DNA from: Perkinsela sp. CCAP 1560/9
Taxonomy: Eukaryota > Protista > Euglenozoa: Kinetoplastea
Assembly: GCA_965644495.1 (NCBI GenBank)
Contig: CBFFSA010000031.1
Span: 1-64,000, forward strand
Length of the DNA stretch: 64,000 bases
Direction: 5' to 3'
Shown: positions 1 through 64,000 of the stretch, in pieces
How the letters are laid out: the number at the start of each line of letters is the position of its first letter
Position numbering within the stretch: the stretch's first letter is position 1
Notes under the pieces: model-generated
What the model was told of the DNA's origin: nothing
The model's database searches: none
What the model saw: the letters and a program-made list of their open reading frames with translations, nothing else
Made by a program: the position numbers and the translations under genes

Positions 1-183
1 TTTTCCGAAAATAACTAGGGAAGGTTGCGGTGGTTGTAAAACTACCGCTCTACACTCGATTATTGATAAAAAAGTGAACAAAAACAGTGAAAATATAAAG
101 AGGAACACAGTAATATAATAGAAGAAAAAAATATAAAAGGGGGCTCCGGTGGTCCAAAACTGAAAATTTTTTTTGAAAAAAAT

Positions 184-258
184 GGGGGGTCCATGGGGGG
201 GGTCCATGGGGGGGGTCCAGGGGGGGGGTCCAGGGGGGGGGGTCCAGGGGGGGGGGGG
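184..258 (+). repeat. G-rich tandem repeat (G6-10TCCA)n, G-quadruplex-prone
   Basis: About 6 units of ggggggtcca; a shorter complementary version lies at 53278-53324. Confidence 0.85.
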
Positions 259-814
259 CATGGTCGAGCAAATTTTTTCGAAAAAATTAGTTTTCGAAAA
301 AAAACCGCAGAAAGGGTAGCCGGGGTCTTGGCGCGCATTTTCCACCCCCCTACCCGGGGTTGACCCCCCCGCGTATCCGCAGGACGGGTCCGCCAAGTTC
401 GGAATTTTTCGGAAAAAATTTTTTGAAAAAAATTTCAACTTGGCGAAAAAAATGACAAAAAAAATATTTTTCCAAAATCGTTTCCCCTATTGTATTTTGA
501 TAGTTTGGGACCTACACTAGCTTTCTCCGTAGTTGTTTTCGCAAGGTATCACTTCTTCGAACTGTGGTGCGCCCCCCAAAATGACCCATTTTTGACTAAA
601 AAAGGTGAAAAAGTATTTTTCGGACCTAAAGGGGCATTTTTGTGTCGAAAGAATGGTAATGGTTGGAGTCGCATTCTCTACCCAATACGTTCGGTAGGCT
701 TTCATTCATGCCTGCGAGTGATTTCCCACGCGCAAATGTCGGATTTAGTGCTCTGAGAGCAAAAATATGCGAAAATGACCCCATTTGTACCCGAAATTCG
801 GCTATTTTTGGCTA

Positions 815-983
815 TAATCTTTCCGTTTTCCAGGTTAAATTTTCTTTTTTAGGCTCTTCGTTAAACGCGGTGGTGGTTTTCAACTCGGAGAGCGTAGCAT
901 GAGTGACTTCTAAGTTGAAAACAACCACCGCGTTTAACGAAGAGCCTAAAAAAGAAAATTTAACCTGGAAAACGGAAAGATTA
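815..983. repeat. Long hairpin: 71-bp inverted arms with 27-nt loop
   Basis: 815-885 is the reverse complement of 913-983 with one mismatch. The structure is partly retained at 52575-52701. Confidence 0.9.
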
Positions 984-1019
984 ACACAATAATAGATGAC
1001 CGGTCTATTATCGTGCCCT

Positions 1020-1579
1020 TTACATCACACACTTTTCAATCTGTTTAATGTCAACTTCTTTACCCCGACTTATATGATCGGCCGAATTGTTCAACGTAGA
1101 CACATATCTCGCCTCGACACAAATCCCACGTTTCTCAGTGTCTCGTATTATTTCTTTCAATTCCTTTGACACTCCTTCTGACTTCGATGATCTCCTGTTC
1201 AACGCTGCCTTACAGGAGGTGTTATCCACGAAGATATCCAAGCACGTTCCTTTGGGGGAGTGCATAGCAAACTTTTTAATAGCTAAGCGGACCGCCATCG
1301 CTTCGGCCCGATTCACTTCATACTTAAAATTTTTCGGCCATGCCTCACCAGTAATTAATACCTCCCCAGAATCAAGGTAAATGATGGCCCCCCATCCCTT
1401 CGCAGAAGCATCCGTGTATAACTTGTGGTGGTGAGGAACGGTGTCAGGATGAGGAGGCGGGGGTCGGGGAAGATTGCATATCAATTCATTTCGCCATTCG
1501 GTAAGTGTAGAACGAGTAACTACCGGAAGATCAACTGGCTTGTCGATCAAATACGGACAGCGATTTAATAAGTTGATCC
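1020..1579 (-). pseudogene. RNase H C-terminal part of YR element 1 pol
   Basis: DIRS-type RNase H motifs LYTDASAKGWG, NRAEAMAV, FVDNTS, NSADHISR. Joins in frame to RRINL at about 2690 once the insert is removed. Confidence 0.85.
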
Positions 1580-2683
1580 AATCCAATCCAATCCAATCCA
1601 AAATACCGACAAAGTCGGCTAAAATACTTAGCACTTTCACATCAAACACTTCCATCTCTATCACCTCCAAATTCAGAGTTTTTGTGCCTCCAATACTAGA
1701 GCACACAAACCGCATAAAGTAATGGAATATAAAAACTTCCTCAAGGCATATTCTAGCACACGTACGGAGATACACAGCAAGCACTCACACTTACTTTGGT
1801 GTCCCCCTTCCACCGCCAGTTCTCGTAACTTTCTGGCGAATAACAACTCTTTCCTCTGCCTCACGTTTAGGCGCGGATGAGGCTTTCACTGCACGCTGAC
1901 TTTTCGCGTTTCGTTTTGCAAACTGCTGAGCAGTGGTTTGCGAATTTGAAGACTTTCTTCTCTTTATTTCAGGTTCGCTTACTTTCTTTCTAGATGCAGA
2001 CAATGCGAGCGAGTCTGCTGCCTCGTTCCAAGGATTTCCCGAGTGAGATTTAACTTTACACATGTATATTTGTACCCCTTGACCCTTCAACGCGCGTAAT
2101 TTATGGTCGATTTGATCCATCAAGTCTCCATTTGCAATTCCGATGTAGCCTACAACGCGAAAACGTGATCTTAAACTGTGAAAATATTGCCAAACGTAAC
2201 AAGAATCAGTATGAAAAACGCAAGAGAGTGATCCTTCTGGAATTTTCGAAATAGCCTCACGAAATGCTAATAATTCGGCCCTCTCACTTGTTCCCACCTC
2301 CAACGGAATAGAGTAGTAATCAGGGTCACCCTTAATTTTCAAGAAAACAACACCAGCACCGCTACGCACCGTTTGTGTTCCGCGCAAAACTCTCACTGAA
2401 CCATCCGTGTAGAAATGGATAGATTTAAGTTTGGGGAATGGCACGCTAGATTCTTCAATAAATTGTAGCTCTTTATAACTCTTGTTCTTGATAGCTGTGG
2501 CTTTCAATGCTTTCCATTTTTTTGTAGTAGCACGCTCGTAGTCAACCACTGGATCAAGTGAAAGTTTTAGCTTTTCGGTGAGACGAAACCAATGTTCTCG
2601 ATCTGTAGCATAAACCAAAGCCTCTTCTAAAGTTATACCCAAGTCTGAAATACATGCTTCGCTTGGAGAAGGACGTCTCCTTC
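1580..2683 (-). mobile_element. 5'-truncated non-LTR retrotransposon with RNase H and (GGATT)n tail
   Basis: 11-bp target-site duplication TAAGTTGATCC at 1569-1579 and 2684-2694. (ATCCA)n at 1576-1600 forms the 3' tail. Confidence 0.85.
1791..2642 (-). CDS. RNase HI-like domain (C-terminal fragment of a LINE ORF)
   Basis: Motifs YTDGS, RAELLA, HTDSCY, KVKSHSGNPWNEAADSLA. Confidence 0.85.
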   Translation of the reverse strand: MGITLEEALVYATDREHWFRLTEKLKLSLDPVVDYERATTKKWKALKATAIKNKSYKELQFIEESSVPFPKLKSIHFYTDGSVRVLRGTQTVRSGAGVVFLKIKGDPDYYSIPLEVGTSERAELLAFREAISKIPEGSLSCVFHTDSCYVWQYFHSLRSRFRVVGYIGIANGDLMDQIDHKLRALKGQGVQIYMCKVKSHSGNPWNEAADSLALSASRKKVSEPEIKRRKSSNSQTTAQQFAKRNAKSQRAVKASSAPKREAEERVVIRQKVTRTGGGRGTPK

Positions 2684-5047
2684 TAAGTTGATCCTACGCT
2701 GCGCGACTTTCATCGCGAAATAAAAGCGTGGCATATTGAGCCGCAAGACTGCAGATCCATACAGAAGACGCCCCACCGCCGCCTCAAGATCATCAAAAGA
2801 CAATTTATGAAATTTGTCTTTTTGCAGTTTACTGACCACTCTCGGTCCCAGGCAGACCGTATGAGTGTCGTGGTCGAAAGCCACCCCATTGAAAACATAC
2901 TTCAAAGCAGGGGGCTGTCCGGCGTCTTTAAAGAGGCCGTTTGCTTTGGAACACCGCTCGTCAATAAAGCGAGCGTATTCAACGGCATCGTTCGCTGTCC
3001 CCGAAAAACGAACTCCGTCGACGTAAACGTCAGTGGCACCTCTGTGAAACGAGAAACGCTCCTGACACACCGACCTCTCGCCGGCAATTGCGGCGGTAAC
3101 AGTGTGCATGATTTCTGGTGCGCAGCGATGACCCATGGGAAGAACGTTCATCTCGAAAACTTCGCTCAATGTCGATCGAAATCTAAACTTGGGCCGTGCC
3201 TTCAAGGGAATACTAATTTGGTAAAAACCACAAGTGAAGTCGCGCTTCACTGCCATAGCATCATGTGCTTTGTGTAGATATTTGGATGGGTGATACAGCG
3301 CAACTTCCGGTTCATAATTTAAAAGCCTGTTGTTGTCATCTCGTGTCCAGGATATAAACCTGCGGCGTTGATTACCTTCATCGTCGGTTTCAACCACTGT
3401 AAAGGGGATCATATATTGCATGGATGGTCTTTTGAGTAGGTCCTTCCCCGAAACCTTGCTTATAACGCCGGCGCCCTCAAGTAGACGTATTTCTTCCTCG
3501 GGCAAAGAACCACGTACCGAAGGCTCGGGGTACGGGCCTGTAGGAACCCATAAAAGTTCATTTAGTACCTTGCGAAAACGTGTGGCTGCCGCAGGATTTA
3601 ACCATTCCTTCACTTTGTCCAATTTAATCACCGGGATTGACTTTTTCACATGGAGGGGTAGACTCATATCCTTCGGTCTAGCGAGCCGCGAGCTACGGCG
3701 GGCACATATAACGGAGTGCCTACGGAGATAGGGGACTTCGTGAAAACACTTTGTAACATGAGAGGTTGTTAAAGTACCGGAAGGAGTGCAGACACTCGTT
3801 GTGTCCCGAGGGCCCGTGCCGTTGTAACGCTGTTTGCATTGTATCTGAGCAGTGATTCTATGTTCTGGTGTTTTGTTAGGTTTTGAACCTCCTGCATGCG
3901 CAAATTTCCGAGAGAGATTTCGTGAAACAGATGAGTGATTGCCCCCCTTTTGATAGAGTGCGTCCCGTACCCCTGACCGAGTATTGATCGTATTTGATGG
4001 TCCATCTCGCGGACTGTCGTGTAACAGAGTCGTTGCCCGGGGTTCATGGTTTGGATATGCTGCGCGAGTTCTGGCGTTCCTGGCCCAGTTACAATGGCGT
4101 AAAGGTGTGGTCGAAAAGGGTTTAGGCGTGTGGTCTTTGTGCCCCTCCCCCAATAAATTATCACTTCGCAGCTTGTTACACTCACGAACTGTTCTCTTCT
4201 TAAATCCGCGGTCTCGGTCCAACGCGCCGCTGCCTTCCAGCATAGGAGGCAACACATGCTCTCCTTCGGATTCAAGTGTCGGCGTAGCTTTTGTAGAAGA
4301 ATGGGGTTGACGGGCTGCATTTGGCGCGTGGGCTCTAGCCCCCCCTGTGCTTGCAGGGCCTTTATATATAGTTTTAAGGGAGTCGACTCTTCCCCCATTA
4401 ACTGAAATAAAGTTCGCAAGCCTCCTGCGTAACCCATTCTCGTCGAGCTGGCTAGAGGCAGCGAATGTAGGAAGAGAACCGCGTTTGTGGAATTTGAAGG
4501 AACACCCTTTGCCGCGCAGTACTGCTGCATACGTAGCCAAATTCGCTCCCTGTTGGCCCATGTGGTCGTGGCCCACATCGGTTCGAGAGCGTCGCTCAGT
4601 TGTAGTGTGCGTGGGTCGTTCGGAGGAAGGCGAAGGATGGCTTGGAGAATGGCGTTGCGGTCTGCGGCGGGTTTTTCTCCTGCGGACTGGTTTAGTGCGC
4701 GTATGGGAAGGGACCGACTTCGCGGAGGACGAGTGGAAACAACATGAGGAAGGGGAGGATTGGAAGAAAGAGGGGGTCGAGGACGCCTCACCGGAGAGTC
4801 TCGTCGGGGTAAGCGCGTTTGTAAGGTTGGAGCGGTAGGAGCCCTTTGCCGCCTGAGGCAAGGGGCACGAGTAATAGGGGTGGGGGGCATTCCCTAGTGG
4901 GAACCCCGTGTTGCGCCGGCGTAACGGACGGCGCCGCCCGCCACCCCTCCGCGAAAATCCTGATTCGTCGGATGGGAGGGACGAAACTGGTGCTGGGCCT
5001 GAGCCATCTGCGGGCAGTCCGCACGAATTTGGCCCGGCTGGTGACAC
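2684..5047 (-). pseudogene. DIRS/TATE-type reverse transcriptase of YR element 1 (interrupted)
   Basis: KRDFTCGFYQI, FEMNVLPMGHRCAP, YVDG. The N-terminal part overlaps the YR ORF in another frame. Confidence 0.85.
3769..4890 (-). CDS. Tyrosine recombinase of YR element 1
   Basis: AARWTE (R), HSIKRG (HxxR), TKH and LLRY catalytic residues. Confidence 0.85.
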   Translation of the reverse strand: MPPTPITRAPCLRRQRAPTAPTLQTRLPRRDSPVRRPRPPLSSNPPLPHVVSTRPPRSRSLPIRALNQSAGEKPAADRNAILQAILRLPPNDPRTLQLSDALEPMWATTTWANRERIWLRMQQYCAAKGVPSNSTNAVLFLHSLPLASSTRMGYAGGLRTLFQLMGEESTPLKLYIKALQAQGGLEPTRQMQPVNPILLQKLRRHLNPKESMCCLLCWKAAARWTETADLRREQFVSVTSCEVIIYWGRGTKTTRLNPFRPHLYAIVTGPGTPELAQHIQTMNPGQRLCYTTVREMDHQIRSILGQGYGTHSIKRGAITHLFHEISLGNLRMQEVQNLTKHQNIESLLRYNANSVTTARALGTQRVSALLPVL

Positions 5048-8000
5048 GAGAAGCAGAAAGGCCGACGACGGGAGGATCGAACTTGGGGACGACCTCGGAG
5101 TCGTTCGTCGAGAACGAGTTGCCCATAACGATCCTTCGGATCATCATCACGATGCAGTCGCTGTTGCACGCGTTCGACAGCAACACCCGCAGCGGCCCAG
5201 TAGAGATTGCGGAGTTCCTCGATTATGAGTTCTGCCACAGCAAGGTTATGTTTCTCCATCCAACCCTCCGTCAGGCGAGCAGCGTAGATCCATTCGATAA
5301 GGATGTTGAATAAACGGTCCCGCTGCGGTGGCGGGTTGAATCGAACCCCTAGCTGCGGCGCCTCCCGCAGCTCACGGATGAGGTCTCGGGGCTTGAACAA
5401 ATCCTCCGTGTCGATCCACGGTTGCCACGTAACCGGGTCGTAGGGGGAGAAGCTTTTGGGGTCTGTAATACGTACTCGTTCAAAGGACGGGATTAAAGAT
5501 TCCACCGGCTGCCCTCCAGGCATCTTTGCCCGAACACGGACGACCGTCAAATCGTGATACGTAATGTCGGGATGGGGAAAGCGGTATGCCGTATTGACAT
5601 CACCATCCCACTCAGCGACCAATTCTAAGGACACTGGGTCATTTTGGTGCTTCATGTAAACGTCGCCTATGACTGTCTGTCGAATGTCATCACCTGGTCG
5701 AGACCACACTGCCTCGACAGTGACCTGGTATTCTTTGCGAAGAAGATTAATTATCTTGGTTACAAATTCTTCCTTAGCAGTCTGAGTCAATATTCCACGC
5801 GCATTTTGGTTGGATCGAATAGCACGGTCTACATGGTCGAGATTAAGGTCTTCATAACGCTGAGGGGAGCGGGAAGGCTCAACTTGGTCAGGGTTGAGCG
5901 TGCTCTGCCGCCGTGGGGGAACATCTCCCGAGTTCTGGGGGGCCGTTAGGGGGTCAGGGTAAGGGCTGGGGTAAGGAGAAGGGTGTACTGTGCGTCGGTT
6001 TCGGCCAGAATAGCGCAGCGAAGGAACCGCGAAAGAGTCTACTGGCGAAGCTGGATCAGGACGAGGTGGTCGCCCAGCTGGACAAGACAAGGAACGGCGT
6101 TTGTCGGGGTCCAAAGGGGAGAGAGGACGTGTTCGCTTAGGGCTGCGGTCTCGCTCATGTCCTGGGTTCGCCGGCACGCGAAGTCGCTGGGAACGCATAA
6201 ACAAAGCTGCTGAACAAATGTTCAGCAAAGTCTTACAACCTGGACATAGGATCGTTGCTGGGATTCTTGGGTGAGGAATTCCAAGTCGTACCATAACTGG
6301 TATTTCAAAGGCATGTGAGGGAACGAAGCGGACCTCCGATTTAAGCCAATCATAATTCCCCTTTCGGGTTGTTACCCTTAAAATATTAGAATACTCCGGA
6401 TCTTGTTTTAACCTCGCAACCACTTTTTCGTGAAGTACCGCTGCCGTCGTAACTTCATCCATAGGTGGCAAAGCTGAATTCTCTTCTTCTCCAGTGTAAG
6501 GGACGTTTTGGTTTGGCAACCGAGCCCGAGCAGTAGAAGAGTTTATTCGCTCAAGAGCTTGGTAGCGTGATGCTAAATATGCCGCTTCACGAACCTTTGA
6601 ACAAGACGTCACACCTAGACCTCCTTTTTTCAGGGGCAGCCGGGCCATCTCCACCTGCTTTTCCGTCAGTGGACCGAGCCACTTCTTCAATACGCTCTCG
6701 ACATTGTCATTGAATTTGGTGGAGGCCTCCTTTGTCACAGATGGCGGATGGACGCGCATGGCGTATTGTTGCTTAACATTGATACACTGCGAAAGAAGTA
6801 TCAATGCAACATTGCTTAATCCCATTGCTTTTAATCTCTGGAAGCTTGTATCTTGTTTATCCACTGCTTCCATTAATCTTTTCTTGATCTGATTCTCTTT
6901 GCCGATGTGTGCCCCCAATACTTTGACCGCTTCTTCCTCATTGCGCACACCCTGTACCTTCAGGCTTGGTGGGATTGGCTGAGCCGACCCCTCCCCAAAC
7001 CATATACACTTCTTTGTTGCTAGCGTGAGCGAGTATTGAACCATCAACTCTTGGAGTCTCTGAAACGCTTTTTCGATTTGAGCACTTTTTAGGGAGGACA
7101 TGGTAACGTCATCGATGAAAGCGTGAAACTCCACTTCGGGAAATTCCATCGACAGTGTTTCCAGCATGGGTTGAAAAAAGGCGCAATAATACATGGAAGC
7201 CAATGGTGAACCCTGCCGCAGACCTGATGTGCTTAGGACTGTTCCGACCAATTTTCCTTCTGAACCATAATACAGCAATTCAGAGGCCCCCGAGTATTCG
7301 ACCTCGAAGAATCGCTGGAAAGGGCGGAGTGCTCTGAAGGCTAAAACGTGCTTTGCTATATCCATTCTGCTCGGCGAGTTAAAGGCATTTTTAACGTCTA
7401 CGGATAGAATGGAATATCCATTGCTGTGGCGATTCCGAAGTTGGTGCACTATTTTCTCACATCCCGCTTTTGAGAAAACGCCCTGTTGCATGGGTGCAAA
7501 TAACGGAGCCAGCGTATGCTCATACCTTTGCATTAGGACTATGCCGGCCAATTTATTGAGCACCTCACCCATTGCGACTGGGCGAACCCCTCCACAACTT
7601 TTGGGAATGGCAACCAGCCTAGCGCGGTTGATGCGACGAATCACGTCCTTGCCCAGGAAACCGTTGATGAGATCACATGTCATGTGACACAAATTGATGC
7701 AGCAAAGTTCATCATCAAGCAGCAGCCGTACAATGCTATCCGTCATCCCTGTTGGACCCGGATTGGCCCCTTTCGCCAGGCGCTTTCCAGCAGCACGGAG
7801 TTCTTCCATTTCAATCCCAGACATTATTGGCGCGTCTGCTGGGATTCTGAAGTCGCATTCTTTTTGAGGATGCAATTCTGACAACTTGTCCAAGGTTTCC
7901 TCATCCGGAAGATTACTTGGCGTGAAGGCTTGATCTAATACTCTGGCTGCTTTTGACGCGCACCCTTCAGTAACCAACCGCGTTGCTCTTTTGATAGCTC

Positions 8001-8559
8001 TCCGGTCATTCAAGGCGGCCTGATCTTCCTTGTCATCGTTATTTTTAGGATATGGTCTTTGTCTCCTACTCCTCCCACTGGCGCGGCGTACTCCTGCAAG
8101 CGACAGCTTCATCACCGACAGCAGTCGATGCCAAATAATATTCCTCTGCTGGTGATCGGCACTGATGTAATCCTTTACAATTTCACGAAAAGTTGCGATG
8201 ACGCATGGAATAAGGTCAGGACTGATATTCCGAACGGTGGGTATTGGTAAGAGATCAACTCCCTCCCCCTGTACGTTGTCTGGGGTCAGTGTGATCAGAT
8301 GATTCTCGATAGTACTATCACGTAACACGGTAACATCAATCGGAGGTGGCGCTTGATGCCAGATAATGCGGAAGATTCTCACGTTTTCTTGGGGCGGCAG
8401 AGATCCTGTGTATTCCTGTTCTTCTTTGTACCCTGAGATCCCCGTGTATTGCATTGAGAGTTTCCCCATCCCTCCACGCTTGTTATGCGTTCGCACTACC
8501 TTACCGCACGCCATATTGATCTTTTCCTGATTTGCAAAAGCCCACACTATCGAACACAA
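4894..8559 (-). CDS. Chimeric ORF: CRE-B reverse transcriptase fused in frame to YR-element gag-like protein
   Basis: RT motifs VDVKNAFN, GLRQGSPL and FIDD, up to CPGCKTLLN. It then switches at about 6212 to the gag homologue of 26944-27987. Confidence 0.75.
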   Translation of the reverse strand: MCSIVWAFANQEKINMACGKVVRTHNKRGGMGKLSMQYTGISGYKEEQEYTGSLPPQENVRIFRIIWHQAPPPIDVTVLRDSTIENHLITLTPDNVQGEGVDLLPIPTVRNISPDLIPCVIATFREIVKDYISADHQQRNIIWHRLLSVMKLSLAGVRRASGRSRRQRPYPKNNDDKEDQAALNDRRAIKRATRLVTEGCASKAARVLDQAFTPSNLPDEETLDKLSELHPQKECDFRIPADAPIMSGIEMEELRAAGKRLAKGANPGPTGMTDSIVRLLLDDELCCINLCHMTCDLINGFLGKDVIRRINRARLVAIPKSCGGVRPVAMGEVLNKLAGIVLMQRYEHTLAPLFAPMQQGVFSKAGCEKIVHQLRNRHSNGYSILSVDVKNAFNSPSRMDIAKHVLAFRALRPFQRFFEVEYSGASELLYYGSEGKLVGTVLSTSGLRQGSPLASMYYCAFFQPMLETLSMEFPEVEFHAFIDDVTMSSLKSAQIEKAFQRLQELMVQYSLTLATKKCIWFGEGSAQPIPPSLKVQGVRNEEEAVKVLGAHIGKENQIKKRLMEAVDKQDTSFQRLKAMGLSNVALILLSQCINVKQQYAMRVHPPSVTKEASTKFNDNVESVLKKWLGPLTEKQVEMARLPLKKGGLGVTSCSKVREAAYLASRYQALERINSSTARARLPNQNVPYTGEEENSALPPMDEVTTAAVLHEKVVARLKQDPEYSNILRVTTRKGNYDWLKSEVRFVPSHAFEIPVMVRLGIPHPRIPATILCPGCKTLLNICSAALFMRSQRLRVPANPGHERDRSPKRTRPLSPLDPDKRRSLSCPAGRPPRPDPASPVDSFAVPSLRYSGRNRRTVHPSPYPSPYPDPLTAPQNSGDVPPRRQSTLNPDQVEPSRSPQRYEDLNLDHVDRAIRSNQNARGILTQTAKEEFVTKIINLLRKEYQVTVEAVWSRPGDDIRQTVIGDVYMKHQNDPVSLELVAEWDGDVNTAYRFPHPDITYHDLTVVRVRAKMPGGQPVESLIPSFERVRITDPKSFSPYDPVTWQPWIDTEDLFKPRDLIRELREAPQLGVRFNPPPQRDRLFNILIEWIYAARLTEGWMEKHNLAVAELIIEELRNLYWAAAGVAVERVQQRLHRDDDPKDRYGQLVLDERLRGRPQVRSSRRRPFCFSCHQPGQIRADCPQMAQAQHQFRPSHPTNQDFRGGVAGGAVRYAGATRGSH

Positions 8560-9748
8560 AGTTCCTGCCTTTATTTGCTTGGATTGTCTCCAGATTTCGT
8601 CAGGTGGTATGGGGAATTATGTTTTGACGTCAATGTTCTGCATAATCTCAAAGACTTCTGAGCTTCCGTCCGGGTGTTCGTCTTTAATAAAGCTGATCGG
8701 ATGGACAGCACCTTCCCGTTGTGGTTTATCTCCCTGAGGCGAGTCGCAATCCTGGAACTCACGCGCTGAGTGATCCTCCAAACCTTCAGATGCGGCTGCT
8801 ATTTCCTCGTTCCTGACAGGTGGCTCAAGTGATTGACCGGATTCCTTGCTCGTGTCCGGAGGTTGTGCGTCACCTGCTGCATTGAAAACTGCATCTGACA
8901 TGGCGTTTGATGCCGCTTTTAAGGCGCCAGCTGCGACGGCACAAGTTTTTTTAATACGAATGCGCCATTTTCCCGTGTCGTTCGGTTCTCCAATCGGGGC
9001 CGCGGGAGAACATGACGCCGCTTTAGCTGGAGATGCTAGCAATTCGACTGGATACGACATCCGTAAGGGGAGTGGCGAGGGAAGCTTCAAGGGTTGAGAC
9101 GCAATTGGAGGTCGCAATGTTTCAATGTTTGTTCGCTGTGAAGGGAGATGAGATGCTGGAGGCGGAGTTTTTGTTGATGCCTGCGGTGATGGTTCTGCCT
9201 TCCATGTCTCTAAGTTCAAGGCTCTCATGCGTGCTCTTCGTGATGAGGTGTGCATGCTCGGCCTTGACAACGGCGGAGGCCCAACGAGCGACACGGAGGG
9301 AGGCGGAATCGGCGCGACGGGGGCCGTATCGGAGGTCAGAAGAGGCGGCGCCGCACACATCACGACGGGCAGCTCGGCAGAGCGCGGAGATGACAGCATA
9401 TCGGGCGGCGCAGTGGTCACCACAGTGGGCGGAGAAGCGATGGGATGATCGACGATCACCGCGGGAGCGACAGGCACATCGGGCGGAAGAGGAAACGCAG
9501 CAGACGTTGCAGACGACGCGGCGGGAAGAGACGTCGCGGCGGGAGATGGCGGCGCAGCAGACGGCGCAGGGGAAAGAGATGGCGGCGCAGCAGACAGCGC
9601 AGGAGAAAGAGATGGCGGCGCAGCAGACGGCGCAGAGGGAGATGGCGGCGCAGCACACTGCGTATTCTGAGAATGCTTTTTCCGCCGGGTGGGGGGGAGG
9701 GGCAAAATAACCGGTGCTACACCAGCCTCTTTCGCTTTGGCGCGCGTG
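6213..9748 (-). mobile_element. CRE/SLACS-clade non-LTR element, subfamily B (endonuclease lost; nonsense codon at 8617)
   Basis: ORFs 8617-9748 and 4894-8559 share a frame, separated by TAA (KT*FPIP versus KTQFPIP in the paralogue). Pro-rich N-terminus TRAKAKEAGVAPV. Confidence 0.85.
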
Positions 9749-9749
9749 T

Positions 9750-11362
9750 CAAGGGCCAGTGGAAAATTTGGAGTATCCCGATGACCAGCTTCTGACGCCC
9801 TTTGCGAATGCCAGTCGTCCGCCGGAACTGCACCACGAATCCAATCAAACGAATCCGAATCCAAGCGACCGCGAAGCTCCCGAGACGCCAAGCGTTGAAG
9901 TTGTCTTTCATGAATGTGACTCAACTCCGCATGAGAATCGCGACGATCTGTTGCCTCCGAATCCAATTGACATCAACCAAGAGCTTTTCGCAGCGAATGA
10001 ACAGGAGCACCCGTTTTGTTCCATAAACCCCACCGTACAGTTCCCTATGACGCATGAAGACATATCTGCATGCATCAAACATGCGAAAGCGGGTGACAAG
10101 TGTACAGTTGCTTGGACGTTCGATTGCCAAGGAACCATTAACGTCTCGAGAGGAGCAGTCACAACGGTCAATCGCAGAGGGGGAAAAACGAAAATCTCAG
10201 TGGACTACAAGGGGGTTCGGGGCCACCAAGCGAGCCTTGATTTCAAGGGATTTCTTCCCCCTCAATCGAATGTTCGTTATTTTTTTGAGTGCAACACTCC
10301 AGCACTGCCGCATTTGCCAACGCGTGAAGTACGAACCTCGTTTTTTTTTTTGCTCCAATCGTCCAATTAAATTGTCATGCAGTTTTTACATGAAAATAAG
10401 CATGCAGGTCACTCACCCTAGTTGTTTAGTACCTTGTTATGTTTGGTACCGGGCAGTGCCGTAGTTCGATCAAAAAATATTTTTTTTTTTTTTTTAATAT
10501 CCTAAAAGAATATGACATATTTTTTTTTTTGATAACCTAATATATGATCCCATACCCCGCGCAGCAGGGAGCTGAGCGTCAAAGAAAAAAAAAACCTGTG
10601 TGGCAGTCACCCTAGTTGTGTAGTACCTTGTTATATTCGGTACCGGATGGTGCCACAATCAAATCGAAACCGGACAGCAATAAAAGAATCTACAATGTGA
10701 AATGTAGAATAAGAAAACATGAAAATAAGCATGCAGGTCACTCACCCTAGTTGTTTAGTACCTTGTTATGTTTGGTACCAGGTGGTGATAGAATCCATTT
10801 CATAAGACAGCAGGAAAAAACAGCAGGAAAAACGAACAAGATCTGGCGTGCAATTCAAGGCGTGCATAATATCTGGCGTGCAATATCTGGCGTGCAGTAT
10901 CTGGCGTGCATAATATCAACAACAGAATGTACTATTTTTGAAGCTTTGACTTGAAGCAAAAGCTAATCATAGTCGTAGTTGTTCGGGTCTACAGAATAAG
11001 ATGGGACGCAGAACGTCCACACACTCAACAAAGCCATCCGCAGAATGAAAGCAACATTGCCACAAAACATACAGAGGATGATCTTGATCAAATGCCCATG
11101 CCAACTCTTCGGACCATAAGCTCTGAATTTGCTCCCTGCGTAGTCGCAGTCTACAGAGACATCATGCGATCATACGCCGATTGCTCGTGCTCAAAGAGAA
11201 ATGAAATTTGGAACCAGGTTCTATCCGCAATGAAATTTTCGCTTGCTTCCGTTCGTGCTGCAACAAACCGTCGCCGACGCAAACGTCGCCCAATAAGCTA
11301 CAACCGAGAGGCCGAAACAGAAAATCAGCCTTCTAAGTCGGATTTAGCGGACAAACGGGCTG
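9750..11362 (+). pseudogene. Inverted internal fragment of a CRE-B ORF, split by a 700-bp insert
   Basis: VFHECDS...CTVAWTFD...FKGFLPPQSNVR (to 10276) resumes as RVYRIRW...HTEDDLDQMPMP (from 10981). Homologous to the 53629-62738 element. Confidence 0.8.
10277..10979. mobile_element. Unclassified non-coding insertion with internal repeats
   Basis: Flanked by duplicated TGTTCG (10271-10276, 10980-10985). Contains a 62-bp repeat at about 10388 and 10718, a partial copy at about 10605, and CTGGCGTGCA-like units at 10841-10910. Confidence 0.5.
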
Positions 11363-11535
11363 CTTTTTTTTCATATGAATACGATCTCCATGCGAAGCGA
11401 TCGAAACATGTTAGAACCCAATAAGTAAAACCTATAAATTTACGATTTTGTATGTTGGAGATAATACATCCTTACACTAAATGGTAAGATTTTCTTGATA
11501 AAGAAACTCGCGAAATGCAAAAGTTTTTGTTGAAT
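11363..11535. repeat. Copy of the 3' terminal region of the DIRS-type element at 39978-43477
   Basis: Matches about 40160-40329. Confidence 0.85.
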
Positions 11536-11648
11536 TTTTTTTTTTTTTTTTTTTTTTAACAATTTTTTTTTTGGGTATCAACTTAACTTCCAGCCCCCCA
11601 CAGATAACCAATTCGAACGTCATTTTTTTTTTTTTTTTTTTTTTTTTT

Positions 11649-11885
11649 ATGTATGGAGTCCAACTTTTCCACAATTTCCACACTTACGGCCCTTCACTTT
11701 CCCTTACTCCCCATACTTTCCACACCTACTCCTCTTAGCCCTCTCGTACTTCCCTTCCCCCACTCCCTACCCCACTCACCGATCCGCATGCACCCAGGCC
11801 CGTATGGTCCTGCACCTCCGCTCCCACCCCGTTAGCAGTAATAAATACTTTTGGTTGCCGTACGAGGGTGGGAGACGTGGAGGCG
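11649..11885 (-). mobile_element. Short poly(A)-tailed SINE-like or 3'UTR-only retrocopy
   Basis: Lies between two T-tracts. Hairpin CCTCCGCTCCCACCCCG...CGAGGGTGGGAGACGTGGAGG is shared with 15519-15839. Confidence 0.55.
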
Positions 11886-12070
11886 TTTTTTTTTTTTTTT
11901 TTTTTTTTTTATGAATTTAAAACAAGCAATCAAATTAGCAATTCTTTTCATTTCCACAGAAGTATATTTTCTTTTTCTTTTTTCTCAGCCCAAAACTAGC
12001 AATTCAATCTCCCCTAAGTATATACGACAAATAAGACACAGTAAAAATAAAAACAAGCAATCCAGACCCA

Positions 12071-12330
12071 ATCCATTCGCGCGTTCCGGACCGGATCTTT
12101 CGACCACTCCACGGCCTGACTTGTGAACCCTTCCCTTGCTATACGGGAGGGCGCAGGCGCGGGCCTGTGTCGACAGCGACACGGTCACGAAACAGGATGC
12201 TGGCCGACGGGGAGGAGATTCACTACCCGTGTACTACCTCACTTGGGGTACCTAGCCCTCGCGGGCTAGGCGTGAGTATAGACTCTGTCGACTCGACCAG
12301 CATCCCGACCAGCTCTTCATGGGCGCAAAC
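12071..12330 (-). ncRNA. Conserved structured RNA in the CRE-A 3'UTR (also at 15204-15450, 16126-16385, 16521-16780, 17917-18180; divergent at 31781-31900)
   Basis: Long stem GGATGCTGGTCGA/TCGGCCAGCATCC, hairpins GCCTAGCCC-GCGA-GGGCTAGGT and GGTC-GAAA-GACC on the minus strand, with compensatory changes between copies. Confidence 0.6.
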
Positions 12331-12373
12331 GTGTTCCCGTGCCAAAAGGGGCGCGGTCGACGCTTACGAACGT

Positions 12374-14890
12374 TTACACCTCCGTAGGAGAGAGCGGATC
12401 CTCAGGAAGTAAACGAGTAACCATCATGCGCGCCTGAAGGCGCATGAGGGTGACGTTCAGCTCCGTAAAGATTCTGCTCGTGGCTTCCCCCTCTGTCAAT
12501 AACCCACACGAGGCATGTGAGAGACGTTCCCCAACTTTGCGGATCACTGCTGAAGCACTGGGGCTCCAGGCGCCATAGCTTTCGACCACCATGGCCGTAA
12601 AGTCACACCCGGCGTCAACGGCTTCCCGGCGCTGCCTACCCTTCTCCATGGAGGAATAATGCTCGGCAAACGACCCCGCGGTTACCCAGCTAGCGTTCCG
12701 GACTTTGTCCGTATATTTTAGTTGCTGAGCATGGGTGACCGCGAAGTCAAGCACGATGGGATTCCCCAAGAAAAGACTGCGCAGGTATACGTCGCCAGGT
12801 CTGGTGAGGCCCCCCCCTGGGCCTCTGTTGCCAAGACTTTTCTCCCGTTGTGGGGCCAGTTTGGCTCTGCTGCAAAGGTCCGTGAAGTGATCTGCCACGG
12901 CATTGTGCCTCGCGATAATTCCGTTGTCGTGCTTGCAAGACAATGCGTGGTCCCCTTTTGTGTCGAGTGGAAGAGGGCATTTCGGCATAGGACACTTCCC
13001 TTCTTCAGGGTAAACATCGATCCCTAACCACCAACGGGCCAAGGTTCGAAATGCTGTAGGGGTAAAGGAATACCCCATGTCCTTAGACGGGGTTACAAAA
13101 GCCCAGCTGCTTGCCCCTTTACCGCACTGAGATATCCATCGTGCTCGTGTCCGCACATCTGACATTTCGTATGATTGGGAGAAATCGTGGGCCGCGATCG
13201 CGTAGCTGATGTCTCGCTGGCGAGGGATCTTCCCTTTCAACCATTGCGGGGGGGTCGTATCAGCACAATCCTCCGAGGCGTACAGCGGTGTAGAAAAGTG
13301 TATTTCCTCAGGTGTATGCATGGTGCGGGAAGTTATGCGCAGGGGTAGGCAGATCTCCGAGGGAGGCTGATCGATGACACCTAGGGGGCGTTTCCTCTTT
13401 CTATGGGAGAAAGGGCTGCCAACTGCTTTTTCGCAAGGGGCGTTCGGCGCTGTGAGGATACGGCCTCGCGAGTCAAGTAAAGATATTCCGGCCTTCTTGT
13501 TGATATCCCTGACAGCTTCCGCGAATCCATCTGCGTCAGTGGGGTTCCATGAGTCTCTGGCCGCACAGAAAGCGACGGAAGATACGTAGGCGGCCGTGGC
13601 GTGCAACGCTGCGGACCTTAATCCAAAACCGCCGTGCCGCTTCAAACGCTGTACCTGAGATCGCGCGTGGCGATCCAGGGGGCAAATTATTGCTTCGGTA
13701 GCAGTCATAAGAAAGCCGTCGAGTCGGGTGCATAGATGGGTTATGGCTTGGGGCGGTGTACTTCTCAGAGCGTACACCATCTTGCAAAACCCAGCACACT
13801 GTCTGATAAGGGCAAGTGCGACCTGTGGGTCCCGGATGGTGGCTATCGCGTCAAGCGTGTCCTCCGCGGGGCCTATGGCATGTGTCTCGAGGTACTCTGA
13901 GCAATGTTCTGGCGATCCCACCGGGCTCCCAAGGATGTCGAAATTGCCGTGGACATTGATCTTATTGGAGGGGATATCTGGAAATTCGGAGGCGTGGTGT
14001 GCCGATGCCGGGGGTGTAACGATCTCACATTTAGACATGTTAAGATGTAAACCCCATTGTGGACCTACTCGGGCAATCGTGTCGAGGGCGTTCCTAACGT
14101 CTTGCGCTTGTCCAATGAGGACGCCGTCATCGAGGTACCATAACTGGGCAAAGAGGTTAGCCTGAAGAGCAATTGCTTCTGCGAGCGCTAAGGACACTAG
14201 CGAGAAGAGTAGCGGTCCTAAAGGGTCGCCCTGTTGCACTCCCTCTTCAGAAGAAAGTGATCGGAGTCCATAGGTGAGGGAGCTGGGGTTCGAGTAACAC
14301 CAGCTTATCCATGGGAATAGCTCTGGGAAGTGCTCTTGGACTAGAGGAAGAAAACAAGTCCTGCTCACGTTGTTGAAAGCGTTCCGTAGGTCAACTTTGC
14401 AGAGTACAAAGTTGGAGCAGTCCATGTTTGATGAGATGGCCAAGCGGCACATGTGGATAATGCGTTCATTCCCAGCTGGGGTAGCCACACCAAATTGCCG
14501 TCCTGCAAAAAGAGTTCTAGCCTTGGACCTGACTGCGTTGCATGCAGCCTTGCTCACTAACCGTCGCAAAGTTTCCCCGGCGGCAATTGGGCGAACGTCG
14601 TTTTCACCTTTCTCTAGGGCACACAGTCGGGCTCCCGCAAAGTGACTCTGTACTTCCTTTGGTGCTTTTCCTGCGAGGAGATGATTAGCGAGCTTCGTAA
14701 GGGATTCGAGTGGGTCTGTGTTCTTGCCTCCGTGGGTAAGGAGCGCTGCCTGTAAATGCTCGGGGCGTAATCCCAAGGTACCCGCGGAGGAGCCTCTGTG
14801 AAAGCCCTTGATTGCCTTCGCGATTTCAGATTCATCCAACTCCAGGGGCTCTGCTGCGGGGAAAAAGTTGGCGGCCCCCGGAACGAGCAA
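12374..14890 (-). CDS. CRE-A RT, CCHC and restriction-like endonuclease (N-terminally truncated)
   Basis: VDLRNAFN, GVQQGDPLGPLLF, WYLDDG, CPMPKC...HALSC, RHNAV, RPGDV...DFAV. Confidence 0.9.
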   Translation of the reverse strand: MLVPGAANFFPAAEPLELDESEIAKAIKGFHRGSSAGTLGLRPEHLQAALLTHGGKNTDPLESLTKLANHLLAGKAPKEVQSHFAGARLCALEKGENDVRPIAAGETLRRLVSKAACNAVRSKARTLFAGRQFGVATPAGNERIIHMCRLAISSNMDCSNFVLCKVDLRNAFNNVSRTCFLPLVQEHFPELFPWISWCYSNPSSLTYGLRSLSSEEGVQQGDPLGPLLFSLVSLALAEAIALQANLFAQLWYLDDGVLIGQAQDVRNALDTIARVGPQWGLHLNMSKCEIVTPPASAHHASEFPDIPSNKINVHGNFDILGSPVGSPEHCSEYLETHAIGPAEDTLDAIATIRDPQVALALIRQCAGFCKMVYALRSTPPQAITHLCTRLDGFLMTATEAIICPLDRHARSQVQRLKRHGGFGLRSAALHATAAYVSSVAFCAARDSWNPTDADGFAEAVRDINKKAGISLLDSRGRILTAPNAPCEKAVGSPFSHRKRKRPLGVIDQPPSEICLPLRITSRTMHTPEEIHFSTPLYASEDCADTTPPQWLKGKIPRQRDISYAIAAHDFSQSYEMSDVRTRARWISQCGKGASSWAFVTPSKDMGYSFTPTAFRTLARWWLGIDVYPEEGKCPMPKCPLPLDTKGDHALSCKHDNGIIARHNAVADHFTDLCSRAKLAPQREKSLGNRGPGGGLTRPGDVYLRSLFLGNPIVLDFAVTHAQQLKYTDKVRNASWVTAGSFAEHYSSMEKGRQRREAVDAGCDFTAMVVESYGAWSPSASAVIRKVGERLSHASCGLLTEGEATSRIFTELNVTLMRLQARMMVTRLLPEDPLSPTEV

Positions 14891-14940
14891 ACGGCAGGGG
14901 TGCTTTTCTTGTAATTTAGAGAATGTGTCGTCGTCGTCCG

Positions 14941-15493
14941 TTTTTTTTTTTTTTTTTTTTTTTTTTATAGGGGGGGAAGAGTACGAGTTCTAATTTTATA
15001 TATGTATGTACGGTATGACTTTCTCACTTACTTTCCTACTTGCTCAACTTCTTTCCCTCACTTACCCCCATTTTGAAAACCAGCAAAATATATAACTAGC
15101 AAATACATGCTTTCCCATCTTACCCACTTCCCCTTACCAATCTTACCAGCTTTCCAGGGAGGGTAAGGTCTCCCTCGGTTAGGAGGGGCAGACTTTTCCC
15201 GAACCATTCGCGCGTTCCGGACCGGGTCTTTCGACCTCTCCCAGCTTACCTTGTTAACCCTTCTCTTGTTGTACGAGAGGGCGCAAGCAATGGGCCTGTG
15301 CCGACAGCGGCACGGTCGCGGAGCATGATGCTGGCCGACGGGGAGGAACAAAGTTCCCTACCCATGTCCTACCTCACTTGGAGTACCTAGCCCTGGCGGA
15401 CTAGGCGTGAGCATAGACCCTGCCGGCATCGACCAGCATCCGGACCAGCTGTTCGAGTTCCGGCTGAGCGGCCCATAAGGGCTGAGCGGCCCA
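14941..15493 (-). mobile_element. CRE-A 3'UTR-only retrocopy with poly(A)
   Basis: Similar to 17740-18180. A 15-nt tandem duplication GGCTGAGCGGCCCAT marks its 5' junction. Confidence 0.8.
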
Positions 15494-15835
15494 TTTTTTT
15501 TTTTTTTTTTTTTTTTTTCCGCACACTTTCCCCACTTCACCGTACTTACTCCCCACTTTCCACACTTTCCCTTAACCCTCTCATCCATCCCCGTCCTTAC
15601 CCCCTACCCTATACCAACTCGTCCGCGCGGGCGCCCATGTGGTCCAGGACCTCCGCTCCCACCCCGTTAGCAGTATAAGATACTTTGTGTTGCTGTACGA
15701 GGGTGGGAGATATGGAGGTGACCTCCGCTCCCACCCCGTTAGCAGTATCAGATACTTTGTGTTGCTGTACGAGGGTGGGAGACGTGGAGGTGACGAAGCG
15801 CAAAGACGCCGTCGCGCCAAGGGCAAAAAGCGGGA

Positions 15836-15839
<4 letters not shown>
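15494..15839 (-). mobile_element. Second SINE-like retrocopy with a 72-bp tandem duplication
   Basis: Units at 15648-15719 and 15720-15791; T25 tail; similar to 11649-11885. Confidence 0.6.
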
Positions 15840-15867
<28 letters not shown>

Positions 15868-15965
15868 GCAATTAATAAGGGGGGAGAAGTATGAATCGCG
15901 GCATTGCCTCTATATTTTGACCCAGTAGACGAACCAAGTACATAGTAGGTCCATTAGGGGGGTAT

Positions 15966-16387
15966 ATGAATTTAAAACAAGCAATCAAATTAGCAATTCT
16001 TTTCATTTCCACAGAAGTATATTTTCTTTTTCTTTTTTCTCAGCCCAAAACTAGCAATTCAATCTCCCCTAAGTATATACGACAAATAAGACACAGTAAA
16101 AATAAAAACAAGCAATCCAGACCCAATCCATTCGCGCGTTCCGGACCGGGTCTTTCGACCACTCCACGGCCTGACTTGTGAACCCTTCCCTTGCTATACG
16201 GGAGGGCGCAGGCGCGGGCCTGTGTCGACAGCGACACGGTCACGAAACAGGATGCTGGCCGACGGGGAGGAGATTCACTACCCGTGTACTACCTCACTTG
16301 GGGTACCTAGCCCTCGCGGGCTAGGCGTGAGTATAGACTCTGTCGACTCGACCAGCATCCCGACCAGCTCTTCATGGGCGCAAACGT
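15966..16387 (-). repeat. Near-identical copy of the 3'UTR at 11911-12332
   Basis: Direct sequence identity, with a single substitution seen in the ORF track. Confidence 0.9.
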
Positions 16388-17310
16388 AAAATTAGCAATT
16401 CTTTTTCTTTCCACAGATGTACCTTTTCTTTTTCTGAGCCCAAAACTAGCAATTTAAGCACCCCTAAGTATATACTACAAACAAGAAACAGTAAAAATTA
16501 AAACAAGCAATCTATGCCCAATCCATTCGCGCGTTCCGGACCGGGTCTTTCGACCTCACCACGGCCTGACTTGTGAACCCTTCCCTTGTTATATGGGAGG
16601 GCGCAGGTGCGGGCCTGTGTCGACAGCGACACGGTCGCGAAACAGGATGCTGGTCGACGGGGAGGAGATTCACTACCCGTGTACTACCTCACTTGGGGTA
16701 CCTAGCCCTCGCGGGCTAGGCGTGAGCATAGACTCTGTCGACCCGACCAGCATCCCGACCAGATGTTCATGGGCGCAAACGACCAGTTCGGAATGAATCC
16801 AGCCGGTCGTCATGTGTGACGAGTTGGCCAGTGGGATCTTCATCCGGGAGACGTCGGACCAACATCCGTGCCTGTGAACGCATGAGGGCTATGTTCATAC
16901 CCCTTATGAGTTGTGCTGCTGCCTGTGCATGGCTCAAAGTCCCATTAGAGGTTGAAGCTCGGTGTTTCCCGACGCTTTTTATGATGGTCAGGGCACTTTT
17001 GGACCAGGATCCAAAAGATTCTACAACCATCGCTTCAAAACGGTGACCAGCAGCGACAGCTTCTGCTCTCTCCGATATTTTATGTTCCGAGGCGTAGCGC
17101 TCGGCGAATGACCCCGCCTTTACCCATGTAGCAGTTCGGACTAAGTCCGTATATTTGTTTTGCTGGACATGTGTAACTGCGAAGTCAAGGACGAGAGCTG
17201 TGCCAAGGTCATAGTTTGGCAAGTAAACGTCACCTGGTCGTGTCAAGCCGCCTCCCGGACCATGATTTCCTAGCGTCTTTTCCCTCTGAGGAGCCAGCTG
17301 TGCCTTACTA
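16388..17310 (-). pseudogene. CRE-A 3' fragment (endonuclease domain plus 3'UTR)
   Basis: TRPGDVYLP...DFAVTH...MVVESFGSW; stop at 16767. Confidence 0.85.
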
Positions 17311-18216
17311 CACTCTTTTTTTTTTTTTTTACATTTTTTTTTTTTTGCGTACTCCTTGTGTCCCTGTGGTCTACGGTATCACTTTCTTACTTACTTTCCT
17401 GCTTACTTTACTTCGCCCTTATCAACTTCGCCCGCTTCTCTCCCTTATCTCCACCCCTCAAAGAAACCATCCGCGACTTTCCGACTTCACCCGCTTCTTT
17501 CCCTCACTTCCCCCCCCCCGAGCATCCATCCGCGCCTTCCAAACTTTGCCCTCCTCTTTCCCTCACTTCCCCCCAGAAATCAATCCGCGCGTGCTCCACC
17601 CCTTCTTCCAGCTTTTTTTTTTTTTTTTTTTTTTTTTTATACGATTTTTTACATATAAAAAATCCATTTATGAATAAATTTTCTTTTTGCCTTTGTAATC
17701 GAGTTTTTTTTTTTTTACTATATAAGAACTAGCAAACCAACTTTCCCACTTCCCAACCTTCTCACTTCCCAACTTTCCCACTTCCCAACTTTCCCACTTC
17801 CCCTTACCGAACTTCCACCTTTCCAGGGAGGGTAAGGTCTCCCTCTGCCTCGCCTCGCACCTACGCCACAAGAGGGTTTTTGATGATAAAGAAGGGGGGA
17901 GGCGAGGTCTTCTCCAATCCATTCGCGCTCCCATCTTCCTCATGCATGTTCCGAACCGGGTCTTTCGACCACTCCCAGCTTGCCTTGTTAACCCTTCTCT
18001 TGTTGTACGAGAGGGCGCAAGCAATGGGCCTGTGCCGACAGCGGCACGGTCGCTGAGCATGATGCTGGCCGACGGGGAGGAACAAAGTTCCCTACCCTTG
18101 TCCTACCTCACTTGGGGTACCTAGCCCTGACGGACTAGGCGTGAGCATAGACCCTGTCGGCACCGACCAGCATCCGGACCAGCGGTTTATGTCCCAGTGG
18201 GTATTCCCGAGATCCC

Positions 18217-21200
18217 TTAGGCCCCTTCCAGGGGAGCGTCAGGGTCACTGACGACTATCCTAGAGACCATCATCCGGGCCTGGGAGCGCATGAGAGCCAC
18301 GTTCAGCTCTTTGAGAAGGTCATTTCGGGCTTGAGTGTCTGTGAGTAGACCGTTTGACGCGTTTGCGCGTAACGCCCCCACCTTCCACAAAACAGCCATC
18401 GCGCTTTTACTCCAAGAGCCAAAGGATTCAACTACCATGGCCGTAAAAAGTAATTTCGCTTCCTCCGCTTCCTGGCGTTGTTTATCCTTCGTTGCTGAGT
18501 AGTGTTCAGCGAAAGATCCCGCAGCCACCCAGCTAGCATTCCGGACAGAGTCCAAATACTTTAGTTGCTGTGCGTGGGTGACTGCGAAGTCTAACACCAT
18601 ACCACTTCCCAGGGTGTAATTCGGGAGAAACACGTCAGAAGGTCTGGTGAGACCCCCTCTTGGACCACGATTTCCCAGGCTTTTCTCCCTTTGCGGAGCT
18701 ATGTCGGCTTTTCTGCAGAATGCTGTGAATTGCTCACAGACCGCGTTGTGACGGGTGATGAGGCCATGTCCGTTCTTACATAGCAATGCATGTTCCCCAT
18801 TTTTCTGCAGAGGTAATGTGCATCCCTTCGCTGGGCAAGGGCGATCTTCTTGATAGATGTCGGATCCCAGCCACCAGCGGGACAGCGTGCGGAACTCTGT
18901 TGGTGTGAAGGCGTATCCTTTGCTCCTAGAGGGCGTCACGAAAGCCCAGCTACCTGCTCCCTTACCCGACTCTGAAACCCACCGTGCGCGAGTGCGAGGG
19001 TCAGCCTGCTCGTATGCTGTGGTGAATTCCTGCTGTGAGATAGCCTGGCTGAGTTGCTGCTGTCGAGGGATGACCATCTCCGGCGCGGTTGCCCTGTCCG
19101 CTTCCATTTTGTTTTGAGTGCTCCGTGGGCGTTTCCTTTTCGGGAGGAAGTTGTGATGGTGGCCTGAGTATGGGAGTGGCTTGTCCTGCTTGGGTGTGCG
19201 CCCCGTGTTGGGATCCACTAGCGCTACTCCTGCTTTACGGTTTACGTCTTGTACCGAAATGGCGAATCCATCAGCCTCTGTAGGATCCCAGTCGTCTATG
19301 TCGGCGGCGTGCGCGACGGAAGAAACGTAAGCGGCTGTCGCGTGGAGTGTTGCAGACCTAAGGCCGAAACCTCCGTGGCGTTTCCTTCGTTGGATTTGGT
19401 CACGTGCGTGGGGTTCCAGGGGGAAAAGTGCCCACTCGACAGCTTTAAGAACGGTTTCGTCTAGTAGGCTACAAAGTTGAAAAAGAGCCTGGGGGGGTGT
19501 GGTGCGGAGAGCGTACACCATTTGGCAGAAGCCAGTGCACTGGCGGATGAGGGCGATGGCAACTTGTGGATCGCCTATTAGCCCTATTGCTGCGAGAGTC
19601 TCGCGTGCGGGTTCGATGGCGTGAGACATTAGGAACTCCGCGCAGTGCTCCGCAGACCCAATCGGGGATCCGAGAATATCGAAATTCCCGTCAACACGAA
19701 TTTTGGCGGTAGGTATTTCCGGAAATAAAGTCGTGTGATGGGCTGAGGCAGGTGGCGTTATTATTTCACACTTGTTCGGATTCAGAAATAGCCCGCATTG
19801 TGAACCAACCTCGGAAAAAACATCAAGCGCCTTTCGAACCTCCGCCGCCTCCCCCATGAGAACTCCGTCGTCCAAATACCATAGTTGCGAATCTAGGTTT
19901 GATCGGGATGATATTTCCTCGGTTACCCCAGAAAGGACTAGAGAGAAGAGAAGCGGACCCAATGGGTCACCTTGCTGGACGCCTTCGGCTGAGGATAGGA
20001 AGTGATTCCCGTAGGTAAGACAACTCGGGTTTGTGTAGCACCATTCCACCCAGGGTGAAAGTTCTGGAAAATTGAGACGTGTGAGCAAAGTGAAGACAGG
20101 CCTGCTGACGTTGTTGAACGCATTTCTGAGGTCTACCTTACAGAGAACAAGACTGTCGCTCCCCATGTTGTTTAGCATTGTTTTCTGGCACAGATGAATT
20201 ACTCGTTCGGCCCCCGCGGATGCAGCCACACCATACTGTCTTCCCCGGAATAAAGTTTCAGCCCTCTCCTTTACGGCGACGCATGCCGCTTTGCTTACTA
20301 GACGTCTGAGGGTTTCGCCTGCTGCTATGGGTCGGACATCTTCTTCACCTTTCTCCAGAGCGCAGAGACGGGCTCCAGCGTAGAACAGTTGTACCTCTGG
20401 CGGTGCCTTTCCTTGGAGCATGTGGTTCACGAGGCGAGTGAGGGACGAAAGAGGACCCACCTTCTTGTCGGCGTGTTCCAAAATGGCGGCCTGGATGTGT
20501 TCTGGACGTAGACCCATTGTTCCGGCAGAAGACCCTCTGCGAAAACTTTCGACCGCTTTCCTGACTTCCACTTCCTCCAGACGCAGGGGATTACCCTCAA
20601 TCGGTGGAAGATCGTTCTCAAGTGGGTTTTCGTGAGGATTTGGGTGCTTTTCTAGAAGCTTCGCAAGGGTCTCCTCGTTGTCCGGCGCCATGGGTGCTGC
20701 GGTTAGAGCGGCTATTCCCCTAGAGTATTCCCCTTGACGTGAGAGTATTTCTGCCCTGATTGCCGCTCTTTCTTCTTCATTTTCGGAACTTCTAGGCTTG
20801 GAGCGTTTTTTGGCGTGATCCTTTAGGGCCTGTTCCCAGAGCAAGAGGTACTCCCCTTCTAGCCAGAGTTCCATGCTTTTTTCCACGTATGTAGAGTATG
20901 ACGTGTGTCCTTTGCGACCGCCTCGGTAAGGTGCAGGTAAGACGCATTTAGGGAGCATTGCCAGTAACGTCCATGCCTCCACTGTGTTTTCTTGCACAGC
21001 AGATGTCATGACCTGTGTCAAAATGCTCGCCCATAGAAACCTACAGGAATGGGGGACATCTTTGCATGTGCTTATGGGCAGCGCGCAGATAGAGCTCAAC
21101 GTTGGTAGCATGTTTTCTGGAGGAATTTCAGTTGCATTTTCGAGACTTGTCGTTGGCCTAGGTGGGGTTTGAGATCGCACGGGGTGGTTACGGCCTTTGC

Positions 21201-21795
21201 ACTGTTTGGGGTGAGAATTCTCCTTGTTCTTATCGTAGTGCCCGCCGCAGTCCTTGCAAAGAAATCTTCCCTCCCCCTCCCACCAAGTGGTTGGTACGCT
21301 TTCTCCGTGTCGGTGGGCCACATGATTGTAAAATGCTTGCCATTGCCCACCGTGAGGAGGAGTCTTCCAAGTGCATCCTTCAGCTGGGCATACGCGCTGA
21401 GTACAGTGCTGCGGGATCGGTACCGGATTTATGTTCTTGCGCTTCGAGGCCTTGTTTGGAGAAGGTACTTGGGCGTCAAGAACCTCCGGTGTGTTTCTCG
21501 GGCTTGCTTCCACGACGAGGGAGTGATTCGTCTCTTCATCTTCCGTCATTCTTCCCGTGTCCGGCGTGGGAGCCTCTCCGGCGATCTTGGCGGCTCTTTT
21601 TGCCCAGTGTTTGGGGATATGTTTGGGAATCGGTGTTGTGTACAAGAGTTCATCGTAGGAGCTCTGACCGGGAATTAAATGTGCGTTTCCTGCAAATTGG
21701 TCCCAAGCACCCGTGTTGTGCGAAATTTCTTCCTGACGGAAAGAGTCGTCGTCCATGGGTACTGCATTCGCATCGAAGAGGTCGTCGTGTGGCAT
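18217..21795 (-). CDS. Full-length intact CRE-A protein (zinc fingers, RT, CCHC, restriction-like endonuclease), 1192 aa
   Basis: CPAEGC...HVAHRH and CKDC...HPKQC fingers; VDLRNAFN, GVQQGDPLG, YLDD; CPAKGC...HALLC; RPSDV...DFAV. Confidence 0.92.
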   Translation of the reverse strand: MPHDDLFDANAVPMDDDSFRQEEISHNTGAWDQFAGNAHLIPGQSSYDELLYTTPIPKHIPKHWAKRAAKIAGEAPTPDTGRMTEDEETNHSLVVEASPRNTPEVLDAQVPSPNKASKRKNINPVPIPQHCTQRVCPAEGCTWKTPPHGGQWQAFYNHVAHRHGESVPTTWWEGEGRFLCKDCGGHYDKNKENSHPKQCKGRNHPVRSQTPPRPTTSLENATEIPPENMLPTLSSICALPISTCKDVPHSCRFLWASILTQVMTSAVQENTVEAWTLLAMLPKCVLPAPYRGGRKGHTSYSTYVEKSMELWLEGEYLLLWEQALKDHAKKRSKPRSSENEEERAAIRAEILSRQGEYSRGIAALTAAPMAPDNEETLAKLLEKHPNPHENPLENDLPPIEGNPLRLEEVEVRKAVESFRRGSSAGTMGLRPEHIQAAILEHADKKVGPLSSLTRLVNHMLQGKAPPEVQLFYAGARLCALEKGEEDVRPIAAGETLRRLVSKAACVAVKERAETLFRGRQYGVAASAGAERVIHLCQKTMLNNMGSDSLVLCKVDLRNAFNNVSRPVFTLLTRLNFPELSPWVEWCYTNPSCLTYGNHFLSSAEGVQQGDPLGPLLFSLVLSGVTEEISSRSNLDSQLWYLDDGVLMGEAAEVRKALDVFSEVGSQCGLFLNPNKCEIITPPASAHHTTLFPEIPTAKIRVDGNFDILGSPIGSAEHCAEFLMSHAIEPARETLAAIGLIGDPQVAIALIRQCTGFCQMVYALRTTPPQALFQLCSLLDETVLKAVEWALFPLEPHARDQIQRRKRHGGFGLRSATLHATAAYVSSVAHAADIDDWDPTEADGFAISVQDVNRKAGVALVDPNTGRTPKQDKPLPYSGHHHNFLPKRKRPRSTQNKMEADRATAPEMVIPRQQQLSQAISQQEFTTAYEQADPRTRARWVSESGKGAGSWAFVTPSRSKGYAFTPTEFRTLSRWWLGSDIYQEDRPCPAKGCTLPLQKNGEHALLCKNGHGLITRHNAVCEQFTAFCRKADIAPQREKSLGNRGPRGGLTRPSDVFLPNYTLGSGMVLDFAVTHAQQLKYLDSVRNASWVAAGSFAEHYSATKDKQRQEAEEAKLLFTAMVVESFGSWSKSAMAVLWKVGALRANASNGLLTDTQARNDLLKELNVALMRSQARMMVSRIVVSDPDAPLEGA

Positions 21796-21839
21796 GGTGA
21801 GACCCTGCTAGGGAAAATAGTGGGTTAATAAAAATAATT

Positions 21840-21875
21840 CAACAAGGTACAGAAACTGTATCTTTATCGTTACTT
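21840..21875 (-). other. Spliced-leader exon-like sequence at the 5' end of a retrocopied mRNA
   Basis: Minus strand AAGTAACGATAAAGATACAGTTTCTGTACCTTGTTG contains the kinetoplastid/diplonemid SL core ACAGTTTCTGTAC...TTG. It is not followed by GT and lies 44 nt before the ATG. Confidence 0.8.
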
Positions 21876-24193
21876 TATCGTTTTTTTTTTTTTTTTTTTT
21901 TTTTTTGCGTGGTCTCAGCTTTCGGTTTTCAGAAAATATCACTTTTTTTTTCAATCAATCAAAACTTTCAGCTGTGTAGGTCTACGAATTGATAGAACCT
22001 AGCCATGCGGCCTTTGGTAGGCTGTCGCGTAATTGCGTGATATAGTCTCCTAAATTTCCTCTCGTATATTTCTTTATAAGTATACTTATAAAGAAATCAA
22101 CTTAATATGCACTTGCGTACATCCCAGTCTTGCCTTGCGAACTTCCCAGAAACTGGCGTAACTGGGCGTAGACTTCGTTTCCATTTAAGTCTTGGAGTAA
22201 TAACTTGAAGTCCATCTCCACTGTCTTCCTATCCAACATGGCTGCATCCGCAAGTGCATGTATCAGAAATCTTGTGTTCTGGTGGAGAGAACCGCAAGAA
22301 AAGATCGGAAGGCATTGAAACGCGAACTCTGGAATCATACCGGTTGTAACGTAGGTATCTTTCTTCCGTTTAATTACGTCTTGCATTAGTTTCACGCAAG
22401 TTTTAGATTGGTTCGATGGCGCAAGCTCGTGTATTATAGACACGTCGTAGAAGATTTCTCCGGTGCTCCAGAAAATGGCCAGATCCGGCCCCGATCGGTA
22501 TAGCTGTCGACCGGTGCAACATTTTTCATGAGTCATTTTATTCTCGGGTTCGACCTTTCGGCTACACACACCACACCGCCACGTACTGAAGGCTCGCGGC
22601 TCTTTTTCACACGGTATCCCCGCCTTATTGGCTAAGTCGAACAGGTATTTCACCAAGCTATTATGTTTTGTTGTGGCATTAAAACCGTAGCACTGCACGC
22701 ATCCAGGTATGTGGTGTAGAGCAGATTGACTGTTCAGTATTGTTTTGCACCCGGGGCATAACAGCTTCTCAGGTAGACGAGGATGGGCTATTCCTAACCG
22801 CGTCATAATGGCCATCTCGAAGTGTCGCGATGGGACGAATCTAGCGGCAGACGTTAACCAGTCGTAACTTCCCTTGCGAGTAGTGGCGCTCAGTATTTTG
22901 GAAATATTTGGATTCTGTCTCAGTCTCTCCAGTACTTCCTCATGCTCTAAGGCTGCGATCGTTTTGTCATCTGTCGGGGGCTTTCGGTTTTGACCTTCGT
23001 TGGCAAGCGCTATATGATTTTCCACTGATCCACTCTGAGCAGAAAAGGATTTTTGTCGCTCATATGAGGAATACAATGAAGCTTCATACGCTGCTGCGCG
23101 AATTTTACTGCAGGACGTCAAACCTAAACCTCCCTTTTTCGCTGGTAACCGAGCCATCTCGATCTGATTCGCCGTTAGGGATCCAAGCCATGTGCTCAAA
23201 ACGTCTTCAACTTTCTCATCAGAAATCCACGGCGAGGGCATCCGGACATTAACATAATCAAATCACGAATATGATAAAGTAAAGAAGTATCTAATTGAAA
23301 ACATAGCTAATGTTGAACGTCTACTTCTCGTTATGCTATGGTTCCTCTTATGATGCTAGTAGATTTCTCCTATTGCTGAATAACGCGCTGTATAAATATT
23401 CAAAAAGGGGCCCTGGTACCACACAATTAAACTCAGAATGTTGAAGAAAAGGGAATACTTTGTGAAGGGGCTTAGCCCCCCACGCTCCGCAGCCGTGGCT
23501 GGGGGTTGGTGGGTGGGCTTCGAAAACGTGTAAATAAACTTTGAAGAATAGCCTTCACACAACACAAAATCAACAAACAGAACAATATTTCTACCAGAAA
23601 CAATACATACATATTATCAATAATTTCACTTGAAATGTAATCATATAAAAGCTTAAAATACAGCGCGTACAATGCCCGCCGGCCACGTAAGTAAATAGCC
23701 CTCGCCTAAATTTCTTACCGTAAACTTTTAGAAATCCACGGCGAGGGCATCCGGACATTAACATAATCAAATCACGAATATGATAAAGTAAAGAAGTATC
23801 TAATTGAAAACATAGCTAATGTTGAACGTCTACTTCTCGTTATGCTATGGTTCCTCTTATGATGCTAGTAGATTTCTCCTATTGCTGAATAACGCGCTGT
23901 ATAAATATTCAAAAAGGGGCCCTGGTACCACACAATTAAACTCAGAATGTTGAAGAAAAGGGAATACTTTGTGAAGGGGCTTAGCCCCCCACGCTCCGCA
24001 GCCGCCAACCCGCTCACTCGTAATGAATTCCTTGTCACTGGTAACTAAAATCACTACCTGTATGAAGAATGCTCGAAAATTGACCAGACTTTCGTAGCGT
24101 CTCCAAAACCTAAACGAAACTATTTTTTTTTTTTTTTTTTTTTTATTATTATTCTATATAAACTAAATTTCATATAAATACGGTTGAATCGAA

Positions 24194-26866
24194 CTATCGT
24201 GCAAAATTCCTACTGACCGGGTCTGCCGGGTTGTCTTTCGTTGAGACGTAATCGGCCTTGATGCAGACGCCCCGGTCCTTCGCCCATTGCAAAACCTTAC
24301 CGAGTTGGTTTGATATTCCTCCTGATTTTGAAATTTTTCTGTTTAGCGCTGCTTGGCACGAAGTGTTATCTACCCATAATTGCAAGCACGTGCCCCGGGT
24401 GAAATGTCTCTCCAACTTCTGGAGGGAAAGTCTAACGGCTGTCGCTTCTGCCCTATTTACTTCGTATTGCCAAGAGGATTTCCATTGCCCCCCCACGATG
24501 ATCACTTCGCCTGAATCGAGGTAGAGGATGCCTCCCCATCCTTTCGCTGAGGCGTCTGTATACAAATTATGCTCCCGGGGAGCTATTTCAGGATGCGGGA
24601 GAGGTTCAACCGGTATGTTCCTAACAAGTTCATTTCGCCACTGCCGTAGCATATCTCGTATTTTGTTCGGTAGATCCACTACCTCTTCGGCCATCTCCGG
24701 CATGCGGTTTAACAAGTTTATGCGGCGTTGACATATTTTAAGGGCGAAATAGTATTTTGGAATAATAATTCCCACTACTGAGGAGCAGTACAGGAGGCGC
24801 CCCACCGTCGCCTCGAGCTCCAGAAATGTAGTACGTGTAAATTGATCCTTCTCCAATTTTGCGACAACTTTGGGTCCCAGGTTGACCTTGTGTACGCGAT
24901 GGTCGTACCTAACACCGTTAAATACGTACTCCTTCATGGGAAGGAGTCCCGAGTCTTTAAAGCGCGATCCTGTCTCTTGCTCGCGGTCATCAACCCATTT
25001 CTTGTACTGACAGGCCTGCTGATCTGTACCAGCAAACCGTACACCGTCCACGTAGATATCTAATGCGCCTTGTGAAAAGGTTGATTTACAGTATCCCTTC
25101 ATACCGGCGATCGTAGCCGTGACTGTGTGCATCAATTCCGGGGCGCACCGATGCCCCATCGGCAAAACGCGCATTTCATACAACACCCCCGTGTCTGAAT
25201 AAAACCGAAATTTTTGACGACATTCCTGCGGAATCGAGATTTGATAAAAACCACATACTAGGTCCCTCTTCAGACCTGACTGCGCCTTAACTCTATGCAA
25301 ATATTTAGATGGATGTAGTAGGGGTACCTGAGGAACGTATTCACTCAGCCGAGCGTTGTCAGAACGCGTCCAAGAAATAAATCGTCGACGTTGCTTGCCC
25401 TCATCGTCCGTTTCAATTACCGTGAAAGGAACCAGAAATTGCATTGAGGGACGTTTGTTTTCTTCCTTTTCGGATACCGCAGAAATAATACCATGCTTAA
25501 GTAAGAGCTCGTGATCTGTATGGCTCAAACTTCCTTTCATACGAGGAGATGTTTCAGGGCAAGATGGCATGCGTAATAATTCTTTCCAAACCTGTTCGAA
25601 TCTTGAGGCGGTAGCTGTAGACATCCAGCTTCGAATTTTATTCATGTCAATAGTTGGAACTCCCGGCTTGACGTGTAACGGAATATGAAAGTCCTTCGGC
25701 TTTGCTAACTTAGAACTCCGGCGTGCACAAACTAATGTATGTCGTTTTAAGTAAGGGACTTCTTTATAACACTCTTGCATTTCTACTGGAGAAAGGGTCC
25801 GGGCAATCGCGCTGACACTCGGTGCGTACCCAGTGCTCTTGCTGTCGTCAACTGCTGAGCATTGTATCGGAGAAGACTCTCTAAGCTCAGATGCTTTGTG
25901 AGGATTTGCACCTCCGACAAGTTGAGGTGGCCGTTGGCGACTTCCTGAAGTAGATACGTTACAGCCCCCAGTTTTATAGAGTGGGTGCCATACCCGTTTC
26001 CTAGCACCCTTCTTATTTCGTGGTACATCTCTCGAACTGTGGTCCTGCACAGTTTTTGGTTTTTCGGAAGGCGTCTCAAGTAATTCGCTATTTGCTCTGT
26101 CCCCGGTCCTGATATTATGGCGTGCATGTATGGGCGGTATGGATTGAGACGTGTTGTCTTTGTGCTTCTTCCCCAATAAATCACGATTTCCTGCTCGGCA
26201 ATGCTCAGAAATTGGTCGGCCTGTAGCTCGGCGACTTCCGTCCAGCGCGCTGCAGCCTTCCAGCAAATCAAGATTGCGATGGCCTGTGATGGCGTGACGC
26301 TTTTGTAAAGTTTCGTTAGCAGATACTGTGTTAGAGGTTGCATCTGTCGATGAGGTTCGAGAGCTCCCTGCGCTTGCAGCGCCTTTGAGTATAATTTCAG
26401 AGGAATTGTGTTTTCGTTCATTAGAGTGTACATCGTATGCAACCCGCGGGCGTACGCTAATCTTGTCGACATTGCCAATTTTTGTGCATCGAGGAATAAA
26501 ACGGCGTTGAGAGCGGAAGGCTGTATCATTTTTACTCGACAAAAGTCCTCCATTCGACTCCATATTGCCTCTCTCGACCTCCACGTAGTGTGAGCCCACA
26601 TGGGACGAATTGCGTCTCGTAACACCGGAGCGTTCGCGTCCTCGGTCTGGATCCCTAACATTTTGTTTGTCAACATAACGCGTCTCACTCTTGCTGTCAT
26701 CGGCAACTCGGCGCGGTTCGAACTTCTCTTCACACATATATGATCCGTCAAGCTTGCGTTTTGACTTGTCTGTGTCACGAGTAACGGCCTCCTGGCCCTC
26801 TTCTGATTTCCGTCGGTGCTCACATATCGAGCACCGTTCCATACAAACTTTATGCGCGAAGCGCAC
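24194..26866 (-). CDS. RT-RNase H of YR element 2
   Basis: KRDLVCGFYQI, LPMGHRCAP, YVDG, LYTDASAKGWG, NPADPVSR. Confidence 0.9.
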   Translation of the reverse strand: MRFAHKVCMERCSICEHRRKSEEGQEAVTRDTDKSKRKLDGSYMCEEKFEPRRVADDSKSETRYVDKQNVRDPDRGRERSGVTRRNSSHVGSHYVEVERGNMESNGGLLSSKNDTAFRSQRRFIPRCTKIGNVDKISVRPRVAYDVHSNERKHNSSEIILKGAASAGSSRTSSTDATSNTVSANETLQKRHAITGHRNLDLLEGCSALDGSRRATGRPISEHCRAGNRDLLGKKHKDNTSQSIPPIHARHNIRTGDRANSELLETPSEKPKTVQDHSSRDVPRNKKGARKRVWHPLYKTGGCNVSTSGSRQRPPQLVGGANPHKASELRESSPIQCSAVDDSKSTGYAPSVSAIARTLSPVEMQECYKEVPYLKRHTLVCARRSSKLAKPKDFHIPLHVKPGVPTIDMNKIRSWMSTATASRFEQVWKELLRMPSCPETSPRMKGSLSHTDHELLLKHGIISAVSEKEENKRPSMQFLVPFTVIETDDEGKQRRRFISWTRSDNARLSEYVPQVPLLHPSKYLHRVKAQSGLKRDLVCGFYQISIPQECRQKFRFYSDTGVLYEMRVLPMGHRCAPELMHTVTATIAGMKGYCKSTFSQGALDIYVDGVRFAGTDQQACQYKKWVDDREQETGSRFKDSGLLPMKEYVFNGVRYDHRVHKVNLGPKVVAKLEKDQFTRTTFLELEATVGRLLYCSSVVGIIIPKYYFALKICQRRINLLNRMPEMAEEVVDLPNKIRDMLRQWRNELVRNIPVEPLPHPEIAPREHNLYTDASAKGWGGILYLDSGEVIIVGGQWKSSWQYEVNRAEATAVRLSLQKLERHFTRGTCLQLWVDNTSCQAALNRKISKSGGISNQLGKVLQWAKDRGVCIKADYVSTKDNPADPVSRNFAR

Positions 26867-26940
26867 AAGTATCCTGGCAATTTCGCTCGCTGCCTCTTCA
26901 AGGCTCGAGCACGAGTAGGAATTTTTGGGGTGGGGGACAA
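25783..26940 (-). CDS. Tyrosine recombinase of YR element 2 (HxxR arginine replaced: HSIKLG)
   Basis: AARWTE, HSIKLG, TKH, LLRY; homologous to 3769-4890. Confidence 0.85.
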   Translation of the reverse strand: MSPTPKIPTRARALKRQRAKLPGYLCASRIKFVWNGARYVSTDGNQKRARRPLLVTQTSQNASLTDHICVKRSSNRAELPMTARVRRVMLTNKMLGIQTEDANAPVLRDAIRPMWAHTTWRSREAIWSRMEDFCRVKMIQPSALNAVLFLDAQKLAMSTRLAYARGLHTMYTLMNENTIPLKLYSKALQAQGALEPHRQMQPLTQYLLTKLYKSVTPSQAIAILICWKAAARWTEVAELQADQFLSIAEQEIVIYWGRSTKTTRLNPYRPYMHAIISGPGTEQIANYLRRLPKNQKLCRTTVREMYHEIRRVLGNGYGTHSIKLGAVTYLLQEVANGHLNLSEVQILTKHLSLESLLRYNAQQLTTARALGTHRVSARLPGPFLQ

Positions 26941-26943
26941 TCC

Positions 26944-27987
26944 CTATTGGATCGTCCGTCTTTCGCCGCGACGGAACGTTGTCTGCGTCTGTGCAGCGCC
27001 ACTCGCCACCCCCCGGGAGAAAACCGGTTGACGTAGCTGGGGACAGTTCGCCCGTATATGCCCAGGAGCACGACAGTTATAGCACAGTTGCTGCTGCCCT
27101 TGGCGACGATTTATACGTGTTTGCTTCAATTGCTCTTCGAGCATCGTTTTACCATAAACGTCTTCGGGGGTAGAGACCTGGTGGAGTCTTTGCTGTACGC
27201 GCTCTACCGGCGCACCCGCAGCAGCCCAGTAATGATTACGGAGTTCTTCAATCAAGCCAGTTGCAATTTCATAAAAATATCCTGTTGACCAGTCTTGCAG
27301 CTGACGAGCTGCGTAGATCCACTTTGTCAGAAGTTGGAACAGTCGTTCTCGCGCAGGCGGGGGATTAAAACGAACTCCTAACTCCGGGGTGTCCCGTAAC
27401 TCGCGGATCAACTCACGCGGTTTAAACTCATCTTCTGACTCCACCCAAGGGCCCCACGTCTTCGGAATCACCGGGGAAAAATCCTTGGGGCCCGACACCG
27501 GTACGCGCGCGATGGAAGTTACAGGGTTTTCCACATGCTCCCCCCCGGGCATCCTGGCCTGGACCTTCGCAAGTTCGATGGAGAAATAGTGTATGTCAGG
27601 AAACGGAAACCCGTACTCAACATCAGGCTCGTCGTCCCACCGGGCCTTCAACTCACTCCCCACCGGGTCTTCGGGATTGAGAAAATAAACTCGTCCCGTG
27701 ACAGTGTGGCGCGCGTTGTCGTCCTTGTGTCCCCAAATAGCGCGAATCCATACGCGGTGGACCCGGGTAAGTAAAAAACGGACTTTTTGCGAAAAATCGG
27801 ACTTTGCGGAATCACTAAGCGGGGTCGCTATATCCTCTCCTTGCAATATACCCTCAACCTGGTCAGGGTTGAGAGTATGACGGGTCGCCCGAGGAGAACT
27901 GCGAGGAGACTCAGGAGGTACCGGATCAGGGCTGCGTGCACGTCCGAGTGATATCGCTCTAGAAACCGCGCTCACAATGCGTGACAT
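26944..27987 (-). CDS. gag-like ORF1 of YR element 2
   Basis: ATG immediately after repeat A1; zinc knuckle CYNCRAPGHIRANC. Confidence 0.8.
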   Translation of the reverse strand: MSRIVSAVSRAISLGRARSPDPVPPESPRSSPRATRHTLNPDQVEGILQGEDIATPLSDSAKSDFSQKVRFLLTRVHRVWIRAIWGHKDDNARHTVTGRVYFLNPEDPVGSELKARWDDEPDVEYGFPFPDIHYFSIELAKVQARMPGGEHVENPVTSIARVPVSGPKDFSPVIPKTWGPWVESEDEFKPRELIRELRDTPELGVRFNPPPARERLFQLLTKWIYAARQLQDWSTGYFYEIATGLIEELRNHYWAAAGAPVERVQQRLHQVSTPEDVYGKTMLEEQLKQTRINRRQGQQQLCYNCRAPGHIRANCPQLRQPVFSRGVASGAAQTQTTFRRGERRTIQ

Positions 27988-30900
27988 TCTTCGAAAACGT
28001 GTAAATAAACTTTGAAGAATAGCCTTCACACAACACAAAATCAACAAACAGAACAATATTTCTACCAGAAACAATACATACATATTATCAATAATTTCAC
28101 TTGAAATGTAATCATATTTCTTACCGTAAACTTTTAAAACAGTCAGCGATCTGCTCAGTGATGTCAGGCGGATGTACACGCACTGCGTACTGCATCTTCA
28201 CGTTTATGCTGTGGGATAATAAACTGAGCGACACATTGTTAAGCCCCATGATCTTCAGCCGACTGAAAGCTAAGTTATGTTGTTCAAGTTGGCCCGTCAG
28301 CCTCTCCGCCACCGTTGTATTCTTGCCAATGAATGCTCCCAACACCTTTGTGGCTTCATTTTCGTTGATGACTCCCGCATTCTCGAGACATGGCGGAATC
28401 GCAATTTGGTTCCACCCGCCGAACCATACACATTTCTTGGCAGCAAGCTCTATAGATTGTTCCCTGACGATTTCTTGGAGTCTGCCGAATGCTTTTTCGA
28501 TGTCGGAGGCATTCAGAGATGATATTGTGACGTCATCGATGTATGCGTGTAATTCCACGTTCGGAAATTCCTGGGCCAGCGTCTCTAAAATGGGTTGCAT
28601 ATAGATACAAAAATAAAGAGAAGCTAACGGCGATCCCTGCCTGAGTCCCGACGAACTTGGCACGACTCCAAACAATTTGTTTTCCGATCCGTAGAATAGA
28701 AGTTCAGAGGTGCCAGAGTATTCGACCTGGAAGAATCTTTGAAATGGTCGCAACGCGCTAAAGGCGAAAACGTGCTTTGCTATTTCTTTCCTGCATGGAG
28801 AATTAAACGCATTTTTAAAATCAATTGCGAGCATCGAATGACCTTTATTGTAACGCTCACGAAGTTTGTGGACTATTCGTTCGCATCCAGCCCAAGCAAA
28901 TACTCCCTGTTGCATTGGAGTGAAGAGTGGTGCCAGAGTGTGTTCATACCGTTGCATGAGTACTATTCCAGCCAGTTTGTTGAGAACCTCGCCCATTGCT
29001 ACGGGACGCACTCCTCTGCCCCCCTTCGGTATGGCGACCAGCCGAGCCCGGTTTAGACGCTGAGTTACATCCTTCGAGAGAAAGCCGTTTAGAAGATCGC
29101 ATATCATGTGACACAAGCTTCCGCAGGACACCTCGTCATCGGTCATGAGGCGCACAATACCGTCGGTCATTCCCGTAGGCCCGGGGCTGACTCCTTTCGC
29201 CAGCCTTTTGGCAGCGCTACGTAGCTCTTCAGGTGTGACCCCAGCCAAGGTGGGCGCGTCTTCGGGTGCCTCAAAGTCACATGGTTTTTGAGGATGCAAC
29301 TCTGTTAACTTGTCCAAAACCTCCTCGTCGGACAAATTGATTGATTTAAACTTTTGACTCAATGTTTTTGCCGCTTTAGACGCGCACCCTTCCAAAACTA
29401 GTCTCTTTGCTTTGTTAATGGCACGTAAATCCTGGGCAGCATCGCTGTCAACCGTCGCCTTCGGAGTGAAAGGTTTACGTCTTTTGCTGCGTTTATCCAC
29501 ATCTCGTATTGTCGCCAATGATAGTTTCATCGCTGACAATAGCCGATGCCAAATCTGGTTTCGTTGCGCAAAATCGACATTTGCGTAGTTCCGTATAATA
29601 TCCCGCAGTGTGGCGACGACGCACGGAATAAATTCTGGACTCACCGTTCGCATGGTTGGGATCGGGAGATGATCAATTCCCTCGTTTCCGCAAGTCAAAT
29701 GCTCCGCTAGTTGATGATTTTCCATGAAAGAGTCTCGCCGTACGGTCTCGTCTATCGAGGGAGGGGCCTGGTGCCATAATATACGATAAACTCTTACGGC
29801 TTCTTGTGGCGGAAGCGTTCCTTTGAATTCGTCGCCGACGCTGTACCCACGAACTCCTTGATACAACATAGATAATTTCCCCAGACCTCCACGTTTGCTG
29901 TGTGTCCGTGTGACTTTCCCGATCGATACGTTGATCTCGTCGTTGCGATCGAATGTCCACACAATGGTGCATTTTGTTCCCGCTTTGATCTGTTTAGATT
30001 GCTTCCATATCTCGTCCCCTGGTATCGGAAATTGGGTTTTAATATTGGTGGTTCCTTCCAAGCTCTCTGCCCATGCTTCGTCTATATGCCTCATATCTTC
30101 CTCCGCTCCATTTTCTCCGATAAATCGAATTCGCTGCTGCGGAACACTCTTCTCGGCATTTGCTGGCTCACCGTGTACTATGTTGCTGATCCTTGCCAGC
30201 TCGGTCAAACGTATTCCGTCTCCCGTGTTGTCGTCAATCAAGTTTGTTGGAGTTGTCAGTCTGGCATTTTCAATATTTCCTTGCACGTGATTAGTGGTTT
30301 CGTTCCCTATCTGCCTCACGTCGATCTGCTTAAGCAGGTCTTGTGGAGATTCGCAGTCGTGGTAGACAATGTCCTCTCGCGATGTGATTTCGTCATCCCC
30401 CGAGGTTGTACCGCTGATCTTGGTGGGAGTAATCTCGCTAATTTTCTGCGGCGTTGCTCCCTTAGTTAGTCGCGTCACGTGGTCGTCCTTTCTTGCGTTG
30501 ATATCACTTTTCCGGATGTTCTTGGGAGATTCCTCGTTCTTCTGATGTGTTGTGTGTGCCTCTGTATTCCTTCCGATTCTTGCCAAAATCTCCTCATTAA
30601 CTAAGTTGAGCTTCGGTCTGCGCTTCGGACGGTTCAGAAACTTTGGCTTTCGTGGGGCAGTATTGATCTCCCCTTCTATGTCTCTTACTCGGTTTTCTTC
30701 TGCTCGACTGTCTGGGGTCCGATTATTGCAGTTTTTGTTACTTCCTGGCGTTGTTGCTCCTGGCCTTGTTCCGCACATCTTTCCTTCCTCGTCCCTCTCT
30801 CGGTCCTTTCTCGATCCCACGTCGTCCGCAGTCGTCGCATTTCGTGTGGCCCGATTTCGGCTGAAGTTGATCAATTCGCGCGTAGATGATACGATTTTAA

Positions 30901-31437
30901 TTTTTCTGGGTACTGGCAATGGCAGTGGCAACTGGTTATCCACTTTGGACTTTGAGTTTTCTTCCGTGGAAAGCGTCGCAAGCGGATGGCGACTCGGTGA
31001 TTGTGACAAAGGCAGCGCGGCTGGAGGGGGAGAAGGCGCGGCGGGAGGAGAAGGCGGCGCTAAGGGGGGAGTAGAAGGTGGCGCGGCGGGAGGAGGGGAA
31101 GTCGATCGCGTCGTAGGGAACGACAGCGCGCGCGGCAGAGGAGGAGGCGACATTGGGAGCGGCAGCGCTGGAGGTGGTGATGGCGCACGCAGCGGAGTAG
31201 GAGGAGGTGACGGTAGAGGAATTGACGGCTCGCGCGGCGGCGGTGGAGGCGACGTCGGTGGAGGAGAAGCGTCCGACGATGGCGCCAGCCCTAAAGGGTA
31301 TTTTTTCTTCCGGCGGGTCGGCGGCAGCGGCTGGACAACGGGGGCTACTCCCGTCTCCTTCGCGCGGCTCCGGGTGAACATGCCCATGAAGGGTGAGAGA
31401 ATAAGAAAAGGAAAATTTTTTTTTTTTTGTGTTAAGA

Positions 31438-31453
31438 TTTCTGTACCTTGTTG
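31438..31453 (+). other. SL exon 3' remnant, plus orientation
   Basis: TTTCTGTACCTTGTTG, identical to the 3' 16 nt of the 21840-21875 sequence. Confidence 0.65.
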
Positions 31454-31987
31454 AATTTTTCTACTTGGTCTTACAGAAAACGATGGTCTTTTTTATGGAT
31501 GTCTAAGGAGACACGTGAGAGATTCACCGGAATTTGGGATCTATTAATATTAAAATTCTTTTCGTAAACTCTTATAATATACTCGTCTAAATTTCATCAC
31601 GTAAACTAATAATAATTATAATTAAACCTCCATGTACTTCTGTGCTCGAGACTAAGCTCTTGCTCAACATGAATCGGACAATATTGATATTTCCTCTTAG
31701 GAATACCCCATCTTCAATCTTCGAAAGAGACACTTGTGATTGTATTTCAAGAAGGCATTAGTAAGTAAACTTATAATCATTGCACGTTTCGGACCGGGTC
31801 TTTCGAGAAAAAAAAACCTGATCCTACCTACCTCACGTTGGGGAACCTCACTCGAAAGAGCAAGGCGTGAGAGTAAGCACTGTCGGCACGATCAACTCCC
31901 GTAACGACCACATTTCGGAGGCACAGGTCGTAAAGTAAAAGGCATAAGATGGGAGTGCTGTCGGAGAGTCGAGAAAACCGACTACAT

Positions 31988-34900
31988 TCAGAGTCTGAGG
32001 CCTCCTAGCCACTTTTCGCCCTTGATGTGATTTCGCAGCTGCGACACGATTGTGTATGCTGCGAACTTTTCGTTTTCCAATTGGAAGGCTTCCCGTATCA
32101 CTTTGGGGTCTAAGTCAGCGCGTTTCGAGAGGGCTTTAATCAGCTCCTTCGTATTTTCGTGCAGCATTCCACAATCAGTTAGCGCTATGCATCGAAAATA
32201 GTTTGGATCCACTCCTTTCTCCACTATGTATTTTCGATGTTTTCTTTCTATGGAACTCTCTAGAAGGGCTGTGCTGGACTGTTTCTGGTAGCTGCTGCAG
32301 AGTGTGTGTACGACTGTGACATCGTAGAGGACTTCTCCAATATCTGGCCACATTATGGCCAGATCGGGGCCCGAACGTATACGACGAGCTCTGCATGGGT
32401 GTCTCTCCGCTGCTTCTGGTGAAATAGAGCACTTACACTTCGTGCAAAAGAACGATGAATACAGACGCGGTTCCACCGCACATGGGAGTCCAGCTTTTCC
32501 ACATAGATTTGAAAGGTATCGAACAATGTGTGAGTGTTTTCTCGTACAGTTCATCCCAGCACATTTCGAGCAACCTGCAACGTGTGGAAATATTCCGGAG
32601 GGCGATTCACTGACCCCGCATCCAGGACAGGAGATATTACTCGAAGAAGGGAGACTGACGGCCAGCCTCATCTTGAGCGTTTGCTGGAAGAGGTACGGGT
32701 TTACGTAGTTGTTGGTCGAGAGGAGATGAAAATTTGCTTCCTTCGAGCGCTTCATAACTCCACTGAAACGTGGTTTTGTTTTCAGCTCTGCCGCAAGTTT
32801 TTCGTGCTCGTCGTTGACTAGTTTCTTCAGTGCCGTGCGTACTCCTTGTGTCCCTGTGGTCTTGTTGCCTTTTTGTTGCTTCTCAGAGTTTTCTATCGGA
32901 GCTTCATATGGGTTGAAATGCTCATCAATAGATTGACGGGAAGCTTCAAAAAGATAGCGATGTTTCAGAACTGTGGAGGTTATTCCCAATCCTCCCATTT
33001 TGCACGGCAAAGAGGCAAGTGCTAAGGCATCTTCGTCAGCATCGCACCACTTTCTTAAGACTTTTTGGATCTCTTTGTCAAAAGTCTGAGCTAGAAGGAA
33101 TGATGCGCCCGGTTTATGTACTCGCAGGTGATAATCGTGGCGCGGTATCGTGCAACGCTTTAAAATTGCGAGGGAAAGATTACTTGGCCCCATGCGGCTG
33201 AGTCTTCGAAACAGACAGTTATGCTTCTCCAATTTTTCGAGAAGTTTGCGTTCTACGGCTTTGTTGTTGCCTAGGTATCCTCCGAGCACTTTGATTGTAT
33301 CTACGCAGTCTTGAACCCCAAGTTCCCGAAGAGAGGAATCTTTGATGTGTAATGCCCTGGATCCTTGAAAGATTTCGCATTTGCGGTAGTTTATTTCTAA
33401 GTTCAGATCGCTCGTAAGCTCTTTGAAATGCAAGAATGCAACCTCGAGAGATGCCTCGTTTTTAGAACTCATCGTTACATCATCCTGGTACGCGCGTACG
33501 GTGACCTCGGGGTAAGCATCAGCTACTTCTTTCAAAGCTCCATGCAACACAGCGCAGAAATAAAGCGATGACAGCGCGGATCCTTGCCAAACCCCAGAGG
33601 AGCTCTCTATGACTGAATGCAGCGAGTTGTTAGCAAAGAAGAGAAGTTCGGTTGGCTGGCCATATTCTAAATAAAAAATCCGCATGAAATGTTTGAAGAT
33701 GGGATATTGAGTTAGAGCTCTTTCTATTGCTGTTCGATGAGGTGTATTATACGCGTTTTTGAAGTCAATGGTGAGCACCGTATTTCCAGCTTCATACTCA
33801 GAAAGTAACTCGTGTACAATTGATTCACAGGCATTCTTCTGCAAGATCCCTCGCTGGATAGGTTGGAAGAGCGATTTTAGCGCAGCCTCATGACGCTGAA
33901 GAAGAATTGTGCCACATATTTTAATTATGGTATCCCCCATCGCTACAGGTCTTACGCCGTTGTTCGGTTTGGCTAGAGCAATGATTCTGCAACGAGTCAG
34001 ACGTTTGCGTACACTGTGAGCGATTTCCCCGTTGATTACGTCGCGGAACATATGACACAAGGCGAGTCATGATTCTTCGTCTTCTGCTAAGAGCCGCATC
34101 ATACATTCGCTAAAACCAGTGGGTCCGGGAGATGCTCCTCGGGATAATTTTGCTGTCGCTAGGCGCAATTCGGAGCATTCGACCACTGCAATTCTCGGTA
34201 GCTCTTGGTCCGTCCCTTGAGGTGAGGGTCCGTTTGGGTGAAGTGATTTTAGTGCCTGAGCTTTTTCTTCTGCCGTGAGAGGTGAATCTCGATACACGTT
34301 GTCTAGTATTCGCGTTGCTTTGCTTAGATTTCCTGCTCGTCCCGCTTGCAAAGCGTTGCTAATAGAACGGCGGTCGGGTAGGGGGGACCTTCGATGAAGC
34401 TTCATCGAAAGTGTACAACTTTCGATGAAGCACATTGAAAGTTGTACACTTTCGATGAATCTTCATCGAAGGTGTTTTTGACTTTTTTTTTTTCAAATCT
34501 TCACGCAAACGTTTTTCGCGGATCCATATAGACATTTTGACTTTTTTGGTGCTCCATCGAAGTGTTTTGTGAAGGCTCGTAGAGGAATTTCACCGTTTCT
34601 TCAGTTTATCTTCATCGAAGCGTTTTTGACTGATCCATATACATATTTTGAGCGACAATCCTGCGGAAGGGGTAAACACAGGATTTTCGTTGAGTACTCA
34701 ACGAAGTGCCGGATTTTCGTTGAGTACTCAACGAACGGAAATTCACGGTGGAAATCAAGGACTTTTGCATAAGTCAAGGACTTTTGTGGAACATCCAAGA
34801 ATTTTTTTTTGATTTTCATTTTCCGTGCGTTCAGTATCCTACACTTCGCTATATACGTTGACAACGCCTGCGTAGCGAAAACTACGAAATTCAGTGAGCT

Positions 34901-36513
34901 TCGCAAATTGCTTCCCACTAACGACGCACAGGGGAACCCTACGCGGGGTACGGCTCAGGCCCGCTCACGCGGGCCCTCGCCGTTTCGCGGCCGCGCGCAC
35001 CCCCGCTCACGCGGGGGCCCCCGCGCGGCCAAAATGGGTACTAAAATTTGTTATCAAGGTAGTTGGGCTTCGCAAATTGCTTCCCACGAATGGATACTAA
35101 AATTTGTTATCAAGGTAGTTGGTCAAGATTATCAAGATTATCAAGTAGTTATCAGTTAGGCCTTTCTTCCTCCTCCCTCTAAGGTCCTGCAGATTTTTTA
35201 CGGTCACAGGGTACGTTCGTTGAGAAATCAACGAACGTACCCCCAAGCCAAAATGTGAAAGAAAACGGAAAGTCAGAATTCAGACAAAAAAACAAAAAAT
35301 TATTGAATTTAAAATGAAATTATATGTTTCATGCAACGTGTTTTCAACAGCCAATGGAAAAATTCGTTCAAAAACAAAAAGTTAAAAAAGTCAAAAAAAG
35401 TCAAAAACACCTTCGATGAAGATTCATCGAAAGTGTACAACTTTCGATGTGCTTCATCGAAAGTGTACAACTTTCGATGAAGATTCATCGAAGGTCCCCC
35501 CTAGCCCGGCGGTCCATGTCTAATTCTAAGCGGTCATGCTCGCTCAGTTTTGAGTCATCTTCCTCCATCCAGTTCTTGCGGGATTTTCTAACTGAGCTCT
35601 GACGTCGGATTAAGTTCTGATGTACTGTTGCTAAAGAATCCCTGGGAGAATTTAAAAGTTTGTGCCAGATAGCGGATTTCTCTGATTCTGTCTTGGCTTT
35701 CGGATAAGCACCAATAATCGAGCGAAAAATTGCAACAACGTGTACTGAGAACGAAGAATCAATTAGCGAAAATCTGGGGAGGGGATCTAGGTCGCACCCA
35801 TCGTCCGCTGTCTCAAAGCTTTCATTCAGGTCTGAGTTCTTCTCTTCTACGGATTCAACGGAGGGAGTCTTGATTTTGTTAATCTTCACTTCGTTAATCG
35901 ACCAAATTTTGATCTTCGCGGATTGCGGAAGGTGAAGAAGACCAGCGGGTCCTTCGCTACCCTCTTTAGGTTTGTATGCAATCGTGAGCTTCACTAAACC
36001 TCGACGCACCGTTCTCTTGGACACCGCACCTTCACTGGTATATGTCTCTTTCTCATTGAATCCCCATCGTATTTCGCACGTGCTACCCTTTCCCCAGTCC
36101 TTTATGATGTCGAGAACGCGATCCGGCGCCTTGGGAAACCTTCCGCTCGTTGCTAGCTGGTCACCGTCCGTGGACATCGTATCTGAGGTATCGCTGCCAA
36201 AGCTGTCTCGTGAATCGGCATCTGAGCTTACATTCGACGTGCAATCTATTGGAGACAAATATATTTCGGCATCATCGCGTGCTCTGGCCTTGATTCGTTC
36301 TCGAGGTGGAAAGTCGTACGCTCCATGGTCTGCCCATGATTTCGAAAGTTCCTTCTCACTCGTCACTATTCTGATTCGCGGAATCTTCTTGGGATTGGAT
36401 TGTAAGCTATTCTTCCGATCAGGGTGTGAAAAGTTCACCCCTGGGAGAGTGTTGCCGTGGGGGGTGGACATAATTGTAAGAGTAAGAAAACAACAAGCAA
36501 CAAGGTACAGAAA
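31988..36513 (-). mobile_element. CRE subfamily C element with SL remnant, interrupted by a MITE, nonsense codon at 34067
   Basis: ORF parts 35507-36471, 34067-34375 and 31988-34060. IDFKNAYN, YQDD, CPGC...HVAGC, RSGPDL...YDVTV. SL remnants at 36498-36513 and 36523-36537. Confidence 0.88.
34376..35506. mobile_element. MITE-like DNA transposon with about 120-bp palindromic TIRs and an 8-bp TSD
   Basis: Ends GGGTAGGGGGGACC and GGTCCCCCCTAGCC. TSD CGGCGGTC at 34368-34375 and 35507-35514. Removal restores the DMDRRSIS reading frame. Confidence 0.9.
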
Positions 36514-36779
36514 AGAAAAGAAAACAAGGTACAGAAAAGAAACTCGCGAAATGCAAAAGTTTTTGTTGAATTATAACGTTTTTTTTTTTTTTTTTTAAAG
36601 TAATAATTTATAATTCTCAGAAATCAAAATTTCCATTGTACAATTCTTTTCGTAAACTTTTAATAGATAAATAGATAATTTAAGTTTTCTGGTTTGTTGA
36701 TTTTTTTGTTGAAGCTTACGCGTCTTTGTAAGCTTATGTATTAAATATATAATTTTACTAAAGTATTAATCTGTTTGAC

Positions 36780-39700
36780 TCAAAAACCATAATTTTCTGT
36801 TCCATTCGACGCTAAGTATTTGCGGAGTTGCGAGTATACAGCAGCTCCGTTGAGGTCCTGTAATAGAAGTTTAAAGTCGGCCTCTACGGTTTTTCTATTT
36901 TGCACTGTTGCGTCGGCCAAAGCGTAGAGGAGATTTCTTGTTGTTGTGCTCAGTCCTCCGCTGGATAAAACTGGTAGGCACTGAAATGCTCCTGATGAAA
37001 TTAGTCCGCTTGCGACATAATGTCCATGTTTTCGTTCTGTGGCTTCCTTCATTAGTTTCGAGCAATTAGAGTTGATGTGCGACGGAGAAAGGTCATGGAC
37101 AACGGTAAGGTCGTAGAAAATTTCCCCGCTGGCCCAGTAAATCAAGAGATCAGGTCCTGATCGATGGAAAGTTCGTCCAGCACATGTTCTTTGATGAATG
37201 ACCTTGTTCTCGTAGTTAACATTTGCGTTGCATGCTTGACACGTCCACATGGTGAAGGCCCGAGGTTCGATCTCACATGGAATTCCAGCCCGAATACATA
37301 GGTCACCAATGTACTTGACAAGAGCGTTGTGTTTTACGGTTGCGTTGAGTCCGGAGCATCGGACACATCCAGGGATGTGGGTGAGGGCCGTGTTGCCGTC
37401 TAATATAATCTTGCACCCGGGGCAGGTGAGGTTTCGAGGTAATTTGGGATGGACAATTCCAAGTCGCGGCATGATCGTAAGTTCAAAGTTCCGTGGAGGT
37501 ACGAGTCTGGTGTTTGACATGAGCCAGTCGTTATTGCCTTTGTATGAGGTAACTTTGAGAATGGCGGCAAGCTTTGGTTCGTGCATGAGTTTTTCCCAAG
37601 TTTTATTGTGCAGCTTAACAGTTTCTGTTATATCGTCTTCGGGAGGTCGTAGTACCGTCATTTTTCTTTCGTGTATGAGATGTTCGGCTTGTGTCGTAGT
37701 CTTCTTCATTGTGTGAGCTCGAGCAGAAAAGGAATTTTGGCGCTCTTGAGCTGCATACTTTGAAGAAGTGTGTGCGGCTTCTCGTAGTGGATGCGTGGCG
37801 GTTAATCCTAGCCCTCCTTTCTTAACTGGCAATCGCGCGATTTCAACCTGTTGATTCTGTAAAGGTCCTAACCAATGTGTCAAAACCCCTTCAATTTCTT
37901 TGTCAAACTGCGATGTGAGAGCATCTGTGGTACTTGGGTGTTGAACTCTCATCAGATACTGCTGTCGTACATTAACACAACGCGTCAGTATATTAAGTGA
38001 GACGTTGCTGAGGCCCATTTTCTTAAGCCGTCGGAAGATGTCATCGTGTTTTTGCAACTTTTTGAGTAATTGTTCACTAATGGTTTCATCTTCTCCAACA
38101 TAAGCACCTAGGATCTTCGTAACAGTTGTCTCCTCTGCAAGACCGAGCGATGATAGTTTGGCGGGTATCGCATGTCGTGTTTGTCCTCCAAACCACACGC
38201 ACTTTTGCAGTGAGAAGTTCAATTGACGTTCCGACATTAAAGCTTGCAGTCGTATAAAGGCTTTTTCTAATTGGTCTGGATCCGTTGATACGAGCGTTAT
38301 GTCATCGATGAACGCAGAGATTTCAATGGTCGGGAACTCCATTGACAGCGTTTCCAATATCGGCTGCAAGAATGCGCAGAAATATAGAGTAGCCAATGGT
38401 GAACCTTGGCGTACCCCGGCAGTGCTAGAAACGATACCTTCCAATTTGCCTCCATGTCCGTAGTACAGCATTTCAGATGCCTCAGAATATTCCATAGCAA
38501 AGAAACGCTGAAAGGGGCGGAGGGTGCTCATTCCGAATACGTGTTTCGCTATGTCATCTCGACTGGGTGAATTGAATGCGTTCTTTATATCGACCGTTAA
38601 GATGCAATGTCCACTTGTGTATTTTTCATGTAGCTTGTGAACGATTTTTTCGCAGCCAGCTTTGGATAATATGCCTTACTGCATTGGCTCGAATAGACAT
38701 CCTAAGGTGGCTTCGTAGCGTTGCAGTAATGTAATCCCAGCTAGCTTTCCAAGAACTTCACCCATCGCGACTGGCCTGACGCCTCCATCCGGTTTCGGAA
38801 TTGCCACTAGACGAGCGCGATTAATTCGTGTTCGGACTTCTTTAGAGACAAATCCGTTTATCAAGTCCGCGATCATATGACACAAGTTTAGACAACACAC
38901 TTCATCGTCCAATAGGATTCGAATTATACCATCTGTTGTTCCCGTCGGACCGGGGCTAACGCCTTTCGCTAGTCTTCTGCCTGCTTCTCGAAGTTCATTA
39001 GTGGATATTCCCACAATAATGGGAGCGTCATTGGGGACTGTAAAAGTGCAGGCTTTCTGTGGATGAAGGAGCTCTAGTTTTCCTAACGTTTCTTGATTGG
39101 TCAAGGTGTTTGGTTTGAACTTTCTGTCCAGTACTTTCGCAGCCTTTGACACGCAGCCTTCAAGGACCAGTTTCGTCGCTCGCTTGATGGCGCGTGTGTC
39201 GTCAGTCGTGTTCGTATTTTCTGAACTCGTTTCATTCGTTTCCGGCAATGGTCTCCGTCGTCTTTGTCGCTCACTCATTTGTCGTACGTTCGCTAGTGAG
39301 AGTTTCATAGCTGACAGGATTCTATGCCATATCTGATTGCGCTGATCGTAGTTGCTGTCTCCGTAATCGCGTACTATGTTGCGGTATGTTGCCGTCACGC
39401 ACGGTATTATTTCAGGGGTGAGAGTGCGCGCTGTGGGTATGGGTTGAAAATCAGTATCTTCATCCGACCAAAATGTGTTTATTTCCCCCATTGGATGATG
39501 CAACATTTCGAGTTCACTGTTCTTCGGTTCAATGCCATCAATGGGAGGCGGAGCACGATGCCAGAGAATTTTATAGATTCTTACACTTTCTTGGCTCGGC
39601 AACGATCCAGAGAATTCTTCTCCAACTTGATGTCCGTGCACTCCGGTGTACTGTATGAACAATTTTCGAGTTCCTTTTCGAGAATACGTTCTTGTGACCT

Positions 39701-39975
39701 TTCCGAGCGCGATGTTCATTTCTTCCTGCCTGTCAAACGCCCACGCTACAGTACAGATCGTTCCTGTTTTTATGTCTTGTAGATGTCTTTGGATTTCATC
39801 TGGTGGAATCGGAAATTGAGAAACAGGGTCAGTCGTTGTCAGTATTTTGTTTATCTCTTCTGTGCTATAGCCGATGTTGTCTCCAACGTAGCTGATTCCT
39901 CGTGAATTTCCGTCATTCGACGTAATTGAAACATACGCATTGGAAATTTCTTGCGCTGTGGATGGAGTGTGGATC
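36780..39975 (-). pseudogene. Divergent CRE-B element, 5'-truncated, single nonsense codon at 38676
   Basis: ORFs 38676-39719 and 36780-38531 share a frame. GVRQGSPL, FIDD, RSGPDL. T19 tail at 36578. Confidence 0.88.
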
Positions 39976-39977
39976 GA

Positions 39978-42900
39978 TTATAACGTTATAACGCTTTAGA
40001 GCGTTGTTGTTTCTGAATTTAAAAGAGATACCTATTTACATTCAGAAATATTTAAATTCGTAAACAGGTATATTCATCAAATTTAGCATTTCAGAAACAC
40101 CAACAAAACAAAATCGTTGATTTTTTACATATAAAAAATCCTTTTATGAATAAAATATCTTTTTCATATGAATACGATCTCCATGCGAAGCGATCGAAAC
40201 ATGTTAGAACCCAATAAGTAAAACCTATAAATTTACGATTTTGTATGTTGGAGATAATACATCCTTACACTAAATGGTAAGATTTTCTTGATAAAGAAAC
40301 TCGCGAAATGCAAAAGTTTTTGTTGAATTATAACGTTATAACGCTTTAGAGCGTTGTTGTTTCTGAATTTAAAAGAGATACATGGCCATGCCTGTCGCTC
40401 TCGTTCCCATGGCGTGAGGGTTCATCTGCTATGTTTTTCTCGGAGCAAATCCAACGGACCTCCTTGAGATAACCAGGTAGGAAAAACACGTGGTATAACC
40501 GGCGTAGCCACTCCATAATTAGCGGGGGTCCTGCCTTCCATTTGGACAGCCATGCCACAACGTTCTTATTATCTGATATCAGTGTACAAGCCTTGATTTT
40601 TCTTTCCTTTACCAGTTTTAAGCCCATCTCTGCTGCGAATAGCTCCTTATATGCAATAGGCTTATCTCTGAGCCAGGCCGCAAAATTTCCAGAGCGATAC
40701 TGAAGACTTCCGCCCTGCAGCCATGCTAGTCCCCACCCCTTCTCGGAAGCATCACAATACAATTCAAAGGTACTGGTTTCTCCCCTCTCCAATTTTCTAG
40801 GGGTGTTTGCCTCCACTCTATCGATTAGCGTAATAAGGCTCGAGATGAATTTCTGGGACATCTGGCATGGTAAATCCCATAAGACTGGCTTAGCTGCCAA
40901 TCTGCGTGCTCTCCCCTTCAGCCAATACATCACAGTTGGAAATTCGCACTGAGTAATACCTAACACTCTAGTTGCCCAGAACAGGGTCCCCAACACTTTC
41001 CAGATTAGTCGGTGCGTCGGCAAGCGATGCTGTTGCGCTAGTAACTTGAATGCCTCGCGTAAGTGTTTTAATTTATCAATAAACTGAACCGGCAGTGAGA
41101 GTTTCTTTTCCTCTAGATTTACCTCAATGCCTAATACTGTGCCCTTACTGGTGGGCTTCGTGGTGACCGCAATTTCGGCGCCAACCTGCTTCGCACGTTG
41201 CAAAGTTTGGCTCAGGTCATCCTCTACATCCTCCTGGCTGGTTCCAAAACGGTAACAATTGTCAATAAAAGTCAGTGGATGTGAATTACTAACCGGAAGG
41301 TTGTGGATCAAGCTTGTAGCCGCATGACCAATTTTTACCGAAGAATGCCATCCCATGGGCAATGTGGCCCAACCATATGTCCTTCCCTTAATGCGAACGG
41401 CCAAGTAGGGCAGAACATCTTCTGGAAGCCCAAACTGATGGTACCAATTTCTTCCATCCGTCTCCCCGAAGAATTTGTTTTCCAGGACCGCCTTTTCAAT
41501 ATCCTGCAAGCTCGCTAACGTTAAAGGTCCTGGGACTATAGATTGTATCTCGTTGAGAGGAATCGCATTCAAGATCACACGCATGGTTTTCTTCTTCGGC
41601 TTGGGAATCAAAAATGCTGTCATCCATATTTTTGCGGTTCTCCGTGGGATTCTCTTTATTACCCCGGACCTCACCATCTCCTCCACGAAAGGTTCCAGCC
41701 TCTTCGATTCACCGCGATAACGAGGATCGTAATCCTTCCTCAACAAGCCCTTAAACTTATTCGCGTCCTGCACGAAACCGAATATTTTCTTTTCTTCTCT
41801 CACATCGCTTCCAGTTTTCAGTAGAAGTAGTTCTTCTACATTTACCCGTTTTACATCAATCGGATCGATTGGCCAGTTCTCTTTTCTGGGATGGTTTCTC
41901 TCTCCAAAAAACGTCCTGCGCATAAAACTCGCATAGGTATAGGATACAAAATCACAGAGTATCCTCCAAGGAGAGGTGCCGGCACCGACAGGTGCGGCGA
42001 CGCCAGCTCGCCCGTGGTGCTGAGCCGCGTTTAATGAGGACTCTTCCTGAGCCCTATTCCCATACCCGCGTGGCATGAGTAATCGCCCGGGTTCCTTCCC
42101 GGCGCCCTGAATCATGTCGTCCGATTTACCTTGTTTGGTATCCTCCATGTGGGACTTTTTCTTCCCCACAATATTTCTGCGTCTCAGGGGTCTTTTCTTC
42201 CCTTCTTTTGTCGCTTCCACGCCTATGCTCGTGCGATGGGAAACATTCTCACCTAAACTCTTAAATTTCTTGGGAAAATCATCCTTACCTGGGTAAATAG
42301 ATAGACTGGTCTCATCACGTGCTTTACCAGTACCATCTCCCGGAAATGTTTCACTAGGTGATTTTCCAGAATCGTCTCGAACAGAAACTCTAATAAGGCC
42401 CGTTCCATAATTTCCTTGGCTCGGTATGTGTCGAGAACGCCTACCTTGAATCCCTTTCCTACTGGAGCTGTTTCCTTTTGAGGGCTGAGTCTTACGCGAA
42501 AGCGGAGGCCGGACTTTAAGGTTATGCGACCTCGGTACGGTTTCTCTTTCCGAGGCGAGCTTCGTGCATTTTCTTTCGTAGAAAAGGGCCCGCGGGAGAG
42601 TTTGATCTTTCTCGAGGCGCCTTAATTCCATGTGCCCCCTTTTAAGCCCCCTTGGAGGTGGATTTTCCTGCGCGTATCTCCTTCGCACTCGAGCGCGCCG
42701 GCGGTTCTTCCCATCTCTCCTCGCGATGACGTTAGCCTCGTGAAACCTCATCATTTCACGCTGAGCCTGAAGATATTTCCCCTCGAGGGTATCAGCTCTA
42801 AGAGCCTCCTTCCAGTAGTCGCCAAATTTCCGACCCATTCTGTGTTTTATTCGCAAATAATGTATCACCTCCATAGATGGTTCAATCGAACGCATCGTGA

Positions 42901-43477
42901 TAAACAAACCCGCCCTCGCACGAGAACAGCAATCAGCTAGGTGAGCTGCAATGGTATCAAGCGCCAGATCTAGACTTACGATATCTCTCGATACTGATGA
43001 GGGATCTGCAGAGTGCCCGAAACACTTTCGCACCTCGTGCCTAAGCTTTCCAATAAGATTCTTTCTATAAAGATCACTGCAAAAATGTTCGAACTTCCAA
43101 TTTTGCGGCTTGAGGAGGATATCGGTCGACAGGTCGTGACAACTAGGGTCATAACTTCCGAATAACTTTTTTGGTGAGCTCACCCCTGAAACTCGCAATC
43201 CAACTCCTGAGATTTCTCCTTCACCATTAGTGTAGCACGCCATGGGCACGGGGGCTGACCCTCGGACGGTTCGATGAAAAGACGGTACTCTAGGAGTTTC
43301 GAGAACAGGACGATGTGTTGTTGTTTCTGAATTTAAAAGAGATACCTATTTACATTCAGAAATATTTAAATTCGTAAACAGGTATATTCATCAAATTTAG
43401 CATTTCAGAAACACCAACAAAACAAAATCGTTGATTTTTTACATATAAAAAATCCTTTTATGAATAAAATATCTTTT
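39978..43477 (-). mobile_element. DIRS/Ngaro-type element with direct terminal repeats and no recombinase ORF seen
   Basis: 43316-43477 matches 40003-40164, and 39978-40031 matches 40328-40381. Confidence 0.7.
40346..43249 (-). CDS. DIRS-type RT-RNase H polyprotein, 967 aa
   Basis: FLIPKPK...RVILN, TDGRNWYHQF, LPMGWHSS, FIDN, LYCDASEKGWG, ISDNKNV, NIADEPSR. Confidence 0.85.
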   Translation of the reverse strand: MPMACYTNGEGEISGVGLRVSGVSSPKKLFGSYDPSCHDLSTDILLKPQNWKFEHFCSDLYRKNLIGKLRHEVRKCFGHSADPSSVSRDIVSLDLALDTIAAHLADCCSRARAGLFITMRSIEPSMEVIHYLRIKHRMGRKFGDYWKEALRADTLEGKYLQAQREMMRFHEANVIARRDGKNRRRARVRRRYAQENPPPRGLKRGHMELRRLEKDQTLPRALFYERKCTKLASERETVPRSHNLKVRPPLSRKTQPSKGNSSSRKGIQGRRSRHIPSQGNYGTGLIRVSVRDDSGKSPSETFPGDGTGKARDETSLSIYPGKDDFPKKFKSLGENVSHRTSIGVEATKEGKKRPLRRRNIVGKKKSHMEDTKQGKSDDMIQGAGKEPGRLLMPRGYGNRAQEESSLNAAQHHGRAGVAAPVGAGTSPWRILCDFVSYTYASFMRRTFFGERNHPRKENWPIDPIDVKRVNVEELLLLKTGSDVREEKKIFGFVQDANKFKGLLRKDYDPRYRGESKRLEPFVEEMVRSGVIKRIPRRTAKIWMTAFLIPKPKKKTMRVILNAIPLNEIQSIVPGPLTLASLQDIEKAVLENKFFGETDGRNWYHQFGLPEDVLPYLAVRIKGRTYGWATLPMGWHSSVKIGHAATSLIHNLPVSNSHPLTFIDNCYRFGTSQEDVEDDLSQTLQRAKQVGAEIAVTTKPTSKGTVLGIEVNLEEKKLSLPVQFIDKLKHLREAFKLLAQQHRLPTHRLIWKVLGTLFWATRVLGITQCEFPTVMYWLKGRARRLAAKPVLWDLPCQMSQKFISSLITLIDRVEANTPRKLERGETSTFELYCDASEKGWGLAWLQGGSLQYRSGNFAAWLRDKPIAYKELFAAEMGLKLVKERKIKACTLISDNKNVVAWLSKWKAGPPLIMEWLRRLYHVFFLPGYLKEVRWICSEKNIADEPSRHGNESDRHGHVSLLNSETTTL

Positions 43478-43551
43478 TTTTTTTTTTTTTTTTTGCCATA
43501 TTCCAAATAAAAAATCCGCATGAAATGTTTGAAGATGGGATATTGAAAACT

Positions 43552-43646
43552 TCCGCGAAAAACGTTTGCGTGAAGATTTGAAAAAATAAAATAAAAAAGG
43601 TCAAAAACACCTTCGATGAAGCTTCATCGAAGGTCCCCACTACCCA
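43552..43646 (-). mobile_element. Solo end fragment of the MITE family
   Basis: Reverse complement of the 34376-34520 end (with an internal deletion), finishing ...GAAGGTCCCCACTACCC. Confidence 0.8.
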
Positions 43647-44046
43647 ACATCATCTGGTATTTTTATCTTATGTGCCGTCATTACTGTTTTTTTTGTGTTA
43701 TCTTGTGTGCTTTTGGCCCGATTTCCGGAGTAACTTCAAAGATTCAGCATTGTAGACTTCCTACCCAATGTTCTTGGGCCATATATATAAACTTTTACAA
43801 CTTGATAAAATTGATAACCATTGCACATACTCAGTTTCACTTTTTATCTATCTTTATCACCAATGTCTGTCCTAAGATGTTGCAACGTCTTGAGATTAAA
43901 ACCAAATCATCATCTGGCATTTTAGCTTATGTGCCGTCATCACTGTTTTTTTGTGTGTTATCTTGTGTGCTTTTGGCACGATTTCCGGAGCAACTTCAAA
44001 GATTCAGCATTGCAGACTTCCTACCCAATGTTCTTGGGCCATATAT
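43647..44046. repeat. Imperfect 140-bp direct repeat spanning the stop codon and 3'UTR of the CRE-C element
   Basis: About 43647-43786 resembles 43910-44046. Confidence 0.8.
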
Positions 44047-46670
44047 TGCCGCAGTTGCGAGAAGATAGTGTATGCGGAGAATTTTTCAATTTCCAATTGG
44101 AATGCTTCTCGAGTGTTTTCTACGTCTAGGCCTGCCCTATTTGCCAGTGTCTTGAGGAGTTCCTTAGTTTCCTTGTGAAGAAGACCACAATCTGTTACTA
44201 GTATGCAGCGAAAGTATTCTTGGTCCAATCCTTTTTCCTGCACATATTTCCGTTGCTTACGGTCTACCGCATTTTGGAGGAGGGCAACGCTTGTCTGCCG
44301 CTTGTAGCTCCCACAACAAGTGTGCACCACTGTCACATCGTAGAGTATCTCCCCAACATTTGGCCACATTATGGCCAGATCAGGGCCTGAACGAATTCTC
44401 CGAGCACGACAAGGATGATGTTCTGCAGCTTCAGGTGAAATGGAACATTTGCACTTCGTGCAGAAGAAGGAAGAATGAAGGCGTGGTTCTATAGCGCAGG
44501 GTACTCCAGCTTTGGCACAAAGATCGGAAAGGTAGCGCACGATGTGGGAGTGCTTTCTCGTACAGTTCATCCCTGCACATCTTGAACACCCAGCTACATG
44601 TGAAATGATTCCATGTGGTGTTTCCGTGGCGCCGCATCCTGGACAAGTAATTTCATTCGGCGCACCTTGGAGTGCGATACCAAGCCGCATCATGAGTGTA
44701 TATCGGAAGAGATACGGATTCACGTAATTATTTGTCGCTGCCAAGTGGAGATTTGCTTCTTTTGATCGCTTCATAATGCCCGCAAATCTATCCTTTTGCA
44801 TCAGTTCTGAAGCCAGTGTTTCATGTTCTAACTTAATCTGCTTTTTGAAATCAGTACGTGCAGCTTGGCTGGAAATTTTCTTGTGGTTGGCACCTTTCCG
44901 CTCTCCCGTGATATCTACTGGAGCGTTAGTGGGTTTAAGTTGCTCATCAATAGATTTACGGGAAATCGCAAAAAGATAGCGTTGCTTCAATATCGTCGAT
45001 GTTATGCCTAAGCCGCCCATCTTACATGGTAGAGAAGCTAGTCGGAGGGCTTCATCATCTGCATTGCACCATCGTCTCAACACTTTGTGGATTTCTTTAT
45101 CAAATACCTCAGCGAGGGAAAACGTTGCCTCTGGAACGTGCACTCTAAGATGATAATCGTGACGTGGAAGAGTACACCGACGCAGGATTGCTAGCGACAG
45201 GTTACTTGGCCCCATCACCCGTAGACGACGAAAAAGGCATTCATGTTTACTCAGCTTTTCAATCAGTTTATGTTCCACAACTTTCGCACTTCCTATGTAT
45301 CCACCTAACACTTTGATGGACTGTTCGCATGTTGTGACGCCAAGCTCCTTGAGGTTGGTTTTATTTAATACTTCGTTTGTGTTTCGGAACCACTCGCATT
45401 TTCCGTAGTTTATATGTAAATTCAAATCCTGGGTAAGTTCACGTAAATGATGAAAAGCTGCCTCCAGTGACTTTACATTCTTTGAGCTCATTGTAACGTC
45501 GTCTTGGTACGCTCGAATTTTTACTTCGGGATAATTTTTGGAGACCTCCTTCAACGGTTGTTGCAGGAGAGAGCAAAAATAGAGCGATGAAAGTGCTGAT
45601 CCCTGTCTTACTCCTGAAGAACTTTCTATAATCGAGTGTAATGCATTATTGGCGAAGAAAAGGAGTTCGGAAGGCTGGCCATATTCTAGATAAAAAAGCC
45701 GCATGAAGTGTTTAAAGATCGGCTCCTTAAGCAGTGATTTCGCTATTTCCGTACGATGTGGCGTATTATAAGCATTCTTGAAATCAACTGTGAGTATAGT
45801 GTATCCGTCTTTTCGTTCCTCTAACAACTCATGCACTATTGACTCACAGGCTCTTTCTTGTAGAATACCCCGTTGGATTGGCTGGAAAAGGGTTTTGAGG
45901 GAGCTTTCGTGTCTGTTTAAGAGAATCGAACCGCATATTTTTAGAATTGTGTCGCCCATTGCAACTGGTCGTATGCCGTTTTGCGGCTTTGCTAGAGCAA
46001 TTATTCTGCAGCGTGTCAGTCGTTTACGTACGCTTTCTGCCACATCACCATTTATGACGTCACGAAACATGTGGCAAATCGCTAGGCAGGATTCCTCATC
46101 TTCCACTAAAAGTCGCATCATGCTTTCGCTGAAGCCTGTTGGTCCCGGCGCTGCTCCTCGAGATAGTTTTTCTGTTGCCACCCGAAGCTCTGATTGCTCA
46201 ACTACCCCAATTCGTGGAAAATCTTCTTCTAAACGTTTGGGAGTGGGTCCTGTAGGATGGAGCTTTTCAACTTGAAAACTTTCTCTTGCGGTTCTAGAGA
46301 TGACTCTCGGTATACATTGTCCAAAATCCGTGTTGCTTTACTCAAATTTCCTGCTTTTGCTGCTGTCAGTGCGTTTCTTATTGACCGCTGATCGATTGCA
46401 AGTTCTTGGCGTTGTTCTTCACTCAGATTTTGGTCATCTAAGAGCTCGCGGTGTCTACGGCGGTGGGATGAACTCTGTTTTCTTTTCAAAGTGAGACGAA
46501 CTGTGGCCAGCGAATCCCTTGGAGCATCCAGTAATTTGTGCCATATGGCAGTTTTCTCTGATTCTAAAATGGTTTTAGGGTAGTCTCGTACAATGGATCG
46601 GAAGATGGCTACTACATGAACTGCAAATGATGGATCGATTTGAACGAATGTCGGTAGAGGTTCATAGTCT
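44004..46670 (-). pseudogene. Second CRE-C element, 5'-truncated, frameshift near 46260
   Basis: VDFKNAYN, GVRQGSAL, YQDD, RSGPDL; homologous to 31988-34375. Confidence 0.88.
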
Positions 46671-46729
46671 TGGTTATTCTCGGCGCTTTCTTCTTCTTCT
46701 TCGTTTTTTTTTTTTCTTTTTCTTTTGTT

Positions 46730-49700
46730 TTTGTTGTCTTTTATCTATTATAAAGGTTTACATCAATCAATCAATCAAAACTTTCAGCTGTGTAGGTCTA
46801 CGAATTGATAGAACCTAGCCATGCGGCCTTTGGTAGGCTGTCGCGTAATTGCGTGATATAGTCTCCTAAATTTCCTCTCGTATATTTCTTTATAAGTATA
46901 CTTATAAAGAAATCAACTTAATATGCACTTGCGTACATCCAAGTCTTGCCTTGCGAACTTCCCAGAAACTGGCGTAACTGGGCGTAGACTTCGTTTCCAT
47001 TTAAGTCTTGGAGTAATAACTTGAAGTCCATCTCCACTGTCTTCCTATCCAACATGGCTGCATCCGCAAGTGCATGTATCAGAAATCTTGTGTTCTGGTG
47101 GAGAGAACCGCAAGAAAAGATCGGAAGGCATTGAAACGCGAACTCTGGAATCATACCGGTTGTAACGTAGGTATCTTTCTTCCGTTTAATTACGTCTTGC
47201 ATTAGTTTCACGCAAGTTTTAGATTGGTTCGATGGCGCAAGCTCGTGTATTATAGACACGTCGTAGAAGATTTCTCCGGTGCTCCAGAAAATGGCCAGAT
47301 CCGGCCCCGATCGGTATAGCTGTCGACCGGTGCAACATTTTTCATGAGTCATTTTATTCTCGGGTTCGACCTTTCGGCTACACACACCACACCGCCACGT
47401 ACTGAAGGCTCGCGGCTCTTTTTCACACGGTATCCCCGCCTTATTCGCTAAGTCGAACAGGTATTTCACCAAGCTATTATGTTTTGTTGTGGCATTAAAA
47501 CCGTAGCACTGCACGCATCCAGGTATGTGGTGTAGACCAGATTGACTGTTCAGTATTGTTTTGCACCCGGGGCATAACAGCTTCTCAGGTAGACGATGAT
47601 GGGCTATTCCTAACCGCGTCATAATGGCCATCTCGAAGTGTCGCGATGGGACGAATCTAGCGGCAGACGTTAACCAGTCGTAACTTCCCTTGCGAGTAGT
47701 GGCGCTCAGTATTTTGGAAATATTTGGATTCTGTCTCAGTCTCTCCAGTACTTCCTCATGCTCTAAGGCTGCGATCGTTTTGTCATCTGTCGGGGCTTTC
47801 GGTTTTGACCTTCGTTGGCAAGCGCTATATGATTTTCCACTGATCCACTCTGAGCAGAAAAGGATTTTTGTCGCTCATATGAGGAATACAATGAAGCTTC
47901 ATACGCTGCTGCGCGAATTTTACTGCAGGACGTCAAACCTAAACCTCCCTTTTTAGCTGGTAACCGAGCCATCTCGATCTGATTCGCCGTTAGGGATCCA
48001 AGCCATGTGCTCAAAACGTCTTCAACTTTCTCATCAAAACAGTCAGCGATCTGCTCAGTGATGTCAGGCGGATGTACACGCACTGCGTACTGCATCTTCA
48101 CGTTTATGCTGTGGGATAATAAACTGAGCGACACATTGTTAAGCCCCATGATCTTCAGCCGACTGAAAGCTAAGTTATGTTGTTCAAGTTGGCCCGTCAG
48201 CCTCTCCGCCACCGTTGTATTCTTGCCAATGAATGCTCCCAACACCTTTGTGGCTTCATTTTCGTTGATGACTCCCGCATTCTCGAGACATGGCGGAATC
48301 GCAATTTGGTTCCACCCGCCGAACCATACACATTTCTTGGCAGCAAGCTCTATAGATTGTTCCCTGACGATTTCTTGGAGTCTGCCGAATGCTTTTTCGA
48401 TGTCGGAGGCATTCAGAGATGATATTGTGACGTCATCGATGTATGCGTGTAATTCCACGTTCGGAAATTCCTGGGCCAGCGTCTCTAAAATGGGTTGCAT
48501 ATAGATACAAAAATAAAGAGAAGCTAACGGCGATCCCTGCCTGAGTCCCGACGAACTTGGCACGACTCCAAACAATTTGTTTTCCGATCCGTAGAATAGA
48601 AGTTCAGAGGTGCCAGAGTATTCGACCTGGAAGAATCTTTGAAATGGTCGCAACGCGCTAAAGGCGAAAACGTGCTTTGCTATTTCTTTCCTGCATGGAG
48701 AATTAAACGCATTTTTAAAATCAATTGCGAGCATCGAATGACCTTTATTGTAACGCTCACGAAGTTTGTGGACTATTCGTTCGCATCCAGCCCAAGCAAA
48801 TACTCCCTGTTGCATTGGAGTGAAGAGTGGTGCCAGAGTGTGTTCATACCGTTGCATGAGTACTATTCCAGCCAGTTTGTTGAGAACCTCGCCCATTGCT
48901 ACGGGACGCACTCCTCCGTCCCCCTTCGGTATGGCGACCAGCCGAGCCCGGTTTAGACGCTGAGTTACATCCTTCGAGAGAAAGCCGTTTAGAAGATCGC
49001 ATATCATGTGACACAAGCTTCCGCAGGACACCTCGTCATCGGTCATGAGGCGCACAATACCGTCAGTCATTCCCGTAGGCCCGGGGCTGACTCCTTTCGC
49101 CAGCCTTTTGGCAGCGCTACGTAGCTCTTCAGGTGTGACCCCAGCCAAGGTGGGCGCGTCTTCGGGTGCCTCAAAGTCACATGGTTTTTGAGGATGCAAC
49201 TCTGTTAACTTGTCCAAAACCTCCTCGTCGGACAAATTGATTGATTTAAACTTTTGACTCAATGTTTTTGCCGCTTTAGACGCGCACCCTTCCAAAACTA
49301 GTCTCTTTGCTTTGTTAATGGCACGTAAATCCTGGGCAGCATCGCTGTCAACCGTCGCCTTCGGAGTGAAAGGTTTACGTCTTTTGCTGCGTTTATCCAC
49401 ATCTCGTATTGTCGCCAATGATAGTTTCATCGCTGACAATAGCCGATGCCAAATCTGGTTTCGTTGCGCAAAATCGACATTTGCGTAGTTCCGTATAATA
49501 TCCCGCAGTGTGGCGACGACGCACGGAATAAATTCTGGACTCACCGTTCGCATGGTTGGGATCGGGAGATGATCAATTCCCTCGTTTCCGCAAGTCAAAT
49601 GCTCCGCTAGTTGATGATTTTCCATGAAAGAGTCTCGCCGTACGGTCTCGTCTATCGAGGGAGGGGCCTGGTGCCATAATATACGATAAACTCTTACGGC

Positions 49701-51315
49701 TTCTTGTGGCGGAAGCGTTCCTTTGAATTCGTCGCCGACGCTGTACCCACGAACTCCTTGATACAACATAGATAATTTCCCCAGACCTCCACGTTTGCTG
49801 TGTGTCCGTGTGACTTTCCCGATCGATACGTTGATCTCGTCGTTGCGATCGAATGTCCACACAATGGTGCATTTTGTTCCCGCTTTGATCTGTTTAGATT
49901 GCTTCCATATCTCGTCCCCTGGTATCGGAAATTGGGTTTTAATATTGGTGGTTCCTTCCAAGCTCTCTGCCCATGCTTCGTCTATATGCCTCATATCTTC
50001 CTCCGCTCCATTTTCTCCGATAAATCGAATTCGCTGCTGCGGAACACTCTTCTCGGCATTTGCTGGCTCACCGTGTACTATGTTGCTGATCCTTGCCAGC
50101 TCGGTCAAACGTATTCCGTCTCCCGTGTTGTCGTCAATCAAGTTTGTTGGAGTTGTCAGTCTGGCATTTTCAATATTTCCTTGCACGTGATTAGTGGTTT
50201 CGTTCCCTATCTGCCTCACGTCGATCTGCTTAAGCAGGTCTTGTGGAGATTCGCAGTCGTGGTAGACAATGTCCTCTCGCGATGTGATTTCGTCATCCCC
50301 CGAGGTTGTACCGCTGATCTTGGTGGGAGTAATCTCGCTAATTTTCTGCGGCGTTGCTCCCTTAGTTAGTCGCGTCACGTGGTCGTCCTTTCTTGCGTTG
50401 ATATCACTTTTCCGGATGTTCTTGGGAGATTCCTCGTTCTTCTGATGTGTTGTGTGTGCCTCTGTATTCCTTCCGATTCTTGCCAAAATCTCCTCATTAA
50501 CTAAGTTGAGCTTCGGTCTGCGCTTCGGACGGTTCAGAAACTTTGGCTTTCGTGGGGCAGTATTGATCTCCCCTTCTATGTCTCTTACTCGGTTTTCTTC
50601 TGCTCGACTGTCTGGGGTCCGATTATTGCAGTTTTTGTTACTTCCTGGCGTTGTTGCTCCTGGCCTTGTTCCGCACATCTTTCCTTCCTCGTCCCTCTCT
50701 CGGTCCTTTCTCGATCCCACGTCGTCCGCAGTCGTCGCATTTCGTGTGGCCCGATTTCGGCTGAAGTTGATCAATTCGCGCGTAGATGATACGATTTTAA
50801 TTTTTCTGGGTACTGGCAATGGCAGTGGCAACTGGTTATCCACTTTGGACTTCGAGTTTTCTTCCGTGGAAAGCGTCGCAAGCGGATGGCGACTCGGTGA
50901 TTGTGACAAAGGCAGCGCGGCTGGAGGGGGAGAAGGCGCGGCGGGAGGAGAAGGCGGCGCTAAGGGGGGAGTAGAAGGTGGCGCGGCGGGAGGAGGGGAA
51001 GGCGATCGCGTCGTAGGGAACGACAGCGCGCGCGGCAGAGGAGGAAGCGACATTGGGAGCGGCAGCGCTGGAGGTGGTGATGGCGCACGCAGCGGAGTAG
51101 GAGGAGGTGACGGTAGAGGAATTGACGGCTCGCGCGGCGGCGGTGGAGGCGACGTCGGTGGAGGAGAAGCGTCTGACGATGGCGCCCGCCCTAAAGGGTA
51201 TTTTTTCTTCCGGCGGGTCGGCGGCAGCGGCTGGACAACGGGAGCTACTCCCGTCTCCTTCGCGCGGCTCCGGGTGAACATGCCCATGAAGGGTGAGAGA
51301 ATAAGAAAAGGAAAA
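46730..51315 (-). mobile_element. Full-length CRE-B element (near-identical twin of 21951-31415), 1-bp frameshift near 47792
   Basis: ATG at 51287, YIDD. G4 here versus G5 in the twin shifts the frame before the endonuclease (46918-47631). Confidence 0.92.
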
Positions 51316-51836
51316 AAGACAACAAGGGGCGAAACATGGGTTGCTCTTGTTTTCTTCACCGTCTGTCGACATAGAATCTGATTGTGTCGCTTTTTCGTCT
51401 TCGGACTTTGAGGCGTTCGATTCATCATTTTCCGAAGTTTCTATATCGATATTTCCTCGTTCAATTCTGTTTCGCATCGTGTATCTCTTCAACTTGATGA
51501 GATTCGAATTCTTCGCTTCCACTTGATCATGAATTTCGTGGTCAGCCCAAATTGGAGAAATGTCTTTTCCTGTGCTTTGACTGATAACCCTAATTCGTGG
51601 TGTCTTCTTGGGTTTCGGTGCGGTCTCACTTTTATTGTAGCTCGGCTCGGTGATTCTGGTGTTCGGAGAAGCGCTACAGCGTCCTTCGCTACAATCATCC
51701 TTCCGGGTAGCTTGCAGAAAATTTCCCGATGTCGCCCCGATGTCGTCCGTGAAGTGTTTTCCAAATCTCGCTTGACGAGCGAACATGTTTAAGTAATCTC
51801 AATTAAAAAAAAACAACAAGCAACAAGGTACAGAAA
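51316..51836 (-). pseudogene. 5' fragment of a CRE-C-like mRNA with SL remnant
   Basis: SL remnant at 51821-51836, ATG at 51786. TPRIRVIS...WADH and DSMSTDG resemble the 35485-36471 ORF. Confidence 0.7.
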
Positions 51837-52410
51837 GTCTGTGCAAGTTATGAATCGCTTGAAAAGAGCGCGTCTAATTGGCATCCCGAAACAAGGTGGG
51901 GGAGTGCGTCCCATCTCGGTAGGAGAAGTATTCTTGAAGTTAGCCGACCTCTTGCTTGTGATGCGACATGAACATACCCTGGAAAAGCTTTTCGCGCCGT
52001 TGCAGTTCGGGGTCTCGGTGAAGTCCGGTTGCGAGAAGGTCGTGCATCGTCTCCATGACCACTTTCTGGCAGGAAACGCAATACTCTCTATCGACCTGGC
52101 CAACGCCTTCAATTCACCGCCGCGAAGCGAAATAGCGAAAGCAGTTTTCGGTTTACACACCTTGCGCCCTTTTCACCGCCTTTTCCACGCGGAATACTCC
52201 GAAGCGTCTGAGCTACTCTTCTACGGAAGGGATGGCCATTATCATGGCTCTGTCGAAAGTACGGCGGGTGTACGCCAAGGATCCCCCCTCTCGACATTGT
52301 TCTTCTGCGCATTTCTTCAACCTATACTAGAAACAATCGCCTCCGAGTTTCCAGACGTTAAACTATTTGCTTATGTGGATGATATCAATTTGGTCTCAGA
52401 AAATACGAAT
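51837..52410 (+). pseudogene. Inverted internal CRE-B RT fragment
   Basis: RLIGIPKQGGGVRPI, IDLANAFN, GVRQGSPL, YVDD. Confidence 0.88.
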
Positions 52411-52574
52411 TCCATTTTTTTTTTTTTTTTTTTTTCCCCGAGTCATTTCTTGGAGGCATTTCTCCTGTGAAATCCTATGACAGGAAGCCACGGGCGAAAC
52501 ATCACCTTCCCCCCTTCTCTCGTGAGAGAAACTACCTCCAAAAATAACTAGAACAGAACTTACAAGTAAATGAA

Positions 52575-53483
52575 TAAATTTTCTTTTTTAGGCTCTTCGT
52601 TAAACGCGGTGGTTGCTTTCAACTTAGAAGTCACTCATGCTGCGCGCTTCGCGTTGAAAACTACCGCCGCGTTTAACGAAGAGCCTAAAAAAGAAAATTT
52701 AGCCTGGAAAACGGAAAGATTATAGCCAAAAATAGCCGAATTTCGGGTACAAATGGGGTCATTTTCGCATATTTTTGCTCTCAGAGCACTAAATCCGACA
52801 TTTGCGCGTGGGAAATCACTCGCAGGCATGAATGAAAGCCTACCGAACGTATTGGGTAGAGAATACGACTCCAACCATACCATTCTTTCGACACAAAAAT
52901 GCCCCTTTAGGTCCGAAAAATACTTTTTCACCTTTTTTAGTCAAAAGTGGGTCATTTTGAGGGGCGCACCACAGTTCGAAGAAGTGATACCTTGCGAAAA
53001 CAACTGCGTAGAAAGCTAGTGTAGGTCCCAAACTATCAAAATACAATAGGGGAAACGATTTTGGAAAAATATTTTTTTTGTCATTTTTTTCGCCAAGTTG
53101 AATTTTTTTTCGAAAAAATTTTTCCGAAAAAATCCGAACTTGGCGGACCCGTCCTGCGGATACGCGGGGGGTTCACCCCAGGGTAGGGGGGTGGAAAATG
53201 CGCGCCAAGACCCCGGCTACCCTTTCTGCGGTTTTTTTTCGAAAACTAATTTTTTCGAAAAAATTTGATCGACCATGCCCCCCCCCCCTGGACCCCCCCC
53301 CTGGACCCCCCCCCTGGACCCCCCATTTTTTTCAAAAAAATTTTTCAGTTTTGGACCACCGGAGCCCCCTTTTATATTTTTTTCTTCTATTATATTACTG
53401 TGTTCCTCTTTATATTTTCACTGTTTTTGTTCACTTTTTTTTCAATAATCGAGTGTAGAGCGGTAGTTTTACAACCACCGCAA
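52575..53483 (+). mobile_element. Helitron/Helentron-like element copy 2 (inverted relative to copy 1, both tips clipped)
   Basis: Reverse complement of about 25-962. Ends at the terminal hairpin without CTAG. Confidence 0.6.
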
Positions 53484-56400
53484 TAAATAGATAAATAAAT
53501 ACGCTAACCTGGAAATGTCTATAAGTATTTCGTATTGGCGCTACCCCCCATTGTATGGGGGTAGTTCTAACTAAGCTTACGCGTCTTTGTAAGCTAAATC
53601 TTATAATTCTATATATTTAATATTTGACCTACGATAGTGCTTTGCTCATTTGAGAACACAGCACAGTGCCGTTTAACTCCTGGAGGTGCATTATGAAATC
53701 TTGCACAACGATATCGCGATCACGCCCGCTAGCATCGGCCAGAGATTTCAGGAGAGCCAGGCCACTTTTGTTCATTGCTCCTCCGGCGAGTATTGATACG
53801 CATGTAAATTTTTCATGAGGCATTAGATCCGAGTTAACATACGTGTCGACTTTGCGTTTTTCGGCTTCCTGCATTAGCTGATTGCTCCGTTTACCGAGAT
53901 TCGTCTTGGATATTTCATTTATGATAGTGAGGTCATAGAATATCTCACCGGACGCCCAGTAAATTGCTAAGTCTGGTCCGCTGCGATGGAATGATGCGGT
54001 TCCACACTTTTTCTGATGTTCATGTTTGCGCTGTTCATTCACCGATTCATTACATTTCAGGCATCGATAAGTGGTGAATTGTCTCGGTTCCCGCTCGCAT
54101 GGGATTCCGGTCTGAAGACAGAGGTCGTAAATATGACGAACGAGAGCATGATGTCGCGTTGTCGCATTTGCGCCTGTGCATTTAACGCAACCGAGCAAGT
54201 GTGCTAGAAAGTGTTTTGATTCGAGAATCATTTTGCATCCAGGGCATATGATTTTGTCCGGCATACTCTTGTGCGCAAGACCAAGTCGTGCCATCACCAT
54301 TAGAGAGAATTGAGATGATGGAATATATCTCGTTTTTCCTTGCAACCAATCGTGATTACCCTTTTCACTGCACGCCTTTACCAAAGGTGCCAACTCCTCG
54401 TTTTTCTTTGTCAGCTCTTGATACGTCTTCTGATTGAGCATAGCCTCCGTTGCGGGGCCATCATTTACTGATTCGCTGTCCTGCGCTATACCTTCGTCGC
54501 ACGTTAATCGAGCTGATTTTGGTTTACATTGCTCAAGAGAAACGCGTTTAGAAGAGTTGTACGCGGACGTACGAGAGTCAGTAGATGATGGCAGGCCGAG
54601 CCCACCTTTCTTCATCGGCAACCGGCACCAAGCGATGTGTTTATCTGTCATTTTGCCAAGCCATGTGTTCAACACCGCTTCAACATCGCTGTCGAATTTT
54701 TTGCATAGTTTTTCCGATGCTATTGGTGTGTGTACCCGGGTGTGGTACCTATGTCTAATGTTTACGCTTTTCGATAGTAGAAGTAGTGATATGTTGTTTA
54801 AACCCATGCGCTTGAGACGTCGGAATATGGCTTCGTGCTTTTCAAGCTTCTGTGTCAGACATTCACTGACTACTTCGTCGTTGCCTATGTATGCACCTAG
54901 GGTCTTTGTCGCTGAATGCTTGATTTTCACTCCTTCTGCTTCAAGTTCTGCTGGGATTGGTATATCATGCTTTCCGCCAAACCACACGCATTTGTGTTTG
55001 GCCATTTTGACTCGTTTCTCCGCTAGGAGGCCGTGTAGACGACTGAATGCATCAGCTAACGCTTGTTGGTCCTCAGATGCTAGGTTTATGTCGTCGATGA
55101 ATGCGAAGATTTTTACTTGTGGAAATTCCATTGCCGGGGTTTCTATGATAGGCTGCATAAATGCGCAAAAGTACAAGGTAGATAACGGAGATCCTTGTCG
55201 TACTCCAGCTGAGCTATATATCGTCTCGTAATGCTCACCGTTTTTTCCGTAATATAAAAGCTCAGAGGCCTCCGAATATTCCGCGTGAAAGAATCTACGA
55301 AAAGGGCGCAATGTGCATAGGCCGAAAACGACTTTTGAGATGTCGCTACGCATAGGCGAGTTAAAGGCATTAGCGAGATCGATTGATAGAATGGCTTTGC
55401 CTTCTTGATAATGGCTATGAAGACGGTGCACTACTTTTTCGCATCCAGACTGTACAGATACTCCAAATTGTAACGGGGCGAAGAGTTTTTCGAGTGTATG
55501 TTCGTGCCGTGCTACTAATACGATTCCCGCCAGTTTCAGGAAGACTTCGCCTACGCAGATTGGTCTGACGCCTTTGTCTGCCTTTGGTAACGCTACCAAG
55601 CGTGCTCGTTTCAGACGATTCATTACTTGTTTTGACAGAAGTCCATTTATCAGATCCGCAAACATATAACACATGGAGACGCAACAAATTTCGTCGTCCA
55701 AGAGGAGCCGAATTATTGTGTCAGTGGTTCCCGTAGGTCCTGGTGCCGATCCTTTGGCAAGACGCCGACCTGCGTCCCTGAGTTCTTCGGTGGAAATGAT
55801 GGCTATCTCAGGAGAGTCATCCGGGAGCTCAAAGTTTTCATGATTCTGCGGATGCAGGTCCCGTAGTTTGGCGCATACATCGTCGTCTGTTAGTTCCTGT
55901 GGTCGCACTTCCTGATCTAGCACTTTTGTTGCCTTAGAGACACACCCTTCTAGGGCCAGGCGGGTCGCTTTTTTTATGGTGCGTGCTTCTGTTTTGCTCA
56001 GTTCCTCCGCATCTCCAGCGTTTTCATCCGGGATCGGCCGTTTTCTTCTTCGTCGAATCGACGCGGTTCTCACTACTGTTAACGAGTGCTTCATTGCGGA
56101 TAGGACCCTATTCCAAATGTCGTTTCTGTCATCATACGAGTTGGTGGCGTAATTCCGCATAATGTCCCGGTAAATTGCTACGACACATGGTGCGAAATCG
56201 GCATGAATCGCTCGGAGCTTCGGCATCGGCGCTAAATCCAAATCTTCTTCAGTGTGTTGTGTGACGGGTGGGCTGGCAACCGGTATTGAGTTCATATGTT
56301 TATCCATAGCGGACTGTTTTTTAAGCCACTGAATCTTATATATTCGAACATTCGCTTGCGGGGGAATTGCTCATCATCCGATGGTAGAAAGGTAACAAAA

Positions 56401-57290
56401 ATAAACTCTCAAAACTTAACAAGCATACACTTTCTATAAAGCTCACACTACTGTTCGAAACCAAGAATCCATATTCAAACACTATAATTAACTCATAAAC
56501 AAGACGTCATGACTATAACCAAAGAAAACAAAGTAACCTTCCCATCACACAACTTCTCACCTCTCAGCTTGCGAACGGGTCACGCGGGGAGTGGTTTGGG
56601 GGTTGGTGGGTGGGGAAACTTTAATCGCGAATAAATCAAACAGACGCTAAAATGAATCAAAATCTCAAATTCAATGTCAAATATATATCATCACTATATC
56701 ATCTTTCGCCACTATATCATATTATATTTCGGGGACAATAATTCGGGGGGAGATTTGTTTCGGGGGGAAAACCCCCGGTAGGGGGCATCCTGAATAATGA
56801 CGCCCCATCTCCTTTGATCAATTCTTATCGTAAACTTTAAGAATTGCTCATCATCCGATGGTAGAAAGGTAACAAAAATAAACTCTCAAAACTTAACAAG
56901 CATACACTTTCTATAAAGCTCACACTACTGTTCGAAACCAAGAATCCATATTCAAACACTATAATTAACTCATAAACAAGACGTCATGACTATAACCAAA
57001 GAAAACAAAGTAACCTTCCCATCACACAACTTCTCACCTCTCAGCTTGCGAACGGGTCACGCGGGGACCACCCATTCGCACGTACTCCAATCACCCAATC
57101 GCTTGTATGGCAGATAAATCCGGTGCCTACTCCAGACGTACCTCCCATTACAAAACATTTTTATATATATATATATATATATACATTTTTATATATATAT
57201 ATATATTTATATATAGAGATATAGATGTAATATGAACTATATGCTAGAACTACTTTTTTTTTTTTAATCTTATGTTGTCCAAAGTCTCTG

Positions 57291-60053
57291 CTACAATCTA
57301 CTATACGGATCCGCAGGGTTATCCTCAGAACGAATATACTGCGCTTGGACTGCGATACCTCTCTTCTGCAAATAATTCAACAACCTACGAAGCTCTTCCG
57401 TGATCCCATCCGAGCTTGATACTTTCCGATTGACTGCAGCAACGCAAGATGTATTATCCACAAACAGGTCTACACACGTTCCTTTCTCAAAATGTTGCCC
57501 GTACTTTTCAAATGCCAATCGCACTGCGCGGGCCTCCGCTCTGTTTACTTCATACTCAAATTCCTGAGGCCACTGTGCACCTGTGCACAACATCTGACCG
57601 TAGTCAAGATACAAAACTGCGCCCCACCACGTGGACGATGCGTCAGTACACAAAACATGCTGATGCGGAACTGTGTCCGGATGACACGGTGGATCAACAG
57701 GAGATCGATGTAATAGAGCATCACGCCATTCCGTAAGAGTAACCCGCACAGGGGTCGGTAAAGGTACTTGCTGGTCAAGAAGAGACGGTTCTCTGTTCAG
57801 CCGATTAATTCTACGGCGTACAATTTTTAATTCGAGATGAAACTGTGGTAAATGCATACCCATCACCGCTGACGCAAAAATCATTCGACCCAACGCTGAC
57901 TCCAAAGAACCATACGTTGCTGTAGCAAAATCGTCCTGCGTTAGACGGCGCGTTAATTTTGGACCTAACGATACCTTTCCTAGGCCATGGTGATACGTGA
58001 TACCATTAAACGTGTAGGTCTGCGATGGAGGGGCTCCGGCATCCTTAAAACGCGCATTGACTTCCCTAGCCCGGTTGTCTACGAACCTGACGTATTGTTC
58101 AGCGATCACTTCGCTCCCCGCAAAACGGATACCATCTATATAAACATCGGCATTATCTGAAGAAAACGCGGCATCCGCGGTACAAAATTGCTTATCCCCT
58201 TCCAGCGTCGCTGTTAGTACATGCATTATTTCGGGTGCACACCGATGCCCCATAGGCATTACATTCATTTCAAACAAATCGCCTTTCGCATCCTTAAATC
58301 GAAACTTCTCTCTACATGTTAAAGGAATAACCACTTGCCAAAATCCACACGCTAAGTCGCGCTTCACCGCCGTTTGTTCTTTTACACGATGCAAATAGTA
58401 CGCTGCATGCTTTAACTCAACATGAGGATGATACGTTTCCTTAATTCGCTCGTTGTCACCTTGCGTCCAAGCAATGAAACGCCGTCGCTCCGACCCATCT
58501 TCGGCGGGCTCAACTACCGTAAAAGGAATTACCCAATCCCGAGACGGGCGCTTTGCAGCCTCGGCGGTAGTAACTCGTGTAATGAAGCCTTGGGCTTCCA
58601 ACAATTCTACGTCACTAGCTGGTAAAAAAGATTTAAATTTCGGAGCGGGAGCTCGCTCATCGGGAACTTCTAACATCATTTTCCACGTCTGATCAAAACG
58701 CATACGTTGCTCTTCGTTCATCATTCCTCGTAGTTTACGAATATCCATCTGTGGAATCCCACTTTTGATATGCAAAGGAAGACCAAAATCTTTCGTGGTC
58801 GCCACTTTAGACGTGCGACGCGTGCGTGTTATAGTATGTCTTACCTTTTCTGCTGGAACATCATCAATGTACTTGCTAAAAACAAGTTCCTCTTCTACCA
58901 TATGTGCAGCTTTCTGGTCGCTTTCTGGGTCCCGAGGGCTAACGCCGTTGTCACTGGGTCGGAATTGTACCGGAGTAACGATTCGATTGACTGGTGCTTT
59001 GCGAGGTGCTGTACCTCGTCGAGACGGACGTTGCCGTCGGCAACCTGCTTTAACAACTGCGTAATGGCCCCACGCTTTGCCGAATGAGTCCCGTATCCGC
59101 TGCCGAGAATTTTGCGTATCTTCGAATCCGCCTCCGTCACCGTTGCGCGTGACATTGGTTGGAGGTGTCCGAGTTTGTGTATGTATAACGCCAGGCGATT
59201 TGTTCCCTCGCCCTCTACCACCGTATACATTGAGGGCCGATACGGGTTCAGACGGGACGTCTTTGTCTTCCGTCCCCACCAAATTACAATTCGCGTTGCG
59301 GATACCTCGTAAAAACGATCCCTGGTGAGCGTTGCTGTCTCCGTCCAACGGCTTGCCGCTTACCAACACAGCAGCAATGTATGTTTTTCGCTTGACGGTA
59401 GGTGGATCCATAACATGTTCAATTGCGTGGTGGTGAGGGGGGACATCTGTCGGAACGGCTCTGCCGCTCCCTCGGCCATGAGGGATTTGATGTAAAAACG
59501 CAGGGGATTGGTTTGCATGCCGGCCATGCTTAATATCGCCGCTACGCTCCGCGCGTAAGTCAACTTTCCCTGAATTTTGATCGGCATTTCGGCGATGAAA
59601 GTCACGGCGTGCAACGGAGTTATTGGAATTCCCTTCCAATTGCAGAATGTTGTTAGACGCTCCCACAGCCTGGCTCTGGCCTGCCACGTGGAGACGCTCC
59701 ACATCTCCGACATTGCGTCCAATGCAGTGCGTACTTCTGGTGTGAGCACATTCACTCCCATTAGCAACTTCATGAGGCTTAGTCGCGCTGGAGCGGTCTG
59801 TTGAAGACTCAAAGTACCGTTGTATAATTCTCCTGAGGTGATCAATCTCCCTTTTAAGTTCACCGAGTTGGGCGTATACTCCATGCTGCATATTTTCCTT
59901 CTCTTCATCACTTGCGTAGAAATTACTGTAATTCGACGTTTGAATTTTATGACAGTACTGGCCGTTAGTGTGGGGTCGTTTCAAAGACTCTTGCTGCTTG
60001 AAGCAGGGCCAGCCACCCGCGCCCGAAAACCCTGCTGGAAACGTTTTGGGCAA
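57291..60053 (-). CDS. RT-RNase H of YR element 3
   Basis: KRDLACGFWQV, MPMGHRCAP, YIDG, CTDASSTWWG, NPADPYSR. Confidence 0.9.
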   Translation of the reverse strand: MPKTFPAGFSGAGGWPCFKQQESLKRPHTNGQYCHKIQTSNYSNFYASDEEKENMQHGVYAQLGELKREIDHLRRIIQRYFESSTDRSSATKPHEVANGSECAHTRSTHCIGRNVGDVERLHVAGQSQAVGASNNILQLEGNSNNSVARRDFHRRNADQNSGKVDLRAERSGDIKHGRHANQSPAFLHQIPHGRGSGRAVPTDVPPHHHAIEHVMDPPTVKRKTYIAAVLVSGKPLDGDSNAHQGSFLRGIRNANCNLVGTEDKDVPSEPVSALNVYGGRGRGNKSPGVIHTQTRTPPTNVTRNGDGGGFEDTQNSRQRIRDSFGKAWGHYAVVKAGCRRQRPSRRGTAPRKAPVNRIVTPVQFRPSDNGVSPRDPESDQKAAHMVEEELVFSKYIDDVPAEKVRHTITRTRRTSKVATTKDFGLPLHIKSGIPQMDIRKLRGMMNEEQRMRFDQTWKMMLEVPDERAPAPKFKSFLPASDVELLEAQGFITRVTTAEAAKRPSRDWVIPFTVVEPAEDGSERRRFIAWTQGDNERIKETYHPHVELKHAAYYLHRVKEQTAVKRDLACGFWQVVIPLTCREKFRFKDAKGDLFEMNVMPMGHRCAPEIMHVLTATLEGDKQFCTADAAFSSDNADVYIDGIRFAGSEVIAEQYVRFVDNRAREVNARFKDAGAPPSQTYTFNGITYHHGLGKVSLGPKLTRRLTQDDFATATYGSLESALGRMIFASAVMGMHLPQFHLELKIVRRRINRLNREPSLLDQQVPLPTPVRVTLTEWRDALLHRSPVDPPCHPDTVPHQHVLCTDASSTWWGAVLYLDYGQMLCTGAQWPQEFEYEVNRAEARAVRLAFEKYGQHFEKGTCVDLFVDNTSCVAAVNRKVSSSDGITEELRRLLNYLQKRGIAVQAQYIRSEDNPADPYSRL
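58895..59911 (-). pseudogene. Tyrosine recombinase of YR element 3 with a nonsense codon at 59360
   Basis: LLCW*AASRW versus LCWKAAARW in paralogues; HSAKRG, KH, LLRY. Confidence 0.82.
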
Positions 60054-61107
60054 TTACGCCACAAGTGCTCTGGGGATTGACACCCGAAACATAATAACTT
60101 GCGTTGAGAGAAATTAGACGGACGCGGTTGGGCTTGACCATAACGTGCGGTAGAATAAACGTGAGCAGATGAATGAGCGACTGCGCGGGAGTGTTGCTTT
60201 TGACGTTCCACCAATTGTTCATTTACGTGGTGGTAAAACTTATCATTGGGCCGCACTTCTTTTTTCAGCTTCTGGTGAACCAATTCGACATCTACCTGGC
60301 GAGCCTGCCAATACGCGTCGCGAAGAGTCTGAATGATTGCACGTCCCATTTCCAGATAGGGTCCTTCGTTCCAATTAGGGATGATCCGGGCAAAAAGAAT
60401 CCACTTGAAGAAAACATTATTAAAAAATCGCTCCTGGCGTATGACGAATCCTCGATCCTGGTAATAATGATTTACACGGAGTCCATATTCCGGCGCGTCG
60501 CGGAGCTCACGCATCAAGTCTCTCGTTCGAAAGCCTCCATCATCGAAATAATTAATCCACGGACCAAAAGTAATAGGCTCATACGGATCTAATGCGTTAG
60601 GATCAACTCCTTCCGGGATTTGTGCATTGGGATCGCTACTCAGTTGCGACGTTGGACATATTGGCCGTGCCCCCAGTTCTTCACGTAGCTCTTGGGTCGG
60701 AGGTTCATTTACATCCTGCGCTTCCTGAGCACTTAGGGGTCTTCGCCGAGACAACTTTCGTTGTTCAACGAGATTCACTTCAAAATAATCTAAGTCGGGG
60801 TGTGGAAACTCGTACTCCTTCGAAGGCTTATCTTCCCATACCCCCATAACTTTAAGCCCTCCTTACGTAACTTACCATATAACGTTTGTCGCTTGCCGGA
60901 AACATCATCCTTACGACGAAAGGTAGCCATCACATGGGCCGACGGATTATCTCCCTGCATACCTGTCAATGTTTCGCGGGCCATCGTGGCAACTAAACTA
61001 AGCTCTTGCGGATTAAGCGGCTCGGTAGGCTCGAGCTGCTGCCCCGCCGGGGAAGAACTACGGGAAGATCGTAAGGTACGGGTATCCGGACCGTCGATGA
61101 GCGGCAT
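59981..61107 (-). pseudogene. gag-like ORF1 of YR element 3, frameshift near 60845
   Basis: Two frames (60790-61107, 59981-60847); knuckle CFGCQSPEHLWRNC. Confidence 0.75.
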
Positions 61108-62769
61108 AAAGAAACTTTAATCGCGAATAAATCAAACAGACGCTAAAATGAATCAAAATCTCAAATTCAATGTCAAATATATATCATCACTATATCATCT
61201 TTCGCCACTATATCATATTATATTTAGGGGACAATAATTCGGGGGGAGATTTGTTTCGGGGGGAAAACCCCCGGTAGGGGGCATCCTGAATAATGACGTC
61301 CCATCTCCTTTGATCAATTCTTATCGTAAACTTTAAGAAGAAAACCTTTGAAGGTGTTGTCGACCTTGTGACCTTGAACTCCGATATACTCCATAGACAG
61401 CTTCGTTCTTACATTCCTGCGATTTATTGTAGCTACGGTACCTTTTGAAACACTCAACGTGGTTTGGCAATCAAAGCCCCAGGTCAGAAAACATACATCA
61501 CCAGTTTTGGCATTGCCAATGGCATTGGAAATTCCTTCCGACGTCATTGGGAAGTTGTGTCGTGGGTCCATCGCGCTCGGGACTTCAGAATCGGGCTTCC
61601 TACTTACTCCGGTTTCGCTGGATAGATTTTCGGAGTCGGGATCGATCGGGTGTGGGGAGTGGCATTCATGAAAAACATGGGACGTATTAGGAGATTCGGT
61701 TTCGCTTTCGATGTCCTGTGGGATCGCGTGGGTATCAACTGGTAGCGGCGATGGGAGCCGATTTTCTTCTGCCGCGTTTTGCGCATGACCGGTAGTTTGT
61801 GGCGTCGCATTAACGTCTGCAGTTTCCGCGAAGATGTCAAAGGCGCGTACGTCGTGTACATAACCTTCCCCATTGTAGGTGTAGCCTCTACTCATCATTT
61901 TCGTGTGAAATGCTTTGCGCTCGTGTGTCCAAGGAGATTCTCTTTGTGACTGAAGTGTTTCCGCAGGCTCGTTTCCGGTGTTGAAAACTGCTCCGATGGC
62001 TTGTGCGGCGACAGCGCACGTCTTCTTAATTCGGATACGCCATTTTCCTGTTTCTTTTGGCTCTCCTGACGACAGATCCGCGGGTGGTTGTTGCTCTGCG
62101 GACGGCAGCTGGGTCTCTTTGTTCGCAGGTGTTAGCGTTCGGTCTGTTCTATGTGTTATCTGTGGCGTGGGCGCCGACTGTGTAGGTTCCGATTGTGGAC
62201 GTGGAGGTTCCGGTTGTGGAGATGACGGTTCTCGCTGATCTCGCGCTGGCCCTGGGGAAGGAATGAGCGGTAGACGGGGTGGTGATGGCGATTTCGGCGC
62301 TTCGGAATCGGCCGAGGACATCTGCAGAGCTCTCGTTCGCGCTTTACGCGAGAATGCGTGCATGCTGGGACGTGGGGCGGGTGGAGACGAGGACAGCACA
62401 CCCGACGGAGGCGAAGTCGGTCCACATCGTGGAGGTGAAGGGTGCGAAGGAGATTGCACGTGGGGCGCAAATGGCAACTGTTGCGGAGGTGGTGGTGGCG
62501 GTGGCAGGGGCGATGGTGGTGGCGGCGATGGGGGCGGCGGTGAGGGCGGCGATGGGGGCGGCGGTGAGGGCGGCGATGGGGGCGGCGGTGAGGGCGGCGA
62601 TGGGGGCGGCGGTGAGGGCGGCGATGGGGGCGGCGGTGGCGGGTCCTTTGGGAGCTTCTTGCGGCGCGTGGGGGGAAGCGATTGAACAACGGGAGCTACC
62701 CCCGTATTCTTCGCCATGGCACGCGTGAGCATGCCCATTTAATAAAATTTAATAAAAAGAGTCAACAAT

Positions 62770-63090
62770 TCCATTGTGAAGGCCTTCGAGAGACTACACA
62801 CGCTACTTATTGAAAAGCAGGTAAAAATGGCGAAACAAAAGTGTGTGTGGTTTGGTGGTCTAAACATGATACCGGTGCCTGACAAACTGAAGTCCGAAGG
62901 AGTCATAACTGCATCTAAAACAACCAAAACGCTCGGGGCATACATTGGCGATTCTTCCGCAGTAAGCCTGCAATTACAAGACAAGCTCAAAAAATATTCT
63001 ACGTGTTTCACAAAGATTTGTTGAAAGACAAGGACCTCTCACCACTAGTTCAAGTCTGCAGCGAAAAGGGCAATAATGACTGGCTCCACA
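62770..63090 (+). pseudogene. Inverted, internally deleted CRE-B fragment
   Basis: KCVWFGG...TKTLGAYIG, then LSPLVQVCSEKGNNDWL. Confidence 0.8.
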
Positions 63091-63240
63091 TCTCTTTATT
63101 CCTGCTAAATCCCCATCGCACCTCGCAAGTCGTACCTTTGCCCCATTCTCTAATAATTTGTTGGACTTGGTCAGGGGCTTTTGCGAAACTTTTTTTTTTT
63201 TTTTTGGAGTAATCTCCCACAATAAAGCGGGAAGTTGAAA

Positions 63241-63766
63241 TGTTGTCTTTTATCTATTATAAAGGTTTACATCAATCAATCAATCAAAACTTTCAGCTGT
63301 GTAGGTCTACGAATTGATAGAACCTAGCCATGCGGCCTTTGGTAGGCTGTCGCGTAATTGCGTGATATAGTCTCCTAAATTTCCTCTCGTATATTTCTTT
63401 ATAAGTATACTTATAAAGAAATCAACTTAATATGCACTTGCGTACATCCCAGTCTTGCCTTGCGAACTTCCCAGAAACTGGCGTAACTGGGCGTAGACTT
63501 CGTTTCCATTTAAGTCTCGGAGTAATAACTTGAAGTCCATCTCCACTGTCTTCCTATCCAACATGGCTGCATCCGCAAGTGCATGTATCAGAAATCTTGT
63601 GTTCTGGTGGAGAGAACCGCAAGAAAAGATCGGAAGGCATTGAAACGCGAACTCTGGAATCATACCGGTTGTAACGTAGGTATCTTTCTTCCGTTTAATT
63701 ACGTCTTGCATTAGTTTCACGCAAGTTTTAGATTGGTTCGATGGCGCAAGCTCGTGTATTATAGAC
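63241..63766 (-). pseudogene. Third copy (3' end only) of the CRE-B element at 46730-51315
   Basis: Near-identical to 46731-47258; T16 tail at about 63190. Confidence 0.9.
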
Positions 63767-64000
63767 AACGGGGAAGTACTGATGCTGGAAAGTAAACGAA
63801 AGACAGGTCTGAATCAGGGACCCCGCTTAACTAAGACCCAATGTAAGCGACAAGGTTTCAAAATAGAACAATCTCAAAGCCCAAAGTCAGTCAGCCCAAA
63901 TACAATTATATTAGAAAAAGCGCGTTCGAATCATTCGCAAAAGAAGCGATTAAAAGATACAGGAGAGGAAGATACCCAAGTGACAAAAGGCGAAAAACAC
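63767..64000 (+). CDS. Unidentified open reading frame fragment running off the window
   Basis: Frame is open from 63767 (MLESKRKTG... from 63782) to the end; no motif recognised. Confidence 0.3.

Follow-up and report, generated by a model that had tools for sequence, protein, structure and literature searches.

A one-way pile of retrotransposons

Why do retroelements of many families lie almost all on one strand in this locus of the kinetoplastid Perkinsela, and does the arrangement serve a function? The window, the 64-kb stretch analysed here, was compared by tblastn with 23 element proteins, all drawn from the window; transposon-coding similarity covered 49,715 bp on the minus strand (19 merged segments) and 1,755 bp on the plus strand (4 segments). 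The same 23-protein search of the entire 98,693-bp contig gave 58,520 bp minus and 2,472 bp plus. Open reading frames of at least 250 aa are nearly all on the minus strand contig-wide, and Pfam RVT_1 is found in about 12 minus-strand ORFs of the window. Of 26 T-runs of 9 nt or more in the window, 20 reach at least 12 nt and the longest 28, compared with three A-runs of that minimum length, the longest being 10 nt (binomial test on runs of at least 10 nt, p ~1.5e-6). Searches of the window for tRNA genes and Rfam families returned none, and the contig is without host genes. The window is a real, almost perfectly one-way retrotransposon pile, as the earlier note had described it, including the plus-strand T-run excess and the lack of a host gene.

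Its content comprises several CRE-like subfamilies ("CRE-like" denoting a candidate placement in the CRE clade). Four gag/RT-RNase H elements, whose direct repeats are split, and a single RNase H ORF accompany them. The best PDB match of the CRE-A reverse transcriptase (RT) is R2Bm. The C-terminal motif order is CCHC, (R/K)H(N/D), E, PD, D; the region does not match the strict published REL consensus. No APE endonuclease domain was present in Pfam scans of the window ORFs.

The window as a mosaic of independent insertions

Two plus-strand elements, P and P2, are old.

51838 to 52416, plus: piece 1 of P, an old CRE-D-like element, aa 246-438 (collinear by blastx/tblastn)
62767 to 63089, plus: piece 2 of P, approximately aa 436-519 and 656-677
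68526 to 69227 of the contig, outside the window, plus: piece 3 of P, a collinear match
9882 to 11472 (9882-10346 and 10981-11472), plus: P2, an old CRE fragment, pieces collinear by blastx

P2 is split by ~630 bp bearing minus-strand poly(A) units. Positions 10300-10978, which take in this insert and its left edge and are the only stretch compared, correspond to a tandem repeat of ~1.86 kb on contig C33. Both P and P2 are interrupted by younger minus-strand insertions. The units outside the central train, together with two copies of a short repeat, are the following.

25 to 962, plus: Rep935 copy 1, a ~935-bp repeat, dispersed and locally tandem, with G-rich runs and a terminal palindrome
1023 to 6219, minus: YR4, gag/RT-RNase H (pol 1065-4621, gag 4924-5940), inserted in the 3' part of CRE-C
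6220 to 9972, minus: CRE-C, RLE-type non-LTR element (Pfam RVT_1, tblastn, own-genome protein search)
36579 to 39977, minus: CRE-G, inserted singly; 8-bp target-site duplication at 36571-36578 and 39978-39985
39978 to 43478, minus: YR1, RT-RNase H (Pfam RT_RNaseH and RVT_1, both weak)
43474 to 46703, minus: CRE-E, 5'-truncated, tail A21 at 43474-43494
46704 to 51836, minus: one retro-unit of spliced-leader (SL) relic (51819-51836), Z (a 510-nt piece of another element; 51327-51818), CRE-B copy 2 (46716-51326) and tail
52415 to 62766, minus: CRE-D, inserted in P, target-site duplication of 7-9 bp (52408-52416 / 62767-62775)
52575 to 53485: Rep935 copy 2, within CRE-D and inverted relative to copy 1 (contig self-comparison)
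~56371 to 61339, minus: YR3, within CRE-D
63088 to 64000, minus: Z fragment plus the 3' end of CRE-B copy 3; this insertion separates aa 677 from aa 679 of P

CRE-C, whose RT region is 62% identical to that of CRE-B, lost its 3' end to the YR4 insertion. YR4 proteins share 34-56% identity with those of YR2 and YR3 by tblastn, and the element contains a separate RNase H ORF (1794-2693; Pfam RNase_H, E = 5.5e-16); a tyrosine recombinase was not detected by Pfam in the "YR" elements. Blastn of YR1 against the contig resolved its split direct repeats (A1 43317-43478, B1 40327-40381, A2 40003-40164, B2 39977-40031), and the CRE-E tail adjoins the first base of A1. An empty-site paralogue of the CRE-G insertion lies 300 bp away at 40295-40345. 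CRE-D retains the last 4 nt of the SL at its 5' end. The Z/CRE-B junction of the 46704-51836 unit is genome-unique, as is the tail/Z junction of CRE-B copy 3, where a 102-nt Z fragment (63088-63189) is preceded upstream by an A16 tail and the 3' end of this copy, which extends to contig position 68523.

The window is thus a mosaic of independent insertion events. The earlier note had read the array as a chain of first-strand cDNAs. This holds in that the array is built of processed cDNA copies bearing poly(A) tails and that a 25-kb train of them lies within a single duplication; the window as one chain is contradicted by the split P and P2, by units with their own duplications, by a YR element inserted precisely at a site that is empty in sister copies, and by 100% identical copies on other contigs.

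It is extremely unlikely that the mosaic is a chimeric contig made from collapsed or mis-joined repeats. The contig does consist entirely of repeats, and no junction in 46600-52500 is bridged by the public contigs, which are de Bruijn products breaking at repeat borders. However, the order is consistent over long range: the copies of the CRE-D duplication stand 10.3 kb apart and those of the train 25 kb apart, the three collinear P pieces span 17 kb, and the halves of CRE-B copy 1 (CRE-B1) flank YR2. The component sequences also occur in four of four public runs at 97% identity or more.

A 25-kb head-to-tail train

11535 to 36537, minus: train of ~12 tail-to-head units (listing of poly(A)/5'-end junctions, borders from genomic copies)
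11502 to 11534, minus: downstream copy of the exact 33-bp target duplication bounding the train
36538 to 36570, minus: upstream copy of the same duplication
11535 to 17703, minus: ~9 short poly(A) units
11886 to 14940, minus: CRE-F, tail 11886-11910
17704 to 21880, minus: CRE-A, LsmAD-like N-terminus, RT and RLE (Pfam, SL match to genomic SL genes, RLE motif)
21881 to 31415, minus: CRE-B1, tail 21881-21906, interrupted by YR2
23225 to 28135, minus: YR2, gag/RT-RNase H with a zf-CCHC gag, co-oriented with its host copy CRE-B1
31416 to 36537, minus: CRE-E', border from genomic copies

The whole train sits within a single 33-bp target duplication. The exact 33-mer occurs three times in the contig, the third copy at 40295-40327, whereas intact elements of its target type elsewhere carry two copies ~350 bp apart. 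Inside the train, the full SL relic of CRE-A (21840-21880) directly adjoins the A26 tail of CRE-B1, whose own 5' end adjoins the A13 tail of CRE-E'. CRE-B1 is 99.6-99.7% identical to CRE-B copies 2 and 3, and comparison of its filled site with the empty sites in these copies shows that YR2 inserted precisely. CRE-F is a very young insertion: it is identical (100%, 3,045 bp) to C19:153265-156309 and has further 99-100% copies with differing 5' truncations. The units next to it match their nearest copies at 92-98% identity. Partial SL relics are arranged in tandem at 36498-36537.

Across the window, at least 12 of ~18 unit 5' ends directly abut the preceding unit's poly(A), and such tail-to-head joints are far above chance frequency. 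The statement that most CRE units abut the next tail without target-site duplication is right about the abutment, but the lack of duplications is not general: CRE-G, CRE-D and the train have theirs. Tails fall into two length classes, 10-16 nt and 21-28 nt. R2 proteins are documented to jump, after completing a full-length cDNA, onto the 3' end of another RNA template, giving head-to-tail tandem inserts in vitro and in cells (PMC11371274). The train fits stepwise stacking at tails and serial template jumping alike, and the tail lengths are compatible with either joining route.

A polar, tail-to-head, transposon-only array is also what would be seen if units had been added serially to a free DNA end, as in a HeT-A/TART-like healing array. 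The window starts at a contig end, the TTAGGG telomere repeat was not found anywhere in the assembly, and CRE-clade relatives are telomeric in fungi (PMC12857005). Nevertheless, matched target duplications 3-25 kb apart indicate insertion into duplex DNA rather than end addition, the train shows no age gradient from end to end in the identity of its units to their nearest copies, and both contig ends are ordinary repeats: a Helitron-like ORF at one and, at the other, Rep935, which matches the genome at >150 places on both strands (90-98% identity), in part as tandem copies. Such end healing is very unlikely.

Spliced-leader relics and stacking across the genome

Poly(A) of at least 12 nt is joined to a full-length SL relic at no fewer than 45 distinct genomic sites, 26 forward and 19 reverse. 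The intron GT of a real SL gene follows only 1 of 46 tail-adjacent SLs, and 198 SL-capped 5' ends belong to the CRE-like element type genome-wide. At tail joints, SL positions 1-4 carry extra or altered bases, which fits cDNA that may have been copied to the capped 5' end. Several window units retain SL relics at their 5' ends. These relics show expression of the families as sense, trans-spliced mRNAs and lend no support to plus-strand transcription of the locus.

Polar clusters occur in both orientations: contig C20 has a minus-polar cluster at 27-32 kb in addition to two plus-polar ones (38-63 kb, 148-155 kb), and matches on C28 and C34 are all plus. On C20, C22 and C27 orientations are mixed over tens of kb, and the uniformity here (98.7 kb) is greater.

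These observations bear on the earlier note's suggestion of a special locus, in which one or a few RT-written first-strand cDNA chains yield flamenco-like antisense plus-strand transcripts or small RNAs and act as a heritable transposon memory. The uni-strand content, the train within one target duplication and the template jumping documented for R2-type enzymes (PMC11371274) are in its favour, and the genome has Argonaute/Piwi genes (two, plus a tandem set of three 973-aa copies on C7). Yet the window is a mosaic of separate events, the relics indicate sense rather than antisense family expression, and the one candidate RNA run contained none of the sampled words of locus sequence. Because the same stacking is found on both strands elsewhere in the genome, nothing marks the window as a dedicated memory locus, and this reading is highly improbable.

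Proposed origin of the array

With a probability of roughly two in three, repeated rounds of retrotransposition filled this region, which contains only transposons, and new cDNAs preferentially joined resident poly(A) tails; no locus-level function is indicated. Independent events, target-site duplications, tail-to-SL joints genome-wide and polar clusters in both orientations are all directly observed. The fillers would be non-LTR elements with RT and restriction-like endonuclease (R2/CRE-type), short non-autonomous elements derived from these, and the gag/RT-RNase H elements whose direct repeats are split. Expressed as sense mRNAs, SL trans-spliced and polyadenylated, they would give rise to fresh cDNA that attaches preferentially to the tail of a resident copy. 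Each addition would then inherit the orientation of the stack, so that trains grow head to tail. The dominant joining route can only be inferred: it may be that target-primed reverse transcription (TPRT) was initiated repeatedly at tails, or that serial template jumping within a single event carried the RT from one RNA's 5' end to the tail of the next RNA. The pile would also grow through ordinary insertions, flanked by target-site duplications, and through YR-type elements entering those already resident.

Stacking alone does not explain why some eight non-stacked events (CRE-G, CRE-D, CRE-B copy 3, the train and four YR-type elements) are all minus, two of them having entered plus-strand P. 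Replication or read-through transcription possibly imposes a directional bias that accounts for this. A stronger version, in which polycistronic transcription or replication-fork direction biases TPRT regionally and mainly sets orientation, with stacking secondary, is unlikely. In its favour, read-through in the sense direction would express these elements, given their dependence on trans-splicing. On the other hand, orientations are mixed within tens of kb on other transposon-rich contigs, and this contig has no host genes to define a transcription unit.

Relation to known systems

Zepp LINE clusters of Chlorella and Coccomyxa likewise consist of nested non-LTR copies inserted in each other, without host genes. 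In the original 1997 Zepp paper, insertion is reportedly at the poly(A) and in one direction. Only one family, of L1 type, makes up Zepp, and each chromosome has one cluster, whereas here many RLE-type families and gag/RT-RNase H elements, with SL-capped 5' ends, form many clusters on both strands. Zepp clusters measure 1.5-42 kb (PMC3446292).

R2 tandem insertion involves the same enzyme class as here, but its products are copies of a single supplied template, while the joints seen here connect the poly(A) of one natural family to the capped SL of a different one. For the train, formation in a single event is a possibility. SLACS, CRE1, CRE2 and CZAR share the single ORF, in which a CCHC zinc finger and a PD-(D/E)xK endonuclease come after the RT, and the SL trans-splicing host. 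They are inserted at one fixed position within SL RNA genes, in contrast to the variable sites here, where SLs are spliced relics at element 5' ends.

In dinoflagellates, DNA-encoded SL relics mark reverse-transcribed mRNAs (PMC6050394). Those relics mark host retrogenes, whereas the present ones mark retrotransposon copies joined to poly(A) tails; the tandem partial relics noted above are a dinoflagellate-like feature. Drosophila flamenco-type piRNA clusters also hold many transposon families in one orientation without host genes. However, flamenco is defined by its promoter, antisense transcription and piRNAs, the present array is known from DNA sequence, and the Perkinsela genome has many such arrays in both orientations.

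HeT-A/TART/TAHRE and MoTeR/FoTeR form polar head-to-tail non-LTR arrays as well, and MoTeR and FoTeR group with the SLACS/CRE clade, with the REL domain in common (PMC12857005). These elements add to chromosome ends or telomere repeats, unlike the internal insertions with target-site duplications and no telomere repeat found here. The array is best read as a variant among known polar retrotransposon clusters, such as Zepp or the telomeric arrays.

Strand polarity and content of the window

With 23 proteins encoded in the window as tblastn queries, element-coding similarity covers 49,715 bp of the minus strand versus 1,755 bp of the plus strand in the window, and 58,520 bp versus 2,472 bp on the whole of contig C31 (98,693 bp, of which the window is the first 64 kb; the assembly holds 21 Mb in 110 contigs). 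Nearly all long ORFs are on the minus strand over the entire contig, and homopolymers of at least 9 nt in the window comprise 26 T-runs versus 3 A-runs, the longest A-run being 10 nt. The minus-strand bias and the plus-strand T-run excess described in the earlier note are therefore real, the former to an extreme degree. No tRNA gene or Rfam family was found in the window which, with the one-sided strand totals, agrees with its description as one-orientation content without host genes. The note had also described units that abut poly(A) tails without target-site duplications (TSDs). The abutment was confirmed, as at least 12 of the ~18 unit 5' ends in the window directly adjoin the poly(A) tail of the upstream unit, but duplications are present around CRE-G, CRE-D and a 25-kb train of elements.

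C31 also carries repeats of other kinds. Rep935, a dispersed repeat of ~935 bp, occurs at 25-962 and 52575-53485 of the window and at 85182-86117 and 92254-93935 of the contig; its genomic copies exceed 150, lie on both strands and are often in tandem, and it contains G8-12 blocks spaced by TCCA and a ~150-bp terminal palindrome (838-995). A 4.6-kb unit is repeated at 99.6% identity (contig 86865-91503 and 94058-98693) and holds a minus-strand ORF of 1,564 aa with internal 267-bp tandem repeats and DUF6570, a Helitron-associated domain.

Element classes

The genome is rich in retroelements, with more than 1,000 RVT_1 candidates and more than 1,300 candidates for a CRE-like protein. In the window, Pfam identified RVT_1 in ~12 ORFs (E 1e-12 to 3e-21), the RT of each lying in a single long ORF. 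PDB searches were weak overall; the best match of CRE-A was R2Bm (8gh6/8ibw). A regular expression recovered, in this order, the motifs C..C..H..C, (R/K)H(N/D), E, xPD and D in CRE-A, CRE-G and the C-terminal ORF of CRE-B, and in CRE-D and CRE-E a CCHC finger and PD..D are recognizable by eye, with RHH or KHS replacing (R/K)H(N/D). These regions have an extra zinc finger between E and PD, and the strict SLACS/CRE endonuclease spacing quoted in PMC12857005 had no match in the window elements. Exo_endo_phos (APE endonuclease) had no Pfam match in any window ORF scanned. By its motifs, the C-terminal region is a restriction-like endonuclease of the R2/CRE type. Homology searches with the elements matched only unnamed proteins.

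SLACS, CRE1, CRE2 and CZAR insert site-specifically in spliced leader (SL) RNA genes, whereas the window elements, whose flanks vary between copies, do not and by this trait depart from the CRE clade.

Four other window elements (YR1-YR4) encode a zinc-knuckle (zf-CCHC) gag and an RT-RNase H, with weak RT_RNaseH/RVT_1 Pfam matches. YR1 has split direct repeats (A1 ... B1-A2-B2) and, by these together with gag and RT-RNase H, resembles DIRS/Ngaro/PAT-type elements. Neither the pol ORFs nor the conserved overlapping ORFs at 25786-26943 and 3772-4893 gave a Pfam match to a tyrosine recombinase at E<=1.

A mosaic of separate insertion events

Features of contig C31 (window coordinates unless marked as contig)
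9882-11472, plus: P2, second plus-strand CRE fragment, split in the same way as P
36537 down to 11535, minus: train of CRE-E', CRE-B1 (with YR2), SL-capped CRE-A, ~9 short poly(A) units and CRE-F, arranged tail to head
11886-14940, minus: CRE-F, 3,045 bp at 100% identity to a copy on contig C19
23225-28135, minus: YR2, inserted precisely in CRE-B1
36579-39977, minus: CRE-G, 8-bp duplication at 36571-36578 and 39978-39985
46704-51836, minus: CRE-B2 with flank, comprising upstream sequence of element Z and Z's own SL relic
51838-52416, plus: P piece 1, aa 246-438
52415-62766, minus: CRE-D, inside P, 7-9 bp TSD at 52408-52416 and 62767-62775
62767-63089, plus: P piece 2, about aa 436-677
63088-64000, on to contig 68523, minus: CRE-B3 with flank, 102 nt of downstream Z sequence
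contig 68526-69227, plus: P piece 3, aa 679-912

The old plus-strand element P, which is CRE-D-like, is preserved as three collinear pieces kept apart by minus-strand insertions. For CRE-G, the target is also present uninterrupted, at a distance of 300 bp, and the empty site of YR2 is seen in CRE-B2 and CRE-B3, which are 99.6-99.7% identical copies. Other copies of CRE-F are 99-100% identical with different 5' truncations, and the short units beside it reach only 92-98% identity to their nearest copies. With P and P2 split, TSDs in place and YR2 sites empty, the single chain of cDNAs that had been proposed gives way to a mosaic of independent events.

The matched duplications and collinear split elements, 3-25 kb apart, argue for correct assembly of C31. 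Public runs were compared as Logan contigs (one study with four DNA-like runs, plus an RNA run of doubtful nature); for 46600-52500 (5,901 nt), the pieces shown span no junction, end at repeat borders and track paralogues.

At 10300-10978, the left edge of P2 and its inserted poly(A) units match, at 97-99% identity, a unit of which another contig has at least 10 tandem copies (C33:72983-91704, period ~1.86 kb). A transposon junction appears to have given rise to this satellite.

The train is bordered by identical 33-bp copies (36538-36570 and 11502-11534), so the whole 25 kb occupies one target site. Elsewhere in the genome, the 33-bp sequence is present as two copies ~350 bp apart per YR1-type element; C31 has three. 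The train fits either a founding insertion followed by repeated tail additions or a multi-template cDNA made in one event.

At three places (window 43474, contig 84640 and 81571), a CRE poly(A) tail directly meets the first base of a terminal repeat of the YR1 type (GATATTTTATT...); in its native setting this repeat has AAAAA in front of it. A related copy at window 17683 lies inside a 65-nt unit between A13 and A26 tails. The short A-run before this repeat may be a preferred target.

CRE-B2 on its 5' side and CRE-B3 on its 3' side are flanked by the two halves of one Z site, which have the 7-nt motif GTTTCGC in common; uninterrupted Z sequence is visible in a public contig. The diagnostic CRE-B2/Z and CRE-B3/Z junctions are each unique in the genome, and both are on C31. 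On the simplest reading of these flanks, CRE-B2 and CRE-B3 would descend from one source copy within a Z element that is no longer assembled, its absence following from the restriction of both junctions to C31. The flanks imply 5' transduction for CRE-B2 and 3' transduction for CRE-B3, and point to sense read-through transcripts processed by trans-splicing.

Stacking on poly(A) tails across the genome

The SL is of euglenozoan type (3' end ...ACAGTTTCTGTACCTTGTTG/GT), and a literature search with its sequence gave no match. SL-gene-like matches with at most 2 mismatches number more than 500, 93 of them exact, and are scattered over the genome (e.g., C1:44373 and C1:661317); the SL RNA genes have several 5'-half variants and are dispersed rather than held in a single tandem array.

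A pattern search of the whole assembly identified 45 distinct sites (26 forward, 19 reverse) where a full-length SL relic without intron begins within a few bases after a poly(A) of at least 12 nt, the pattern missing tails longer than ~23 nt such as the A26 in the window. Only one tail-adjacent SL is followed by GT, and the SL sequences at elements are spliced relics. SL-capped 5' ends of this type of element total 198, and a CRE-B relative in another assembly (L029) also has a full SL. Between tail and SL, or in place of SL positions 1-4, the bases T, CT, G, GGG, GAG or TAG are found, resembling what an RT does on reaching a 5' end that is capped and modified.

Some SL sequences are duplicated. 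Two SL 3' halves stand at an element 5' end (36498-36537), and the SL 5' part is duplicated at 21857-21880 and at L029:9470-9525; these tandem or partial duplications suggest either re-splicing of recycled copies or RT re-copying of SL RNA. Within the last 25 nt of the CRE-E' 3' UTR before its A13 tail (31429-31453), 16 nt are perfectly complementary to the 3' half of the SL, and the plus strand there reads SL-like.

In 200 kb of contig C20, the poly(A) runs are grouped in clusters, each of them strictly polar, with both orientations represented:

Clusters of homopolymer runs on C20
27-32 kb, minus: 6 T-runs
38-63 kb, plus: 13 A-runs
148-155 kb, plus: 9 A-runs

Among these are arrays whose ~200-nt units are truncated to varying extents at the 5' end, every unit lying behind an intact tail of ~23 nt. 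The non-transposon ORFs of C20 are LRR genes and, with transposase-like ORFs, lie on both strands. Judged from hit tables, C28 and C34 appear to be plus-polar over stretches of 35-45 kb, and C22, C27 and part of C1 to be mixed. Stacking is thus a genome-wide property, not one specific to C31. Since comparable arrays of both orientations exist at many places, C31 is at most the largest example and not unique.

Mechanism and polarity

The window elements are R2-like in their enzymology. R2 proteins extend full-length cDNA onto further RNAs and produce head-to-tail tandem insertions in cells (PMC11371274), so the premise of R2-type template jumping was sound. At least some of the joints could credibly have come from serial template jumping. 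Separate insertions do not readily account for very short units, among them A10-TTGTT-A23 in the window and, on C20, an 8-nt unit that recurs between tails. Repeated target-primed reverse transcription (TPRT) at resident tails, proposed for Zepp clusters (PMC3446292), accounts for the array anatomy equally well, and the window array shares with Zepp the placing of new copies at resident poly(A) tails in the same orientation. In either case, a new copy would be joined to a resident tail, by template jumping or by tail TPRT; if, under TPRT, the nicks were staggered within the A-run, the upstream tail would stay whole and the duplication would be invisible. Tail length was dropped as a test of stepwise stacking versus a single-event chain, because such nicks also keep tails intact.

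By whichever route, an addition takes on the orientation of the copies already stacked, and most of the strand bias is explained in this way. Outside this explanation is the minus orientation of all ~8 non-stacked events (CRE-G, CRE-D, CRE-B3, the whole train and the four YR-type elements), two of which run antisense to P, the element that they entered. For these, one may reasonably infer a directional bias of the region that stems from replication or from read-through transcription.

A chromosome-end array of the HeT-A/TART type would also be polar, but it is an unlikely source: such arrays grow by end addition without target duplication, whereas the window insertions are internal with matched duplications and lack an age gradient. 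The repeat (TTAGGG)4 is absent from both strands of all 21 Mb, C31 included; either telomeres are unassembled or another repeat is in use.

The window has in common with flamenco-like uni-strand clusters its one-orientation fragments without host genes. The SL relics show sense expression of the element families, and Argonaute/Piwi genes are compatible with, but no proof of, a small-RNA model of the array: three identical tandem copies of a 973-aa Piwi-domain ORF lie at C7:656178-681371, with two further Piwi-like ORFs of 926 aa on C11 and C21. C31 sequence was not found in the Logan contigs of the single doubtful RNA run. We regard as unsupported and very improbable (roughly one chance in twenty) the memory-locus reading, in which the polar arrays arose largely from an R2/CRE-type RT jumping serially across capped, SL-bearing mRNAs of expressed retroelements and at least the largest, C31, is read on the opposite strand for Argonaute/Piwi, so that an SL-trans-splicing protist would keep a self-extending account, written by RT, of its active transposons. 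As an array, C31 is real and striking, and it informs on the mechanism of tail-to-head stacking; its best place is among the known polar retrotransposon clusters, as a variant of them.

Significance

The genome preserves dozens of junctions in natural DNA that join a complete, cap-proximal SL 5' end to another retroelement's poly(A) tail, and at least one multi-family 25-kb train within a single target duplication. Natural records of the way in which retrotransposons with a restriction-like endonuclease complete their 5' junctions, whether by template jumping or tail-directed priming, are rare, and this is one; the question has practical interest now that gene-insertion tools are being engineered from R2-type proteins. 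The arrays also indicate that strictly polar, gene-free transposon islands can form without a dedicated function, which calls for caution when uni-strand clusters are read as small-RNA loci from sequence alone.
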